Shown here: positions 1-64,000 of the stretch, one piece after another
How the letters are laid out: each line of letters opens with the position of its first letter
Position numbering within the stretch: the first letter of the stretch is position 1
Source: Octopus sinensis
Taxonomy: Eukaryota
DNA: 64,000 nt
NCBI RefSeq assembly: GCF_006345805.1
Contig: NC_043008.1
Coordinates: 57,474,001-57,538,000 of the forward strand
Direction: 5' to 3'
Notes under the pieces: generated by a model
Database searches by the model: none
What the model saw: only the letters and a program-made list of their open reading frames with translations
What the model was told of the DNA's origin: nothing
Made by a program: the position numbers and the translations under genes

Positions 1-345
1 ATATTAGATGCAATGGTTCTGATGGTATGGGGTACTGTTGTATTTTGTGCTTTGTCCTTTGTTATAGTATTGGCTAGCTGAGTAGATTTTAGATGCAATG
101 GTTCTGATGGTATTGGGTACTGTTGTATTTTGTGCTTTGTCCTTTGTTATAGTATTGGCTAGCTGAGCAGATATTAGATGCAATGGTTCTGATGGTATGG
201 GGTACTGTTGTATTTTGTGCTTTGTCCTTTGTTATAGTATTGGCTAGCTGAGTAGATTTTAGATGCAATGGTTCTGATGGTATGGGGTACTGTTGTATTT
301 TGTGCTTTGTCCTTTGTTATAGTATTGTCTAGCTGAGTAGATTAT
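1..345. repeat. 85-bp tandem repeat, 4 copies visible (may extend left of the window)
   Basis: Unit atattagatgcaatggttctgatgg...gctagctgagtag restarts at 1, 86, 171 and 256. Confidence 0.95.
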
Positions 346-392
346 ACTTACTATTTCTATTCGTAATCCCAGAATTTTTCATATAACTTTCT

Positions 393-1606
393 TTTATAAG
401 CCACACAGGGCTGAATACAGAGGGGACAAATACAAATGTAGAGCTTTTCTTTTAGAGGGTTGAAAAAAAGGAAAGCAAATGTAAGATTTTGATCAAAAGG
501 GGGTCGAGAGGAGGTGGGGGGAAATCCTGTATCACAGAAACACTTCTTTTAAAAAAACATTGATAAAAGAGGATTGGGTTCATCCGTGGGGAGAAAATCC
601 TACAGAAAAGACCACGGGACCTCAGTCAGGGAGGAAATAATCACACGAGAGTAAAATGCTCTCTCTCTCTCTTTTTTACGATTTACAGGGTCATGCTCAA
701 AATGGTTTCGTCACTCGCACGCACCATCTTTGCAACATTCACCCATCTCTTTTTTAATCTTTCGCGAGACAAAACATCCCTCCCCATTCTCACCTTCCTT
801 TTCAAGTGGTACTTGAAAAAGTTGATGAGCGATTGGCCAGATAGGTAAGTGTTTGTCTCTAATCCTTTGGCTTGGGTCTACCACACACATTCTTTCACCA
901 TGGCCACCAGTACGGTGAAAACTGCTTTGCCTTCCCGGTTGAAGGAAGGGGGTGGAGCAATTTTCACGATAGACTCGGCCGATAGGTGAACTCGTCCCAC
1001 ACGTGACAGCAGCCGTTCGGCATAAGCCCACAGGTCTGAAATGGTTGGACATTGCACGAGTGCGTGCAGAACGGTTTCTTCGCTCTGACCGCATCTCGGG
1101 CAAGTCAGTCCAGTGTGTCTGGAACCGTATCTGTAGAGCTTATCCCGAACAGGTAATGCTTCTCGATAGCACTGCCAGGCCAGGGATCTTTGGTCATTGT
1201 TCATAGGTCCCGGCCTGAAAGTTGTCCTGAACTTTCCTCGTCGACGCCCAGACTCTGCCCGAGATCGTCATCGCACCTCCCCTTCACTAATCCTCTATAG
1301 AACGCCTTTGTTGTGATGGAGTCGCACAAGTTTGATCCCGGACGGCAGAGTTGCTTGAGAGCAACGTGACACTCGCGGTGCCATTCACCTAGCCTCGGTC
1401 TCTGCTTGATCCATGACAGTAGTTCGGCCAAGGAGATGAGCTGCAGGAAAGCGCGCCGCACAAAAGGCGACCACACCCGATCACCGTCGTCTATGAAGCG
1501 CCGGAGATGTTGCAGTCTCAGTGCATGTCTGCGCATCATCAACCACGGCATGCCCAGCCCTCCATTTAGCGGGTGTTGACAGCAAATTGATCGCCCCAGT
1601 TCTTCT
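393..1606 (-). mobile_element. Tx1/L1-clade LINE, ORF2 3' fragment and 3' UTR (frameshifted)
   Basis: ORFs 878-1204 and 1201-1551 give GGLGMPW..., LAWQCYREALPVRDKL, CPRC...ETVLHALVQCP (zf-RVT region). The 3'-end motif gccacacagggctg is shared with the copy at ~6690. Confidence 0.9.
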
Positions 1607-1632
1607 CCATTTGGAGGTCCAGGCTGAACCAG

Positions 1633-2011
1633 ACTCTTTTACTTGTTTGTCAGTTGACTGTGGCCATGCTGGAGCACCGCCTTTAGTCGAGCAAATCGAC
1701 CCCGGGACTTATTCTTTGTAAGCCCAGTATTTATTCTATCGGTCTCTTTTGCCAAACTGCTAAGTGACGGGGGACATAAACACACCATCGGTTGTCAAGC
1801 GATGCTAGGGGGAACAAACACAGACACACAAACATGCACACACACACACACATACACATATATATACACACGACAGGCTTCTTTCAGTTTCCGTCTACCA
1901 AATCCACTCACAAGGCTTTGGTCGGCCTGAGGCTATAGTAGAAGACACTTGCCCAAGATGCCAGGCAGTGGGACTGAACCTGGAACCATGTGGTTGGTAA
2001 ACAAGCTACTT
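1633..2011 (-). mobile_element. tRNA-derived SINE (octopus-type) with internal CA/TA microsatellite
   Basis: B-box-like GGTTCAGTCCC on the minus strand at 1970-1980. Body resembles abundant octopus SINEs (recognition from memory). Confidence 0.75.
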
Positions 2012-2309
2012 TATTTCATAAATTTGTCATATAGACAGTACAAAGAGTGAATGAAAATGAATTATAATGAATAAATGAGACGAAACCCAACACCTGCCAA
2101 TTGGATTTTTCTCAAACATATTTTCCTGTTTTTTTTTTTTTTTAAATCAATATAAGGTTTCGAAACTTTTACAAGGAGGAGGCACTAAAACCTCTTACTT
2201 AACATATTTTCTTTTTTCTTTCTTAAAACACAAAATTGAGGTTATAAACCATTACAAAATAGTCCAATTAGGTGAGGTTTCAAACTCTGTAACGAGGGTC
2301 TTTCACTGC

Positions 2310-4700
2310 CTACTCTTCGATATATCCATCGGTATATTCATCATTATCTTCAATGCCGCTTGAGTTCCTGTATCTCGCCATTTCCCATGCCTCACTCATG
2401 TAGGACATGTAAGTCGTGAAAGGGCCACCCGGCCATATGCGACACTCCTCCCCAAATCCTTTAAGCCTTTCCCACAAGGGAAACCTTATGACCTCCACAG
2501 CTATCTGCGGAGGCCATTCGGGATCCCGTGTGAAGGGCATATCTACTGTTTCTTTAAATTCTGCTATTTTTCCACCTCCCCGCCCTTGTAGAAAAAGATA
2601 ATTAATTGATCATCTTTAAGGGTGGGGGTGGTTTCTTCCACCATGGGTGGCACAACTTCGGGACATGCAGTCGGCACATCATCTCCCTGCTGAGATGACC
2701 CGTTCTTTTTCTTTCTTTTTTTTCTTTTCTTCCTGGCTTCGGGAGAGTGGAGCCCTTCCTCTTTGTCCGGAGACTCTCCCCCGCCTCCCGAAGCCATAGG
2801 TTTCTTCAGTGGGCAACTATTGTTGCCCGCCTTCTTCCTTTTTAATCCTTTTTGAGTTGAGGAGGCTGAAGCCTCCTCGACCACATCCACCTCTCCCTTT
2901 GACCGGGTAGGGGAGGTGGCATCTAGTGACTGTTCCAGGACCTTACCGTGGTCCTGGGGGCAGTTCCTTTTAATGTGGCCTGGCTGCAGGCACGAGTGAC
3001 ACTTTGGGGGACGCCCCTCGAGTATCACCGGATACCTGCAGCCAGCCATTTTCAAGAAACCTGGAAAAACCAGTTCTGTTGCGGCCGATGGGGACCACAG
3101 GGTCAAAATCGCTTTTGACCCTTCCCAATCGACTGCTGGCAATACTCTTACATTTAAGAGCCTGGGAAAGAATTCTCGATCCTGCACATATCATTTTCGA
3201 GTAGGACCTCCGCAGCAAACTGTGGTGTGGGTAATAAAGCTGGCTTTTTTGTTCTTTCCGGCTGTTGTTGTTGTTGCTGCTGTTTTCTTGTGGCAGATTT
3301 GCAATCTTTTTTTAGATGTTGCTCACTGCCGCATATGTAGCAACGTGCTCTTCTGCCCTCGACGACCACATACAACTTGTGGTCTTCTGATATCTGGGTG
3401 GGTATTTTCTTGATGGCATCTTGGTTGATGTGTAGTAGAAATTATACTCTTTTTCCCACCCAGTTTTTGTGTTCAGTGACCGTGGTTTGTAAAATTTTGA
3501 AATCGTCTATTTCCACACTTATGGCCAATGCTAGCCATAGTGTCCGCTATTTGTGGAACATTGTTTAAGATGACCTTAGTCACTCTCTGTCCACTGTAGC
3601 TAGGTATCATTGTAAGTTCATCCGAATGAAGAGTTAGCATTGAGAATCGTCTTGCTAACTCTTCAGTGTGGAAAACTACTTGTATATGTGCAAACTTGTT
3701 CCACCAGGTCACATATTCTTTGAAGTTCCAGATAGGTTGCAAGCATTTTTCGATTTTGCTTGTGTTAGCCTTCTCTGGACTTTTTGTCTTCTTATTGATT
3801 ATTTTATATATAATAATTCTTTTTTTTTCATTGTCTAATATTTCTTGTGGTATGTTTATTTTTACTATACCATCTACTTCCGTTATTAAAATTTTCGTAT
3901 CTTTTATCTGTTGTGCAGTAAAAGATACTGTTGTCTTTTTTTCTTTTATCGCCTCGGCGAAATTTGTTGTTGTTTTGTTATTGTTGTTGTTGGCTGCAGT
4001 TGGTAAAATCAGTGTATTTGGTTTGATTGTGCAAGTAGGAAGGGGTGGAAAATTACTTGCATAATTTATCCCTGTATTCGAGCAGCTTTTGTCAATTTGT
4101 TTGGTGGCCACAGTCTTTTGTTTATCTCCTTCAGTTCTTGGTGTTGGAGGAAACAAAGTCTGAAAGGAATTGTTGTTTTTATTTTTGTTGTTGGTGTTGG
4201 CGGTGGTGTCAGTGGCAGCAGATATAGAAATGGTGACGCAATTGTTGTTATTCTTGTTGTTGGTAGTTGTGGTGGTGGTGGTGGTGTTGATTTCAGTTTT
4301 ATCTTTTTTTCTTTCAGCATGTTTGCCGATTGTATTTTGCAAAACAGGGAAATCTTTGTTAGAAACATAATAGAATATTTTTCTACTATAAGATTTCTCG
4401 ACATTATTTTTTTCCAGGAAAAATAAAAATAAATTGATGAAAATTGCCACTATGGGCAAATTCTATATTTAAAAAGACTCAAACGAAAGTTGGGCGTTTG
4501 AAAAGTTGAAAAACTCCGACAATGTAGAACGTAAACAATGAATGCAAACGAGAGAGAGAGAATAGCGTTTGTATGTTATTAGAAATGCTTCGCCGACATT
4601 GTGTGAAAAAACAAGTTATTACAGCAAAATTTTTATATATATTCGAGGCTGAAAATGCCCCTAGGGGCAAAATCCCTTCCGGAAAACACACCCAGATGAA
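2310..4700 (-). mobile_element. Tx1-like ORF1 region: 5' UTR plus two tandem ORF1-like segments, each with a CCHC zinc knuckle; no ORF2
   Basis: VEGRRARCYICGSEQHLKKDC (3154-3375) and LEGRPPKCHSCLQPGHIKRNC (2564-3187). 3473-4459 resembles ORF1 at 59892-61316 (IIIYK...IEKCLQPIW vs IVIYK...VEKCLAPVW). Confidence 0.8.
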
Positions 4701-5216
4701 AGCTGGGTGTCTTACACACTCCGTGTGCAAAATTTAAAACAAAACTTTTTCAAAAACACAATAAAATAAGCAGTTAACTTATGAGCTGATCTGTCAATGA
4801 ATACTATCAAACGAGATAGATAGATAGAATTTTCCATATATATATATATGTGTGTATATCTAGCAGAACATACATACATATAATCTAACTATATTTAATA
4901 GATTTAGTGTGTAGTAGAAAACCTATTCCTAATGCACGGTTGGTGAAAGATGGACTGTCTGAAAGTGATAGACTGGCATATTGAAGGCAGGTTTGTTATT
5001 GATCTAAGGATACCAATACTATATCATCACTGATAGCGAAAGTACAATTGTCATAGAAACTAGAAATTCTGTTGTCAAGGGCAACAATACTAATTTTTCT
5101 CACCAAAAGATACATTGACCAACAAGGAAATAGGAGAATCATATTACATTTATATACAGCTATATGTATGAATAGATGTGTGTATTCTTCCCTTGTTAAA
5201 ATATATACATATCACT

Positions 5217-6380
5217 ATACAGGCTGGGCCAAAAGTCATGTATTAAGATTAATTTATATTGCACATTTCATAAACAACACTTTTATATTTAATTACAAAC
5301 AAAATAAATAGTTAAGTTAATTTTTTGGCTCAAAAAGCAAAAAGCAAGGCCATGTAGGGGGACATGGAGTTATGTACAGGGAGGGTGTTCATGCAAAGAG
5401 TTCAGGCCATTTCTGGTCAAGAGAGACTTTGAACCGAGCGGTTGTCGGTATCTTCACTATCTCAACCAGCAGCTTATTCCACGGATCCGCAACCCGGATG
5501 GAGAAAGCCCCCTCTCCTTCGATTGCAAGTGTTGGAAATGGTCAACTTCTGTAGCTCAGCATAACGCCAGAAAATACTCCAGTAAAGCAGAATCCCATTT
5601 GATGTGATGATAGGCATCAATAATCCGTTTTTGTTATTGGTCCAAATCTGTGATTTAAGTTCATTGGATTAAGATCAGGTGATCTAGGGGCCCACTCCTC
5701 TGTTCCTCTTTGATCAATCCAATAGTTAAGTTTCCTTAAACCAATTATGCACACTCAGTACTTAATGGGGTAGAGCTCCATCTTGCATGAACCATACAGG
5801 TTTCCCCTCCCTCAGCAACTCAGTAACACCAGCTGATGCAACAGTTTTGCATGCAGCCCTTTAGGATAGTTTTGTGAAAAAGAATGGGCCTAAAACCTGG
5901 TTTCTCCATAATCGGCACCAAACCATTAATTTATGACAACTATGTTCTTTGATGGCTTCCATCCAATGAGGATTTTCTTTCAAGTAATAATGGCAATTTT
6001 GTCTATTTACCTTGCAAAGAAATTTGCTTTATCACTTCCATTCATCTATTGGCATCGTCTTTATACCATTTGCTTAGGAGTTGCAGTCTCATAAGGATGG
6101 AAATGTTTGCTGTTTATTATTCATTGCATATGATGAGTGACATCTTCCTCTGGATTCACATTGATTTCTTTGGTCTATTTTTGATCTTTTTTATGACAGA
6201 TACACGTGTCTCGTTTGATATCACTGGGTGGCCACTTCAGGATTTGTCATGCATACTGCCTGTTGCATGAAATTTGTGGACTAATTGACTAATTTGTATG
6301 AGATATGGCTTTTCCAGGATGCTTTTTGGTTGAAGGTGTTATTGGTGGTTCTATTGGTTGCACCATCGTCATCAGACTGA
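5217..6380 (-). mobile_element. Decayed Tc1/mariner-superfamily transposon
   Basis: Minus-strand remnants LVHKFHATGS, GPFF, WFMQDGA, WAPRSPDLNP. TIR-like tacaggctgggcc at ~5217. Confidence 0.75.
5330..5530 (-). mobile_element. CR1-clade LINE 3' terminus nested in the Tc1 remnant
   Basis: Minus strand reads FSIRVADPWNKL...TARFKVSLD, a typical CR1 ORF2 C-terminus, followed by a short-repeat tail. Confidence 0.7.
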
Positions 6381-6534
6381 AGAATAAATTCAATATTCTC
6401 TAGAATTATCAAAGACATGTTTAAGTGTTTCTAAAATAGAATATAATAAATAGAAAAATGATGAATATATACATACTTGTGTATGGTGAACAAAATGAAT
6501 AATGATGGATTCAAATTTTGCCACAAGGGCAGCA

Positions 6535-6650
6535 AAGATGAAAGGCAAAGTTGACCTCAGTGGAATTTGAACTCTGAACATTAGCTACTGATGAAATACC
6601 ACCATGCATTTTGCCCATCATGCTAACGACTCTGCCAGCTCACCACCTTC
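6535..6650 (-). mobile_element. SINE 5' head (octopus-type)
   Basis: Minus strand ggtggtgagctggcagagtcgttagc...gagttcaaattcc...gtcaactttgcctttcatc with A- and B-box-like motifs. Confidence 0.7.
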
Positions 6651-6654
6651 CGTA

Positions 6655-7900
6655 ATACTAATGATAATAATAATTAATTCTTTTTATTGGCCACAAGGGC
6701 TGACACACATGATTAGAAAACATAAAGGGACGAAAGATTACAAAGGGTTTTGTCCGGTTGTGAAAAAATCGTGTAAAAACAGTGTAACAATCAAATAATA
6801 TAACAACGAAAAACTCCCAATAGGGGGAGGCGCTTCGAAAGGTTCCTGGTGGAAAAAACCCCATAAAAGCCAACGGGAGCCTGGTCAAAAGTGGGGTAGA
6901 GAGCCCCTTTCTCCTTTTATAAAACCTTTTTCAATCACAGGCGAAACCTGAGAATTGGTCCATTTATACTGGCCATTCTCGCACAATTCACCCACCTTTC
7001 AGAAAACTTGCTATCGGACAGCACTCTCCTCTCTAACCTCATCTTCCTTTTCAAGTGAAACTTGAAAAAGTTGATGAGGCCTTGACCAAAGAGGAAAGTG
7101 TCTGACTTTAGCCCTTTCAAACGGGTCCACCATACAACCTCTTTCGCCACAACCACTAGGCACAAGAAAACGGCCTCGCCCTCCTTGTTAAAGGAGGTCG
7201 GCGGGGCAATCTTCATTATGGATTCGGCTGATAGCCGGATCCGTCCTATACGTGACAGTAGCTGTTCGACATAAACCCATAGTTCAGCAATACTCGGGCA
7301 CTGGATGAGTGTGTGCAGAACGGTTTCGTTGTCCTGGCAACACCTTCGGCAGGCCTGGCTGACGGCACTTCCGTGCCGGTAGAGTTTATCCCGAACAGGC
7401 AGAGCCCCTCGGTAGCACTGCCAGGCAAGCGACCTCTGGAAATTATCCATTGGCCCCGGCCCGAAAGTCCTTCCGAACAGACCGCTCAGTTTGTTATCGT
7501 CAACGCCTAGAGTTTCCCCGAGAATGTCGTTGCATTTTCCTCCACTAACCCTCTATAGAACGCCAGAGTGGAGCTGAAACCGATCGCATTGCCCGCCTGG
7601 TGGAGGGTGGAGAGAGCTTGACGGCACTCAAGGTGCCAAGCGCCCTTTCTCGGTCTACGTTTGATCCAGGTCTGCAGCTCTGTCAAAGAGACGAGCTGCG
7701 TAAAGTCGCGTCTGACATAATATGACCACACCTGTTCACCGTCTAGGAAACGCTTGAGATGTCGCAGCCTGAGCGCATGTCTGCGCATCAGTAACCACGG
7801 CATGCCAAGGCCTCCGTTCAGCGGTCGTTGACAGCAGATGGATCGCCTGACCAGTGGCACCTGACCCTTCCACAAAAAGTCGAAGAGCAGGTGTACCACC
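6655..7900 (-). mobile_element. Tx1/L1-clade LINE ORF2 3' fragment and 3' UTR
   Basis: ORFs 6935-7450 and 7507-7905 (FDFLWKG, NGGLGMPW, LAWQCYRGALPVRDKL, CRRC...HTLIQCP); paralogous to 393-1606. Confidence 0.9.
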
Positions 7901-8280
7901 GGCAATGTCCCGTTTTTCTTTTTCTTCTTTGTTTTCCTCGAGCCACTGGAGGGTGAAGTTCTTCCGTTTTGTCCAGAAGATTTTCCTTCCCTCCCATAGC
8001 CTTCGGATCCTTTTTTCCCCTTTTTTCAAGGAGATCTCTATCTCCTCAACTGCCTCCTTCTCTTTCTCCAATGGGGGAGTAGGGAACGCTATTTTTAATA
8101 ACTTCTCCAGGACCTTACCTTGGTCTTGAGGACAGTTCTTTTATAATGTGACCTGGTTCCAGGCACAGGTGACACTTGGGGGGGGCGGTAGCATCCCTCA
8201 AGCATCACCAGATACCTAGATCCAGCCATTCTCAAAAAATCTGGAAATACCAGATCTTTGGCTGATTAGGTCCATAGGAT
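7900..8280 (-). mobile_element. Tx1-like ORF1 fragment fused directly to the ORF2 3' fragment
   Basis: 8100-8280 is similar to 2930-3110 (FLRMAGSRY..LEG, CHLCLEPGHI knuckle). Confidence 0.7.
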
Positions 8281-8619
8281 TGATGACAATCTAAACTGTC
8301 AAACATCTAAAACATTGATGTTGGGTGTGTACCACATAAAATCGTACACTGCCATACAGGATATGAATCTGTATTGTCCTTCAGGTGTTTTCCAGCTACT
8401 TTCTAATTGATATTGCATTCTGTACCTCCTTCTTTTCATTGGCAGGTATAGTTTGTGTAGTTTGGAAGATGATACCGGGCTTCACAAGTCCTGTTACACT
8501 TGTTACGATGCTCTCAACAAAGGACACGACAATAGTTTTGTGCAGTCAGACATGTTTTTATTGTTTTAACGTATAAATATGTGTTTAAATATTAACAACA
8601 ATCAACGTAACTGCCTCCA

Positions 8620-9545
8620 GCAGTGAGAATGCTCTCCAGGTAAGACCTGAAGGCTGTGCACACATTGTGGACAAAGTCCTTCATACTGGCCCACATGCAA
8701 TTGACGGAGTACTTCATTTCATCAATGTTGCTGTGGTGGACCATGCAGTCCTTGCCCTTGACATGTGCCTATACGCTAAAATCAGTTGGATTGGGGTCAG
8801 GCAACTGCAACGGCCAAAATCCTTTGACCAGAAGTTCATGTTTGACGCCATCCATTCTCACACAACCCTAGCCATGTGGGCCAGGGCACTGTGCTGCTGA
8901 AAGACGTAGTTGGTCTTCTTCATGATATTTTTCACCCAGGGCAGGACTTTCATAGCCATGATGTCCCTGTTGTTGGCTATGATGAGCCTGTAACTGGTTG
9001 CGAACCACACTGTCATCATCTTCTTGCTATCTGAAGTCACAACGCAAAGCATCATCAGGTTGTGGGCATGTAGCAGAGCTTAGAGATTTGCTGGCTGAAG
9101 CTGATCAAGGGGTCGTTCTGATTGTTGATGACTGGATTGACCATGAAGGTGTTTTCATCAGAAAACATGAGAATCCACTTGCCATGACACTTCAAGTTGT
9201 TGAGTAGGTGATAACAGTGCTCCCAATGATATTCTTGCATATGGTCTGTGAGCAGAGACCTTTCTATGCACCTCAAGCTCTTGACATTCCTGGACACTGT
9301 TGCCACTGAAATGCTGTTGTCCTTCATGAGTGCAGTCATTTTAAGCTTCTGGTCGCTTTCGAAGGCTTTCTCTCCGCCAAACTGTTGACAATTTCATGTC
9401 TGTTTGATTGAGGTTGATCTTAGAGGTTTTTCTTGTTCTTAAGAAGCCTCACTGTGAATCTGTGGACAGTCATTTGGCTGACATTTAGCTGTTTGGCAAT
9501 GTTGGACTTGTGGCCCATGTGCAGGAGAGCAGAAATCTCGATTTT
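8620..9545 (-). mobile_element. Decayed Tc1/mariner transposase
   Basis: FSDENTF, YVFQQHSALAH and NMNFWSKDF remnants; HTH-like NIAKQLNVSQMTV. Paralog at 25690-26300. Confidence 0.8.
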
Positions 9546-10354
9546 TTTTTTTTTTTTTTTCTTTCCCCCTCTCATTTCCATCATAATGGAAATTATGAGC
9601 AAGATGAAATTACGAACGGAATCAACAACCAAGAGACTTAAATATTACTCAGTGATTGCTGCCAATTCTTGAGAGATAGTTTTGGATAGCTGAGTAGTAT
9701 TTGCAACTTCATTCTAAACTTTTTTTTATACTTTCTGCTTTTTCCCATTGTCATTTCTACCCACTTTGGTTATTCTCAGTTTTCTCTAATCCGCACCTGT
9801 TACCTTGCCTCTCTCTCCCTCTCTTTCTTTTCCCTTTTTGTCCTCTCTTCTCCCCTTCCTCCCCCTTTTCTCTATTTCTTCCATCTTCATCCTTTCTTTC
9901 CCTGTTTTTATCTTCTCCTCTCACCTCTTTTTTCTCTTTGCGCTTTTTGATTTTTTTCTCCCCACACTTTTAAATTTTTCCTCCCCATGTCTTTATTTAC
10001 CTCTTCTCCCCCCCCCTCCTTTTTTCCCCTTCTTTCTCTTCTCATTTTACATTCATGCCCGATTACAAAGCTTTCCTCCTTGATCTCCACAAGCGCCTAA
10101 AACAACACCTCCCCCTCTTCCCTACGCATTTTCAAAAAAACTTGTTTCTCTAGTGACATTTCATTTCTTAGTCACTGCTTTCATCACCGCCTCATCCTTA
10201 AAGGTTTCCACCTCCATTTTCACCTCACTCTCCACTCTGCTACAACCATCCTACCCATACTCCTCCGTACTGCATTCTGCCGCCTTAGGCGTGCCACCAT
10301 TCGCTCTAATCTCTCCAAAATACACCCCTCTTCTACCCATCCATAATTGACCTA

Positions 10355-10798
10355 TCCTTATCATATAAGAATTATATCTGATGTCTTTGTGGACAACATT
10401 TCTGACTTTTCCTTCTAACACATGGAGATCTTTTGCAATTGACCTCATGGACTTTCTGGGTCTGTTGACTTACTGGATAAATTCATGTGTTCTGATGATT
10501 TCAGAGTGTTTAGAATGCTTTTTATGCTTTGATACTGGTGATAGGTTTCCATCATCAGTCTCTAGCACTTTTCAAACTTTGTAGACGAAAGATCTGACAC
10601 CTTTTAAAAATCGAGGTATTTCTAAATTGCTATGCTCAGCCTTTGTAACCCACAATAACAACACACCTCTTTATTTTTTGAGTAAGCTGATGGTCTTTCA
10701 TTATTATTTTCTGGAACAAAGATTATACAGAGTTAGCAAAAAATGCAGCAATGACCCCCCCCCCAAGTTATGTCCTCAAATAACTTAAGCACCCTGTA
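10355..10798 (-). mobile_element. Tc1/mariner 5' fragment with TIR
   Basis: MRSIAKDLHV..VRNVVHKDIRY HTH. Terminus caccctgta (TACAGGGTG on minus) at 10790-10798. Confidence 0.7.
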
Positions 10799-10923
10799 GT
10801 TAGATAAGAATACACATACATCTAAAAAAAAGCAAATAGATAAATAAATAAATACACGTACAAATAAATAAATATATATATATATATATATACGCGAGAA
10901 AGAAGCAACAAGAATGGATAGGT

Positions 10924-11014
10924 TTTTAGTACGATCGTTTCATACAAGGACAGGTTTTATTAAAAGTTGCAAAGATTACAGCATATAAACGAGTCCCGTA
11001 CTCATCAGCTAAAA
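10924..11014 (-). ncRNA. Hammerhead ribozyme, inverted pLTR copy
   Basis: Reverse complement of 13932-14022. Confidence 0.85.
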
Positions 11015-13931
11015 TACATGTAAGTTCTCTAGACATCCTAGTGTTTGAGGCTATACTCATGAAGTAATGTAGGTATTTGATAGGGAGAACTCACGTATTC
11101 CTAATAATGAAGTTATCAGTAATCACGTAAGCAGCAAAAAAGACCAAGCCCGAAATAAAAGTAGAATTAAATTAACGGTAAACGCTAATCTAGAGTACAG
11201 GCCCAACAATCCAAATAGAAGCATTGACCAGAACATAGGTAATTCGGATAAGATTGAAGTAGATAAACCTAAGATGCACACAAATAAAAAAAAATAATGG
11301 TAATAAATAATAACTAACTCCGGTGAGATGAATAGTAATATTCTACGAACCCTAAATTTTATAAAAAAGATATATTATGGCTGAATATTCCTTTCAACTG
11401 TGCGATACAATCGGATTACAGAACAAATTCAAAGTGATTCTGGAAAAAAATTTCCCTATCTCTCATAGATATCATAGAATTATTTCTAGGAAAACAGTTA
11501 GGATTTCTTATTCAACCCTCCCAAATATGTCCACTTTAATAGCTAAAATTAATAATAACAACATTAAGCTAGCCAGGAAAGATAGAAATAAAAATAATAA
11601 TATCAGAATGAATACCAATAGCAATAACAATAATACTACCAACAATAAAAACAGCAATAGGAACTATCAAAACATAGGTGAAATTAGTAACCACAGAATG
11701 ACTAATAACATTAACATTAATAGTAATAATAACAATGCCGATATTAATAGAAGTAATATTGTTAATAATAGAATAGAAATAATATAAATAAGCTAATGGA
11801 GAAAATAAGGAGAATGAAAATATCAGTGATATCTATAACAATAATATGCAGTTGGATAAAAAGACTAACAATAATAATAACATTACGAATAATATAAGAA
11901 ATCTTGGTAGGACTTTACACCTAAATGATGAATCAGAAGGATCAATAAATAATAACAATACTTTAGATATCAGCACCAACTATAGAAATGATAATCAAAA
12001 TAATAGGAACCTTAAACATCTACCCAGGAATAATCCAAGGCCTGAAGTTGTTCCTCCTGTGTGTAAGTGTAGAATAAAATCAAAATGCCCGCACCTGGTC
12101 TATGTAGGGAAAATAATGTAATCTATAAATGTACCATATCCACGGAGAATAACAAATATTTTTACATTGGCTGTACAATTAATTTTTAGCCAGAGTTAGA
12201 AATCACATCTCGACTTTTAAATTACGTCATAAAGCTGGTACCACCACACTTTCAAACAAAATCTGGGAACTCAAAAATAATAATAAAAATTATACCCTTA
12301 ATTGGGAAATAGTTAGGAGAGCAATTCCGTATAAAAATAGTAGGGTTGGTTGTCAACTATGCTCCATGGAGACGTACGAATTCTAAAGCATAGTAAACAT
12401 AGAAACTTATTGAATAACCATATCGAATTAGGTCAAGTTTGTGTCCACGCTAAATTGAAGACTTTAAAATATTTTAAATGATTGGAATATCATAACTAGA
12501 TAGATAGATATAACTTGATTTCTACTAGTATAGCACTGCTTTAAGTAGATAACTAAGAGTTCTCACATTACAGTTATCTTTATCTTTTTCCTTATATCTG
12601 CATCAGTTTTTTGAGAACAGGGAAATGAATAGTACTTATTCGCTACTTAATTGAGGCTTTATTTAATTTCAAACTCACAATTTTTAAATTCTTAATTTTA
12701 AATCTTAATTGTAATATTTATTTTAATTCCTACTTAATCTAATTTAAATAGCATAACTCTAATAAATTATAATTAGTTACTGTAGCCACATAATTCTATT
12801 TCATAATTAAATAAATAAGGCTATTCCCTCGGTGATATATGATTGTCTTCATTATGATAGACAATCCCCTAACACCTTGTAAATAATCTTATAAGATTTG
12901 ACCTGTAGTCAGTCAATGTATGAATAATAACGACAACTCCTTAAGACAATAAAATGAATAAATGAAATAAGTAATTTTTTAATGACTTTTTGATAAGATT
13001 ATACTTAGATTTTCCTAATGTATTTTCTGGCGATTTTAGCATCTGACCCCTTAACCCCTGACTATGTTATCTCTTTAGATTCTCTTTAAACTCATAGCTG
13101 ATTTCAACAGCAATAAATTAACGGTTTACTGGTCAAAGAATATTTTCTCCTCTAGTTCCTAGATGCCTGTTGATTAAAACCAGACTTACAGTCTACTAAC
13201 TCTTCTGTATAACTAGAACCCTCTTTTTTCTTTTCCTTTTTTTCCCTTCTTTCCCTATTTCTTTCTCTTTTCTCTTTTTTCTTTTTCTTTTTTTTCTTCT
13301 TCTTATTCTCTGTTTCCTTTTCTCTTCTCTTTTAGTCCCCCTTCCCGCCCCCCCTTTTTGCTCCCTCCTCCATTATTTTCTCTCTTTTCTTCTATTCCCT
13401 TCTCTATTCTTGGCCGATCTAGTAAGCCCTTCAGCCTTTAAGAGTTAAATAGCTACAGCCTCTTGTGAATAGCAGTAATGTGATTAATGTGGCAAATACC
13501 TAATCATATGACAAGGATTGATACCTACCTCATTGTGTTCAACTATGTAAAAATTTATCGCCTGTGAATATGAAATTCATCTCCATTTCTCTGGAAATTT
13601 ACATCTACACCATTAGAATCTGTGCATATATACAAAGGATTAATTCACCCTCTCTGTAATGCTAATAAGCAGGAATTAAGACCCACCTCGTTGTAATTAA
13701 CAATGGATAAATTTGTCTTCTGTGAGTATATAATCCCTCATCATATCTATGGAAATTCATATGGATTAGGTCACCTTCTCTGTGATGCTATCAAAACTTT
13801 TTTAAAATTCTGTGATAAGACTGTACATCATCTTTAAAGAACTTTAATGAACTTTAGAAATCTGTTTAAATACCTACATTACTTCATGAGTATAGCCTCA
13901 AACACTAGGATGTCTAGAGAACTTACATGTA

Positions 13932-14022
13932 TTTTAGCTGATGAGTACGGGACTCGTTTATATGCTGTAATCTTTGCAACTTTTAATAAAACCTGTCCTT
14001 GTATGAAACGATCGTACTAAAA
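13932..14022 (+). ncRNA. Type I hammerhead ribozyme in PLE pLTR
   Basis: Stem I ttttag/ctaaaa; CTGATGA 13938-13944; stem II gtacgggac/gtccttgtat; GAAA 14005-14008; palindromic stem III cgatcg; GUA cleavage triplet. Confidence 0.88.
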
Positions 14023-14224
14023 ACCTATCCATTCTTGTTGCTTCTTTCTCGCTTATAATCACCCCACATTACTGTATTGTTAAATCAGTATAGTTTTTTT
14101 TGGTGCATCTAAGTTAGGTACCATATTCAAGTAAATTTTTTAAATTAACTTGAATCTTTATTGCTCTTTGAATATATTCCCATACAGTCTGTATGTTTTT
14201 CTGGTACTTAATTTCTCAACAAGA

Positions 14225-17058
14225 ATGGAAAAAGTAAACATTGAGTTCTCCCCTAAAGACATCCCCTTACATAGTATAGATGAATATAATTGGCTTCTCA
14301 TTCATAGGATTAACGATTTCATTAGAAGAATCAGGTGGAAAACGTACCATTTTGATGTCAAACAGAAGAAGAAACCTCAGGAAATGAATACCGAAAAGAA
14401 TTTTAGAAGAATTTTTAAAAGTAGAAAAAGCCCACCTCAGAACCCATTCCTGGAGAACTTTGAGAAAGACTTGCTGAATCTTATAGATGATATTAGCTTC
14501 AATGAACACCCGTTAAGGTATAACCCTCACCTTAGACACCTTAGGAACTTTATTCAGTCAACCCGGTGCAAACATGGAATCCTAGTACCAGCAGATAAAA
14601 CGGGTAATATGTATAGAGTTGATTACGATATTTATAGCAAATTAATTAGGAAAGAACTAAACTCCAAATATAAAATTACAACTAAGAACAATTTGAAAAA
14701 AGTAAACATGGAAATGAAAGAGATCATGGAGAAACTAAATTTAACAGATAGAACGGAGCCACTTATACCCTGCGAGCCCAGGATCAACCTTAAAGACCAC
14801 AAAAAGGACTTCTTGAATAACCCGTCGGTAAGGCTGATCTGTCCAACTAAGTCGGACATTGGCCGACTTAGTAAATCCATCCTGGATACTGTTCTACCCC
14901 AAATAACCCCTCTTCTCCCCTTAAACCTATGGCTAAGTACCGACGAAGTTCTAAAATGGTTTAACTCTCTAACTAATACTAGTAGTCTGTCCTTTATTCA
15001 GTTCGATATTAATAGTTATTACTCTAGCATTTCCCCTATCTTACTCAACAAATCACTAATATTTGCCATGAATCGCTCCCTCATAACTAGAGAAGAACAA
15101 TATTGTGCTACTAGCTAGGAAGACATTTATTGAATTTGAAGATAATTATGGACTAGAGCAGATACACCAAATTTTTTTGATATACCAATGGGTTCCAGTG
15201 ATTCGGCTGAGGTAACCAACCTAGTAGGCGCATATCTATTAAAATGCATAAGCAAGGATATCCCAGAAATACAGGGGGGTCTATATAGGGATGATGCTCT
15301 GTTGTTATCCCTAGTAATAATAAATCTGTTATAGAAAGGATTAGAAAGAAAATTAATAAGTTCTTTAAGGACTTCAACCTCAGTATAACGTATGAACCAG
15401 GCACTAAAATAGCTAATTTCCTAGATATTACCCTAGACCTTAACTCCAAGCTACATACACCCATTTAGAAAGGAAGGCGAAGTCACGAATTACGTAAATA
15501 ATTATCAAATCATCCCCCAAATATAATAGAATCTTTAGTAAGAAATATTTCATTAAGAATTTCAAAATTATCATCCAATAAGGATATATTAACTCCCATT
15601 CTGAGCATTATAATGCGGCGTTAACTAAGGCTGGATACAACCAAAAGATTACATTCGTTGATAGGGAGAACTCACGTATTCCTAATAATGAAGTTATCAG
15701 TAATCACGTAAGCAGCAAAAAAGACCAAGCCCGAAATAAAAGTAGAATTAATTAACGGTAAACGCTAATCTAGAGTACAGGCCCAACAATCCAAATAGAA
15801 GCATTGACCAGAAATAGGTAACTCGGATAAGATTGAAGTAGATAAACCTAAGATGCACACAAATAAAAATAAAAATAATGGTAATAAATACAATAACTCC
15901 GGTGAGATGAATAGTAATAATTCTACGAACCCTAAATTTTATAAAAAAGATATATTATGGCTGAATATTCCTTTCAACTGTGCGATACAATCGGATATAC
16001 AGAACAAATTCAAAGTGATTCTGGAAAAAAATTTCCCTATCTCTCATAGATATCATAGAATTATTTCTAGGAAAACAGTTAGGATTTCTTATTCAACCCT
16101 CCCAATATGTCCACTTTAATAGCTAAAATTAATAATAACAACATTAAGCTAGCCAGGAAAGATAGAAATAAAATAATAATATCAGAATGAATACCAATAG
16201 CAATAACAATAATACTACCAACAATAAAAACAGCAATAGGAACTATCAAAACATAGGTGAAATTAGTAACCACAGAATGACTAATAACATTAACATTAAT
16301 AGTAATAATAACAATGCCGATATTAATAGAAGTAATATTGTTAATAATAGAAATAATAGAAATAAGGCTAATGGAGAAAATAAGGAGAATGAAAATATCA
16401 GTGATATCTATAACAATAATATGCAGTTGGATAAAAAGACTAACAATAATAATAACATTACGAATAATATAAGAAATCTTGGTAGGACTTTACACCTAAA
16501 TGATGAATCAGAAGGATCAATAAATAATAACAATACTTTAGATATCAGCACCAACTATAGAAATGATAATCAAAATAATAGGAACCTTAAACATCTACCC
16601 AGGAATAATCCAAGGCCTGAAGTTGTTCCTCCTGTGTGTAAGTGTAGAATAAAATCAAAATGCCCGGCACCTGGTCTATGTAGGGAAAATAATGTAATCT
16701 ATAAATGTACCATATCCACGGAGAATAACAAATATTTTTACATTGGCTGTACAATTAATTTTTTAGCCAGAGTTAGAAATCACATCTCGACTTTTAAATT
16801 ATGTCATAAAGCTGGTACCACCACACTTTCAAACAAAATCTGGGAACTCAAAAATAATAATAAAAATTATACCCTTAATTGGGAAATAGTTAGGAGAGCA
16901 ATTCCGTATAAAAATAGTAGGTTGGTTGTCAACTATGCTCCATGGAGACGTACGAAATTCTAAAGCATAGTAAACATAGAAACTTATTGAATAACCATAT
17001 CGAATTAGGTCAAGTTTGTGTCCACGCTAAATTGAAGACTTTAAAATATTTTAAATGA
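14225..17058 (+). pseudogene. PLE polyprotein: RT, Asn-rich linker, C-terminal GIY-YIG endonuclease; broken by several 1-bp indels
   Basis: FIRRIRWK, PADKT, QFDINSYYSSI, PMGSSDSAE, GLYRDD (15277-15294), SNHPP, CKCR..CP..GLC, NVIYKC...YIG, CQLC. Confidence 0.9.
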
Positions 17059-18515
17059 TTGGAATATTCATAACTAGATAGATAGATATAACTTGATTTC
17101 TACTAGTATAGCACTGCTTTAAGTAGATAACTAAGAGTTCTCACATTACAGTTATCTTTATCTTTTTCCTTATATCTGCATCAGTTTTTTGAGAACAGGG
17201 AAATGAATAGTACTTATTCGCTACTTAATTGAGGCTTTATTTAATTTCAAACTCACAATTTTTAAATTCTTAATTTTAAATCTTAATTGTAATATTTAAT
17301 TTTAATTCCTAACTTAATCTAATTTAAATAGCATAACTCTAATAAATTATAATTAGTTACTGTAGCCACATAATTCTATTTCATAATTAAATAAATAAGG
17401 CTATTCCCTCGGTGATAATATGATTGTCTTCATTATGATAGACAATCCCCTAACACCTTGTAAATAATCTTATAAGATTTGACCTGTAGTCAGTCAATGT
17501 ATGAATAATAACGACAACTCCTTAAGACAATAAAATGAATAAATGAAATAAGTAAATTTTTAATGACTTTTTGATAAGATTATACTTAGATTTTCCTAAT
17601 GTATTTTCTGGCGATTTTAGCATCTGACCCCTTAACCCCTGACTATGTTATCTCTTTAGATTCTCTTTAAACTCATAGCTGATTTCAACAGCAATAAATT
17701 AACGGTTTACTGGTCAAAGAATAATATTCTCCTCTAGTTCCTAGATGCCTGTTGATTAAAACCAGACTTACAGTCTACTAACTCTTCTGTATAACTAGAA
17801 CCCTCTTTTTTTCTTTTTCCTTTTTTTCCCTTCTTTCCCTATTTCTTTCTCTTTTCTCTTTTTTCTTTTTCTTTTTTTTCTTCTTCTTATTCTCTGTTTC
17901 CTTTTCTCTTCTCTTTTAGTCCCCCTTCCCGCCCCCCCTTTTTGCTCCCTCCTCCATTATTTTCTCTCTTTTCTTCTATTCCCTTCTCTATTCTTGGCCG
18001 ATCTAGTAAGCCCTTCAGCCTTTAAGAGTTAAATAGCTACAGCCTCTTGTGAATAGCAGTAATGTGATTAATGTGGCAAATACCTAATCATATGACAAGG
18101 ATTGATACCTACCTCATTGTGTTCAACTATTGTAAAATTTATCGCCTGTGAATATGAAATTCATCTCCATTTCTCTGGAAATTTACATCTACACCATTAG
18201 AATCTGTGCATATATACAAAGGATTAATTCACCCTCTCTGTAATGCTAATAAGCAGGAATTAAGACCCACCTCGTTGTAATTAACAATGGATAAATTTGT
18301 CTTCTGTGAGTATATAATCCCTCATCATATCTATGGAAATTCATATGGATTAGGTCACCTTCTCTGTGATGCTATCAAAACTTTTTTAAAATTCTGTGAT
18401 AAGACTGTACATCATCTTTAAAGAACTTTAATGAACTTTAGAAATCTGTTTAAATACCTACATTACTTCATGAGTATAGCCTCAAACACTAGGATGTCTA
18501 GAGAACTTACATGTA

Positions 18516-18606
18516 TTTTAGCTGATGAGTACGGGACTCGTTTATATGCTGTAATCTTTGCAACTTTTAATAAAACCTGTCCTTGTATGAAACGATCGTA
18601 CTAAAA
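18516..18606 (+). ncRNA. Hammerhead ribozyme, second pLTR copy
   Basis: Same sequence as 13932-14022, offset 4584 bp. Confidence 0.88.
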
Positions 18607-18749
18607 ACCTATCCATTCTTGTTGCTTCTTTCTCGCTTATAATCACCCCACATTACTGTATTGTTAAATCAGTATAGTTTTTTTTGGTGCATCTAAGTTA
18701 GGTACCATATTCAAGTAAATTTTTTTAAATTAACTTGAATCTTTATTGC

Positions 18750-18780
<31 letters not shown>

Positions 18781-19374
18781 AAGAATTAGATATACGCACA
18801 TATATAGATATAAAATATAGAGGAGATTGAAAATGCAAGTCATAGGCAGTCAAGCAGAATCCCAAACGCGTAAATGAAGATATTTAATCATTGTAATTGA
18901 ATCGTATATATTTATACACACCAACATAAATCGTGCATGTACAGGCGTAAAGATTCTCCGAGGGTATAGAGAGTAAAACCAATCATACATAAAAATTTAG
19001 AAGAAATATAAAACCATATAAAAATACATATAAAATTGAATATAAATAAAGGTTACATGTATAGTGTTATGCACGATAAATATAGGAATAAAAATGCCAA
19101 CCTTCAAAATGGCAAAACGCCTAAATCATCTAAAAATTCCTTATATATCTAGGGTATAAGGTAGAAATGATGCAAGATATCAAGGTTAAAAAATAAATAA
19201 AATAGGAGGGTGTTCCATGTATGGCTGTTTCAGAGGTACATTACCAGTTAGGGTTAAAAATTAAGTGCACCATGTGTACAAAGTCCTCATCATCAAGATG
19301 ATGTCCTCCTTGGTGGCTTAATCAAAATAACACAAAAACAAATATTTTAACATCCTGTGATTTTGAATACTAGG

Positions 19375-21199
19375 TTCACTTTTATCACCAGTTAAGGAAA
19401 ATCAAAGGAGGCGACTGCTTCCTCTGCCTCAGCCTGGCTACTGCCCTACCAGGTTAAAGACATCATCTCCTGTTGCTCTTTCCTTTAATTCACAACAAAA
19501 GAGAAACTGACTTATGATTTTACCACTTCTAATGATTCGCAAAAAGGAAATTAGTTGCTTTGTTTCTGATGTCTGTACTTTCATTGATATGTAAGCCCAC
19601 AAGTTTTTGAGTTCATTTTTTTTGCTTCAGTGAAATGTTTGCAGAGTTGATCATCAATATCTTGCAAAATGTCTTAAATTTTACAAGAAATCGTCTCGGC
19701 AGATAAAAGAATGGTCTTAATTTGTTTGACTAATCATTGTGCCAGCTGTGATATCCAAGGCTGGTAAATAATGTTTTCGGCATCAGAAAGATTTTTGTTT
19801 CTTTTTGCCAAATGCTGGTCAATCTTGTAACTAGCTGAGTGAAATTTCTTCAGCCTTTTTTGATTGGATTTTAAAATTATTTTTTACCATCTCAAAGTAT
19901 TATTTTGGTTTGTCTTCATGTTGTGGATGATTTGTTACTAAATGACGCTGAAGTTTCCTGGGAATCATTGCTTCTGTTAAACAAATCATACAAAAAGGAA
20001 ATGGGTTGTCTTTTTCCTGATATTTCATTTCATTTCATTTGAGTTTGAGTCCATGCTCAGGCCAAGTCGAAGACTCCACCCTCAGAGTCTGGTGTGGTTG
20101 CCAGGTTGTATTCTGTTTAATTTTGACATGTGTAGGAGCGAGTTTGAGTCAGTTTGTGCTTGTTGTGTATATCCTGGTGCTTAAGTATCTATCCAGCTGC
20201 AATTTGAATGATTCGAATGATTCCACACTGCATTCTGATAGATTTCTGACATGTACCGGAATGGAGTTGAATAGTTGTGCTCCTCGAACCAACAGACTTG
20301 ACTCTCGCAGGGTTTTTGCTGCCTGGCCAGCCTTTTTGTTGATTGGTGGTAGCTGGCAGTGTCGTCTGTGGCGCAGTGAGTGGTAGGTTTTGATACCAAA
20401 GTTTGGCACCTTTTGCTCTATCATTTTCCAAATGTATATAATTCAGTATCGCTCAAATCTTCTTTCTATTTGAGTACATCTTCAAGGTTTTGAGTCTTTG
20501 CCAATAGTCCAGGTCCCTCGTTTCTGAGAAGTATGAGGTAAAATTTCTTTGGAGTGATTCCATCTTAGATAGTTGGCCCTTTGTTGTTGGTGACCTATTG
20601 GATTTAATTTTTATATTTTCATTTTGATGAGGTGGACTTTTTATTTTGGTGTCCATCTTGTTTGCTATGACTCTCTTCCTCGGTTTTCTGAGGTCACAAT
20701 AAAAATCTGTCCATGTTTAGATCTAAAACTAAAAATCGATTAAAATTAACATAAAATAATTTATGTTAATTATAAATAAATCAAAAATTAAAAACTTCTA
20801 GGACTACTACACATCATGGATTCATCAATTTCCATGATGTGCCCAACCCCACCAATTTGGTACGGGTTATTGACAAGATTGTGACTAGTATTGAAACCAC
20901 TGAATAACAGTAGATTTGGCCAATCCAGTCAATTCTATTGATGATGATATTGGTAAGTTATTACTCCAAGAATATATTACATGTATGAAGTCATGTACTT
21001 ACAGACAATCCAAGTTCAAATGCAGAAAAGTAATATATTATAGCAAAACTGCTGTTCGTCGTGGAAATTAATTTATATTTATCATATTTTATGAATTATA
21101 TAATTAATTTATATTTACGCTCAAACTTTGTATCGAGCAAAGTTGTTTCCTGAAAATACCAAAAATATTTTCCGTGGCACACAGTTTGCAGATACCGGG
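19375..21199 (-). mobile_element. hAT transposon (Charlie/ZBED5-SCAND3-like), 5' part, interrupted by a CR1 LINE
   Basis: MDRFL start near 20715; PFCMIC..EAMIPRKLQRHLVTNHP...KP..YF; NESTDIRNKA. TIR-like ccggtatctgcaaactgtgtgccacgg on minus near 21199. Confidence 0.75.
20025..20600 (-). mobile_element. CR1/L2-group LINE 3' fragment with (AATGA)n-type tail
   Basis: MESLQRNFT...LDYWQRLKTLKMYS, IIYIWKMIE, RGAQLFNSIPVHVRN..FKLQLDRYLS. Confidence 0.8.
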
Positions 21200-21720
21200 T
21201 TACAGAGAAAAAGCAACAAGCAAATTTCATATCTGCACATTTTCTGATTTTCATTCAAATCATGTGGTGCCCTTTGTTGAGCTTTTTCGATTTTCCAATT
21301 GCATGCAAATGGTTGCAGGGAGTTTTCTGACTAATTTGAAGTTCTTTTGACAGTGTCTCGAATGGCTTTATGTGGATCTTTCTCGACGACAGTCTTTAAT
21401 TGACTATCATCAATGACAGATGGGTGTCCACTATGCTTATGAACTTCAAGGCTCAGGTCTCCACTGCAAAATTGTTTAAACCATTTTCAAGCTGACCACT
21501 CACTGATCATTTCCTTACCAAACGTTTCTTCATTGATACTGAGAGCAGTTTCAGTTGCTTTACATCCTTTTTTGAAGTTGAATAGCAAAATTGATTGAAT
21601 ATCGCACATTGACAGTTCCATTTCAGATGATTGTAACCTGCAGCAGTGTGAATTTATTTATTTATTAATGCATTTGGGCAAGTCTATGTTTGTATTATCA
21701 GACAATTGCCAAAAAAAAAA
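21200..21720 (-). mobile_element. mariner transposase 5' remnant
   Basis: WFKQFCSGDLSLE..HSGHPS (mariner HTH WF..F..G...L....SGRP). Confidence 0.65.
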
Positions 21721-22258
21721 AGTTTAAAAAATTCAAAACTGCAAAAATCTGGTACAAATTTTTTTTATGGTTCAAAGCGTTGCTTACTTTTTACTCTACT
21801 TGATATCTTCTATCTTTGAGGCATATTGGGAGGTGCTTTTATGAGGCAGGGCAGATTCAGACAGATTATTATGTGGAAAGGATGCACTAAATAGAAATAA
21901 TTTTGCATGTATTGTATATTTCCAGTTGACATTTCGTAACAACTTAGAGAGAGAAATGCCTGACAGTCCAATATGTCAAACATTTCAGACATTTACGTTT
22001 AGTATGTTCCACATAAAGTCATGAACTTTAGAAGAAGTGACCGACTGACTTATTAGGCCGATCGATCACTTCCTTTTTTTTGCATTGCTCTTTTTTTTTT
22101 TTTTAATATTTATTAATAAAGATTTGACATAAATGTTAAAAGCATCTTTAAGATATTACAAATTATGTAATAAAGAATAGAAATATCAATTTTTATATTA
22201 TCTCGAGGATGTTACAAAGTATATAATGAAAGATAAAATGAAAAAGTAATATGAAAAT

Positions 22259-23100
22259 TATTCATTCAATGGTTCTGGTGATGGAGCTGCTCTATTTGAA
22301 TTCATCATTTTGCGGTATTTGCACCATTTTGGTGTTTCTCCTCATCCTTGTTCGTTGCCGGAATCTGAGGAGTTGTCGAGCTTGATAGTGTCCCCACTTC
22401 GATCAGGAGACGGAGTCCGAAGTCTGTCTCGTCTTTGTCTACTTTGTTCTCGCAGTATTTCATACTCTTCTACAATATTAACAAGATTATCATCGCTTGA
22501 CGATTCATCGTCATTGAGTTCACGAAAACAAAGTTCATAAAATAGGATATTCCAAATAAAAGGATTTATTTTTTTCTTAACGTATCTTAGGAATGGAGAT
22601 GCACAGTTGAATGTATATTCAGTATATCTTGTTATAAATGCAATTTTTTCTGCTAATGGTGCATTTTGGTCAAATTTGTTATTAGAGGTTATAATTAACG
22701 GAGTTCTATGTACAACTTGGTCTTGTTTGAATTTTACTGATACCTCTGTGTCAGTTCCCTCTGCTAATTTTTTGAATGTTTGCAACGTTTCAAGAGTGAA
22801 GTTGGGTTCTTCAATGAGTCCGATTTCAATGTTTGAGATTTTGGAATGGAAAACTACTGGTGCCTTTTATGGTGCTGACATGTGTGAACATGTCGGCTAT
22901 GCTTCTTGCAATCATAGTCTTACCCGTATTAGGTAAGCCTCTTAGAACTAAGAGGTTTCTTTTAGGTTTTTTTCTTGTTTAAAAGTTCCCAAACATTTTC
23001 AACGAATAAAGGTTCTGAGATATCTTGCGTCGTTAAAATTGATTTGAATTTGTAATATTACTTTAACGATGTGCTTGTCTGGTTCTACCGACTCTCGTTA
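22259..23100 (-). pseudogene. NS1: Endogenous parvovirus element: NS1 SF3 helicase, C-terminal half
   Basis: Minus strand reads KPKRNLLVLR-GLPNTGKT (Walker A, 22916-22939)-MIARSI...SSFPFQNL / NIEIGLIEEP (Walker B)...FKKLAEG...VSVKFK...RTPLIITSN (motif C). About two frameshifts and one probable premature TGA at 22342. Confidence 0.9.
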
Positions 23101-23500
23101 TTTCATAATTACATAAACCCTGTGGCCATTTGCATAAGTTTGTTTTGGCAGAATTACTTATAGTAGCGTTATCTGTACCCCAGGCCATCCATCCCATTGT
23201 TTGTGGACTACCAGATATATATTCTATCTATTCTATATACATATTCAATCTATTTCTGAGTGATATGTTATTGTTACCATAAATGAAATTTTTGCAGGTT
23301 GATTTTGTGAATCTAAAATTGGTATGGCATCTAAAGTAGCTATTGGTGGAGGATTTGAAGGATTTATAGGAAATTGTGTTAAATGTGATCTTCCAGTATT
23401 TTCTTCTTCGTCTGTTTTATCTACTGCTAGATCTTTACTCCATGAACCGTCTTTAGTAGGTGCCCACTGACTTTTTTTAGCACCGAAATAAGTGTTTATT
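23100..23500 (-). pseudogene. Probable parvoviral capsid (VP) C-terminal fragment
   Basis: PPPIATLDAIPILDSQNQPAKISFMVTITYHSEI resembles the terminal jelly-roll strands of denso/hamaparvovirus VPs. Adjacent to NS1, similar composition, no TE motif. Confidence 0.55.
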
Positions 23501-23503
23501 TCG

Positions 23504-24552
23504 CAGATGGAGGTTGTTATCAATACTTCTACCCAGCATGGCACATGTTTGTGCCTTGTTGACTAGTTTCTCGATGACAAGCGCCAACCTCTCAGCTAAC
23601 ACCTTGGCCAAAGTTTTCAAATCTGCGTTGAGCAGAGTGATGGGCCTGAAATTATCTATGATGTCCCCCTTATTTGGGTCTTTTTTAATCAGTGCCACTG
23701 CACCTCGCCTTACAAAAGCAGGGATACTCCCGTTTTGCTGCCAGTTACAGTAGACAGCTGCCAAGATGCCTCCAAACAAGTCTGGCATATGACAATAAAG
23801 TTCGTAGGGCAGACCATCCAAGCCTGGTGACTTGTCTGTCGCGCAGCCTGCCATCGCATCCTGTACATCCGCAGCTGTGATAGGCGTTTCACAAGACTCC
23901 GCCTCTCTTGCTGAGAGTCGTGGCAAGGCATGCAGGTAGGCACTAAAGTCCACTCTGCGTTCCGACCCACCACTTGTCCCAAACAGTTGGGTGAAGTGTT
24001 GTTGAAAAGCCTCACACATCCTTTTAGGCTCGAGCAATTCGCGCCCCTGTTCATCTGTAAGAGACTTGATGGTGGCTCTGTTGCCTCATTGCGTCTCCAC
24101 CACTCGGGCTTCTCGGGCAGCTCCAATTCCTTCGTTCCTCAGAGCACGCATCCTTCATGTTTGGTGTTGAGGTGTTGGTCGAGGGCCAACCTCGCTGCCA
24201 GTACGTTGGACACGATGCCAGTTCGAAGTGCCTCTTCTAAATTCTTAACTAAGTCTCCCTCTATTCTATTTCGGTCTAATGTTAGGGCCTTACTGTACCT
24301 GACTGATTCTACTTTAATTGCTTTTTTTAGAGCATACCACCATCTGTTGTTGATGATGGTACCTGTCCAAGCTCTCTTAACTAATGTGCTGGTCTGATCC
24401 TTGTAAGCCTGTCGTGCTGTAAAAGACGCGTTCAGCTTCCAGTAACCAGGACCCATATGCAAATATTTGGAGAAAACAAAATATTTGATATTAAAACAGG
24501 GCTGAAAATGCCCCTAGGGGCAAAATCCCCCAGGTAAAAAACACACCCAGCT
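23504..24552 (-). mobile_element. Tx1-clade LINE fragment: 5' UTR joined to internal ORF2, truncated in RT
   Basis: GPGYWKLN, KSPGLDGLPYELY, NFRPITLLNADLK, QTCAMLGRSIDNNL. UTR 24500-24550 matches 4648-4696. Confidence 0.9.
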
Positions 24553-24559
24553 TAATTAG

Positions 24560-25017
24560 GATAGTCAACAGAGAAGCTTTGTGGACCGTGTTGAAAACAT
24601 AGGTCGGGTCTGTGAACATGGAGTGTAAATCCATTCATTGTTCAAAGCACTTCTCCTTGACTTTGACACACAGCAAACACTATATCTATGGTGCTGTGGC
24701 CAGGGCAGAAGCCACACTGGTCTTTAGGTGAGTTGTTCTCAGAGACGCCAGTTATAATCCTGCTCAAGAGGATGTGAGCCAGGATTTTTCCAGCAATGGA
24801 AAGCCGGGAAATGTCCCTGTAATTTCTGCAGTCTGGTTTGGCTCCATTGTTCTTGTAGAGCATAACTATGGTGGCATCTCGGGAAGTCTGCTGCTGAACG
24901 CTCTTCCTCCCAAATGGACACAAGGATGTTGTGGAATGCTTTGTAAGCTGTGGTACCAAGTGTTCTGTACAATTCTGCAAGGAGTCCATCTGCTCCCGGA
25001 GCTTTACTACTGTTCAT
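24560..25017 (-). mobile_element. RTE-clade LINE RT fragment
   Basis: KAPGADGL, DATIVMLYKNNG..DCRNYRDIS.LSIAGKILA, QCGFCPGHSTIDIVF. Confidence 0.85.
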
Positions 25018-25689
25018 GTTTTTTATGGTAGTCTTGACCCCCAGCAGCTGGTCAAGAAGTCAGACATGGTCAACAGTAATGGAAATCTTGAGCAAAATGA
25101 AATTACGAATCCAATCAACAACCAAGAGACTTATATATTATTTGGTGATCTCTACCAATTCTTCAGAGATAGTTTTGGATTGCTGAATAGTATTTACAAC
25201 TTCGTTCTTAGATTTTGCTTCTCAAGCACTAGTTTTAGTTTTTCAGAAATAAAGTGCTTTGAGGATCTGTGTTGGATATAAAGCTTTTGTTGTGTTAAGC
25301 AGAAGGCCACTACTTCATTTCTTGAATTATGTGTGATATTGGTCCATTGACTAGTGCCAACCCTGTAAAATGCTCTTTCCAGGGTGTATTTCATAAGGTT
25401 TAAATTACTTCTTTGAAGACCTTCAACAAAGCTTGATGTGAAGGAGTGTCGCCTGCATTCTGATTGTTCATATTGGGTACTCTTGTACTGATGAGGGCCA
25501 CAGCATCAAGTTGATGGCTGAAAGTAATGTAAACATGACAGACATTGGCATAATAATCACACTGAATATACACTCATTTTCAATGCATATGAAGTGAGCA
25601 TATGAAACTGAATGTATGTACAAGGCTTTAGAAAAGCCCTGTTACACTCATTACAATGCACACAAGGATAGTTTTAATTGATGTTGCCA

Positions 25690-26300
25690 CCCTCGGTGCA
25701 AGCGAGGCCTGAAGGCTGTGCACACATTGTGGACAAAGTCCTTCTTCATATGGGTCCACACATGGTTGAAAGAAGACTTCAGCTTGTTGGGATTGCTGTA
25801 GCGAGCTTTGCAGGCCTTACCCTCAACATGTACTCATACACTGTAGTCGAGTGGGTCAGGGTCAGACGACTGTAGTGGCCAAAATCCTTTGACAAGAAGT
25901 TCATGTTTGACCCCCAGCTACTCTCACAGAACCTGCTGAACGATGTAGTCTATCTTCATTATTTTTCTCACCTAGAGGAGGACATTGATAGCCAAGATGT
26001 TCTTGTAGTCAGCTTCGGTGAGCCTTAACCAGTTGCGAACCACACCAGCAGCATCTTCTTGCTATTTGAAGTCGCAATGCGAAGCATCATCAAGGAGGCC
26101 GGGTGCTTAGTTGTGGACATGTATAGACGTCCTGGTTGAAGCTGATCATGTGATCGTTCTGATTGTTGATGACTAGATTGACCACGAAAGTGTTTTCATT
26201 AGAAAAAAATGAGAATTCCATTGCCATGACACTTCAAGTCATTGAGTAGGCAACGGACTTGTGACCCATGCACAGGAGAGTTGAGATCTTGATTTTTTTC
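25690..26300 (-). mobile_element. Decayed Tc1/mariner, paralog of 8620-9545
   Basis: Shared blocks, e.g. cctgaaggctgtgcacacattgtggacaaagtcc and ttgccatgacacttcaagt; FWPLQSSDPDPLDY. Confidence 0.8.
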
Positions 26301-27066
26301 CTTTTAACTTCCATCTCAATACACCTGCATGCAATGGAAAAGTAGAACTTCAAGTACGTTTGATGGCACATTTTCTGTCACACTCTTTAACCTCTTCAAA
26401 GATCAAAATTTACAAAGCCTGGTATCTTTGTGAAGGCCATTATTTTGAGAGGCCCTCTTCTCCAAACAACCTAATGTAGCAGTTTATGTGGTTTGTTTTT
26501 GGAGACTTGAGTTCTGCTCCCTAAATGACAGTATCCCTTTGGTAAAATTCTTTAAATCTCCATTATAGGAGTATCGTATCCAAAATTAGCAACAGGTCAA
26601 GAGGTCAGACATGATCAGCAATAATGGAAATTATGAGCAAGATGAAATTACGAACCAAATCAACAACCAAGAGACTTAAATATTACTCAGTGATTTCTGC
26701 CAATTCTTGAGAGATAGTTTTGGATAGCTGAGTAGTATTTGCAACTTCATTCTTACATTTTGTTTCTCAAGAAATAGTTTGTTTTTCTGAACTAAAGTAT
26801 TTTGAGGATCTGTTGGATATGGGGTGATTTTTTTATTTTTTTTATTATTTTTAAGAAGCAAAGGGTCACTGCTTCAGCTCTTAAGTTATGTGTGGTATTG
26901 ATATATTGACTAGTGTCAAACCTGTAACATGTTGTTTCTATGGTGTATTTAATAAGGCTTCTATTACTTATTTGGAGTCCTTCCACTCAGTTTGATGTGA
27001 AGGAGTATCGCCATCAATGTTCTGCATGTTGACCTCGTCACCCAGTAATATTAAAAGGGCTACAGT

Positions 27067-27285
27067 AGTGGTTCCCAAACTTTTAGAAGTTGTGGCACAC
27101 TTGAAGCCTTACAAAAAATTACGGGCACATTACACAGAATGCTAAGACATATAATGCAAAATGTAACGAAGTACAAAAATAACTGTAAAAAGGGTATATA
27201 CCTTTTATCCATTATCTATTTTGCACTGATGAGATGTATGAGCTTGGTGTGTCTTGCCAATTTCTTCAATGTTGGGACATATGTA
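27067..27285 (-). mobile_element. hAT transposon 3' end with TIR
   Basis: tagtggttcccaaac TIR-like end; PNIEEIGKTHQAHTSH C-terminus on minus. Confidence 0.65.
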
Positions 27286-27288
27286 TGA

Positions 27289-28305
27289 CTAGCAGCATAG
27301 CCCGGCGTTGCCCGGGTATGTAAGAAACTTTGTCGATAAGCAATGCCCTTTACCTTTTTACTCTTTTTTGTACTCATTGTACCGTTATTTTGTAAAATGA
27401 AGCCTAAAAGGCATTCAGGGCATTGTTCCTTTGCATGCATGAAGAAAATTTATGACAGTCAAAGTGCATTTTCTGGTTTTGTTTAGCACACCCAACGCAG
27501 TTCGGACCACAGCTAAGCCCTACCTAATCCTAACTTAAGTCTAGCGAAAGGGGGCTCGGGAGCCTCTAGTAGGCAACGACTAATCCCGATCTAGTCCTTT
27601 CCCTCTAGGGAATGAAGGCGCATGTGTAGGTTGCAACGTCTTCTCTTCACTCCAATACTTCTGTGTATACGACATTCCTAGCTTTGGGTGAAAACATGAA
27701 AACATCATTGCGCCTCCCAACGCGTGAACAGCCCTCATAGAGTTGACCGTGGGCGAAGCACTGTTTGCCCAAATGTAACCCAGCGACTTGTAGTGTTTCG
27801 CCTTGGGATTTATTGATGGACTTTGCGAAGCAGAGTTTAACAGGAGACTGAGAATGTCTGAAGTCGATTGGTAGGTCAGCGCCCAACGGTTGAAGGTGCA
27901 TGCGTGGAATGAAGACGTCCTCTCCCTTCCCACAACCGGTAAGTATTGTGGCTGTTATTAAATGTGGTACCAAATGTTTCACAACCAGACGTGTGCCATT
28001 ACACTGTTTAGGTGGAACCAAATTCCTGATGAGCATAATGGGCGGCATCCTATTTTCACCGAGCGATAAAAGGTCCCTGGAGAATGCAGCGGATCCGCTG
28101 TCACCAATCAATTGCGTGCATGTTAGTTTGGAGGTGCAAGGGCTGCACATGTGCCCAAAGAGCTGATGACTTAAGGCGCACGGCATCGGCACGGGTTCCT
28201 TTAGGAATAACAGGTCTGCCTGAAGTCTCCTGAAAGAAGTAAAGTCAATCCTCCCATGGGGGCCGTAGAGTCTCTGATGTCTTGCAGGGACCTGTCCAGT
28301 GCCTC
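27289..28305 (-). mobile_element. Helitron 3' end with internally deleted Pif1-type helicase
   Basis: 3' hairpin cccgggcaacgccggg followed by CTAG|T at 27289-27292. Protein IMLIRNL..CNGTRL, INKSQGETL, HGQLY..CSRV. Confidence 0.92.
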
Positions 28306-28379
28306 ACATCTTAATTTAGCTAACTAATAAAATCGAGGAAAGAGTGAGAGAAAGTTGTGGTGAAAGAGTCAGCAGAAGT

Positions 28380-28456
28380 TCGCCCGGTCTGAGATTCGAA
28401 CTCACGATCCCTCGACCGCGAGTCCGCTGCTTTAACCACTAGGCCATGTGCCTCCA
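28380..28456 (-). mobile_element. tRNA-like SINE head (further copies at 29962-30038 and 33743-33819)
   Basis: A box TGGCCTAGTGG and B box GAGTTCGAATC on the minus strand. Confidence 0.75.
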
Positions 28457-28457
28457 C

Positions 28458-28790
28458 TGTTGGTGAGAGTGGAAAATCCTAATTTGCATAAAGGTGATGT
28501 TGAAAATTACTGTAAAATGGTGAAAGCTTTTTTGGATATTGACAGGTATTCTTCTCTGATTCCCTATATTTAATCTTCAATCCACCATCGGTGGATATAG
28601 CAGCTAGTTCTTCTTTGGTTAATGTTAAACTAGCATCGTATGAAATTTTTATGAATGGATTTTGAATCCAGTATATTGTTTAGTGTTATATCGGCAGATT
28701 ACGATAATTTATCTTCCAAATTTGTCAAACGTTCGAGTATTAAAAGAGAAGATACCATTTATGCAAGTTCTACTTATCAAAGGAAACCTT
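28458..28790 (-). mobile_element. hAT transposase C-terminal (dimerisation domain) fragment, triplicated
   Basis: EYLSISKKAFTIL..FSTSPLCKLGFSTL matches the hAT FSTSYLCExGFS motif. Confidence 0.7.
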
Positions 28791-30717
28791 TGCAAATTTT
28801 CCTCAGAAGCTCTTACAGTAGTTTTTTTTCTTCACACTATTCCACGGATTCTTCACTGATTGTTGGCTTCCTAACTTTTCCTGTTGGTGTTCGGTTGGAG
28901 TCCCCCCCCCCCTGCATCAACTTGCTCCATTCATTTCTCATTAGTTACTTGAATGCTTTGTTGATACCAACATCCACAGGTTGGATTTGGCTTGTCAGGC
29001 CACCAGGAATAACTGCCAATTGGGTTTCTAACTTTTTTTGTCCCATCAGTTATATGTACCCTAAACTGATCTAACACTGGACTGGCATAGATGGCTTCTT
29101 AAAAAGGTTCCCAGGTCTCTTTCTCCAAAGCTTCATACCATCTTGATCCATCCAGCCCTTTGCATGAACATGCACAAGAACTCCTTCTGGCAGCTTCTCT
29201 GTTGGAAGTGTATTCTTTTTGAAAATGAGCATGTGTGGCAACTGGGTACCATCAGCACAGCATGCCAGGACAGCTGTGCGAGTCTTTCCATGCCCTCCTG
29301 TCTTGATGGCCCCTTTTTGATTCACAGTTTTGTTGGAAGGAGCATCAAAGTTAAGTGGAACTTCGTCCATATTTGCTATGTGGCAAAGTTCAAAGTTGGT
29401 ATTCTTGTGTAAATTAATGATATAAGAACGAAGCTTAATCATTTCTTCATAAGCATCAGGCATCTTCTGAGCAAGCTTGATTCTAGTCCTTAGACTGTTA
29501 TTAAATGTGGTACCAAATGTTTCACAACCAGACGTGTGCCATTACACTGTTTAGGTGGAACCAAATTCCTGATGAGCATAATGGGTGGCATCCTATTTTC
29601 ACCGAGCGATAAAAGGTCCCTGGAGAATGCAGCGGATCCGCTGTCACCAATCAATTGCGCGCATGTTAGTTTGGAGGTGCAAGGGCCACACATGTGCCCA
29701 AAGAGCTGACGACTTAAGGCGCACGGCATCGGCACGGGTTCCTTTAGGAATAACAGGTCTGCCTGAAGTCTCCCGAAAGAAGTAAAGTCAATCCTCCCAA
29801 GGGGGCCGTAGAGTCTCTGATGTCTTGCAGGGACCTGTCCAGTGCCTCAAGGGCGCTTTGTGTGCCATAGTGCACTCGTCCCATACTCTCACATCTTAAT
29901 TTAGCTAACTAATAAAATCGAAGAAAGAGTGAGAGAAAGTTGTGGTGAAAGAGTCAGAAGTTCGCCCGGTCTGAGATTCGAACTCACGATCCCTCGACCG
30001 CGAGTCCGCTGCTTTAACCACTAGGCCATGTGCCTCCACTGTTGGTGAGAGTGGAAAATCCTAATTTGCATAAAGGTGATGTTGAAAATTACTGTAAAAT
30101 GGTGAAAGCTTTTTTGGATATTGACAGGTATTCTTCTCTGATTCCCTATATTTAATCTTCAATCCACCATCGGTGGATATAGCAGCTAGTTCTTCTTTGG
30201 TTAATGTTAAACTAGCATCGTATGAAATTTTTATGAATGGACTTTGAATCCAGTATATTGTTTAGTGTTATATCGGCAGATTACGATAATTTATCTTCCA
30301 AATTTGTCAAACGTTCGAGTATTAAAAGAGAAGATACCATTTATGCAAGTTCTACTTATCAAAGGAAACCTTTGCAAATTTTCCTCAGAAGCTCTTACAG
30401 TAGTTTTTTTTCTTCACACTATTCCACGGATTCTTCACTGATTGTTGACTTCCTAACTTTTCCTGTTGGTGTTCGGTTGGAGTCCCCCCCCCCCCCCCGC
30501 ATCAACTTGCTCCATTCATTTCTCATTAGTTACTTGAATGCTTTGTTGATACCAACATCCACAGGTTGGATTTGGCTTGTCAGGCCACCAGGAATAACTG
30601 CCAATTGGGTTTCTAACTTTTTTTGTCCCAACAGTTATATGTACCCTAAACTGATCTAACACTGGACTGGCATAGATGGCTTCTTAAAAAGGTTCCCCAG
30701 GTCTCTTTCTCCAAAGC

Positions 30718-32908
30718 CAAAAGGAGTAGTAATTGCTGTTTTAGGAATATCGTCTGAGTTGACCGGTATTTGACGGTAGGCACGTATCAGGTCAACTTTA
30801 GAAAAAATAGTACAGCCATGTAAATTTGCCGAAAAATCGTTTAAAATCCTTATGGGATATTTGTCTGGAATCGTCACCGAATTTAGACGCCGATAATCTC
30901 CCACCGGGCGAAAATCTGTATGCCCTGTTCTTACTAAATGAAGGAGGTCCAGTTGTTGTTATAAAGTGTCGTGTCGAATGCAATGGCTTAGCCACCCTAA
31001 AGGTAACATCATATAGCTCTGGAAAAGAAGCTAAAAGAGAGTGAAAAACATCTCCAGATGTACCGACAAAAAATGTCGGGCTAAGAGCTAAATTGGTAGA
31101 TTCTCCGGTCGGCGTGGAGAGTGTAGTCGAACTATCGACCAACCTCCGACGTCTGACATCTACCAACAAATCAAATTTATCCAGAAAATCCGCACCTAAA
31201 ATAGGATGTGGAATGTCGGCAATGACAAAAACCCATTGAAAGTCTCGTCGAAGACCAATATCAAGGCGCAACGAGATCTGACCGAATGTGGCTATTGGTG
31301 ACGAGTCAATAGCGTGCAAGATGATGTTAGATCGCTTTGGCCTGTCGGTTGTGCAACGCAGAGGCCAAATACTGCAACAAGAACCAGTGTCCACCATGAA
31401 GTTTTTCTTCGACACTAGATCTTTAACAAAGAATGCACGATAACCAGAAAATGTTGTGGAGGAAGTTGACGTGCTCAAATTCTCCGAATCTAGTTTAAAG
31501 ACTTATAAGTGCATGGCTGTGTGCATCTATGTGCATTCTCTCCATACTTGGAGTGGTACCAACACAGTCCAGACTTAGACTGTTTTGATCTCGAGGATGA
31601 ACGACTGCGACTTCGCGATTTTGAAGATCGCGACACATCGCGTCCATCCTTTTAGTGAGGGTTTCTATTAGTTTAGAAAGCCCCTCAATTGAGGCCGAAG
31701 AAGTTTGTGAACAGGCACAAACAGACCGTGACGATGGTTGAACGGCAAATTCAACCATCTTATCAGCCATCGTTGCTATTTGGTCCACTGTATTTGTCTC
31801 TACTGCTGCTCGGTAGTAATACTTTGTGCACGAAATTGTGCCTCTAACTGTGAAAACCACAGTGTGACATCACCTATAAAAGTAGGTAACGAACCCATAA
31901 ACATTTTGTAGCCTTTTATTCACTAGATGACTCTGTCAAATGGAAAAAAAGAAAATTGACAACGAACCAACGCTGAACAGACGCAACAAGGAAAAACAAA
32001 GGGAAAAAAGAAAGGAAGAAAGAAAGAAAGACCAACAATTGAACCAATAAATTTTGAATGTGCAATTTACAAAAAAAAATGGGTTTTTTGGTTTTTTTTT
32101 TGTTTGTACTGTGTGCACAGAGAATAGAAAAAAAATTCTTTTCTCTTTTTTGTTTTTTTACCAACCTTCGTCGCGTTTTAATCGAGAAAAAAATTTCTTC
32201 TCTTTTTTTTTTTTTTTTCTTCCGTGCGTGAGTGCAGATGAAGAAACAAACTGTTGAAAGGGACTGGAAAACAGGTTGGTCGTGTTTCAGACTTGGCAGA
32301 AAAACTGGATTTTTTTCTTTTTGTTGAGTGTTCTCTGGAACTTCGGGGTCACCACTGTAAGGAATATGTGAATATCTCCTCTTGCACTTTGGGGGTGCAA
32401 GTTGGTGCAATCACTTTCCTTGCTTTTATATCCAGACTCTACCAGTCAAAGAAACACAAAACGCAGACGTAAAAAATAGATATACTTTATTGTTTTATAC
32501 CGGTGAGAAATCAGTGGTACATCTGATGTCCTTGGTTCTGGGCGCGCAAGGCTGAAAGTTAATCGATTGTAATATTTACAATGTTCAGCCGCTAAAAACA
32601 GAACGGGTCAAAAATGGCGTCCGGAGGAAGAAGATGATTTGACTGCAACAATTCAGGTTAAAAGTCTTCGGCCAAAAGACTGCTGCTATCAACCGGAGAG
32701 AGAGCGAATTAAACGTCTGCTTCTATGAAATGCCTGCCGCTGTCTGTCGGACGCTAATGGTCAACGCTTTACGCTCCCTTGCCTCTTTGTTAAGGCTCAC
32801 GCTCCCTTGCCTCTATAAGCTAAGGCCACGTCAGCAAAATTCCCTCTTTCGGACTTCGTGTATTCGCGAGAGGGCGTTGCGCGCGCGCTGTTGTATAGGA
32901 TCACTACA
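30718..32908 (-). mobile_element. Ty3/Gypsy LTR retrotransposon, 5' part: LTR, PBS, deleted gag, protease, start of RT
   Basis: LTR TGTA...TACA 32908-32356; PBS TGGTGACCCCGA (32354-32343, tRNA-Trp type); FMVDTGS protease; DYRRLN, FSKVDLIRAY, KTAITTPFG. Confidence 0.92.
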
Positions 32909-34274
32909 GCTTCATACCATCTCGATCCATCCAGCCCTTTGCATGAACATGCACAAGAACTCCTTCTGGCAGCTTCTCCGTTGGAAGTGTCTTCTTTTTG
33001 AAAATGAGCATGAGTGACAACTGGGTACCATCAGCACAGCATGCCAGGACAGCTGTGTGAGTCTTTCCATGCCCTCCTGTCTTGATGGCCCCTTTTTGAT
33101 TCAGTTTTGTTGGAAGGAGCATCAAAGTTAAGTGGAACTTCATCCATATTTGCTATGTGGCAAAGTTCAAAGTTGGTATTCTTGTGTAAATTAATGATAT
33201 AAGAACGAAGCTTAATCATTTCTTCATAAGCATCAGGCATCTTCTGAGCAAGCTTGATTCTAGTCCTTAGACTGTTATTAAATGTGGTACCAAATGTTTC
33301 ACAACCAGACGTGTGCCATTACACTGTTTAGGTGGAACCAAATTCCTGATGAGCATAATGGGTGGCATCCTATTTTCACCGAGCGATAAAAGGTCCCTGG
33401 AGAATGCAGCGGATCCGCTGTCACCAATCAATTGCGCGCATGTTAGTTTGGAGGTGCAAGGGCCACACATGTGCCCAAACAGCTGACGACTTAATGCGCA
33501 CGGCATCGGCATGGGTTCCTTTAGGAATAACAGGTCTGCCTGAAGTTTCCTGAAAGAAGTAAAGTCAATCCTCCCAAGGGGGCCGTAGAGTCTCTGATGT
33601 CTTGCAGGGACCTGTCCAGTGCCTCAAGGGCGCCTTTGTGTGCCATAGTGCACTCGTCCCATACTCTCACATCTTAATTTAGCTAACTAATAAAATCGAA
33701 GAAAGAGTGAGAGAAAGTTGTGGTGAAAGAGTCAGCAGAAGTTCGCCCGGTCTGAGATTCGAACTCACGATCCCTCAACCGCGAGTCCGCTGCTTTAACC
33801 ACTAGGCCATGTGCCTCCACTGTTGGTGAGAGTGGAAAATCCTAATTTGCATAAAGGTGATGTTGAAAATTACTGTAAAATGGTGAAAGCTTTTTTGGAT
33901 ATTGACAGGTATTCTTCTCTGATTCCCTATATTTAATCTGCAATCCACCATCGGTGGATATAGCAGCTAGTTCTTCTTTGGTTAATGTTAAACTAGCATC
34001 GTATGAAATATTTATGAATGGATTTTGAATCCAGTATATTGTTTAGTGTTATATCGGCAGATTACGATAATTTATCTTCCAAATTTGTCAAACGTTCAAG
34101 TATTACAGAGAAGATACCATTTATGCAAGTTCTACTTATCAAAGGAAACCTTTGCAAATTTTCCTCAGAAGCTCTTACAGTAGTTTTTTTCTTCACACTA
34201 TTCCACGGATTCTTCACTGATTGTTGGCTTCCTAACTTTTCCTGTTGGTGTTCGGTTGGAGTCCCCCCCCCCCT

Positions 34275-35270
34275 GCATCAACTTGCTCCATTCATTTCTC
34301 ATTAGTTACTTGAATGCTTTGTTGATACCAATATCCACAGGTTGGATTTGGCTTGTCAGGCCACCAGGAATAACTGCCAATTGGGTTTCTAACTTTTTTT
34401 GTCCCATCAGTTATATGTACCCTAAACTGATCTAACACTGGACTGGCATAGATGGCTTCTTAAAAAGGTTCCCAGGTCTCTTTCTCCAAAGCTTCATACC
34501 ATCTTGATCCATCCAGCCCTTTGCATGAACATGCACAAGAACTCCTTCTGGCAGCTTCTCCGTTGGAAGTGTCTTCTTTTTGAAAATGAGCATGTGTGGC
34601 AACTGGGTACCATCAGCACAGCATGCCAGGACAGCTGTGCGAGTCTTTTCATGCCCTCTTGTCTTGATGGCCCCTTTTTGATTCACAGTTCTGTTGGAAG
34701 GAGCATCAAAGTTAAGTGGAACTTCGTCCATATTTGCTGTGTGGCAAAGTTCAAAGTTGGTATTCTTGTGTAAATTAATGATATAAGAACGAAGCTTAAT
34801 CATTTCTTCATAAGCATCAGGCATCTTCTGAGCAAGCTTGATTCTAGTCCTTAGACTAAAACCATTTCTCTTCATAATACAGAAGCAGCAGATGGGCATG
34901 TCTTCAAAAGCAGTTGTCTCGTCTGTCTCTTGTCCTTCCTCATCTCCTGAGCAATCCTTCTTCCTTGATTGATGAGGATCTTTGTCAAAACAAATGCACC
35001 AGTTTGCTTTTGGCTTTCAACCCAGTGCTTGAGTTTTTCTTCCAGATTTTGCCACCTTGCCTTTTTGCCTTGTGCTGCTCTCTTCATCCTTGGTATCTGT
35101 ACAAGTTCATCTTTGTGCTTTCTCCACAGTCCAGTCATGGCAGCCGTAGGAGGAGGAGGAGGCCCAAACTGTCTTGCTGCAGCTTTATTTCCATTCTCTT
35201 CTGCAAAGTGAATCATTTTCAGTTTGAAATTTGCTGGATATGTTATGCGCTTTTTATTCTTGGACATTTT
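34275..35270 (-). mobile_element. pogo-family (POGK/Passer-like) transposase, frameshifted; DDE part also present in the duplicated units
   Basis: Brinker-like YPANFKLKMIHFAEENGNKAAARQF; CENP-B HTH WQNLEEKLKHWV; ANMDEVPLNFD; KGWMD. Confidence 0.88.
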
Positions 35271-35399
35271 TGCGCTAAGAGAAAACAAAAACCTATAAAA
35301 AGAGTAATGCACAATCATTTTAGATAACAGTAGACAATACTTAAGATTGTGTCTCGATTGAATTTCCATATTTGGTTATGCTACATTCGCGCCTGTTTC

Positions 35400-36010
35400 A
35401 GTGTGAGCTGTATTACCATATACGTCTATTGAGCATGCTTGCTGTCTCTGATAGGTTGTATTACCTCTATGTGTGGTGTGGGTTTTTAAAGTCTTTGACA
35501 GTGTGGACAAGGAATGGTAGCGCCTGCTACAGGGTTGTTAGCTCTATTCTTCTTGGCTTGTCTGCGGTCTTCTGCAGCAGCGATCCTATTGGTCTCGCAT
35601 GTGTTGGCACTCTTGTGGACAGCTGATTGCCACCCTTCTCTGTCTAGAGCAGATTGCTCCCAAGTGTCATGGTCGAAGGTTTTTAGTGTGTCCTTAAAGC
35701 GCTTTTTCTGGCCACCTTGTGAGCACTTTCCCTTTTGCAGCTTACCAAAGAGCAATCATTTTGGTAATTGATCGTCTGACATGCAAGCTACATGCCCTGT
35801 CCAGCGAAGCTGAGACTGCATCAAGATGGTATGGATGTTGGGCCGGTTAGCACATATTAATACCTCGGTGTCCGGGATCCTGTCCTGCCACTTTATGCCG
35901 AGAAGTTTTCTGAGGCATATTGTATGAAAGTGGTTCGACTTGCTGGCATGGCGTTGGTAGACCATCGAGGACTTGCAGCCGTAAAGCAGCGTTGTGAGAA
36001 CAGCCCGTAC
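35400..36010 (-). mobile_element. RTE-clade LINE 3' fragment
   Basis: TLLYGC, CLRKLLGIKWQDRIPDTEVL, QLRWTGHV, GGQKKRFKDTLK, CPHC. Confidence 0.88.
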
Positions 36011-36399
36011 ACATTGATCTGCGAACTCACAAAACAAGTTCCCCCGGACGACTAGATGGTCTTCGTCGCGTCGACAGACAATCTACATGGGTTTTTTAAA
36101 AAATGTTAATGTTTTCACTTGTATGTTCACTCAAACTTTTAAATACAATGTAGAAGTTTTATTTTAAATAAAAATGTTGATTTAGCAAACCATTGCTTGA
36201 CGAATGGTTAGTGACTCATCCAATAGGACATTGCAACTTGTTGGGTGTTGGTCTGAGGCTTGCGATGTTGTAAGTCATGGGTATTTGAGGTTCAAGGAAT
36301 TAAGTAATTTATTAATATCTATAATACTATCAGGTAAGTAGTTCTGGATTTGGTGCAATTAAGGTGGATATAGATCTGTAATATGAATGGTGTATGGGG

Positions 36400-38300
36400 T
36401 GTTAGTGGTATTAATTGAAAGGTTAGTAGTGTTCTGTATTATGTTATGTGTTCATATTGAGTTGTGGAAGATATTTGAGGAAAGTTGCCTCTTTATTCAT
36501 TCTTTGTTGTACTGAGGTGTTCTGTGAACATTGATAGAAGGGCAAAATTAGGATTAGGATTTTTAGCACACTGTTCACTAACCTGTATTGTGGGTTGCGG
36601 ATTTGTTCTTTGTGTAGAGTGGTTCTTCAACGGAGTGATATTCCTGTTTGGCCAATATAATTATGACCACACCCTAAGCATGTAATGGCATAGATAAGAT
36701 TTTCCGAGGTACAGGTGAAATTTGATTTGATCTTTCACCTTGTTTAAAGTGGAATTCTGAACCCTCCAAAAGGTGGGGGATGTACCACAGTTAGGTCAAC
36801 TACATTTTTTTCACTTTTGGTTGTGTTGTTAATGGATATAGTGTTGCACTGGTTAATATTTTTTTCAATGATTTAGGTTGCATTTTGCTCTTGATAATTT
36901 TGTATGAGCCTAAAATTATGTTCATTGTTTTATCTCCTGTGAGGATGGGAAGATTTTGGATGATGATGTTAAAAGGCCTTGTTGTTTCTAGGGTTATGCG
37001 TGGAGATGTATGGGAGTATTAAGTCTGGTTTAGTATTTTGGTTGACTTCCCTTAATGTTCGTATATCTATTTCCATAGCTTGTTTAATGCCATCATTTAT
37101 TAATGATGTTGGATAATATCTTTTGATTAGTATTGATCTGAATATCAAGGTGTCTTCATTCACGAGTATAGGTGTCCGAAATTATGGCACAGATTCTTTT
37201 CGCTACATTATAAGGTATATTAATTTTTATGTGTTTGGGATGGCATGAGTTGAATAATATGTATTGTTTAGAATCTGTGGATTTTATAGATGTCTGTTTT
37301 GATGTGGTTATTGACTATTTTAATTAGGATGTCAAGAAAAGGGGAGTTGTTTACTGCTGTGCTCCATGGTGAATTGTATGTTGCTATTCATATTGTTAAA
37401 CATTATTTTGAAATCGAGGAGTTTGTCCATATTGTCGTTCCAAAATATAAAGCAATCGTCCAAATACCTCTTCCAGTTCTCCTTAAATAGCAATGAAATG
37501 AGGTGTCATAGTAGTGATGATTGATATATTTTAAGCTCTAGGTAACCCATTACAAGGTTTGTAATCACTGGAGCAGCTCTGGTTCCCATTGCAATTCCAC
37601 ATTTTTGTTGATAGTAAGTTGTATCGAACATGAAACAGTTGTTAAGTTGGATGAATTTGAGTGCTTTGATTATGAATTTGTGGTTAATGCGTCCTGGGAT
37701 CTCTTCTGGGTATTTTTCTAGCCAGAAGGTGATCGCTTCTATACCCTAATCATGAAGGATATTGGTGTACAAATTCACCACATCGAATGATACTAACAGC
37801 GTTCCTTCTTTTATGGTCTTCGGTAGGTGGTTCAACATGTCTAAGTCATCCCTGATGAAGCTTTTCACATATTTTAGAAACGGTTTGAGTAAGATGTCGA
37901 GGAAGTTGCTCAATTGGTGGGTTTCACAAGCAGGGCCAACAATGATGGGTCTCAGTTTGAGGTCAGTAGGGGGAGGAACGTTAATGCACAGGCTTGGAGA
38001 AACTTTGCAAGCTTTACAAATATGTAGATTTTTGTGTATTTTAGGTAATCCATAGAATAGACTAGGACCGTATTTAAAATTGGATAAATAGTCTATTTCA
38101 TGTTCAGCGAGGCCCTTTCCATGGATTTGATGTAAGGAAGATAAGCTTTTGAGTGTCTTCTGTGGGTTGCATTGTACTATCTTCTCAAAGTAAATATTAT
38201 TTTTCAGCATGGAGAGTATTAAATTTATGTAGTACTCTGTGTCCATCACCACTACTGCACTTCCTTTGTCGGCTTCTTTAATGGTGAGGCTTATATCATT
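36400..38300 (-). mobile_element. Decayed PLE (Neptune/Poseidon type), RT and GIY-YIG
   Basis: ADKGSAVV, YGLPKIHK, LRPII, SFDVVNLYTNI, GIAMGTRAAP, SCHP, ILPYISTHNP. Confidence 0.85.
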
Positions 38301-38320
38301 TTTTAACTCGATTAGGTCTT

Positions 38321-40460
38321 TCAGCCATTTAATTTGGGGGAGAACTTAGCTATGAAATATTTTTCCATATTCCTCCTGAAAGAGGTGTCGTTCTTCGGAC
38401 ATTTGTAGAAGGGAAAGATCTTAAATTTTCCTTCTCCACACGTAGCTAGGTGTGTACTTAGTAGTATCTTGCGTAGTTCTTCCTGCCAAACATGTTGTCG
38501 GTGAATCCTGGCTCGCTGGCACAAAGAATTACCAGTTTCACCTATGTAATCTTCCTTGCACGTGGGGCAGGTTATGCAGTATATAATGTTCTGTGTCTTG
38601 CAGTTCATATCTGCATTTACTTTAAATACGTAACCACTTTTAAATTTCATCTCTTTGTTTCCCTCTATGTATTTGTAGGTGGGGTTGCTGCAGATCCCAC
38701 ATCTACCATCTCCGCACTCTTTTGTAAAGAATTCCGTTTTAGTTTCTGAAGAGAATTTCGCTCTTGTTAGATGTTTCTTTAGGTTTTTGTCCTGTCGTCT
38801 ACTGTTTTTTATGCAATATTTGTTTAATATGTTTTTCATTTTGGGGCTTTGTAAGGCTATTGGCAAGTTTGAATGTATGGTTTGGAAGATGTTGGTAACT
38901 CCAGGGTTGTGCGTGTTTATAAAAGAGATAATTTTTTCTTTGTTTTTTGGTTTAGGTGTCCTGAGTTGTGTGATGTCTAGTTTCAATGCTCTTGTGATTC
39001 CATTTTCTATTAGTTTAAGGGGGTATTTTTGCTCTAGAAGGAAGTTTTTAAGTTCATCTAGTCTTAGTAGTTGTATTTGTGAATCAGTTACTATGCTACA
39101 TATTCGTCTTGCCATACTATATGGGATGTTTCTTTTTGTGTGGGATGGGTGGCAGGAGTGGAAATTTAAATATTGGTGTGTGTCAGTTTTATTGTAGTGG
39201 ATGTCTGTTGTGACGATGGAGTTGTGTATTTTGATGTTGATGTCTAGGAAGGGAAGTTTGTTGTGGCTGGTATCTATTGTGAAGTTGATAGATGGGTGCA
39301 GCGTATTGAGGATGTTGTGGAATGTTCGTAGGTCATCGAGGTAGCGTTTCCACTTTTTCTTGTTGTCTTCTCTGAAGTCGTGTTCGAAGACTTTCCTTAT
39401 TTCATCGCATAGTTTGTTCTCCAGGAAACCTATCGCCAGGTTGGCATATGAAGGTGCGAATTTTGTACCCATAGCCGTGCCCTTTATCTGTCGGTATGTC
39501 TTGTTGTTGAATGAGAATGTATTTTCTTCGAGGATTAATTGGGTGGCTTGGGTGATAAAGTTTGTCTTGAAACGTTTGTCTATAAGTACTCTGTATTTTT
39601 CTATTGATTGCTTTATTGCTTCTAGACCTAGGGTGTGTGGTATGTTTGTATATAGATTTGTGACATCAAAGCTTGCAAGTATGGTGTTTTTTGGGACTGT
39701 ATTTGGAATGTGTGTGAAGAAGTCTGTCCATCCCTTATTTAGCTTAGTATCTGTGGGCATAAAGGTTTGAGGAGTACATCTATGAAGTGGCTTAGTTGTT
39801 GTGTTGGTGCCTGGGGTCCTGCCACTATTGGTCTCATTGTGAGGTCTGTAGGCCTTTGTATTCTTATATAGTGGTTCCTCTGTTCCTTTATGGCTCTCTG
39901 TATTTCAGAGCTTTTATGAATTTTAGGTAATCCATAAAAATTGCTTTCTTTGGTTCTTGAGTTGCATAGATAGTCTTTCTCCTTATCTGTAAAGGAGTCC
40001 TAGTATTCATTGACTAAAGTTCTAATTTTTTTTATTGTTACTTTCTCCGGTGGTGTGGGTTCCTCTTTATAGTATGTCTGGTTGTTCAGTAACTCCAGTA
40101 TCTTTTCTTTGTAGTAATCTGTATCCATAATTACTATTGCTCCACCTTTGTCAGCTTCTTTTATAATGATTGACTTGTCATTTTTCAGTTTTTGTAAGGC
40201 TTGTTTTTCTCCTGCGGAGGTTCTGTTTGCATTTGTGTGTGGAGAGGGAATTTGGATATTGTCTCTATGTATGCGTCAAGGTGTTTGTCACTCCCCTTGA
40301 AAGGGATGAAATGGGATTTTTTTCTTATGATTGAGTTATCTTCTGTTTCTTTATTTTCAAAGAATTCCATAAGGTGGGGGTGGATGTGGCAGCTGAAGTT
40401 GTCTATATCAGTTTTTAGTTCTATGAGGTTTGAAGTGGGTCTGGGTGTAAATTTGAGGCA
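38321..40460 (-). mobile_element. PLE (Neptune-type), nearly complete RT + GIY-YIG coding region
   Basis: ORF 38321-39760: FDVTNLYTNI, GTAMGTKFAP, WKRYLDD, SCHPSH, CGDGRCGIC, NIIYCITC...YIGETG. Confidence 0.92.
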
Positions 40461-40614
40461 CCAGGCTCCAGTCTGATCTGGCAGTGTTTCTACAGCTGGA
40501 TGCCCTTCCTAACGCCAACCACTCCGCGAATGTAGTGGGTGCTTTTTACGTGTCACCGGCACAGGTGCCAGGGGAGTCTGGCATCGTCCACGATCGGTTG
40601 GTGCTTTTAACATG

Positions 40615-43400
40615 CCAGAATTTAATTTCTTCCTTATATCCAGCCTTCCTTAATGCTTCGTTTTAGTAGCCAGCATGTTTTAGGAAGCTCTCATAATTCG
40701 AAAAGACCATTGATATTCCATTCCCAACGTTTTTTATTAACATTTTCTTTATCGAGGAGTGGTGGTTACTGTATGCATTTATGTATTTTAAGAAGCTCTC
40801 ATAATTCGAAGAGAGCATTGAAATTCCATTGCCAGTGTTATTTATTAACGTTCTCTTTATTGAGGGGTGGTGGTTACTGTATGCATTTATGTATTTTAAG
40901 AAGCTCTCATAATTCGAAGAGAGCATTGAATTCCATTGCCAGTGTTATTTATAACGTTCTCTTTATCGAGGGGTGGTGGTTACTGTATGCATTTATGTAT
41001 TTTAAGAAGCTCTCATAATTCGAAGAGAGCATTGAAATTCCATTGCCAGTGTTATTTATAACGTTCTCTTTATCGAGGGGTGGTGGTTACTGTATGCATT
41101 TATGTATTTTAAGAAGCTCTCATAATTCGAAGAGAGCATTGAAATTCCATTGCCAGTGTTATTTATTAACGTTCTCTTTATTGAGGGGTGGTGGTTACTG
41201 TATGCATTTATGTATTTTAAGAAGCTCTCATAATTCGAAGAGAGCATTGATATTCCATTGCCAGTGTTATTTATAACGTTCTCTTTATCGAGGGGTGGTG
41301 GTTACTGTATGTATTTATGTATTTTAAGAAGCTCTCATAATTCGAAGAGAGCATTGATATTCCATTGCCAGTGTTATTTATAACGTTCTCTTTATCGAGG
41401 GGTGGTGGTTACTGTATGTATTTATGTATTTTAAGAAGCTCTCATAATTCGAAGAGAGCATTGATATTCCATTGCCAGTGTTATTTATAACGTTCTCTTT
41501 ATCGAGGGGTGGTGGTTACTGTATGTATTTATGTATTTTAAGAAGCTCTCATAATTCTAAGAGAGCATTGATATTCCATTGCCAGTGTTATTTATAACGT
41601 TCTCTTTATCGAGGGGTGGTGGTTACTGTATGCATTTATGTATTTGAAGAAGCTCTCATAATTCGAAGAGAGCATTGATATTCCATTGACAGTGTTATTT
41701 ATAACGTTCTCTTTATCGAGGGGTGGTGGTTACTGTATGTATTTATGTATTTTAAGAAGCTCTCATAATTCGAAGAGGGCATTGATATTCCATTGCCAGT
41801 GTTATTTATAACGTTCTCTTTATCGAGGGGTGGTGGTTACTGTATGCATTTATGTATTTTAAGAAGCTCTCATAATTCGAAGAGAGCATTGATATTCCAT
41901 TGCCAGTGTTATTTATAACGTTCTCTTTATCGAGGGGTGGTGGTTACTGTATGCATTTATGTATTTTAAGAAGCTCTCATAATTCGAAGAGAGCATTGAT
42001 GTTCCATTGCCAGTGTTATTTATTAACGTTCTCTTTATCGAGGGGTGGTGGTTACTGTATGTATTTATGTATTTTAAGAAGCTCTCATAATTCGAAGAGA
42101 GCATTGAAATTCCATTGCCAGTGTTATTTATTAACGTTCTCTTTATCGAGGGGTGGTGGTTACTGTATGTATTTATGTATTTTAAGAAGCTCTCATAATT
42201 CGAAGAGAGCATTGAAATTCCATTGCCAGTGTTATTTATTAACGTTCTCTTTATCGAGGGGTGGTGGTTACTGTATGTATTTATGTATTTTAAGAAGCTC
42301 TCATAATTTGAAGAGAGCATTGAAATTCCATTGCCAGTGTTATTTATTAACGTTCTCTTTATCGAGGAGTGGTGGTTACCGTATGCATTTATGTATTTTA
42401 AGAAGCTCTCATAATTCGAAGAGAGCATTGATATTCCATTGCCAGTGTTATTTATTAACGTTCTCTTTATCGAGGGGTGGTGGTTACTGTATGTATTTAT
42501 GTATTTTAAGAAGCTCTCATAATTCGAAGAGAGCATTGAAATTCCATTGCCAGTGTTACTTATTAACGTTTTCTTTATCGAGGGGTGGTGGTTACTGTAT
42601 GCATTTATGTATTTTAAGAAGCTCTCATAATTCGAAGAGAGCATTGAAATTCCATTGCCAGTGTTATTTATTAACGTTCTCTTTATTGAGGGGTGGTGGT
42701 TACTGTATGCATTTATGTATTTTAAGAAGCTCTCATAATTCGAAGAGAGCATTGAAATTCCATTGCCAGTGTTATTTATTAACGTTTTCTTTATCGAGGA
42801 GTGGTGGTTACTGTATGTATTTATGTATTTTAAGAAGCTCTCATAATTCGAAGAGAGCATTGAAATTCCATTGCCAGTGTTATTTATTAACGTTCTCTTT
42901 ATCGAGGGGTGGTGGTTACTGTATGCATTTATGTATTTTAAGAAGCTCTCATAATTCGAAGAGAGCATTGAAATTCCATTGCCAGTGTTATTTATTAACG
43001 TTTTCTTTATCGAGGAGTGGTGGTTACTGTATGCATTTATGTATTTTAAGAAGCTCTCATAATTCGAAGAGAGCATTGAAATTCCATTGCCAGTGTTATT
43101 TATTAACGTTCTCTTTATCGAGGGGTGGTGGTTACTGTATGCATTTATGTATTTTAAGAAGCTCTCATAATTCGAAGAGAGCATTGAAATTCCATTGCCA
43201 GTGTTATTTATTAACGTTTTCTTTATCGAGGAGTGGTGGTTACTGTATGCATTTATGTGTTTTAAGTTTGCATTAAATTTATGGAAAGGTTGGTTGTATC
43301 AACCCTGTTGCAATATTCAAATTTGCATCTAGAAAATTTACATTATAATGTTCATTATAGATTGTAGTTTCTAACCCGTAATTTTTTAAATATATATTTA
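40615..43400 (-). mobile_element. Naiad-type PLE RT/thumb fragment hosting the 108-bp satellite
   Basis: Flanks read VNFLDANLNI..PFHK and EALRKAGY, collinear with 15410-15640. Confidence 0.75.
40680..43265. repeat. 107/108-bp satellite, ~24 copies
   Basis: Unit aagaagctctcataattcgaagagagcattgaaattccattgccagtg... The long ORFs 41900-43276 and 41913-43184 are 36-aa repeats. Confidence 0.97.
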
Positions 43401-43929
43401 TTATATAAAGTCAATGTCTTTGTGTGCTCCTACTGCACTGATCCTAATGAAATTTGGGAAACAAAATCCAATCCTAGGGAGAAGGGTAATGGTGTATGTT
43501 TCATACAATTTCATGGACCAAAATTACTGAGTGGATCCTTATGATATTTGGAACTTACATTCAATGCATAAGGGCAAGTATAATGCAGTATGTTTGGTGT
43601 GAATTTGAGGTGGCTTAAAGGGGGCAGAACACCCCATAAAAATTCATAAATTTTCGATGTTCGTGAAATTACAACCATAGGTAATTGACAGACATCGAGA
43701 AGTATTCCGAAAGTTACCACTTCTTGTGCGGATTCTAAGACCCCCAAATGGAGGCCTTAACTCCCATATTTTAGTAATTTCTTATGATCTAAAACTAGGT
43801 CAAAAATCTTGAATAGATCTTTATGAAATTTGGAAATTATACTTTATTACATCTGTCCTTATGCAGAGTTTAACTCCTTCAATATCAAGTCGTTATACAA
43901 ATTTGGTGGTACAGAGTAAATATTTCCGA

Positions 43930-44300
43930 TTTTATCAGACAATATGTGTAGGTCAGGAGATGATTTCATGGACGATATCTTCTGAGATAGCAGCTTCTGG
44001 AAGGGATTGGTGTATTTTGAAAATTTCAACCGCTTAAGTGCATCAGGTCCTGTTCAAACTTAGCAAGAGCTGGGTTGGATGGAGGGTTTCTATAGGTTTT
44101 AAGGTTAAAATTATTTTTCTCGCCGGGAATGTTGGAATCATTAGAACTGCTGTCATTCTTCTTATTTTTCAAATCAAAGAAGTAGGCTCACCATCTTAGC
44201 CTGTTAATGAATTCCGTGGTTTGATTCCATGTATGCATTATTTGAGAGTATGGGAATATTCTTTGTGGAAAAACCTAGACAGTGCTTATTCATTATGCAG
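43930..44300 (-). mobile_element. Naiad-type PLE N-terminal fragment
   Basis: LGFSTKNIP...FINRLRW, similar to the start of ORF 14225. Confidence 0.65.
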
Positions 44301-44337
44301 CCTATATGAAGTGCTCGAAAGAGCAAAAGTATATAAT

Positions 44338-44374
<37 letters not shown>

Positions 44375-44456
44375 ATATTTATATATATATATATATATAA
44401 ATAAAAGGAAAATAAGTCAAGGTAGAAAATGTTGAAATAATTTTATCATAAAAAAC

Positions 44457-44500
44457 ATTTTAGTACCGGTTTCAGTCATTGAGACTTTTTCAACTCTAAG
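44457..44500 (-). ncRNA. Minimal hammerhead-like motif with UUGAAAA core
   Basis: Minus strand: ttagag TTGAAAA agtc-tcaat-gact GAAA ccgg TA ctaaaa. Lies downstream of a PLE GIY-YIG C-terminal remnant (44740-44920). Stem I is imperfect. Confidence 0.55.
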
Positions 44501-44919
44501 TATGGAAAACAACTAAAGTTCGGAAAAATTAAATGAAAAGTTTTTTAAAAGAATATTTGCATAGTATTTAAATACAAGGGGCATTTTCCTTGTTTTTGCC
44601 TGTCTCTGTCCCTCTTTTTGACTCTTGTGTGAATTCTTGGCAGAGAAGAAAAAGAAAAATACTTTTGAATGCATCATTTTTAATATTTGCTTGTGTGTTA
44701 TTCTAAGGTCATGGTGGATATGTCATTTGTTGTAGATGCGTTCAATAGGGGGGGGGTCTGTATTTTGTGATAAAGAACAACTCTTTACTAATTCGTTGGC
44801 AACAGGTTGTATCATCCCTGAATTGATAGAGGGGGAAAAATACTGAAACTTGGATTTTTGTTTTTGGCACAAATGTTGATGTGTTGGCTGAATGCTATTT
44901 TTCTGTTTTTCGGAATTTT

Positions 44920-45905
44920 GATTAGTACGTCATGTAGTTTCACGAATGTCCTGTCCGAGAATAGTGACGTCGAGTAGTATTTTGACTTCAGATATCTTTC
45001 AATACTGGATAACATTCCCCTCAAAGATGAAGGTTCATAGTTGCTACCGTCCGGCTTTCGTAACGAGATAAAGAAAGTACAGAGAATGTCACAAAGTTCA
45101 CTTTTGTCGATAGATTCAATTGGACGCGTGTCGCCATTTTTCGCCATGAAAACAAACAATCGTTTAACATCATAGTTTGTTTTCCGAAGAGTGTTTTTAT
45201 TTTGATTACCTTGAACGAATTTGTCTATTCCAGAATGATCATACCTTGGTTGAAATTCAAGTTCATTATTGCTCTCATCAAAGAAATCGTCACATAGAAG
45301 TTCGTTGTACACCTCATCAGGGATGTTAGATCTAGGGTTCGATGACAATCCACTCGTCGATGACACTGTTTCAGGTACCTTTGTTAACCTGTATCCAGCA
45401 ACATGTCGAACTTGGCCAGTATTGATCTTCACTTTGAACATTCTGTATGTTCCAAGAGGTTGAACAACGGATAACACTCTTCCCCCATCTTTACTATCAA
45501 TCTTATCAAAATCATTCACCTTGATATCGACAACAGTAGCCATCTTGTTGATAGATCTACCTGCACTGCAAGAGTATCGACGAGCAGACGAAATATGTTG
45601 TGATTTTTTTGGCAACAAAAAATTGAATTACCACCAGAAATGTTAATATTTTATGTGTATATGACTTTAAGTGATATCTGGTATAAAAAAGATAGTATGT
45701 TTGTTTAATTACATGGCTACATTCTACCTGCTCATGAAAGTAATGAATGAAGTTTAGTTGTAACTTATGAATGACAAAAGTAGTGCCGTCACCATGACCT
45801 CGGGTCATCACCATGGATTGACCAATCAGAAGCAGCGCTCGCAGTATCTGACATATGTTAGATACCAAAAATACCTCAGTGTTCTCACTCACATGTGTGT
45901 AATAA
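44920..45905 (-). mobile_element. Crypton (tyrosine-recombinase DNA transposon) 5' fragment
   Basis: NKNTLRKT..DVKRL..F, ELCDILCTFFISLRKPDGSNYEPSSL....SSIERYL is the Crypton / KCTD1-QRICH1-ZMYM-related signature. Confidence 0.85.
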
Positions 45906-47460
45906 ATCAGGTTCTCCAAAGCACATGTGAAGCTGTTTTTCATTGAAACGTTGTCCTTGTTTGAAGGAGAACTCTGATCTCTCAATTAAATTGATGCATC
46001 TCCCACAGTTAGGTCTTTTGCATTTTTTTTGCTGATGGCTTCAGTGTTGTTGTTGAGTGTATTCAGACTTGTGTTAGGAGACTTTTCATAGATTTGGGCT
46101 GTCTCTTGCTTTTTATGATGGCGTGTGTTTGGAGGTTCATTCTGTGGTCCTTTTTTAGCCGGGAAATGTTTTGAAGGATGGTGTTGAAGGCTTCATTGTT
46201 AAGAGGGTTGTGTGTGGAGATGTATGGTAGGGCTTTTGGTTGTAAATCCTCCTTTAATTTGGGATTTCTGAGTTCATGGATGTTGAGTTGTAGGGCACGT
46301 TGAAAGCATATGACAATTAATGAAGGTGGGTAGTTCCTGGTGATGAGTGTATCCTTTAGTTCATGTAGTCGTGTGTCCTTGGTGTTTGTATTAGAAACTA
46401 TAGTACATATCCTTTTTGCTAGGTTGAAGGGGATATTCATTCTGGTGTGTCTGGGGTGGCATGAGTTGAATGGGAGATATTGCTTGGAATCCGTAAGCTT
46501 ATAGTATATATCTGTTTCTATTACATTGTTAGATTTCTTAATGAGGATGTCGAGGAAGGGGAGTTGTTGATGGCTATTTTCCATCGTGAATTGAATGTTT
46601 ACGTCAAGTCCATTTATAAGTGCTTGGAATTCTTTAAGTTTCTCTATACTTTCATGCCAAAGACTGAAACAGTCATCCAGGTATCTCTTCCAGTTATTTT
46701 CAATGTAGAGAGAGAATGGGTTGCCATATTTTTCTTGTACCGTACAATAAAGACTAATTTCTAGATATCCCACGACTAGGTTAGCAAAGGAGGGGTCCAT
46801 TCTCGTACCCATCGCAGTCCCCGATTTTTGTCAATAGATGTCTTTGAAGACCAAGTAGATATTCTCCAAGGTAAATTTTAGCCCTTCTATCACGAATTCT
46901 TTTTTGATGCCATGTGGGAGTTCGTTGGCATGATTCTCTAGCCAGAATTGAATTGCCTCTATTCCTAGGTTGTGGGGGATATTGGAATAGAGGTTGACCA
47001 CATCGAAGGATACTAGTAGGGTGTTTTCGTTTATTGTTTCAGGAAGGTGTTTGAACATATCCAGGTTGTCCCTTATGTAGCTTTTGGCATGCTTGAGGAA
47101 TGGTTTTAAGAAGGTATCTAAAAAGTTATTGAGGTGGTGGGTTTCACATGCGGGACCTGCTATTATAGGTCTCGATTTGAGGTCATTTGGAGTAGGGACT
47201 TTGATCATCATGTCTGTGGCTTTCCTGCATGAGTTACTTATTTTCTCACTTTTGTGTATCTTGGGAACCCCGTAGAATTGACTGGTTTTACTTTTGAAAT
47301 TGGTCATGTAGTCGTATTCTTTGTCAGTGAACTCTTCTCTGTATAGGTTTAACATGGATTTTAGGTCTCTCATTATTTTCTGCTGACTGTAGTGTTGGGC
47401 CTTTTCATAATATGTTGTGTCTTCCAATATGGATAGTACTAGAGTTATATAGTATACCAT
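45905..47460 (-). mobile_element. PLE (Neptune/Poseidon type) RT fragment
   Basis: YGVPKIHK, SFDVVNLYSNI, GTAMGTRM, WKRYLDD, SCHPRH; related to 36400-38300. Confidence 0.88.
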
Positions 47461-49620
47461 GTCCAGTGAGGGTAGAATGTCAAAGGTAGACTTGATCAGG
47501 AAGGATGTTCTTGCTTGTTCCGAAGCCCAAAGTTCCTTCCACAAGAATCTGCAACTGACCACATATTTCTCCCATCTCAGGCACTGTCCTTGTTGACTAC
47601 ATTGCACCAAATGTACATTTTGCCTGTCTTCTTCCTCCTTTCTTATTTCGTGTACCACTGCCTCTTTCATCTCTTTTATGCTGCTATTGCAAAATGGCCT
47701 GAAATTGTGCGACCCTAGACCAGCTCTTGTTTCTTGCGTTGCTCTAACTATATCGGCGTGCCTTAGTTTTCCGATCGCCGTTTACAGCCTCTTCCGCCTT
47801 CCATTTCCTCCCTGTTTGTACCTTTGGAGGGTTTTCCCAGATGCTCTGATCTTTTGAATACCTTAGCATCATTACTGTCCTTGGCTTTCCTGCCTTATAT
47901 TCTTCGGCGATTGATGTTATTGGTAGTTGCAGCATAGGTTTTCCATATAGTGCAGTTGTATTCAGTGGTTTCGGCAGACCAAGCCATTTTCTGATAAACA
48001 CACTGCATCTTTGTTCCATCCTTTCTACTCTACTCGAAGCTATTCATACATTTGCAATGACCACATTATCCTTGGGTACAGCCCAAATTGCAGTATTCAA
48101 CATTTGAATTTTCCTGGCAACGTTGTTCTGTCAATTGCCTTTAATCCTTGTTCTACTAACTCGTGTGTTTCTTTTCCTTGCTTCTTATCATTTAATAAAT
48201 CTCTATACCATTGGTATGTCTTCACCTATCCTGAATTTCACTTCTTGCACTCCTTCCATGAAAGCCATGCATTGAGATTTTTTGGCTTTGAATTTCATCC
48301 TTGCCCATCCTATCAGTTCATCCAACCACTCTAACGTTCCCTCTGCTGCTTCTCTACTTTCCGATAATATAGTTACGGTGTCCATAAAAGCACTTAATGG
48401 TGTCTTTGTAACAGCTTTCTCACAGGTTGTAGATCTAAGTAACATTTCCATAACTAGCAGGAATAAGATGACTGATATCGTGCATCCGGCTGCAATACCT
48501 ATTTCAAGCCGTTGCCACTCCGCTGTGAACTTTCCTGCTGTAAATCTCATCCTCAGGTTGTCGTAGTAGGACATGAACATCCACTGTTACTGTAAATTTC
48601 ATCCTCAGGTTGTCGTAGTAGGACATGAACATCCACTGTTACTGTAAATCTCATCCTCAGGTTGTCGTAGTAGGACATGAACATCCACTGTTACTGTAAA
48701 TTTCATCCTCAGGTTGTCGTAGTAGGACATGAACATCCACTGTTACTGTAAATCTCATCCTCAGGTTGTCGTAGTAGGACATGAACATCCACTGTTACTG
48801 TAAATCTCATCCTCAGGTTGTCGTAGTAGGACATGAACATCCACTGTTACTGTAAATCTCATCCTCAGGTTGTCGTAGTAGGACATGAACATCCACTGTT
48901 ACTGTAAATTTCATCCTCAGGTTGTCGTAGTAGGACATGAGCATTTGTTGAACATCTTTTGGAATCCAAAAGAAGTCCAACGCTGTTTTTATTAGTGCGT
49001 GCGGCACAGATCCATAAGCATTGGCAAGATCTAGCCAAACAATATACAGGTTTTTCTTCATTTGTTTTGCACAGGTGATGGCTTCCCCAGATGGCAAATG
49101 CGTGTTCTATGCACCCAGGGATTCCTGCTTTTTGAATCGCTTCATTAACGTATCCGTTATGCTGTACGAATCTTATGATTCGTCTAGCAATTATTCCAAA
49201 CATGATTTTCCTGCTGTATTTAGTAGTGAAATCGGTCTAAATTGGCCTAGTGATTTTGCCTCTTTTTCTTTAGGTAGATAGATACCTTCGGCTATACACC
49301 ATCGCTCTGCTACATCTTTCTTCTTCCACATTTCTCTTATCAGTGCTAACAGCTGCAAATGTAATTTTGGGCAATATTTGTATACTTTGTAACTCACTCC
49401 ATCGTTCCCTGGTGAACTTTTTGCTCTTGCTTTTCTTATGAACTCATCCATTTCTTTCCATTTGATGTCACTCAAATCAAATGGTACTCTTGGTTCAGGT
49501 GGTTTCTTCAGTCCGTGCATTTCTGGGAGTACTTCATTTCTGTCAGTCGCTGTATGTCTCTTTCAGATGTTGCTCGAGCTCTTCTTTCGTGCAATCCAAT
49601 TTTCCGCTTTTATTTTCAGT
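47460..49620 (-). mobile_element. RLE-group non-LTR retrotransposon (Hero-like) RT fragment
   Basis: KARAKSSPGNDG, FRPISLLN, QKAGIPGCIEH, WLDLANAYGSVPH, GIAAGCTIS, IRKWLGLP..LYG..LQLPITS..EEYK. Confidence 0.85.
48538..48939. repeat. 52-bp tandem repeat, ~7.7 copies, inside the Hero RT
   Basis: Unit ctgtaaatctcatcctcaggttgtcgtagtaggacatgaacatccactgtta. Confidence 0.95.
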
Positions 49621-49679
49621 AAATAAATGACATCATCAGGAGGAACCACGTCCGGTTTCGGCCCCTACTCCTCTACCGT

Positions 49680-50810
49680 AAAGCACATTTGATGGGTCTT
49701 TTATGTGCGCTGTGCCTGTACAGTGCAGCTCTATCAAAAAATACTCCATGTCACGTTGAAAGTTCGGGCTTCTTTTTCTTTTAATTCCCTGACATATTTT
49801 GCCAGGCTGGTCTTCATCCTATTTTCAGGGTATCTGAAGGAATTTTTATGCAAATAGAATTGGGTTTTGAAAGAATTTTCAAAAGCACTTTTATAAGTTC
49901 TATATTCGCGTGAGCCTTCTATCTGCATCTTGGCTCTATACACGACTCCTTTTTCCAAACATTTCCCTTCCAACGGACAGGAGGACCCATCTTTGCAATT
50001 ACAATTTTTAAGAGAATTGGAACTATGATTATTAGCAATTATCCTACTGTTTTGTTGGTTAATGAAAGAGGCAAAGTTTCTGCAGCAAGAATAGCTGCAT
50101 ATCCATATGGTATATTGCTAGCCGACATTTTAAATTTATCTGTGTGTCTGCAGGATTTCAAGAGTTCATGTCTTTGATTTAAAGAGTTATTGTCCTGGAA
50201 TAAAATGAAATATTTTTCCAGCAGGCATAAATCACATTTGATGGGTCTTTTATGTGCACTGCTGACTAAGTTCCTAAGAATATCTGGCAGATGATTGGAT
50301 TCTTTGCTAATATAAGATAGCTTATCATTAGGTTTACGGTAAGGTTTAAATTTATCCGACCTTATCCAAATTTACATCTAAAAAATCTAACCTTTCAGGT
50401 TAGTATCTATCATAACCTGTAAGCCCATCCTTTGGAAGAAAGCATTAAGATCCTTCCTAAGCGTATGATTCATGGCCGTTTAAATTATGGGTGACTATAA
50501 GGCCATCATCCCTATATAATCCTGCATCTATAAACGGGAATTCTAGTTTAATTTGCATAGAATATAAGCTCCTATGAGCATACATAACTTAGCTCTGTCG
50601 TATGCCCCCATCTGTACATTGAAAAGAGAATCCTCACTCTTCTTAACCCAGGTGATTTCCTCGCATGTATGATAATATCAATTTCCGAGCTACTGATGTC
50701 GACATACTGCTTGGCGAAGTCTAATGCTTTTAGGAGTAAAGGCCTAGATATTGATGGGTAAAAGTCAAAATCAAACTGCGTAAATTTGCAGTTATGCTTA
50801 TTGGTTTAAA
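49680..50810 (-). mobile_element. Decayed Naiad-type PLE (RT and GIY-YIG pieces)
   Basis: QFDFDFYPSI, VQMGAYDRA, ESNHLP, CNC..SCPLEGKCLEKGVVYRA. Confidence 0.8.
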
Positions 50811-50842
50811 GGGATTAGCCATATATACACGTGTGTGTGTGT

Positions 50843-52860
50843 TAGGGCTTGCAAAAAAACTGATTATTCCCAAAACCGAGTTTAAGTATAAGTAATTCTC
50901 AAAACCGGTTAGAAACCGGTTTTCGCAGATTTAGAGTGGAGTCCCTGTAACAAAGAAGTTTGTCATTGTATTTTGTTACCAGAGGAAAAGAGAGAAAGTA
51001 ACAGGTTGACTGATATCCACAAATATGTTGATGGTGCCTGTATCTATGTACAAGCAATAACAAAAAAAATAATGGTATTATATTTATTGAATGAGGAATG
51101 CAACGTTTTTCTAAGTCGTATTTTTGAGAATCAAACCAAGTTTCTTGACTTGCTGATTCACTTTCCTTGGAAAATAATCTTTTAAAAAACACAATGCATT
51201 CAGTGTTTTACCTGACAAACTTGTCATAATTTTTGTGTTGAAAAGTCTAGTAATTGAAAAAGCTCTTTCCAATTGGACACTAGTTGCTTTAGTTGTAAGC
51301 AATGCTCTTTAAAGTTTTTTGAGCTTTTCACTTCTGTTCGAATTTGCTTCAAAATATTCAAATTCTTTAGAGATTTCACATCCATCTGTTACTATCTTGG
51401 GTTCTTCATTCATTTTCTTCATTGCACTTGTGTATTCACGAATGAGTTCATTACCTTTGTAAGTAGATGGGACAATGGTAACACTTGTTTTTAGGTTCCC
51501 TCCTATTTCATTTTCTTTGTATAATGCTGTTGTGTCCTCAGCATCATGTTCAGGGAATAATCTATGTTTGTTCAGCATACTTCCTTAAATGTTGTTTCAT
51601 TAAAAAAAAGAAAAGGTCCAGAAATTGATTCACCTTTAGACTTCCTTCGGTTATGTAAATACCTCAAGAGAGTCAAGGTTTCGACATTTCTTCTCTTATT
51701 ATATCTATGCATAAATCTTTTACGAAGATTTAGAGCCAAAGGGTTGCCGACAATATTAAGTTTATTCAATAAAAATTCTATAGAATATTCTGCTTTCAGT
51801 AAATCCGTATCATCAGTGCAAATAGCCTTCAAAATAATTTCTACTGGATGCAGAATTTCATATAGTAAATCAAGAGATTTCCATTCTTAGTCAGCTACGG
51901 CATCTGTGGAAAGTACTGCTCGTAGAGCATTTGGAATACAGCTTTTCAATTTCAAAAATCTCTCAATTATATGGAATGTGCTATTCCGCCTAGTTCTGCA
52001 ATCCAGTATAAGTTTATATTCTCTGTTATCAAAGTTCGCTTGTGCAAAATCTTGCAAAATTTCATTATTTGTAGGAGATTTATGGAAAAGTTTTGAAATT
52101 TTTCTTACCTTATTTAAAACTTTGTTAAATTCAGGTTTTAGCTGGAGAAAACAAACATTTTCGTGAGCCAAATCTGTTTGAAAAAGTATGTCTTGTTGGC
52201 TTATGTCATCTTCATCATCACTATCATCTGTAATTGTGATCTCTTCACTTTTTTTATCGGTCTCATCGGTTGAGGCAATATTTTTTTGATAGAGAATGTC
52301 GATCACAGACAGATGTATGCAATGTGTGAGACATTGTTGGTGATCAGGTCTTGTTTCTTTTCCGAATTTCACCATCATAGAAGCACCATCCATCATACAG
52401 CCAACAATGTGTATATCCAAATCCAATCCAAATTCATGAAGATGTCCTCTCACAAATTGCTCTGTTCTCCTGCTATTAAGGGAGCCATGGATCTCAATAA
52501 GACCCAACGACCAATGATTGTCTTTCCCATGAACATTTATGTTCATATATCATTTATTTTGAATTGATGTGTATTCATCCAATGTCAATGAATATCGAAT
52601 CCCCAGCGCTAGTTTGTCTTTCTTGGTTATGTAATTCATTACCATATTCCTGACTCCGTTTGCAGATGTTGGTTGTAATTTATCATATTTGTCTCTCTGA
52701 CTATGAAGATTTCTCTGTATAAAATTGCTTTTGGCGATTGAATTGAAAGAGAATCCATCCATAGCAGCTAACTTCGAAACTTCTTCTTCCATTGATTTCT
52801 TTGTTAAAAAGTGTTCCATTGCTTTTGTTATTTTCCCAGGAGGCTGGTTTGCATCTTTAT
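50843..52860 (-). mobile_element. hAT transposase remnant with 3' TIR
   Basis: SLTLDEYTS, DGASMM, CLTHCIHL, LDCRTRRNST, ATSVQLERAFS; tagggcttgc terminus. Confidence 0.85.
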
Positions 52861-52879
52861 ATATATATATATATATATC

Positions 52880-53400
52880 AGGAACTATCAAAAACATCAA
52901 ATTTAAAAATCACCCATTGAGGTATAACCCGTACCAAAGAAAATTAAAAGAACTAATAAGAACTCTTAAGAGTAAGAACGGCATTCTAACCCATTCTGAC
53001 AAAACCAGTAACATTTATAATATGGACATCCTTACATACCATGAATTACTACATAAAGAAATTACTAAAAAATATAAAATTGTACCTTTTAACATACTTA
53101 GGAAACTAAACTTTGAGGTTAGAGAAATAATGTTGGATTATTACCTGGAAGAAAAAACTGAACCTTATACCCCCACTTAGGCAGACTGAGTAAACTTATT
53201 CTGGACAAATATTTACCAACTATACGTAACAAAATTAAACTTAGCCTTTGGAAGAATACTCAAGGTGCACTAGATTGGTTTTCTGCCATTAAGGTCAGTG
53301 ATAATGATAGAAGTAAATTCATCCAATTTGATATACAAAATTACTACACATCCATAAACCCTATTATATTAAATAAGGCTTTAATTTTTACTAGGAGACA
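52880..53400 (+). mobile_element. Naiad-type PLE RT fragment
   Basis: HPLRYNP, SDKT, GRLSK.ILD, FIQFDI..YYTSI; homologous to 14500-15060. Confidence 0.8.
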
Positions 53401-53429
53401 CTAAATTAAGTATGGGGGAGATTAGGGTT

Positions 53430-56031
53430 ATCTCCCTTCATCAAACCCACTTCCTGCCTCCTCATCCGTGCTACCATCCGTTCCACCCACTCTCTCCTTC
53501 ACTCCTTTGACCACCTACTTCCCCAAGCTTACCTTCTCTCCTCCCTCTGCCCTCCACTCTTCACCCAACCTATTCTCCGCTTCATTCTTAATCTCAACCA
53601 CCAGCTTCATAATTTCCTCACACACAAAAAACAAAAAAACTCCACCACCTCCTCAACCCTTCACCTCCTTCCCATCCCCTCTCCTCCTGTTCCTCCCCTC
53701 CAGCTCCCCCGACTCTCTCCACCCCCCTTCCCCCTCCACGGATCAACACACACCCCACCCTGACCTTTCTACACCTACCCCTACTTCACCTAACCACCCC
53801 CACTCTCCTCACACCTCTGCATCCCCTCTTCCCGACCCCACTCATCCCACCACCCCGCTTCCTCGCACTGTTGTCACTATAACTCCCAATCTCCCCCACT
53901 CCGCCGCCGAGCGCTCCCTCCTCAGTAAGGGACTCCGCTTCACGCCTCTCACGTGCCACTGTGACGAATTCAAGACTCGGATGGATGTCAACCAGTTCCT
54001 GCGCCGCCTCAAACTTTGCGCCTTCTACCACGCGTCTCCGCAGCGTCACGACAATCAGGATTGCTTTTTGGAGCTGGGGCGCTGCCCATCCAACTGGACG
54101 CCGCCCCCGGTCCAATTCAGTAGCCTAGACTCGTTTGTGAACGACTGCAACGCGTTGGTAAACCGGTTTAATTTTTAAAAAAGACCTCTCCGAGACAACC
54201 TCACACAGGCTGAATTGGTTGCCCTTTGCCACCTCCGTCACCGCAATGACATTGTCATCAAACCGGCGGACAAAGGCGGAGCAGTGGTGGTGTGGCGCGC
54301 CAATCTCTACAGGGAAGAAGCGCTCAGCCAGCTTCAAAATCCCCTCTTCTATCGCCTCCTCCCCTCTGATCCTACCTCTTCCTACCAACAGCGAGTGTCC
54401 TCCACTATCCGCGAACTCATCTCCTCTTCTGCTCTCCCCCCCACCGCCACCAACCTCATCGTCCGCACACCCCGCACCTCCACCATCTATTTCCTTCCCA
54501 AAATTCATAAGCCCAATACCCCTGGCCGCCCCATCGTTTCCGCCTGTAATTGCCCTACTGAACACATTTCCCTATACCTCGACCGCATCCTGTCCCCTTT
54601 AGTCAAAGCCCTCCCTTCCCACATACATGATACCAACCACGCCCTCCGTCTCCTCAATTCCTTTTCCTTCCCTTCCAGCCCCTCACACCTCCTCTTCACC
54701 CTTGACATCAAATCACTGTATACGGTAATTCCCCACAACGACGGTCTCCTAACTCTCCAACACTTCCTCGACCCCACCCCTAGCACCCCCACCCTCCTCC
54801 GCCTGGCAGAGCTCGTCCTAACTTTCAATTGTTTCATGTTCGCTGGGGAAACGTACCAACAGGTGTCCGGGGTCGCGATGGGAATGAGAATGGGTCCCAA
54901 TTTCGCCAATCTCTTTGTTGGCTACATTGAGGCCCAAGTATTCTCCCAATTCTCTGGACCGACCCCAGAACTATACGGTCTTTACATAGACGACTGTATA
55001 GGCGCCACCTCCCTTTCCTGCGAACAACTCTGCCACTTCATCTCCTTCCTCTCTAACTTCCACCCCTCTCTACAATTCACTTCTACCATATCCAATACTT
55101 CCGTTAACTTCCTTGATATCTCTCTCAGCATCGACCACTCCTCCCACTCTCTCACTACCTCCGCCTTCTTCAAACCCACGGATTCCCACCTCTATCTCAA
55201 CTTCTCCTCCCATCCCTTCCACACCAAACGGGCCATCCCCTACTCCCAGTTCCTCCGCCTCCGACGCTTGTGCAGCCGCGACCAGGATTTCGAGACCCAG
55301 TCTCAATACCTGGCCCGCCTGTTCAGGCTTCGAGGATACCCACCTACCCTGGTCTTGAACGCGCTCGTCGCATTGACCGCACCACCGCCCTTTCTCCTTC
55401 CAATCACCCCCCCCCCCAACCGCACCCCTTTCCCCTCCTTTTCCACCCCTCTACTCTACCCCTTCGTCGGAAGATACTTCGTGCCTTCCGTTGTCTCCAG
55501 CTCTATTCCACGACCCACCCCATTTTCCCCAACCCACCCCTGTCCTCCTTCAAACGAGCCCGGAATCTACGCGACCTCCTGGTCCGTAGCACCCTCCCTT
55601 ACCCCTCGGCCCCACTCGGATCCTTCCCATGCTCCAGATCCCGCTGCAACACCTGCCCCTTCATCACCAACACCACTGCTGTCACCGGTTCCAACCGGCA
55701 AACTGTACGTATCAGGTATTCCTTTACGTGCACCTCGTCTGGACTCATATACTGCATTAAATGCAACCGCTGCAGGATGCTGTATATAGGACAGACGGGA
55801 CGCCGGTTGTCAGACCGATTCGCCGAGCATCTGAGGGATGTTCGTCTACCTTCCAATTCTCCCGTCGCATGTCACTTCTGCTCGGCCAGCCATTCCCTCA
55901 ATGACATCTCGATGTTTGGTCTTGCCCCACACAACGGCTCTCCACAATCTAGGCTTCACTTGGAGCAACGGTTCATATTCCTTCTACAGACTCTAACCCC
56001 ACACGGACTCAACACAGCCCCCTCCTCTTAG
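53430..56031 (+). mobile_element. C-rich Neptune-type PLE, RT + GIY-YIG with few disruptions
   Basis: LLSKGLRF, IKPADKGG, YFLPKIHK, LDIKSLYT, GVAMG, YIDD, CSRSRCNTC, LIYCIKC..YIGQTGR. Confidence 0.92.
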
Positions 56032-56124
56032 TGACTGCACTCCACTTCCCCCCACTAGCATCTTTTATTTTTTGTTTATTAATTATTTTATATTTTTTAA
56101 TTTTTATAATTGTCCTTATGCAGT

Positions 56125-56710
56125 CACACACACACACACATACTCACGTACCCACGAACACACCTACTCCCAACACACCACACACACACAACGTACATGC
56201 ACATGTACGCACACATACTTCCACACCTATACACACATGCCCGTGCACACAGACCAGGGACAATACTCATACAGATACGCACACTCCTATAAACACCTAG
56301 CTGAGACGTACAGGTATACGCACGTAAACGCACACACGCACATGTACCTTACGCCTACACAACTCCAACCCCCCCACACGTATACATTCATACACACACA
56401 TACATACGTACACACACATAATACATACATAGCTACATTCATTCATACATACACACACACACACACACACACACCACACGCGCGCACACATACATACATA
56501 CATACACATGCATACACATACATGCATACACACACATACATACACACATACACACACACAAACAAACATACATACACACACATACACATACACACACATA
56601 CACATACATACACACATATACATACATACACACACACATACATGAATACACACATACATACACACATACACACATACATAGATACATACACACATACATA
56701 CACACACATG
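56125..56710. repeat. Compound (CA)n/(CATA)n microsatellite
   Basis: Direct inspection; source of the spurious His/Thr and Cys/Val ORFs. Confidence 0.95.
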
Positions 56711-56759
56711 AGAGATTTAGTATGCTCGGTTAAAGAAACTTGATAATAGCCTTTTCTCA

Positions 56760-57290
56760 AATCTAATTTGGTTAAGCAGACCGAATTGCGGACTCTATCA
56801 ACTCAATCATCAATCCACGGAATAGGGGAAGAATCTGTGGCCTGGCCTTGGTGTAATTATTGATGATGCTATCGTGTAGGGGTTGTGAATATATGCTGTT
56901 TTCTACCAGGTACAAGTTCTTGGTTTTGTTGGGAAAAAGTGCTTTTTTTTTTTTTTTTTTTTTGAGCTTTTTATGTAACTTATATATTTTTTCAGTTTCT
57001 GTTTGAAAGTGTTAAAAGACTTACGGAATTTTATTTTGTTCATAAGCTTCAGTAGGTCTGCTTCGAAGTCTTCCAAGCCATTGCTCTTTGGAGGGAATTT
57101 CTTAGATTTTATACCATAGAATATATTTTCTATGGTGTCCACTTCCGTGTTGTAAAAGAAAGCTTTCCATCTCATGCGCTTCATCAGGCCTGTATTATTC
57201 TCCAAAAGTTTCCCTTGATGGTATTGGTATGTTTTTCATAGAATAATCGACGTAATAAGTGTCGATATTGAATTCTTTTGCGGGATAGTC
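56760..57290 (-). mobile_element. Naiad-type PLE N-terminal fragment
   Basis: DYSMKNIPIPS, MKRMRWKAFF, FEADL. Confidence 0.75.
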
Positions 57291-58162
57291 CTCAACCGAT
57301 GCCAAGGATATATATATTGTTACGAAACCACCTGCCGTTGCTTGAACTTCGGAACCCGGGACCCTACCAAGTTGAGTGACGACGATTGACCGGCCCAGTC
57401 GAACGGGGAATTCGCCACGGAAAGAGAGGATTCGGTGGGGGAATGGCAGCGAACACAAACCGGAGACCGGAGATAACAGCAACAGCAGGAAGAAAAACAG
57501 AGACACGGCGGAAGGCAATTGGCTACATTTAAGAACAGTTTATAACTATTACAAAATCAAATACAATGTGATACATATCAAAGATACATTAAAAAAAATA
57601 ACATGCAAGAAAACAACAAAATCAAAGCATTTAAACGGTTCACATCGAATCAAAACAGAATGTTCATGATATAGCACAGCCCGGAGACAATAGTTCAAAT
57701 CAGTTCAATGTTCTACATTAGTCTCTCTCTTTCTTTTTCTTTTCAACACAGTTCTTTCTTTTTCCTCTTTCCTTCTTTCTCTTTTTTTTCACATCAATTC
57801 TCTTTTCTTTAACAACTCTTTTTAACACAATTCACATCAAAACATAAACAACACATACCGTTACATTTTCTAGTTACAACTCCTACTACAATAGCCATGC
57901 CTTCTATCCGCTGTAATCCCTCTCTTTCGCTCTACATGTTCCCAATGCTTATCTGTCTGTCTTCCTCACCACGCCTGTCATCCTCTCGCCATCGCCACCT
58001 TCTTGGCTGCTGTCTTTTGCCAACTGACTGCCTCCTCCAGCCCCTTTGCTGTCTCAGGCAGAACTCCTAAACTGCCCTGTTACCAATTCACTGTCTCCGG
58101 CCGAGCTGACCCAACAAACCCACAGCTCCCGCATTTTAAAGGGTAGCAGATTTATTTTTTCC

Positions 58163-59863
58163 TTATAAGGTGTAGCGTATAAGGTGAAGATTGTCCTGGA
58201 TCGACCTGCCTGGAATTGCACATGTCTGTGCTCTCCCTACAAGTTTCTCCACGACAACCGTCAACCTTTTTGCTAACACCTTGGCCAAAATCTTTAACTC
58301 TACATTAAGTAGAGTTATGGGCCTGTAGTTACTAATATTATCCCCCTTGCTCGGGTCTTTCTGGATTAGCGTTACCACTCCCCGGCTTACAGAACTGGGA
58401 ATTCTCCCATTCTGTTGCCAGTTCGTGTAGACGCCTGCCAGTATTCCCCCGAACAAGTCCGGCATACTTTGGTAAAACTCGTAGGGCAGACCATCCAACC
58501 CCGGCGACTTCTCCCCGGCGCATCCGGCCAGTATCTCCTTTATCTCCGCGGGAGTGATCGCTCCTTCACAGCACTCCACCTCTCGCCCCGCGAGCCGCGG
58601 TCCGCCGGCTAGGAAGTCCTTTAAGGCCCTCCCCCGATCCGGCGAACCACCACCCCCGAACACGCGAGCGAAATGCTGGTGAAGAAACTTTTGCATCTCC
58701 TCCTGTCCATAGATCTTTTGTCCCTGTTCGTCAGTCAAAGATTTGATTGAGGCTCTGTTGCCTCTCTTACTCTCCACACGACGGGCCCATCCGACCACGT
58801 TAATGCCTTCTCGTTTCCCAGCGCGCAGCTTAGCTCTGACTCTGCAACCTTCGTGTTTGGAGTTAAGGTGACGGTACAATACCGTCCTTGCCGCCAACAC
58901 TCCGGATGCAGAGCCAGCTTCCATTGCCTCGTCTAGATTCTTAACTAAATCGCCCTCTAGACTAGCCCTATCTATCCTTAGCTGATTGCTAAATCTAACG
59001 GACTCTAAACGAATGGCTCTTTTGAGGGCGTGCCACCATCTATTGTTAATGATGGTGCCGCACAATGCCCTCTGAACTAACACCTTAATCCGGGTACGGA
59101 AGTCTTCACAATTCAAAATAGCCTTGTTCAGCTTCCAGTACCCGGGTCCCTGTCTATGACACTTGTCTAATTGCACCTCACACGTCACAAACTTGTGATC
59201 TGAGTAAGGTACAATATGAAATTGTGGACAACTAAACGTATCCTTATCTCTTTTCTTAATAAATATCCTATCTAGATACGATCTGTGTGAGCCGTCGTTG
59301 TTACTCCACGTCCACTGTGGAACGCTCGGCTCATCCAGTCGGTAACGGTCCACTAGATCAAAGCTCTCTAGTAGACCCTTGAGGCTAGGGTTCCCCTTCC
59401 TATTGGTTGAGCCAACACTGTCGATGTGCGCTTCAAGGACAGTGTTAAAGTCCCCTACTAGGATTACTGTTTTCGACGTCGCTAGAAAGGGCTCCAGGTT
59501 CCGAAAAAAACCCGTCTGTCTACCCTCGTTCGGGGCGTAGACAGCTACCAACCTGAAGGACTGTTTACTTGCGTGAGTCACATCCAGGACAACCAGCCTG
59601 CCTTCTGGGTCCAGAAAGACAGTACTTACCTGCAAGTCCAAGCTCTTCCTGATGAAGACTGCCACGCCTCTGCCTCTTCCTCGGCTAGGAGAAATAAATT
59701 TCTCGAAACCATTTAGAAGAGGCGAGAACGCTTGGGTCTCGCTCATCTTGGACTCGGTTGCAATAGCAATATCTATACCGTGTGTCGTGAGGTCGTTCAG
59801 GAAACAAATTTGTTTCCATTTCGACCCCATTCCACGTACGTTTATACAGCCCAGCTTAGCCAT
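58163..59863 (-). pseudogene. Tx1 ORF2: AP endonuclease and start of RT (566 aa, truncated)
   Basis: INVRG, ATES, VYAPN, VGDFN, SYLDR, SDH, GPGYWKLN, KSPGLDGL, YRPITLLN; ends before the YxDD motif. Confidence 0.92.
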
Positions 59864-61520
59864 TGCGGGCGAGAGAGAAAATTAAATGTACTCACGGTTG
59901 CGAAAGGGAGCAAGGCAGTTTAAATTTGCCTGCTTCCCTTTCTTCCGCTACTGCAGGGCCTTTGACCGGCGTTGCCACTGGGCTCTGGGTGGGTGTGGTT
60001 GCCGGGGTTATTGTTAGTTTGCCCTCTAATACCTCCTTGGTAACATCTCTTATTAGGCGGTTCCTCAGGTGTTCCTGAAGAACCTCCTCCTTCCATTCGT
60101 TCTCCCCTACCTTCGCGAAGCGCGCGATTGCTTTCCCATCTGAGGTTCTGCTGTACAGCATAAATCTCGAGAGTTTGCAGCATTTGTAAACTTTCTCATT
60201 TTTCTCATCAAACGCTATTATCTTTTCATTTTTCAGTAAGCATTTTTTAAGGTCTTGTTTTATGGGGAGGGGTTTGGCAAACTGTTTTCCAATGAAAACA
60301 GTGCCATGGGGGTAGGGTTGGGGGATTTGCTTGATGTGTGTGTCTGCTGTGTTAGTTGTTTTTTTCCTTGTTTGGGGAGGGGAGTCCTGGGTATTCTCTT
60401 TTTTTCTTTTGTGCGTGACTTGAGTGTATTCCATCAGTTCTGTTTGGTCTGTTTTTGCTTCCGTACTTGTCTTGGTCATTTTGTTGTTTTTATTTGTTTC
60501 CTCCCCTTCCGCGTTAGGTGCACTTGGAGGAGGCACTTCTTCTGTTCTTTTTTTCCTGGTACAGTTGGATCGGACGTGACCCTTCTCTCCACACTTGAAG
60601 CATCTGGGTCTCCGTCCCTCCACCGAAACTCTCATGGACGTACCGTCTTCATTGAAGATTCTGTCAGGCAGGCTCTCCAAGATCTTGTTCTCTGCCTGTA
60701 CGAGGAGTTCCAGAGTCTGACCCTTCCACCGTACCGCCTCCTTCCTTCTCATTTGCAGTATGGATATTTCGCGTTCCATATTATGCAAGACCGCCGCTGC
60801 TACCCACATGATGTCGTACCCTCTGGGTATGTCTTCAACCATTAACTTTGCGGTTCGCTTCCCCATATACGAGGGTAGCAGCATGATGTCGTCGTTTTTA
60901 AGGGTCAACGACGACACCTCTTTCGCCACCTCTGCCGTGTCAAAGTGCGCTTCGATCGTGGCACTACGTGCACCTCTCACTATATGGCGAATTTTGTCCC
61001 ACACCGGGGCCAAGCATTTCTCGACGATTTCATTTTTCATGTCCATAATCTTTTTTTCTTTAAAGCTGTACACTTTATAAATTACAATCCTTTCCTTGAT
61101 TTCTTGTACTTTCGCTTGCGGCGGTACAAGCCTTATCTCGCCTCCTTCCACTTTTACTAAGTTCCTGTATTCGTACAGCTGTTCGATTTTGAATTCGATC
61201 TCCAACATGGCGCCACCCACCGCGGCCGAGAATGACTGTCTGGGTACTTGATTTTCCTCCTTTTCACCTTTTCCCATCACGGGAAAGTCTTCCTTCGACG
61301 TCAAGTCGAACTCCATTTCAGGAAATTACCTCTAAGGTAACAAAATATGGTTAATACAAAATTTTCTGCCCCGTAGGGCGAAAATTACCGTTTTACAACG
61401 GGCACTGTTCAGTACAGTTAACACAAACAATGATATTACAACTTCGAACTCTCTTAAATGGCAGCGGCAAATTTCTCACAACGCAAACAGCAATAAAGAG
61501 AAGGCGATGGATATACATAT
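58166..61520 (-). mobile_element. Tx1-clade LINE with intact 5' end, 3'-truncated in RT
   Basis: 5' UTR, ORF1 and ORF2 start are contiguous and uninterrupted; flanked by 315-bp direct repeats. Confidence 0.92.
59892..61316 (-). CDS. Tx1 ORF1p, gag-like CCHC zinc-knuckle protein (474 aa, intact)
   Basis: VSVEGRRPRCFKCGEKGHVRSNC; directly upstream of ORF2. Confidence 0.88.
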   Translation of the reverse strand: MEFDLTSKEDFPVMGKGEKEENQVPRQSFSAAVGGAMLEIEFKIEQLYEYRNLVKVEGGEIRLVPPQAKVQEIKERIVIYKVYSFKEKKIMDMKNEIVEKCLAPVWDKIRHIVRGARSATIEAHFDTAEVAKEVSSLTLKNDDIMLLPSYMGKRTAKLMVEDIPRGYDIMWVAAAVLHNMEREISILQMRRKEAVRWKGQTLELLVQAENKILESLPDRIFNEDGTSMRVSVEGRRPRCFKCGEKGHVRSNCTRKKRTEEVPPPSAPNAEGEETNKNNKMTKTSTEAKTDQTELMEYTQVTHKRKKENTQDSPPQTRKKTTNTADTHIKQIPQPYPHGTVFIGKQFAKPLPIKQDLKKCLLKNEKIIAFDEKNEKVYKCCKLSRFMLYSRTSDGKAIARFAKVGENEWKEEVLQEHLRNRLIRDVTKEVLEGKLTITPATTPTQSPVATPVKGPAVAEEREAGKFKLPCSLSQP

Positions 61521-61984
61521 ACACATACCGTTACATTTTCTAGTTACAACTCCCACTACAATAGCCATGCCTTCTATCCGCTGTAATCCCTCTCTTTCGC
61601 TCTACATGTTCCCAATGCTTATCTGTCTGTCTTCCTCACCACGCCTGTCATCCTCTCGCCATCGCCACCTTCTTGGCTGCTGTCTTTTGCCAACTGACTG
61701 CCTCCTCCAGCCCCTTTGCTGTCTCAGGCAGAACTCCTAAACTGCCCTGTTACCAATTCACTGTCTCCGGCCGAACTGACCCAACAAACCCACAGCTCCC
61801 GCATTTTAAAGGGTAGCAGATTTATTTTTTCCTTAAACTTTCCCTGACCGTAGGGGCCAAAATGTCACTTCCTAATACATAAAACTTTCCAGAAACTAAC
61901 AGAACAAAAGATTTACCCGTCTGCTTGACGCCAACTCACAAAAGTGGGTCATAGCACTCTGTTTCTCAACTGACCCCATATCAC

Positions 61985-63095
61985 TATCAAAAGCCTTTTG
62001 GTAGTTGATCCAGGCCATACTGAGGCCTTTCTTCTTTCTGCGGCTGTCTTCAGTTATGGCTTTATTGATCATTATTTGATCTTTACAGCCATATGAGCCC
62101 TTGCAGAATCCCTTCTGCTCTTCTGGAAACGGGTTGTTTTATTCCAGATGCTTGCTCAATCTTTGCGATATTATTGCAGTAAAGGCTTTGTACATTGTAG
62201 GGAGACAGGTTATAGGTCTGTAGTTTTGTGGTTTTGTCATTTCATTGGATTTGGGAATTAAGATAGTTTTCCCTTTCATGAGCCATTCAGGCATTGTCTC
62301 TGGCTCTGCTAGTATGTTGTTAAAGTTTTCAACCAGCTTTTTGTGTATTCCTGTCAGATATTTTAACCAGAAGTTGGAGATCTTGTCGTGCCAAGTTACT
62401 TAGTCTTTGCAATGCCTGGGTGACCTCTTCAGTTGTTATAGGGGTCCAGAGTTGCCCAGATGCTAAGTTTGTTATTTTAATACTCCTTTTTTTTGGCTGT
62501 TCGTTCGCCGACCATATTTCTCTCCAGAATTCTTCCAATTCTTCTGCCGTTGGTGCTGCAGTGACTTCTATTTTATTTTTGCCCAGTTCTTGGTAGAACT
62601 TTTTGGGGTTGGAGTTGAACTTTTTGTTTTGTTCAAAGAAGCATTGGCGTTTCCCGTACCGGCGGATCCTTTGAGCTTTGGCAAGGATATCTTGCTTCAG
62701 CTTTTCTTTTATCTCCGGCAAATCTTTTTCTGTGATGTTATATTTGCGGAGTATTTTTGTTGCTCAGTAGCGTTGATTGTTTGCTGATTTCATTAAGAAT
62801 CGACAGATCTTTTCTCATTTTTTGTATTTTGTTTTGGATGTTATTTATCCACAGGGTTTGTTTGGGTGGTGGTACTCCTGTTTGGATGGGTTTGAGTGAG
62901 TATCCAGCTTCTTTTGAGGCTGCAGTGGCTGCTGCGTATATTAAGTCATTTAGCTCAGTGATATCGCTTTTTGTTTCAGTGGCTATTAGTTCCGTGACGG
63001 CTAGGTTTATGCTGTTTATAATTGGTGTTGTTGTTTCGTCTATTTTGATTCATTGGTCCATTCTGAGACCTGTGGTTTTCAGTTCTTTAATTATT
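61985..63095 (-). mobile_element. R4/Dong-clade non-LTR fragment
   Basis: EKLKQ..AKAQRIRRY...QNKKF....KKFY, NYRPITCLPTMYK, EQKG, LSMAWINYQKAFDS. Confidence 0.8.
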
Positions 63096-63109
63096 TTCAT
63101 TTTTATAGT

Positions 63110-64000
63110 ACAGTCAACTTTCGCTACTATGCCACCCTGCGGGACTGAGCCAAAGTGGCATAGTACCGAGGGTCTGTTATCTAAACACTACATAACCAAA
63201 AATTTACTGAACATACGAATAAAAATTCATAGGGTGGGAAGTAAGGCCAATAAGAAGTTCAATGCAATGGTAAAAAGAAGACATCCAAGTTTATTAAGTT
63301 CAGATTGCTTTTAGTTAATCCCGAAGCTCTCAAAAATTGTCAGCTGACGCATCTTCTTTCGGCGGATTTCATTCATTTCGTTGTCTAGCCTATCACACGC
63401 CTGCATGACGCTGGGTTTTCCGCTGCTCTGCTGCTGCATAAACTTTCGGATAGTGCTCCATGCTCTCTGGGCATCTGCAAACGAAACGTATTCCTCTTCC
63501 GCAATTACCTCATTGTCTTCACTTTCCACCGGCTCTTCGTTATGCATTACTTCTTTTGCTATTTCTTCTAGAGTATAGTTGGTATGAGTTATAGATGAGT
63601 ATACTTGGTATGAGATTATAGATGAGTATCTATTTCTTCTAGAGTGAAAGATCCTCCAGTTACGAGAAAATCAAACAGCTCAATTGTTTCGTTCTCATGT
63701 GTCTTTTCCTCGAGAGGTAAAGCTTTCCAGATCTCGAGCAGCTCAGCATCCTCTGGCTCTATTTGTATTTCCTCTTCAATAAACTTGGCTTTCGCGAAGC
63801 AGTTCTTAATCGTCAATTCACTGACCTGCTCCCATGCACGCCGAGCAATGTGCAGAGTGTCGAGCAATGTAAATTTAAACTCGTTTCCTTCATCCATGGC
63901 TTCGAGACGGTGGGACAGCAAGAGCTTTTTGTAATGGTGCTTAAGATTTTGTATGATTCCTTGATCCATTGGTTGGGAATTTGCTGTTGTGTTGGGCGGA
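63110..64000 (-). mobile_element. Tigger/TIGD-like pogo transposon 3' part with TIR
   Basis: PNTT..SQPMDQGIIQNLKHHY, AWEQVS..TIKNCF; ta|cagtcaactttcgc terminus. Confidence 0.85.

Follow-up and report, generated by a model that had tools for sequence, protein, structure and literature searches.

Why do fragments of so many kinds of mobile element lie on one strand of a single stretch of octopus DNA, and what might such an arrangement be for? The question arises from a window of 64,000 nucleotides of the Octopus sinensis genome (NC_043008.1, positions 57,474,001 to 57,538,000), to which all coordinates below refer, with negative values lying to its left. The one-way mosaic passes both window ends, covering ~93 kb from about −14,800 to +78,000 with sharp borders. 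Its features are as follows.

393 to 64,000, fragments antisense to the plus-strand gene POLH: central part of the mosaic (sequence scans)
4 to 343, unstranded: end part of an 85-bp tandem array starting at −3,299
686 to 1,638, minus: Tx1/L1-type LINE 3′ piece (zf-RVT; Pfam, tblastn)
1,633 to 2,011, minus: tRNA-head SINE
2,567 to 3,441, minus: two LINE ORF1 pieces (zf-CCHC; Pfam)
6,530 to 6,660, minus: SINE of a second type
6,938 to 7,890, minus: Tx1/L1-type LINE 3′ piece (zf-RVT; Pfam, tblastn)
8,604 to 9,393, minus: Tc1-like transposase piece (non-self tblastn)
10,889 to 18,763, plus: young Penelope-like element (PLE), duplicated in tandem (98.7%) and accompanied by a short inverted end fragment; a sense exception, 99% to dispersed copies
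20,873 to 21,657, minus: Merlin-like piece and mariner HTH piece (Pfam, tblastn)
22,345 to 23,502, minus: first parvovirid insert, a broken VP C-terminal piece and then a broken NS1 helicase piece (Pfam)
23,480 to 25,059, minus: internal Tx1-type LINE piece (92–93% to dispersed copies) plus another LINE RT piece
27,650 to 35,375, minus: unit of Helitron (Pif1), SINE and pogo, three times
about 30,718 to 32,907, minus: 3′-truncated Gypsy piece within the Helitron/SINE/pogo repeat region
35,489 to 36,082, minus: LINE C-terminal piece (tblastn)
36,456 to 40,508, minus: PLE pieces (RT, GIY-YIG), 93% to the best full-length dispersed copies
40,458 to 40,617, minus: SINE of a third type
40,678 to 43,266, unstranded: 108-bp tandem array, 24 copies
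44,815 to 45,901, minus: QRICH1-domain repeat (Pfam), with a 96.7% copy in sibling block C10
46,048 to 50,641, minus: non-LTR RT piece containing a 52-bp array, flanked on each side by a PLE piece
51,575 to 52,909, minus: putative hAT-like transposase remains (motifs only)
52,707 to 56,028, plus: two PLE pieces, sense exceptions, the longer 96% to its best dispersed copy
56,853 to 57,235, minus: PLE piece (tblastn)
57,851 to 61,835, minus: 5′ half of a Tx1-type LINE (ORF1, EN, RT start; 58,166 to 61,325) between two 315-bp direct repeats
62,142 to 63,999, minus: non-LTR RT piece and pogo/Tigger DDE piece, with a 97.8% copy in sibling block C27
65,319 to 67,817, minus: second parvovirid insert

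We assessed orientation with a Pfam scan of 300 window frames under a fixed rule (frame of at least 100 aa, E ≤ 1 × 10−3, mobile-element or viral domain), excluding tandem-array, low-complexity and some duplicated-copy frames and setting aside weak matches to ALC, HTH_7, DUF223 and RNA_pol_Rpb2_2 (E 0.001–0.009). Seventeen of 18 qualifying frames were on the minus strand (binomial p = 1.4 × 10−4). Searches by tblastn without self-hits placed 37 segments on the minus strand and 5 on the plus strand across the entire block, the latter belonging to three PLEs, and SINEs were minus in all six cases in the window (0+/7− in the block). Fragments are partly non-independent, with a 3.1-kb duplication (11,077–14,177/15,658–18,763) and a 1.6-kb unit present three times at 27,952–34,857; a single duplicated element imitating the bias was ruled out, as 14 of 15 frames were still minus once duplicated units were collapsed (p = 1 × 10−3). 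By bases, plus-strand PLE DNA amounts to ~11 kb of the 64 kb. The preliminary description had claimed a near-total minus-strand bias, plus-strand exceptions that are all PLEs and no visible host exon, and these claims agree with our counts and with the lack of any convincing host domain in the window by Pfam.

The bias spans DNA transposons and viral pieces besides retroelements. Pfam or non-self homology supported Tx1/L1-type and other LINEs, PLE, Gypsy, mariner, Tc1, pogo, Merlin and Helitron, together with four SINE types and parvovirid NS1 and VP. Two names did not gain such support: the remains at 51,575–52,909, presumably hAT from their motifs, had no Pfam or PDB match, and the QRICH1-domain repeat is presumably Crypton-like. 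The reported viral insert was parvovirid, and the mosaic contains two such inserts, both minus; "densovirus" was a loose name for it, the nearest solved capsid being that of Penaeus monodon metallodensovirus (E 5 × 10−9). LINEs and PLEs dominate the segments, and Gypsy is a small minority. Clusters resembling Drosophila flamenco in the strict sense are dominated by gypsy-type LTR elements, a dominance that the octopus block does not have.

Qualifying frames occurred at 2.8 per 10 kb in the window compared to 0.15 in the background (~19-fold; 10 pre-chosen 20-kb blocks, 3 of 114 frames qualifying), and matched bases at 243 per kb in the block compared to 26 in the flanks (non-self tblastn), where coding segments were split 4+/7−. 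SINE orientation was read by eye, using either the tRNA-like head or the GAT tail. SINEs in the introns of POLH and DCAF12 were unbiased (22+/19−), and their orientation differed from that in the block (Fisher p = 0.011; 0.05 with duplicates collapsed), the control being local and from two genes. SINE density was 0.7 per 10 kb in the block and 8.4 in the introns, a ~10-fold depletion, so that this control uses an element type that is rare in the block, whereas coding fragments were enriched 10–19-fold. A strict B-box pattern had zero sites in the block, and ARAGORN found no tRNA.

Sequence identity to dispersed copies was 99% and 96% for the two sense PLEs tested and 92–93% for the two antisense pieces tested; antisense pieces with close copies exist too (97.8%, 96.7%), and thus age does not cleanly separate the strands. 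At the Gypsy junction the TG start is intact, the element is cut inside RT and joined with a 2-base overlap, and the target DNA shows no loss. The LINE between the 315-bp direct repeats is truncated at its 3′ end, and the window carries local tandem duplications.

To its left, the mosaic adjoins POLH (DNA polymerase eta), a plus-strand gene of 10 coding exons (aa 1–838, 89% vs. the O. bimaculoides protein). Its stop codon, at about −16,102, is followed by a G+C-rich 24-bp minisatellite at 0.45 kb, the first antisense SINE at 1.3 kb and the mosaic onset 1–3 kb downstream; the plus strand of the block is T-rich. To the right, we found no host domain between 78 kb and the first coding exon of DCAF12 at about 141 kb, and a possible minus-strand exon at ~91.5 kb had no Pfam match and gave only the adjoining repeat in a genome search. 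Because the mosaic begins 1–3 kb after the POLH stop, it is not a coding intron, although it could be a UTR intron: POLH is complete to its left and coding exons of one gene do not lie on both sides. The cluster proposed in the preliminary description thus survived the check named there, that the window be an intron of a plus-strand gene with a bias like that of ordinary introns, as POLH coding ends before the block and SINEs in the neighboring introns are unbiased.

Ten further parvovirid loci, selected by virus match alone, were compared after non-mobile matches were excluded (DUF2321, Corona_5a, gerPA, Serine_rich, ankyrin, 3HCDH and similar). Mobile frames agreed with the strand of the virus in 34 of 36 cases in 10 blocks, the frames not being independent, and at the block level seven of eight were concordant (p = 0.07). 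Six of the ten are dense one-way mosaics, and such blocks on different chromosomes have their parvovirid inserts in antisense orientation; C14 also carries a CRESS Rep insert. C19b and C5b are discordant and not clusters, C5a is weak, and C4049 holds viral pieces only, while a discordant Gypsy occurs inside the C16 block and a plus-strand CR1 near the C10 border. At three of the six siblings, a named gene has its 3′ end toward the mosaic, antisense to the fragments: a FAM69-type gene (2.9 kb to the first fragment), DONSON (2.6 kb) and an FKBP-type TPR gene (~10 kb). C27 is probably a fourth, with three unnamed exon-like frames that run the same way, for which naming attempts gave no PDB match and weak Atlas leads; at C10 and C14 no host exon was found on the predicted upstream side. 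Tail-facing genes number 4/4 (only p = 0.06), for six loci picked after the bias was seen and inspected on the predicted upstream side only.

We put at roughly 55% the probability that the block is a unistrand piRNA cluster whose precursor derives from RNA polymerase II read-through of the POLH 3′ end; its roles as piRNA source and immune memory are putative. Polymerase from the POLH promoter would pass a weak poly(A) site and produce a long plus-strand RNA, which would be cut into 1U primary piRNAs for Piwil1/Piwil2. These piRNAs could base-pair with sense RNAs from the virus and from numerous transposon families, and selection retaining antisense and removing sense insertions would leave a one-way archive. 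Several contigs carry Piwi-domain genes with multiple exons (Ago and Piwi taken together), Piwil1/2 are conserved in molluscs according to excerpts of PMC6128900, and piRNAs are reported from O. bimaculoides arm tissue (PMC12479628). Plus-strand AATAAA is absent for 5.2 kb after the POLH stop. Over the block it occurs at 0.88 per kb vs. 0.95–1.14 in the flanks and is not purged, and the sense PLE at 10.9–18.8 kb carries 30 copies, so that a read-through RNA would need to bypass many signals. We rejected the idea that selection against poly(A) signals is the sole cause, because AATAAA is not depleted.

The unistrand cluster of the preliminary description is supported in its architecture, while a promoter of its own is less favored than POLH read-through. 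Under such a reading, which we regard as fairly unlikely, transcription would start 1–3 kb behind POLH and the neighboring gene would provide open chromatin only. The orientation and density data fit it equally, the minisatellite past the POLH stop may suit it, as would the siblings C10 and C14 with no host exon found, and flamenco lies downstream of DIP-1 with a presumed promoter of its own (PMC11615739, in excerpt), so position alone is no proof of read-through. However, all four named neighbor genes point tail-first toward their blocks, antisense to the fragments, and the geometry behind POLH favors read-through. The late AATAAA behind POLH and DONSON (5.9 kb) also argues against an own promoter, although the first signal comes after 2.2 kb in the case of the FAM69-type gene and after 1.4 kb in that of one control gene.

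Sense insertions are purged from vertebrate introns, and the block could similarly be a tolerated dump within a long POLH 3′ extension or lncRNA that yields no piRNAs, where sense insertions are lost because they disturb the transcript. Its place behind a gene, its T-rich plus strand and the youth of the two tested sense PLEs are in line with this. We nevertheless consider it unlikely, since neighboring introns have no SINE bias, poly(A) signals are not purged, the genome's viral inserts fall into such blocks, and purging alone does not predict coding fragments 10–19-fold up with SINEs ~10-fold down. Orientation by capture, with fragile sites behind genes taking up cDNA or DNA through strand-dependent break repair and no selection on RNA, would accommodate the odd Gypsy and LINE junctions, the tandem duplications and the SINE depletion, but is very improbable given that its junction support comes from two junctions read, that the youngest tested PLE inserted in sense, and that we know of no repair route that would give DNA transposons, retroelements and pieces of ssDNA virus a common orientation.

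The read-through cluster has counterparts in known systems, compared here from excerpts of the cited papers. Core clusters of mosquitoes are made by read-through (Qu et al., bioRxiv 10.1101/2022.08.22.504762) and, like the octopus blocks, are unistrand, right behind a gene of the same orientation, furnished with antisense non-retroviral viral inserts and several per genome; piRNAs, chromatin marks and RT-PCR joins have been shown there, whereas the octopus set is known from DNA layout alone, and its inserts, in a mollusc host, differ in deriving from ssDNA viruses (parvovirid, with a CRESS Rep in the C14 block). Mammalian piC-DoGs (Konstantinidou et al., PMC11615739) likewise hold dense antisense transposon fragments over tens of kb immediately downstream of a protein-coding gene, but contain mainly LINE-1 and ERV and act in pre-pachytene germ cells, while the octopus block combines viral pieces with about ten superfamilies, DNA transposons among them, and read-through is something we infer from layout. 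That this architecture gives piRNAs in both mosquitoes and mammals was counted in support of the read-through cluster. Drosophila flamenco and flam-like clusters also line up transposon fragments in one direction past the end of a gene; flamenco is directed at endogenous retroviruses, unlike the octopus block with its minor Gypsy part (PMC11615739). The novelty suggested earlier agrees with our literature search, which found no cluster of this type described in cephalopods; among molluscs, the slug Arion vulgaris is already reported to have TE-dense clusters of the unistrand kind (PMC11615739). The excerpted accounts of slug and other molluscan clusters (PMC11615739, PMC6128900, PMC11067994; 2.7–17 kb in the last) give no upstream-gene link or viral inserts, and none concerns a cephalopod.

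More tentatively, the octopus may possess a genome-wide set of gene-read-through piRNA clusters, behind POLH, DONSON, the FAM69-type gene, the FKBP-type gene and others, that could be the principal site where ssDNA-virus inserts accumulate and an inherited antisense defense against DNA viruses and transposons. If true, clusters downstream of genes would occur in all three bilaterian branches; the octopus set would add Lophotrochozoa and would suggest that read-through is a general route by which such clusters originate. Seven loci whose borders are defined, with named upstream genes at four, allow a direct test by octopus small-RNA and stranded RNA sequencing. The antisense position of parvovirid inserts in such blocks on different chromosomes turns the idea that a mollusc remembers DNA viruses through piRNAs into a testable claim.

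Strand bias in the window (G000:C12:57,474,001-57,538,000 of a 2.72-Gb genome) was assessed by scanning 300 frames against Pfam, excluding tandem-array, low-complexity and some duplicate-copy frames, under a fixed counting rule (frame of at least 100 aa, E ≤ 1e-3, mobile-element or viral domain). We found 17 of 18 qualifying frames on the minus strand (p = 1.4e-4), and still 14 of 15 when duplicated units were collapsed, the fragments being in part duplicated in place. Ten 20-kb background stretches, set at round coordinates before viewing, gave 3 qualifying frames of 114 under the same rule, and the density of mobile or viral frames was 2.8 per 10 kb in the window vs. 0.15 per 10 kb in the background.

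The extent of this one-way mosaic, hereafter the block, was judged with 100 kb of flank on either side of the window. It is a real, sharply bounded feature whose ends lie near -14.8 kb and +78 kb (window coordinates, negative values lying to the left), within which the plus strand is T-rich and high-copy repeats are almost absent. Features beyond the window were as follows.

-40,072 to the stop at about -16,102, plus strand: DNA polymerase eta gene (POLH), 10 coding exons, aa 1-838
Left of the window, in the block, minus strand: Gypsy gag and mariner
65319-67817 (L011:1319-3817), minus strand: second parvovirid insert, a 522-aa open VP frame that includes a PLA2 domain, followed by an NS1-like frame
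Right of the window, in the block, minus strand: LINE and Penelope-like elements (PLEs)

POLH has 89% identity to the Octopus bimaculoides protein, and its coding exons end at about -16,102; this places the start of the block behind the gene and outside any POLH coding intron, though the block may lie inside a UTR intron. At 0.45 kb past the stop lies a 24-bp minisatellite, G+C-rich and 26 copies long (L009:4356-4977; window -15,644 to -15,023), and tandem arrays of 85, 108, 52 and 99 bp occur within the block. The first 5.2 kb past the POLH stop have no plus-strand AATAAA, but the hexamer shows no depletion across the block as a whole, with 30 of them in the sense PLE at 10.9-18.8 kb. On the right, no host domain was found from 78 kb to the first coding exon of DCAF12 at about 141 kb.

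A tblastn tally without self-hits put 37 segments of the block on the minus strand and 5 on the plus strand, against 7 and 4 in the flanks; matched bases were 243 per kb in the block vs. 26 in the flanks, a ratio inflated because the library was drawn largely from such blocks. The five plus-strand segments come from three PLEs, such that both the near-total minus-strand bias and the confinement of its exceptions to PLEs, as claimed in the preliminary description, hold. In its list of superfamilies, hAT and Crypton are tentative labels, the fragment labelled hAT having no match in Pfam or PDB, and the five LINE clades are putative.

The same description had named, as one observation that would count against a cluster, a window lying in an intron of a plus-strand gene with bias of a like degree in ordinary introns. 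As an intron control we compared four SINE types, oriented on visual inspection of their tRNA-like heads or tail. SINEs numbered 0 plus and 7 minus in the block vs. 11 and 11 in POLH introns and 11 and 8 in DCAF12 introns (block vs. introns, Fisher p = 0.011; 0.05 with duplicates collapsed), and strands were about even in other flanks. SINEs are the commonest flank repeats (8.4 per 10 kb overall outside the block, 0.7 inside) and are about tenfold rarer between -14,800 and 78,000 and in the mosaics C19a, C10, C14 and C16, making their scarcity a handy marker for locating further blocks.

Recurrence was assessed at 10 other parvovirid loci drawn from longer match lists, with surroundings not known beforehand. 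Of the 36 frames with non-parvoviral mobile domains, out of 245 scanned, 34 shared the strand of the virus (several frames per element). Six loci were dense one-way mosaics (C19a, C10, C27, C14, C29 and C16), four of them with no SINE match within 20 kb; C5a was weakly concordant, C4049 held viral pieces only, and C19b and C5b were discordant and not clusters. At C16, C10 and C29, discordant pieces also lie close to the border. At the six mosaics, where the predicted upstream side was followed, genes antisense to the fragments were a FAM69-type gene ending 2.9 kb ahead of the first fragment (C19a), DONSON ending 2.6 kb ahead (C16) and an FKBP-type TPR gene with late exons about 10 kb ahead (C29). 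C27 had three exon-like frames of a putative, unnamed gene in the same arrangement, while a scan of 300 out of 303 frames gave no host exon on that side at C10 or C14. Named genes faced the block tail-first in 4 of 4 cases (p = 0.06, predicted upstream sides). The gene at C29 (L119:4504-7118) has FKBP4 and FKBP5 as best natural PDB matches and may resemble the piRNA factor FKBP6/Shutdown. Inside C14 (L028:1012-2454) and C29 (L030:8316-8750), frames with ankyrin repeats on the fragment strand may come from a host pseudogene, a transposon or a virus.

The viral insert, previously called a parvovirus or densovirus, is best called parvovirid, at family level: the solved capsid nearest to VP is that of Penaeus monodon metallodensovirus (E 5e-9), and four distant relatives (31–35% identity) carry no informative name. 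Parvoviral genomes usually run NS then VP. Here VP stops within about 30 bases of an NS1 start on the same strand, both at 65319-67817 and at C16 (L033:4400-6445), and VP likewise lies ahead of NS1 at 22345-23502; the source may have been circular or concatemeric. CRESS-type Rep pieces lie inside the one-way blocks C14 (L027:6356-6664; Viral_Rep E 5e-23) and C19a (L021:1714-2163; identified by eye), so the archive covers more than one group of ssDNA virus. C4049 (L037-L038), a 30-kb contig, has three VP-like copies in tandem and no NS1 match with the queries used.

Given the layout and borders of the block, its position behind POLH and its recurrence at other viral inserts, we favor a read-through unistrand piRNA cluster (probability roughly 0.55), and the block behaves as a candidate of this kind in every DNA-level test run. 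Pol II would run past the weak end of POLH, the plus-strand RNA would be processed into primary piRNAs silencing sense transcripts of matching transposons and virus, and antisense insertions would be retained by selection. The flamenco-like proposal thus keeps its unistrand layout, while transcription from a promoter of the cluster's own seems unlikely; one or other of these two piRNA readings is probable. A transcript yielding no piRNAs is slightly less likely still, and oriented capture of fragments is improbable. Two sense PLEs have their best dispersed copies at 99% and 96% identity, and two antisense pieces at 92–93% over full length, which points only weakly to later removal of sense insertions because two further antisense pieces have 97–98% copies in sibling blocks. 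Two junctions are unlike normal insertion, each with the 5′ end kept and the 3′ end lost: a LINE at 57851-61835 flanked by 315-bp direct repeats, and a Gypsy piece at 30718-32907 joined over a 2-base overlap.

Titles and abstract openings, covering few subscription papers and no supplements, yielded neither a piRNA cluster described in cephalopods nor a parvoviral insert in octopus. Octopus piRNAs have been sequenced (PMC12479628), with locus anatomy absent from the passages available, though its supplements may list loci; a report of parvovirus-related sequences in molluscs lacks the word octopus (PMC5013282). In the passages available, molluscan clusters have a repeat content unlike that of the genome as a whole (PMC6128900, PMC11067994), mosquito core clusters originate from read-through and capture viral inserts in antisense orientation (bioRxiv 10.1101/2022.08.22.504762), and one source describes mammalian piC-DoGs, in which antisense fragments are densely packed downstream of genes, along with TE-dense unistrand clusters in a slug, and places flamenco downstream of DIP-1 (PMC11615739). 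Judged by its DNA layout, the octopus block would join this known kind of gene-downstream, unistrand cluster.

Follow-up and report, generated by a model that had tools for sequence, protein, structure and literature searches.

How did the ends of two parvoviral genes come to lie flush against a piece of a LINE in Octopus sinensis, all read from one strand and followed by a run of A? The window, a 64,000 nt stretch of contig NC_043008.1, holds on its minus strand a cut LINE fragment, a Tx1-like 5' UTR, a Tx1-like ORF2 piece, the tail of a capsid (VP) gene, 14 nt, the tail of an NS1 gene, 153 nt and a run of 14 A (A14), in that order (Table 1). An earlier note, made from the sequence alone, had read the co-oriented Tx1, VP, NS1, AT-rich and A-tract parts as a chimera made by a retrotransposon from three RNAs, and alignment bore out every part that it named; the RT-bearing LINE fragment, cut at the same boundary and directly upstream of the Tx1 piece, was absent from its account.

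We find the locus to be an inherited, decayed endogenous parvoviral element that is flush with a LINE fragment and ends in a tail-like A run. This fused locus encodes no fusion protein, a Tx1-VP fusion being ruled out by a stop at 23477 in the Tx1 frame. As a mobile element it is dead: one copy is seen, and it is no new transposon.

Table 1. Parts of the fused LINE/parvovirus locus, in minus-strand order (window positions)
Feature	Position	Strand	Remarks
Upstream LINE fragment, RT region	24551..25060	-	Pfam RVT_1, E 6e-4; read in three frames
Tx1-like 5' UTR piece	24455..24550	-	Lacks at least the first ~26 nt of other copies
Tx1-like ORF2 fragment, endonuclease end to RT start	23504..24454	-	ORF1, most of endonuclease and 3' half missing
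Hairpin, 8-bp stem	23484..23503	-	Begins at first viral base; VP coding sequence
VP tail, 3' end of parvoviral capsid gene to natural stop	23063..23503	-	Frame broken by 20-nt duplication
14 nt past VP stop	23049..23062	-	Common to another VP copy; VP/NS1 joint next
NS1 3' half (SF3 helicase and tail) to natural stop	22258..23048	-	First 280 codons absent
AT-rich stretch, putative viral 3' UTR	22105..22257	-	153 nt, 17% G+C; presumably viral
A14 tract, putative poly(A) tail	22091..22104	-	Spanned by contigs of runs X3 and X5

Inheritance of the locus

Contigs from 4 of the 24 listed runs (X3, X5, X6 and X10), none of them marked as a possible source of the window, were aligned to it; they are read as evidence of presence only, and bins of X6 and X10 that had no cover were left out of any reading of absence. 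A single 1853 nt contig of X3 (organism B) covers 21731-23590, which takes in the flank, the A tract, NS1, VP and the adjoining part of Tx1, and it shows 5 differing letters and 7 gaps. X5 and X6 (both organism C) bridge the VP/NS1 and the Tx1/VP joints; 15 of 1170 letters differ in X5, and 13 of 839 in X6. X10 (organism D) bridges VP/NS1 (7 of 428 letters different) and has no cover at Tx1/VP. The Tx1/VP junction is therefore represented in X3, X5 and X6, and the VP/NS1 junction in all four runs, at 0.3-1.8% divergence. Because several runs hold the junctions in common at this divergence, the locus is inherited and is not an assembly artefact. The structure is older than the split of the organism labels, and the joint between Tx1 and virus is old and shared.

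In X3, as in X5, a single contig with the same depth as the flanks represents the viral part, and thousands of contigs represent the Tx1 part. No second copy of the joined LINE-virus form was seen in the contigs of the four runs, no joint skipping the unit (an empty allele) was found among 15 of the 96 joints listed for them, and scans of viral contigs and of metagenome contigs gave no related locus.

The LINE pieces

The upstream LINE fragment, which we take from its motifs to be RTE-like, ends at the Tx1 boundary, and this joint is found in contigs of X5, X6 and X10. The fragment does not resume past the A tract within the window, so a deletion is required under any model. A six-base overlap at the joint, which would have been microhomology, was set aside: it rests on an assumed RT motif, and a PDB search gave no match.

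Below the boundary, the 5' UTR piece is identical at 61 of 75 nt (24550-24477) to the leader of a Tx1-like element at 4625-4695, and a hairpin motif is common to three copies, at 24521, 4668 and 61379, directly preceding ORF1 in the last two. The ORF2 piece (24454-23504) shows 51-59% identity to residues ~244-567 of another ORF2 in the window (58163-59881), and it matches human LINE-1 ORF2p at E 2e-17, versus 3e-3 for R2. Its companion copy (58163-61325) carries Exo_endo_phos, RVT_1 and zf-CCHC domains, which correspond to an APE endonuclease-RT ORF2 of the L1 group and an ORF1 with CCHC knuckles; the name Tx1, as opposed to L1, is a label that we assume, independent of any RT tree. Other Tx1-like DNA makes up about 14% of the window.

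Contigs of the Tx1 family part from the window at 24454 and at 23504. In X6 there are loose ends of another Tx1 copy at 24477 and 24544, as well as at least 159 unaligned letters at 24454, and the window copy lacks, at 24146-24154, 17 nt that are present in family copies. The missing 17 nt and the extra X6 letters suggest that deletions followed insertion in this allele, and to judge by those letters at 24454 the joint between UTR and ORF2 may be younger than the insertion. The second Tx1-like element (58163-61420) retains an ORF2 piece of 572 codons and an ORF1 of 477 codons, and on either side of it stands a repeat of 300+ nt whose two copies are 99% identical (57851-58150 and 61521-61820). 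This element is cut at most 5 codons from the same RT site with no virus attached, and a break hot spot at this site, cut in both copies, is possible.

The viral genes

The NS1 tail corresponds to residues 281-545 of the 547-residue protein P0001, comprising the last 265 codons, at 67-85% identity (tblastn, E 2e-100), and in the window it matches Pfam Parvo_NS1 above the cut-off; P0001 matches Parvo_NS1 at E 1e-18. As a homology assignment, its identity as NS1 is certain. The reading is interrupted by frameshifts near 22976 and 22834 and by a stop at 22344-22342.

A search with the VP piece gave P0002 at E 4e-30, among 24 matches; the two align at 68% and 50% identity, through the last P0002 residue, and over 85 residues the tail shares 49-51% identity with proteins of Octopus vulgaris that carry a capsid annotation. 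The VP-like C-terminus noted earlier is a capsid piece, but it is longer than had been claimed and continues past the stop at 23245, because a 20 nt imperfect tandem duplication (23247-23228) breaks the frame. The window piece alone has neither a Pfam nor a PDB match, a PDB search with the VP profile gave no real match, and the structure predicted for the family has a mean pLDDT of 35. Judged through its sequence relatives, the identity of VP is certain: P0012 and P0048 carry an N-terminal PLA2-like domain, and P0048, a full-length relative, is similar to clusters of parvoviral VP1 both in its features (0.94) and under a model. In Octopus vulgaris, six accessions in a row (CAI9722210-CAI9722215; P0048-P0052 and P0007) are copies of PLA2-bearing parvoviral capsid proteins, two of them of 536 residues, and the P0001 search returned no named NS1 from the source of this cluster.

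The hairpin that had been placed at the junction of LINE and virus is present and starts at 23503, but it is ordinary VP coding sequence whose residues align to P0003 and P0002, and it is weak (23503-23484, -4.8 kcal/mol) and unremarkable within its 101 nt context (z -0.15). With 13 such stems in the window, the chance that one begins at the junction base is roughly 0.01, a post hoc figure.

Gene order and the joint between VP and NS1

That no spacers separate the parts holds for Tx1, which is flush with VP, but 14 nt sit after the VP stop, and these belong to the VP side. Record 26 of X6 is alike at 152 of 176 nt over 23224-23049 and then diverges; because this other VP copy shares the 14 nt after the stop before diverging, it fixes the breakpoint at 23049/23048. 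The X6 contigs at 22477-22601 and 23049-23224 belong to a related virus or element with a VP that is 86% alike and a piece of NS1. They are not seen in X5, which is deeper and has the same organism label, and they may represent a circulating relative or a variable insertion.

Loss of about 0.85 kb in a single internal deletion accounts for the joint. In the NS1 frame, the three codons that span the VP stop translate as residues 277-279 of P0001, a match whose chance is put at about 0.011 by a post hoc estimate (0 of 395 control windows). The match is a hint of a likeness-guided jump, which would fit reverse transcription, viral replication or repair alike. Splicing was set aside as an unlikely source of the joint, since the residue ahead of 281 is I, V or L in the aligned relatives and an AG acceptor would not be expected there. 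A perfect 10 nt palindrome and a 7-bp inverted repeat also bracket the joint (23049-23075; z -1.6 for a 101 nt stretch).

The canonical NS-then-VP order is absent here, which the earlier note had taken as abnormal, and it is equally absent from two related loci with the arrangement seen in the window. The protein P0029 has a 176-residue extension ahead of the conserved NS1 start that, read in the next frame, fits the VP tail, with scores of 216, 66, 63 and 48 for 4 of 6 VP proteins versus shuffle maxima of 19-27; the remaining two, P0012 and P0008, were not above shuffles, and in the same test neither the other frame nor the control segments gave a comparable score. The VP stop in this locus lies ~25-55 nt ahead of the NS1 start, on the same strand, a spacer too short for a terminal hairpin plus promoter. 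At P0019, on a second contig, VP runs into the same NS1 start (44.9, versus a shuffle maximum of 20.7). Because the end of VP lies directly before the start of NS1 in both loci, the order is probably native, VP-then-NS1 probably being a recurring natural layout in the group, and a switch between NS and VP mRNAs is unnecessary. The earlier note had itself named a VP-NS1 order in the virus as evidence against its reading, and such an order is found in part, through these relatives. They are distant, with NS1 37% identical to that of P0001, and may be a single lineage; by extrapolation from them, the actual source virus probably had VP before NS1. P0029 and P0019 lie on ENA contigs of 89 and 67 kb and show the parvoviral genes in reversed order in a different host or lineage.

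Elsewhere in the group, the alternative-frame test showed no clear VP overlap at the N-termini of P0001, P0026 and P0031, and no NS1 start was clear in the tails of P0022, P0003, P0014 and P0010. In P0023 the joint is the other way round, with an NS1 tail ahead of VP, and P0032 has a rearranged NS1 repeat; to go by these two, tandem or circular viral forms could be an alternative source of neighbouring VP and NS1. The six VP-only Octopus vulgaris accessions would also fit separate segments.

The A-rich end and the flanks

The UTR of ~150 nt, the AATAAA and the A14 described earlier are all present, but the AATAAA (22114-22109) is just 4 nt before the tract. This signal usually lies 10-30 nt from a tail, and its occurrence has a 6% chance at this composition. 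A14 starts 153 nt past the NS1 stop on the coding strand; the chance of a run of 14+ A within 300 nt of the stop on this strand is about 0.02, and among the 7 runs of 10+ A no other has an AATAAA at 40 nt or less. Some of the 14 A may be templated. Past it, the window holds no further viral match and no terminal hairpin. With A14 after the NS1 stop and no terminal hairpin seen, retroposition from viral RNA is plausible.

A target-site duplication, for which the earlier note's model gave reason to search, does not surround the unit: within 23400-30000 the 3' flank finds no exact match longer than 8 nt, and that one, at 25378, is remote from every junction. A likeness of the 5' flank (9 of 10) to a place ~33 nt past the tail was judged by eye not to be a duplication, and a candidate empty-site paralogue at 8284-9727 consists of separate repeats.

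Formation of the locus

LINE-driven copying of a polyadenylated viral RNA is the likeliest route, and quite probably the true one when all RNA readings are taken together; capture by a retrotransposon, as the earlier note proposed, survives to this extent, but its double switch is not needed. Our preferred account, to which we give a probability of roughly 0.45, is that one viral template with VP then NS1 was copied from its A-rich 3' end, shortened internally and joined to a resident Tx1 by deletion. A poly(A)-using LINE enzyme of the L1/Tx1 type would have used for priming the A-rich 3' terminus of a viral RNA that extended through NS1. Copying would then have jumped ~0.85 kb within the template, from NS1 codon 281 to just past the VP stop, aided by the short likeness there. 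The 5' end of the copy would have been joined inside a resident chromosomal Tx1, with loss of the Tx1 3' half and of what remained of the upstream LINE; a deletion at a later time would leave an identical arrangement. Because DNA would be lost at the joining step, no target duplication would be left. The locus would afterwards have been inherited through the split of the four organism labels while losing further pieces, a step that is partly documented. The identity and borders of the parts, the shared junctions, the VP-before-NS1 order of the relatives and the absence of a duplication are observed; the copying steps are our inference.

The joint with Tx1 is best seen against the composition of the window. 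Co-orientation of the parts is true as claimed, but it has little weight, as 18 of 19 Pfam-matching frames share the minus strand (137 frames scanned, with some matches being duplicates of one element), and 16 of 17 do so when the element itself is left out; the scan took in 137 of the 148 frames of 90+ codons, the other 11 being satellite frames. Given the 14% Tx1 content and this minus-strand bias, landing in a co-oriented Tx1 would not be rare. A single deletion reaching into the resident Tx1 accounts for both missing LINE halves. For this joint we regard deletion into a resident copy as at least as likely as a template switch, and the evidence neither supports nor opposes decisively a switch onto Tx1 RNA.

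The strongest competitor, although an unlikely one in our estimate, is that a defective viral genome or replication intermediate was end-joined into a chromosome break, with the A run templated by the virus or supplied by the host and Tx1 met by chance or through deletion. Where rep and cap occur together in a parvoviral element, a DNA origin is the usual reading (PMC3205384); the missing target-site duplication and the 4 nt spacing of the AATAAA would fit such an origin, as would the five runs of 14+ A in the window, all of them on the minus strand. Direct capture of DNA fits less well with a viral match that ends in the manner of an NS1 transcript, with natural stop, AT-rich stretch, AATAAA and A14, with the low chance of an A run so near the stop, and with a window that shows neither a terminal hairpin nor any additional viral match.

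Less credible again is that a VP-NS1 RNA was copied with an internal jump, followed by a template switch onto Tx1 RNA in the same particle and co-insertion with a target deletion. The Tx1 piece, flush with VP and co-oriented, reaches nearly to the 5' end of its element, its joint is common to X3, X5 and X6, the Tx1 and viral parts are about equally decayed, and the hairpin begins at the junction base. Yet the same hairpin adds nothing in its context, co-orientation is discounted by the strand bias and the Tx1 content, no duplication surrounds the whole unit, and the contigs of the four runs show no second copy of the joined form; moreover, both a switch and a deletion are needed, where for the preferred account, with a single template and a resident Tx1, a prior insertion of a common kind and a deletion suffice. 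We hold as equally doubtful a fuller version, in which an undescribed lineage of VP-before-NS1 parvoviruses with a shared poly(A) site supplied a read-through RNA that Tx1 copied before switching onto its own RNA, leaving a germ-line chimera. The possible but least economical reading is the chimera of three RNAs put forward in the earlier note, with two switches among NS mRNA, VP mRNA and Tx1 RNA and a virus that is either NS1-VP or segmented; it can draw on the VP-only gene cluster of Octopus vulgaris, on the NS1-then-VP joint of P0023, on the 2093 nt contig of P0001, which has room for NS1 alone, and on the short likeness at the VP/NS1 joint, which would also guide an intermolecular switch, but it is improbable because it requires two rare events, the first of them unnecessary with VP directly before NS1 in two related loci, and because the other VP copy shares the 14 nt after the stop.

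Relation to known elements

Known chimeric retrogenes of the U6-L1 type, products of template switching by LINEs, have target-site duplications and a small RNA at the 5' end. The octopus locus is like them in that pieces of what may be several templates are joined flush in one orientation with a tail-like 3' A run, and it differs in having neither the duplication nor the 5' small RNA.

Endogenous circoviral elements of carnivores are described as associated with LINE-1 and amplified with it (PMC6372831, PMC11089739). As in those elements, replicase sequence of an ssDNA virus adjoins a non-LTR retrotransposon in germ-line DNA and has passed by descent into several species; the carnivore elements exist in many LINE-amplified copies, whereas here we see one copy, from a parvovirus, with capsid included and a LINE without its 3' half. 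Bornavirus N and filovirus elements, in which a poly(A) tail with a target duplication marks LINE copying of mRNA (PMC3205384, PMC2987831), similarly consist of viral coding sequence with an A tract after the stop. They derive from RNA viruses and have target-site duplications, in contrast to the DNA virus, the lack of any duplication found and the short signal spacing in the present case.

Parvovirus-related sequences are reported from molluscs, and a supplement row of PMC5013282 gives an Octopus bimaculoides element adjoining a transposon. The window locus resembles these in consisting of degraded NS and VP fragments among transposable elements. Known parvoviral elements usually have NS then VP, the layout described in PMC9707805, with a DNA origin assumed, where this locus has VP first and an A-tract end. 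The available text of PMC9707805 makes no mention of retrotransposition or chimeras, and other unusual parvoviral layouts, none VP-first among those described, appear in PMC13426907. Further parvoviral elements are described from shrimp (PMC12287923) and from psyllids, the latter in a piRNA cluster (PMC7527727). The literature searched, mostly outside subscription journals, yielded no paper on an octopus parvovirus, on a parvovirus-LINE chimera or on a VP-before-NS1 lineage.

Fusions of LINEs with ssDNA viruses are already known, and a parvovirus piece flush with a LINE and ending in a tail-like A run is a variant thereof. Parvoviral fossils are generally taken to derive from viral DNA; a dated, shared copy with an mRNA-like ending, if our account is true, would mean that the transcripts which LINEs capture include those of nuclear DNA viruses. 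The place of capture would moreover be a graveyard of transposons with a strand bias, in which antisense small RNAs could arise. The freshest lead is a putative parvovirus lineage with capsid before replicase, which may matter more than the element itself.

The surrounding window

In its strand bias the window resembles a one-strand region of the piRNA-cluster kind, and a present-day role for the locus, if there is any, might be as a template for antisense small RNA. By eye, the plus-strand exceptions are two or three Penelope-like frames (14144-16963 and 54179-56031). Pieces of a Helitron-like Pif1 and a DDE transposase occur three times in 27650-35375, the copies being 97-100% identical and separated by a Gypsy-like RT; they are either recent segmental repeats or an assembly duplication. 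Two tandem arrays are also present: one at 40678-43266, with 24 copies of a 108 nt unit, and one at 48538-48944, with 8 copies of a 52 nt unit, which sits within a LINE RT gene.

What the first reader, a model, noticed from the sequence alone, without database searches (positions are those of the whole stretch)
22259..23500. Endogenous parvovirus/densovirus element largely missed by the ORF track
Seen: joining frames gives a full SF3 helicase: Walker A GLPNTGKT, SSFPFQ, Walker B IGLIEEP, B' FKKLAEG, motif C TPLIITSN. An acidic C-tail follows, and a capsid-like piece is adjacent. Established: this motif order is that of Parvoviridae NS1. Inference: a fossil of a probably unsampled mollusc-infecting parvovirus, oriented like the TEs and so a potential source of antiviral piRNAs.
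Basis: partly seen in the sequence, partly recalled or inferred. Interest (0 to 1): 0.8.

Follow-up and report, generated by a model that had tools for sequence, protein, structure and literature searches.

The report
Parvovirus fossil with capsid gene first
A broken piece of a parvovirus-like genome really is integrated here among transposon debris; such fossils are common and were already reported from an octopus, but this virus lineage appears to carry its capsid gene in front of its replication gene, the reverse of the usual parvovirus layout.

Summary
Real, integrated, and parvovirus-like. The minus strand holds the 3' half of an NS1 SF3 helicase (23048-22258; two frame breaks, one stop). 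It is 72-85% identical to an intact unnamed 547-aa NS1 (P0001) and 81-87% to an Octopus bimaculoides element already listed in 2016. Contigs from four studies and three species labels bridge both junctions, and the copies differ by up to 1.4%. So the lineage is unclassified but not unsampled. The unexpected feature is the order: LINE fragment, capsid end (23502-23096), internal deletion, NS1, then an AT-rich tail, an A-run and hairpins. A distant relative (P0006) also reads capsid end directly before the NS1 start, in a shifted frame (0 of 500 shuffles), which suggests capsid-before-NS1 is native (about 0.65). That rests on one relative's protein, not DNA, and the capsid identity is indirect. 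Transposon fragments are strongly minus-biased (17 versus 2 Pfam hits), which fits a one-strand piRNA-cluster-like region. No small-RNA data could be tested, and antiviral function is speculative. Interest is moderate.

The parts
23504..24522 (-). LINE fragment (end of endonuclease to start of RT), cut off at the junction with the viral sequence
   Evidence: RVT_1 E 7e-5; 51-59% aa identity to the LINE copy at 58166-59881; very high summed contig depth, ending in the bin that starts at 23479
23245..23502 (-). C-terminal part of a probable capsid (VP) gene
   Evidence: 73% to P0029; weak match to residues 309-362 of the 404-aa L002 ORF (1 of 500 shuffles), which the ESM Atlas places with parvovirus capsids (0.97; TM 0.63); matches the shifted frame of the P0006 extension (0 of 500)
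23096..23227 (-). Probable capsid tail, in another frame than the piece above and cut off before its end
   Evidence: Matches the same shifted frame of P0006, collinear with the first piece (z 4.8, 1 of 500); no match to the L002/L003 capsids
23049..23095 (.). Junction zone of the internal deletion that removes the capsid end and about 280 NS1 codons including the HUH domain
   Evidence: NS1 homology starts at 23048; no part of residues 1-265 of five NS1 relatives is found in the window
22977..23048 (-). NS1 residues 281-304 (numbering of P0001)
   Evidence: 67% identity
22835..22975 (-). NS1 residues 305-351 with Walker A
   Evidence: 40 of 47 identical to P0001, 41 of 47 to P0030; Parvo_NS1 E 1.2e-6
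22258..22833 (-). NS1 residues 353-545: Walker B, B', motif C, acidic tail; in-frame stop at 22344-22342; final stop 22260-22258
   Evidence: 72% over 193 aa to P0001; 85 and 86 of 106 core residues identical to P0001 and P0030; stop position
22074..22257 (-). AT-rich 3' stretch (17% GC over 22107-22258), AATAAA at 22114-22109, A14 at 22104-22091, A8 at 22081-22074
   Evidence: no capsid start is recognisable after the NS1 stop (read from the translations)
21945..22075 (-). Single-copy, hairpin-rich stretch (11-, 6- and 13-bp stems); possible remnant of a viral terminus, not shown
   Evidence: z -3.9, 0 of 200 shuffles (boundaries chosen); 9 of 160 window tiles are as structured; background depth in the 21928-22068 bin
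21334..21657 (-). Mariner-like transposase remnant flanking the insert
   Evidence: HTH_48 E 1.3e-4; high summed depth 21223-21786

Best explanation
A dead endogenous viral element: about 1.25 kb (up to 1.55 kb with the 3' stretch) of a parvovirus-like genome in a germ-line region made of transposon fragments. Shown: NS1 helicase identity, breaks, integration, and sharing across three species labels. Inferred: the source virus belongs to an unclassified lineage found in octopus (and probably annelids). In that lineage the capsid gene lies directly upstream of NS1 on the same strand, as a flipped linear genome or a circular one. The captured piece is the right-hand part of such a genome with an internal deletion of roughly 0.9 kb. 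It most likely entered as DNA, by repair-type capture of a defective genome (about 0.55 against LINE-mediated retroposition), and has decayed about neutrally since. It cannot make a working NS1 or capsid. Its only plausible present activity is as a passenger in a one-strand, piRNA-cluster-like transcript antisense to NS1.
For: NS1. Lineage: 23 rows form one clade, 100/98; the window groups with P0001, P0030 and P0031, 98/97. P0030 is O. bimaculoides A0A0L8GWZ8. Integration: contigs in X1, X3, X5 and X6 (4 studies) cross both junctions. Order: the window reads capsid end, then NS1, then a 17%-GC tail. In P0006 the 176 residues before the NS1 start match the window capsid piece (z 8.5, 0 of 500) and tail (z 4.8, 1 of 500) in one shifted frame, collinearly. 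That leaves at most about 24 codons before the NS1 start, too little for two termini and a promoter. It is the top score of 864 comparisons. Against an mRNA copy: no target-site duplication; AATAAA only 4 nt from the A-run; hairpins beyond the A-run. Decay: 5 synonymous and 7 non-synonymous of 12 differing codons, 71% non-synonymous expected if neutral.
Against: The gene order rests on one relative (1 of 48 proteins tested), inferred from a protein by degenerate frame shifting, not read from DNA. P0006 lies on an 89-kb contig and may itself be a rearranged insert. The known capsids L002/L003 do not match the P0006 extension (312 and 207 of 500 shuffles as good). P0029 does not match L002/L003 (198 and 285 of 500). 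So the capsid identity of the window piece is indirect and weak (1-2 of 500). One of 15 control comparisons reached z 3.3. The AlphaFold model of the capsid alignment failed (pLDDT 28). The hairpin signal is matched by 9 of 160 window tiles. The nearest relatives with DNA (L001-L003, 36-41%) are head-to-head ambisense, not capsid-first. The codon count is small and comes from a truncated table.
Confidence: 0.62

Rival explanations
1. The source virus had the ordinary NS1-then-capsid layout. The order seen here comes from a head-to-tail concatemer or a rearranged insert in which a deletion removed the termini between the capsid of one unit and the NS1 of the next.
For: The window's own junction is a deletion, so it alone cannot tell the two apart. 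Relatives occur in several copies on contigs of the same length, which suggests shared contigs (835,705 nt for P0004, P0007, P0008 and P0015; 168,177 nt for three members). P0015 is visibly rearranged. A review states that all parvoviruses have NS on the left (PMC11357303).
Against: P0006 keeps capsid-like coding to within about 24 codons of an intact NS1 start, so two lineages about 53% identical in the helicase (76 of 143) would need the same rearrangement. No capsid start follows the NS1 stop in the window.
Confidence: 0.25
2. The insert is a LINE-made copy of a polyadenylated viral RNA: reverse transcription started at the A-run, copied NS1 and capsid, then switched to the LINE's own RNA. 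This rival concerns the route of entry and is compatible with capsid-first order.
For: The viral sequence is fused directly to a same-strand LINE RT fragment at 23503. AATAAA and A14 follow the NS1 stop.
Against: No target-site duplication (longest shared word 7 nt, as in shuffles). The signal-to-A-run spacing of 4 nt is too short for a usual cleavage site (usual 10-30 nt, recalled). Single-copy structured sequence continues past the A-run. Another LINE copy breaks at nearly the same RT position without virus.
Confidence: 0.3
3. The element is kept because it yields antisense piRNAs that defend against a circulating relative.
For: Across all 146 ORFs of 90 aa or more (78 minus, 68 plus), 17 minus and 2 plus hit transposon-type Pfam families. 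tblastn loci: 19 minus, 5 plus, and all minus between 17 and 52.8 kb. Parvo-like inserts give negative-sense 5'U small RNAs in starfish and anemone (PMC6085071, passages).
Against: No small-RNA or stranded data could be tested. The closest intact relative is only 72-85% identical as protein, so DNA matches are likely too loose for piRNA targeting (inference). In Diaphorina citri, targeting of the densovirus did not require endogenous piRNAs (PMC7527727, abstract). piRNA production (about 0.5) is likelier than protection.
Confidence: 0.15
4. Contaminant virus or misassembly, or a non-parvoviral SF3 helicase (papillomavirus E1, Polinton, CRESS).
For: PPV_E1_C also scores on the relatives and is the top family for 2 of the 6 NS1 relatives scanned (P0008, P0050). 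X1 may be the assembly's own sample.
Against: Junction-bridging contigs come from three further studies and two further species labels. The sequence carries frame breaks and a stop. Parvoviral NS1/Rep ranks first in Pfam for the window pieces, in the PDB and in BFVD.
Confidence: 0.03

Closest known systems
Octopus bimaculoides parvovirus-related sequence A0A0L8GWZ8 / KOF81493 (Francois et al. 2016, PMC5013282 supplement)
   Same: Same lineage: 41 of 47 and 86 of 106 residues identical to the window pieces; listed as endogenous, next to a transposable element. KOF62817 of that paper matches P0043 by eye and falls in the same clade.
   Different: The tails diverge, and the differences look conservative by eye, so it is probably a separate insertion. 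No capsid or gene order was given in the rows and passages I saw.
Parvoviridae NS1/Rep (AAV Rep68, B19V NS1; unclassified bird-cloaca 'parvoviridae sp.', Ichthamaparvovirus, IHHNV)
   Same: HUH plus SF3 architecture in the intact relative P0001; probable parvovirus-type capsid.
   Different: Only 13-27% identity in the BFVD matches, so no close classified relative. The capsid appears upstream of NS1 on the same strand, against 'NS on the left' (PMC11357303; PMC9896142).
Parvovirus-like contigs with apparently circular genomes (Buck et al. 2024, PMC11071296)
   Same: A circle would also place a capsid end directly before an NS1 start.
   Different: Those are described as over 5 kb and Cah-bearing (passages); kinship to this lineage was not tested.
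Densovirus-derived inserts that yield piRNAs (starfish and anemone, PMC6085071; Diaphorina citri, PMC7527727)
   Same: Parvo-like fragment in host DNA, potentially transcribed antisense.
   Different: Small RNAs are shown there and untested here.
Metagenomic ambisense parvo-like genomes L001-L003
   Same: Weakly supported sister group in the SF3 tree (93/85); their capsid weakly matches the window piece.
   Different: NS1 and capsid are head-to-head on opposite strands.

Membership tests
Parvoviridae | SF3 helicase of the NS1 type (Walker A, B, B', C), the basis of family-wide classification (PMC13426907) | tested here: met
   Motifs located; Parvo_NS1 above cut-off; PDB and BFVD rank parvoviral NS1/Rep first
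Parvoviridae | N-terminal HUH endonuclease domain in NS1 | tested here: met
   Met in the intact relative P0001 (HUH-like motif at residue 81; full-length fold matches to Rep68). Deleted from the window copy.
Parvoviridae | Single jelly-roll, T=1 capsid protein | tested here: inconclusive
   Indirect: window piece to L002 ORF 1 of 500; L002 ORF to parvoviral capsids 0.97, TM 0.63. No direct Pfam, PDB or Atlas hit for the piece or P0029; model failed.
Parvoviridae | Linear ssDNA genome with terminal hairpins | tested here: inconclusive
   Hairpins 3' of the A-run, z -3.9, but 9 of 160 tiles are as structured; no DNA of a clade member could be fetched
Parvoviridae (layout described for all members in PMC11357303; a regularity, not the formal criterion) | NS genes on the left, capsid gene on the right | tested here: not met
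   Capsid end precedes NS1 on one strand in the window and, by inference, in P0006. Filed as parvovirus-like; formal membership is probable but not shown.
Densovirinae | NS1 clusters with classified densoviruses; genus-level identity of about 35-40% (threshold recalled) | tested here: inconclusive
   No classified references in the tree; BFVD identities 13-27%; P0030's best hit in 2016 was an iteradensovirus at 32% over 66%
Densovirinae | PLA2 domain in the capsid N-terminus | not testable with these tools
   The capsid N-terminus is absent from the window and no full-length clade capsid was found
Endogenous viral element | Host flanks joined to the viral sequence in independent samples; decay | tested here: met
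   Junction-bridging contigs in 4 of 4 runs laid, from 4 studies; frame breaks and a stop
Uni-strand piRNA cluster | Dense transposon fragments with one orientation | tested here: met
   17 minus versus 2 plus transposon-type Pfam hits among 146 ORFs; 19 versus 5 tblastn loci
Uni-strand piRNA cluster | Long one-strand precursor and 1U-biased 24-31 nt RNAs | not testable with these tools
   Only contigs were available; they show no strand and no small RNAs

The most novel reading that the evidence does not exclude
The element is a fossil of an undescribed, subfamily-level lineage of parvovirus-like viruses of octopuses and probably annelids, whose genome natively places the capsid gene upstream of NS1 on one strand (flipped linear or circular). 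NS1 may be expressed by splicing over the capsid gene: P0006 and P0008 share a short conserved stretch just before the common NS1 start that is compatible with a splice acceptor, which is inference only. An intact close relative (P0001) may still circulate.
Probability: 0.55. Interest if true: 0.65.

Novelty: new variant of a known kind. Interest (0 to 1): 0.45.

Why it matters
As an endogenous parvovirus fragment it is ordinary, and the octopus lineage was glimpsed in 2016. It matters if the capsid-before-NS1 order is native. That would break a layout described as universal for parvoviruses, require a different transcription map (an internal promoter or splicing across the capsid gene), and define a deep invertebrate lineage of at least 23 unnamed sequences with no classified relative. 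The shared insertion also gives a minimum age: it predates a split marked by about 1.4% divergence between organisms A and C. It is a ready test locus for whether cephalopod-type piRNA clusters process DNA-virus inserts.

Tried and rejected
No host genome was held, so other copies in this genome could not be searched; one search shows one long contig per position over the insert. No RNA holder listed. X6 is only guessed to be RNA; its contigs cover all 30 bins, but contigs give no strand or level, so this is a lead and is not counted as evidence of transcription. Attempts to fetch DNA of clade members failed: viral-contig searches found nothing, and one search gave one 29% match on a 45-kb contig (L004, not pursued). 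Genome contigs found nothing. Metagenome contigs gave only the distant L001-L003. No full-length clade capsid was found. The PDB had no sequence match for the capsid piece or the L002 capsid. The Atlas gave nothing at 0.9 or above for P0029. The AlphaFold model of the capsid alignment was unusable and was not searched. Rfam gave one chance-level hit in 20500-25500. No target-site duplication. Papillomavirus E1, CRESS and Polinton origins were rejected on ranking. Of 27 proteins looked up for names plus 3 repeats of clade members (30 look-ups), 3 carried a name, so the tree has no classified references. The tree used 68 of 143 rows (23 clade rows, 45 hand-picked others; near-duplicates left out) and only one 108-aa single-frame piece of the window. 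Paper searches for a capsid-first monosense parvovirus and for octopus parvoviruses listed none; the library lacks most subscription journals, and bioRxiv supplements (the Buck et al. maps, not opened) could hold such genomes. Earlier-findings look-ups by sequence, place and words were empty; one search gave loosely related notes.

Full report
Observation. The two motif-bearing pieces each hit Pfam Parvo_NS1 above its cut-off; papillomavirus E1 is weaker. A search with the 174-aa single-frame piece returned 15 longer relatives among 839 candidates and 162 in the representative library. The best is P0001, an intact unnamed 547-aa protein from Logan. It aligns to the window in three collinear segments, residues 281-304, 305-351 and 353-545, at 67%, 85% and 72% identity, combined E 2e-100, including the acidic tail. 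The copy has frame breaks at 22977/22975 and 22835/22833 and a stop at 22344-22342. The first 265 residues of five relatives, with the HUH domain, match nowhere in the window.

Is it parvoviral? A model of P0001 (pLDDT 74.5) gives 50 listed BFVD matches: all named rows are parvovirus NS1/Rep proteins except HHV-6 U94, four rows are unnamed, and identities are 13-27%. In the PDB, AAV Rep68 comes first and papillomavirus E1 at rank 10. By sequence profile, Rep and NS1 chains score 1e-14 to 1e-13 and E1 1e-11. In an SF3 tree of 68 of 143 rows, 23 rows including the window form one clade (100/98), and the window sits with P0001, P0030 and P0031 (98/97). The tree has no classified references, so no subfamily can be assigned.

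Is the lineage known? Partly. P0030 is UniRef A0A0L8GWZ8 from Octopus bimaculoides, 41 of 47 and 86 of 106 residues identical to the window pieces. Francois et al. 2016 (PMC5013282; passages, supplement rows) list this protein as an endogenous parvovirus-related sequence beside a transposable element. Their alignment also shows KOF62817, which matches P0043 by eye, and a Lamellibrachia tubeworm fragment that by eye is close to P0008. So the clade probably spans cephalopods and annelids, and it was glimpsed in 2016. An octopus host for the window is inferred from this kinship only.

Is it integrated? Yes. Of 24 runs listed, 18 from 10 studies hold some of the stretch. Four were laid. X1 (organism A) has one contig over 21767-23590 with 1 difference, and X3 (organism B) one over 21731-23590 with 5. 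X5 (organism C) has two overlapping contigs over 21767-23576 with 26 differences in 1,829 letters (1.4%) and three short indels. X6 (organism C) has two contigs, over 21564-22752 and 22763-23602. Both junctions are bridged in all four runs. X1 may be the assembly's own sample; the other three are other studies. Over the insert the depth equals that of neighbouring unique contigs, while the flanking LINE and mariner-like pieces are thousands of times deeper in the three large runs. Of 12 NS1 codons that differ among the listed substitutions, 5 are synonymous and 7 are not, against 71% non-synonymous expected without selection. This is compatible with neutral decay, on small numbers from a truncated table.

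Anatomy, read 5' to 3' on the minus strand. A LINE fragment (24522-23504) stops just inside its RT domain. It is fused to a probable capsid piece (23502-23245), followed by a probable capsid tail (23227-23096), then directly by NS1 from about residue 281. After the NS1 stop come 152 nt of 17% GC, AATAAA, A14, A8 and a single-copy stretch with three hairpins. Evidence for capsid is indirect. The piece is 73% identical to the unnamed P0029. It matches the C-terminal part of the 404- and 398-aa ORFs of L002 and L003 (1 and 2 of 500 shuffles), and the Atlas places the L002 ORF with parvovirus capsids by features (0.97) and structure (TM 0.63). P0029 itself does not match those ORFs, and direct searches found nothing.

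The gene order. A review states that all parvoviruses carry NS on the left and capsid on the right (PMC11357303, passages), and 170 bird-cloaca genomes agree (PMC9896142, passages). Here the capsid end precedes NS1 on one strand, and nothing capsid-like follows NS1. The window alone cannot show that this is native, because its junction is a deletion. P0006, about 53% identical in the helicase and on an 89-kb ENA contig, has 176 extra residues before the NS1 start shared by its relatives. Read in a +1 frame by degenerate scoring, this extension matches the window capsid piece (score 53.6, null 21.9, 0 of 500) and the tail (35.8, null 19.8, 1 of 500), collinearly, ending at residues 104 and 153 (first seen). 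Other frames gave no comparable signal. Of 15 control comparisons one reached z 3.3. The L002/L003 capsids did not match. This was the top of 864 comparisons over 48 proteins and the only clear one. At most about 24 codons separate capsid-like coding from the NS1 start, which leaves no room for two termini and a promoter. I put native capsid-before-NS1 adjacency at about 0.65. A flipped linear genome and a circle both fit; circular parvovirus-like contigs are reported in PMC11071296 (passages). A rearranged concatemer of an ordinary virus remains the main rival. Four searches listed no paper describing such an order, within a library that lacks most subscription journals.

How it got here. Capture of viral DNA carrying an internal deletion is slightly favoured. 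There is no target-site duplication, the poly(A)-like signal is only 4 nt from the A-run, and structured single-copy sequence continues beyond it (z -3.9), although 9 of 160 window tiles are as structured. That parvoviruses make internally deleted defective genomes is recalled knowledge. LINE-mediated copying of a viral RNA with a template switch is the rival, supported by the direct same-strand fusion to an RT fragment.

What it does now. It cannot encode a working NS1 or capsid. The neighbourhood is strand-biased. All 146 ORFs of 90 aa or more were scanned: 17 of 78 minus and 2 of 68 plus ORFs hit transposon-type families (one QRICH1 hit and simple-repeat hits not counted). tblastn with 18 hand-picked window ORFs (14 minus, 4 plus) gave 19 minus and 5 plus loci, all minus between 17 and 52.8 kb. 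This fits a one-strand piRNA-cluster-like region, where a plus-strand transcript would be antisense to NS1. Parvo-like inserts give such small RNAs in starfish and anemone (PMC6085071, passages). In Diaphorina citri, however, targeting of the densovirus did not need endogenous piRNAs (PMC7527727, abstract). Nothing here tests small RNAs. I rate piRNA production about 0.5 and antiviral function about 0.15.

Verdict. It is a real, dead endogenous element of a known kind, from an unclassified lineage already glimpsed in octopus. The probable capsid-first layout makes it a new variant. Family classification rests on SF3 (PMC13426907, passages), which is met; genome form and capsid fold remain unproven. 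Interest 0.45.

Noticed in passing
window 58166-61325 (-) and 23504-24522 (-): A second LINE copy of the same type (ORF1 zinc knuckle, endonuclease, RT start) breaks off within about 20 nt of the same RT position as the LINE fused to the viral insert; chance or a breakage hotspot.
   Followed up: partly
window 27650-29846, 32907-33623, 34435-35016 (-): Near-identical repeated blocks joining a Pif1 helicase fragment and a DDE_1 transposase fragment (89-96% aa identity); local segmental duplication.
   Followed up: no
window 11365-12378, 14144-16960, 52887-56028 (+): All five plus-strand transposon loci are of the RT/GIY-YIG (Penelope-like, label recalled) kind; 11906-12347 duplicates part of 16244-16960.
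   Followed up: no
window 44815-45627 (-): 271-aa open frame with a QRICH1-domain hit above cut-off (E 3.6e-8); possibly a Crypton-type remnant (label recalled).
   Followed up: no
L002:1442-5178, L003:1507-5278, L001:1-4103: Unnamed head-to-head ambisense parvo-like genomes of about 5.8-5.9 kb, with a 690-751 aa NS1, an overlapping 260-286 aa ORF at the NS1 3' end, a capsid of about 400 aa and, in L002, a perfect 29-bp hairpin near the end.
   Followed up: partly
P0004, P0007, P0008, P0015 (contig length 835,705); P0185, P0187, P0190 (168,177): Long, often full-length NS1 genes of the clade occur several times on contigs of the same length in ENA assemblies, probably multi-copy inserts in a host genome; P0015 has the NS1 halves in swapped order.
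   Followed up: no
window 48591-48950 (-): Tandem repeat of about 52 nt whose unit overlaps the start of an RT fragment.
   Followed up: no
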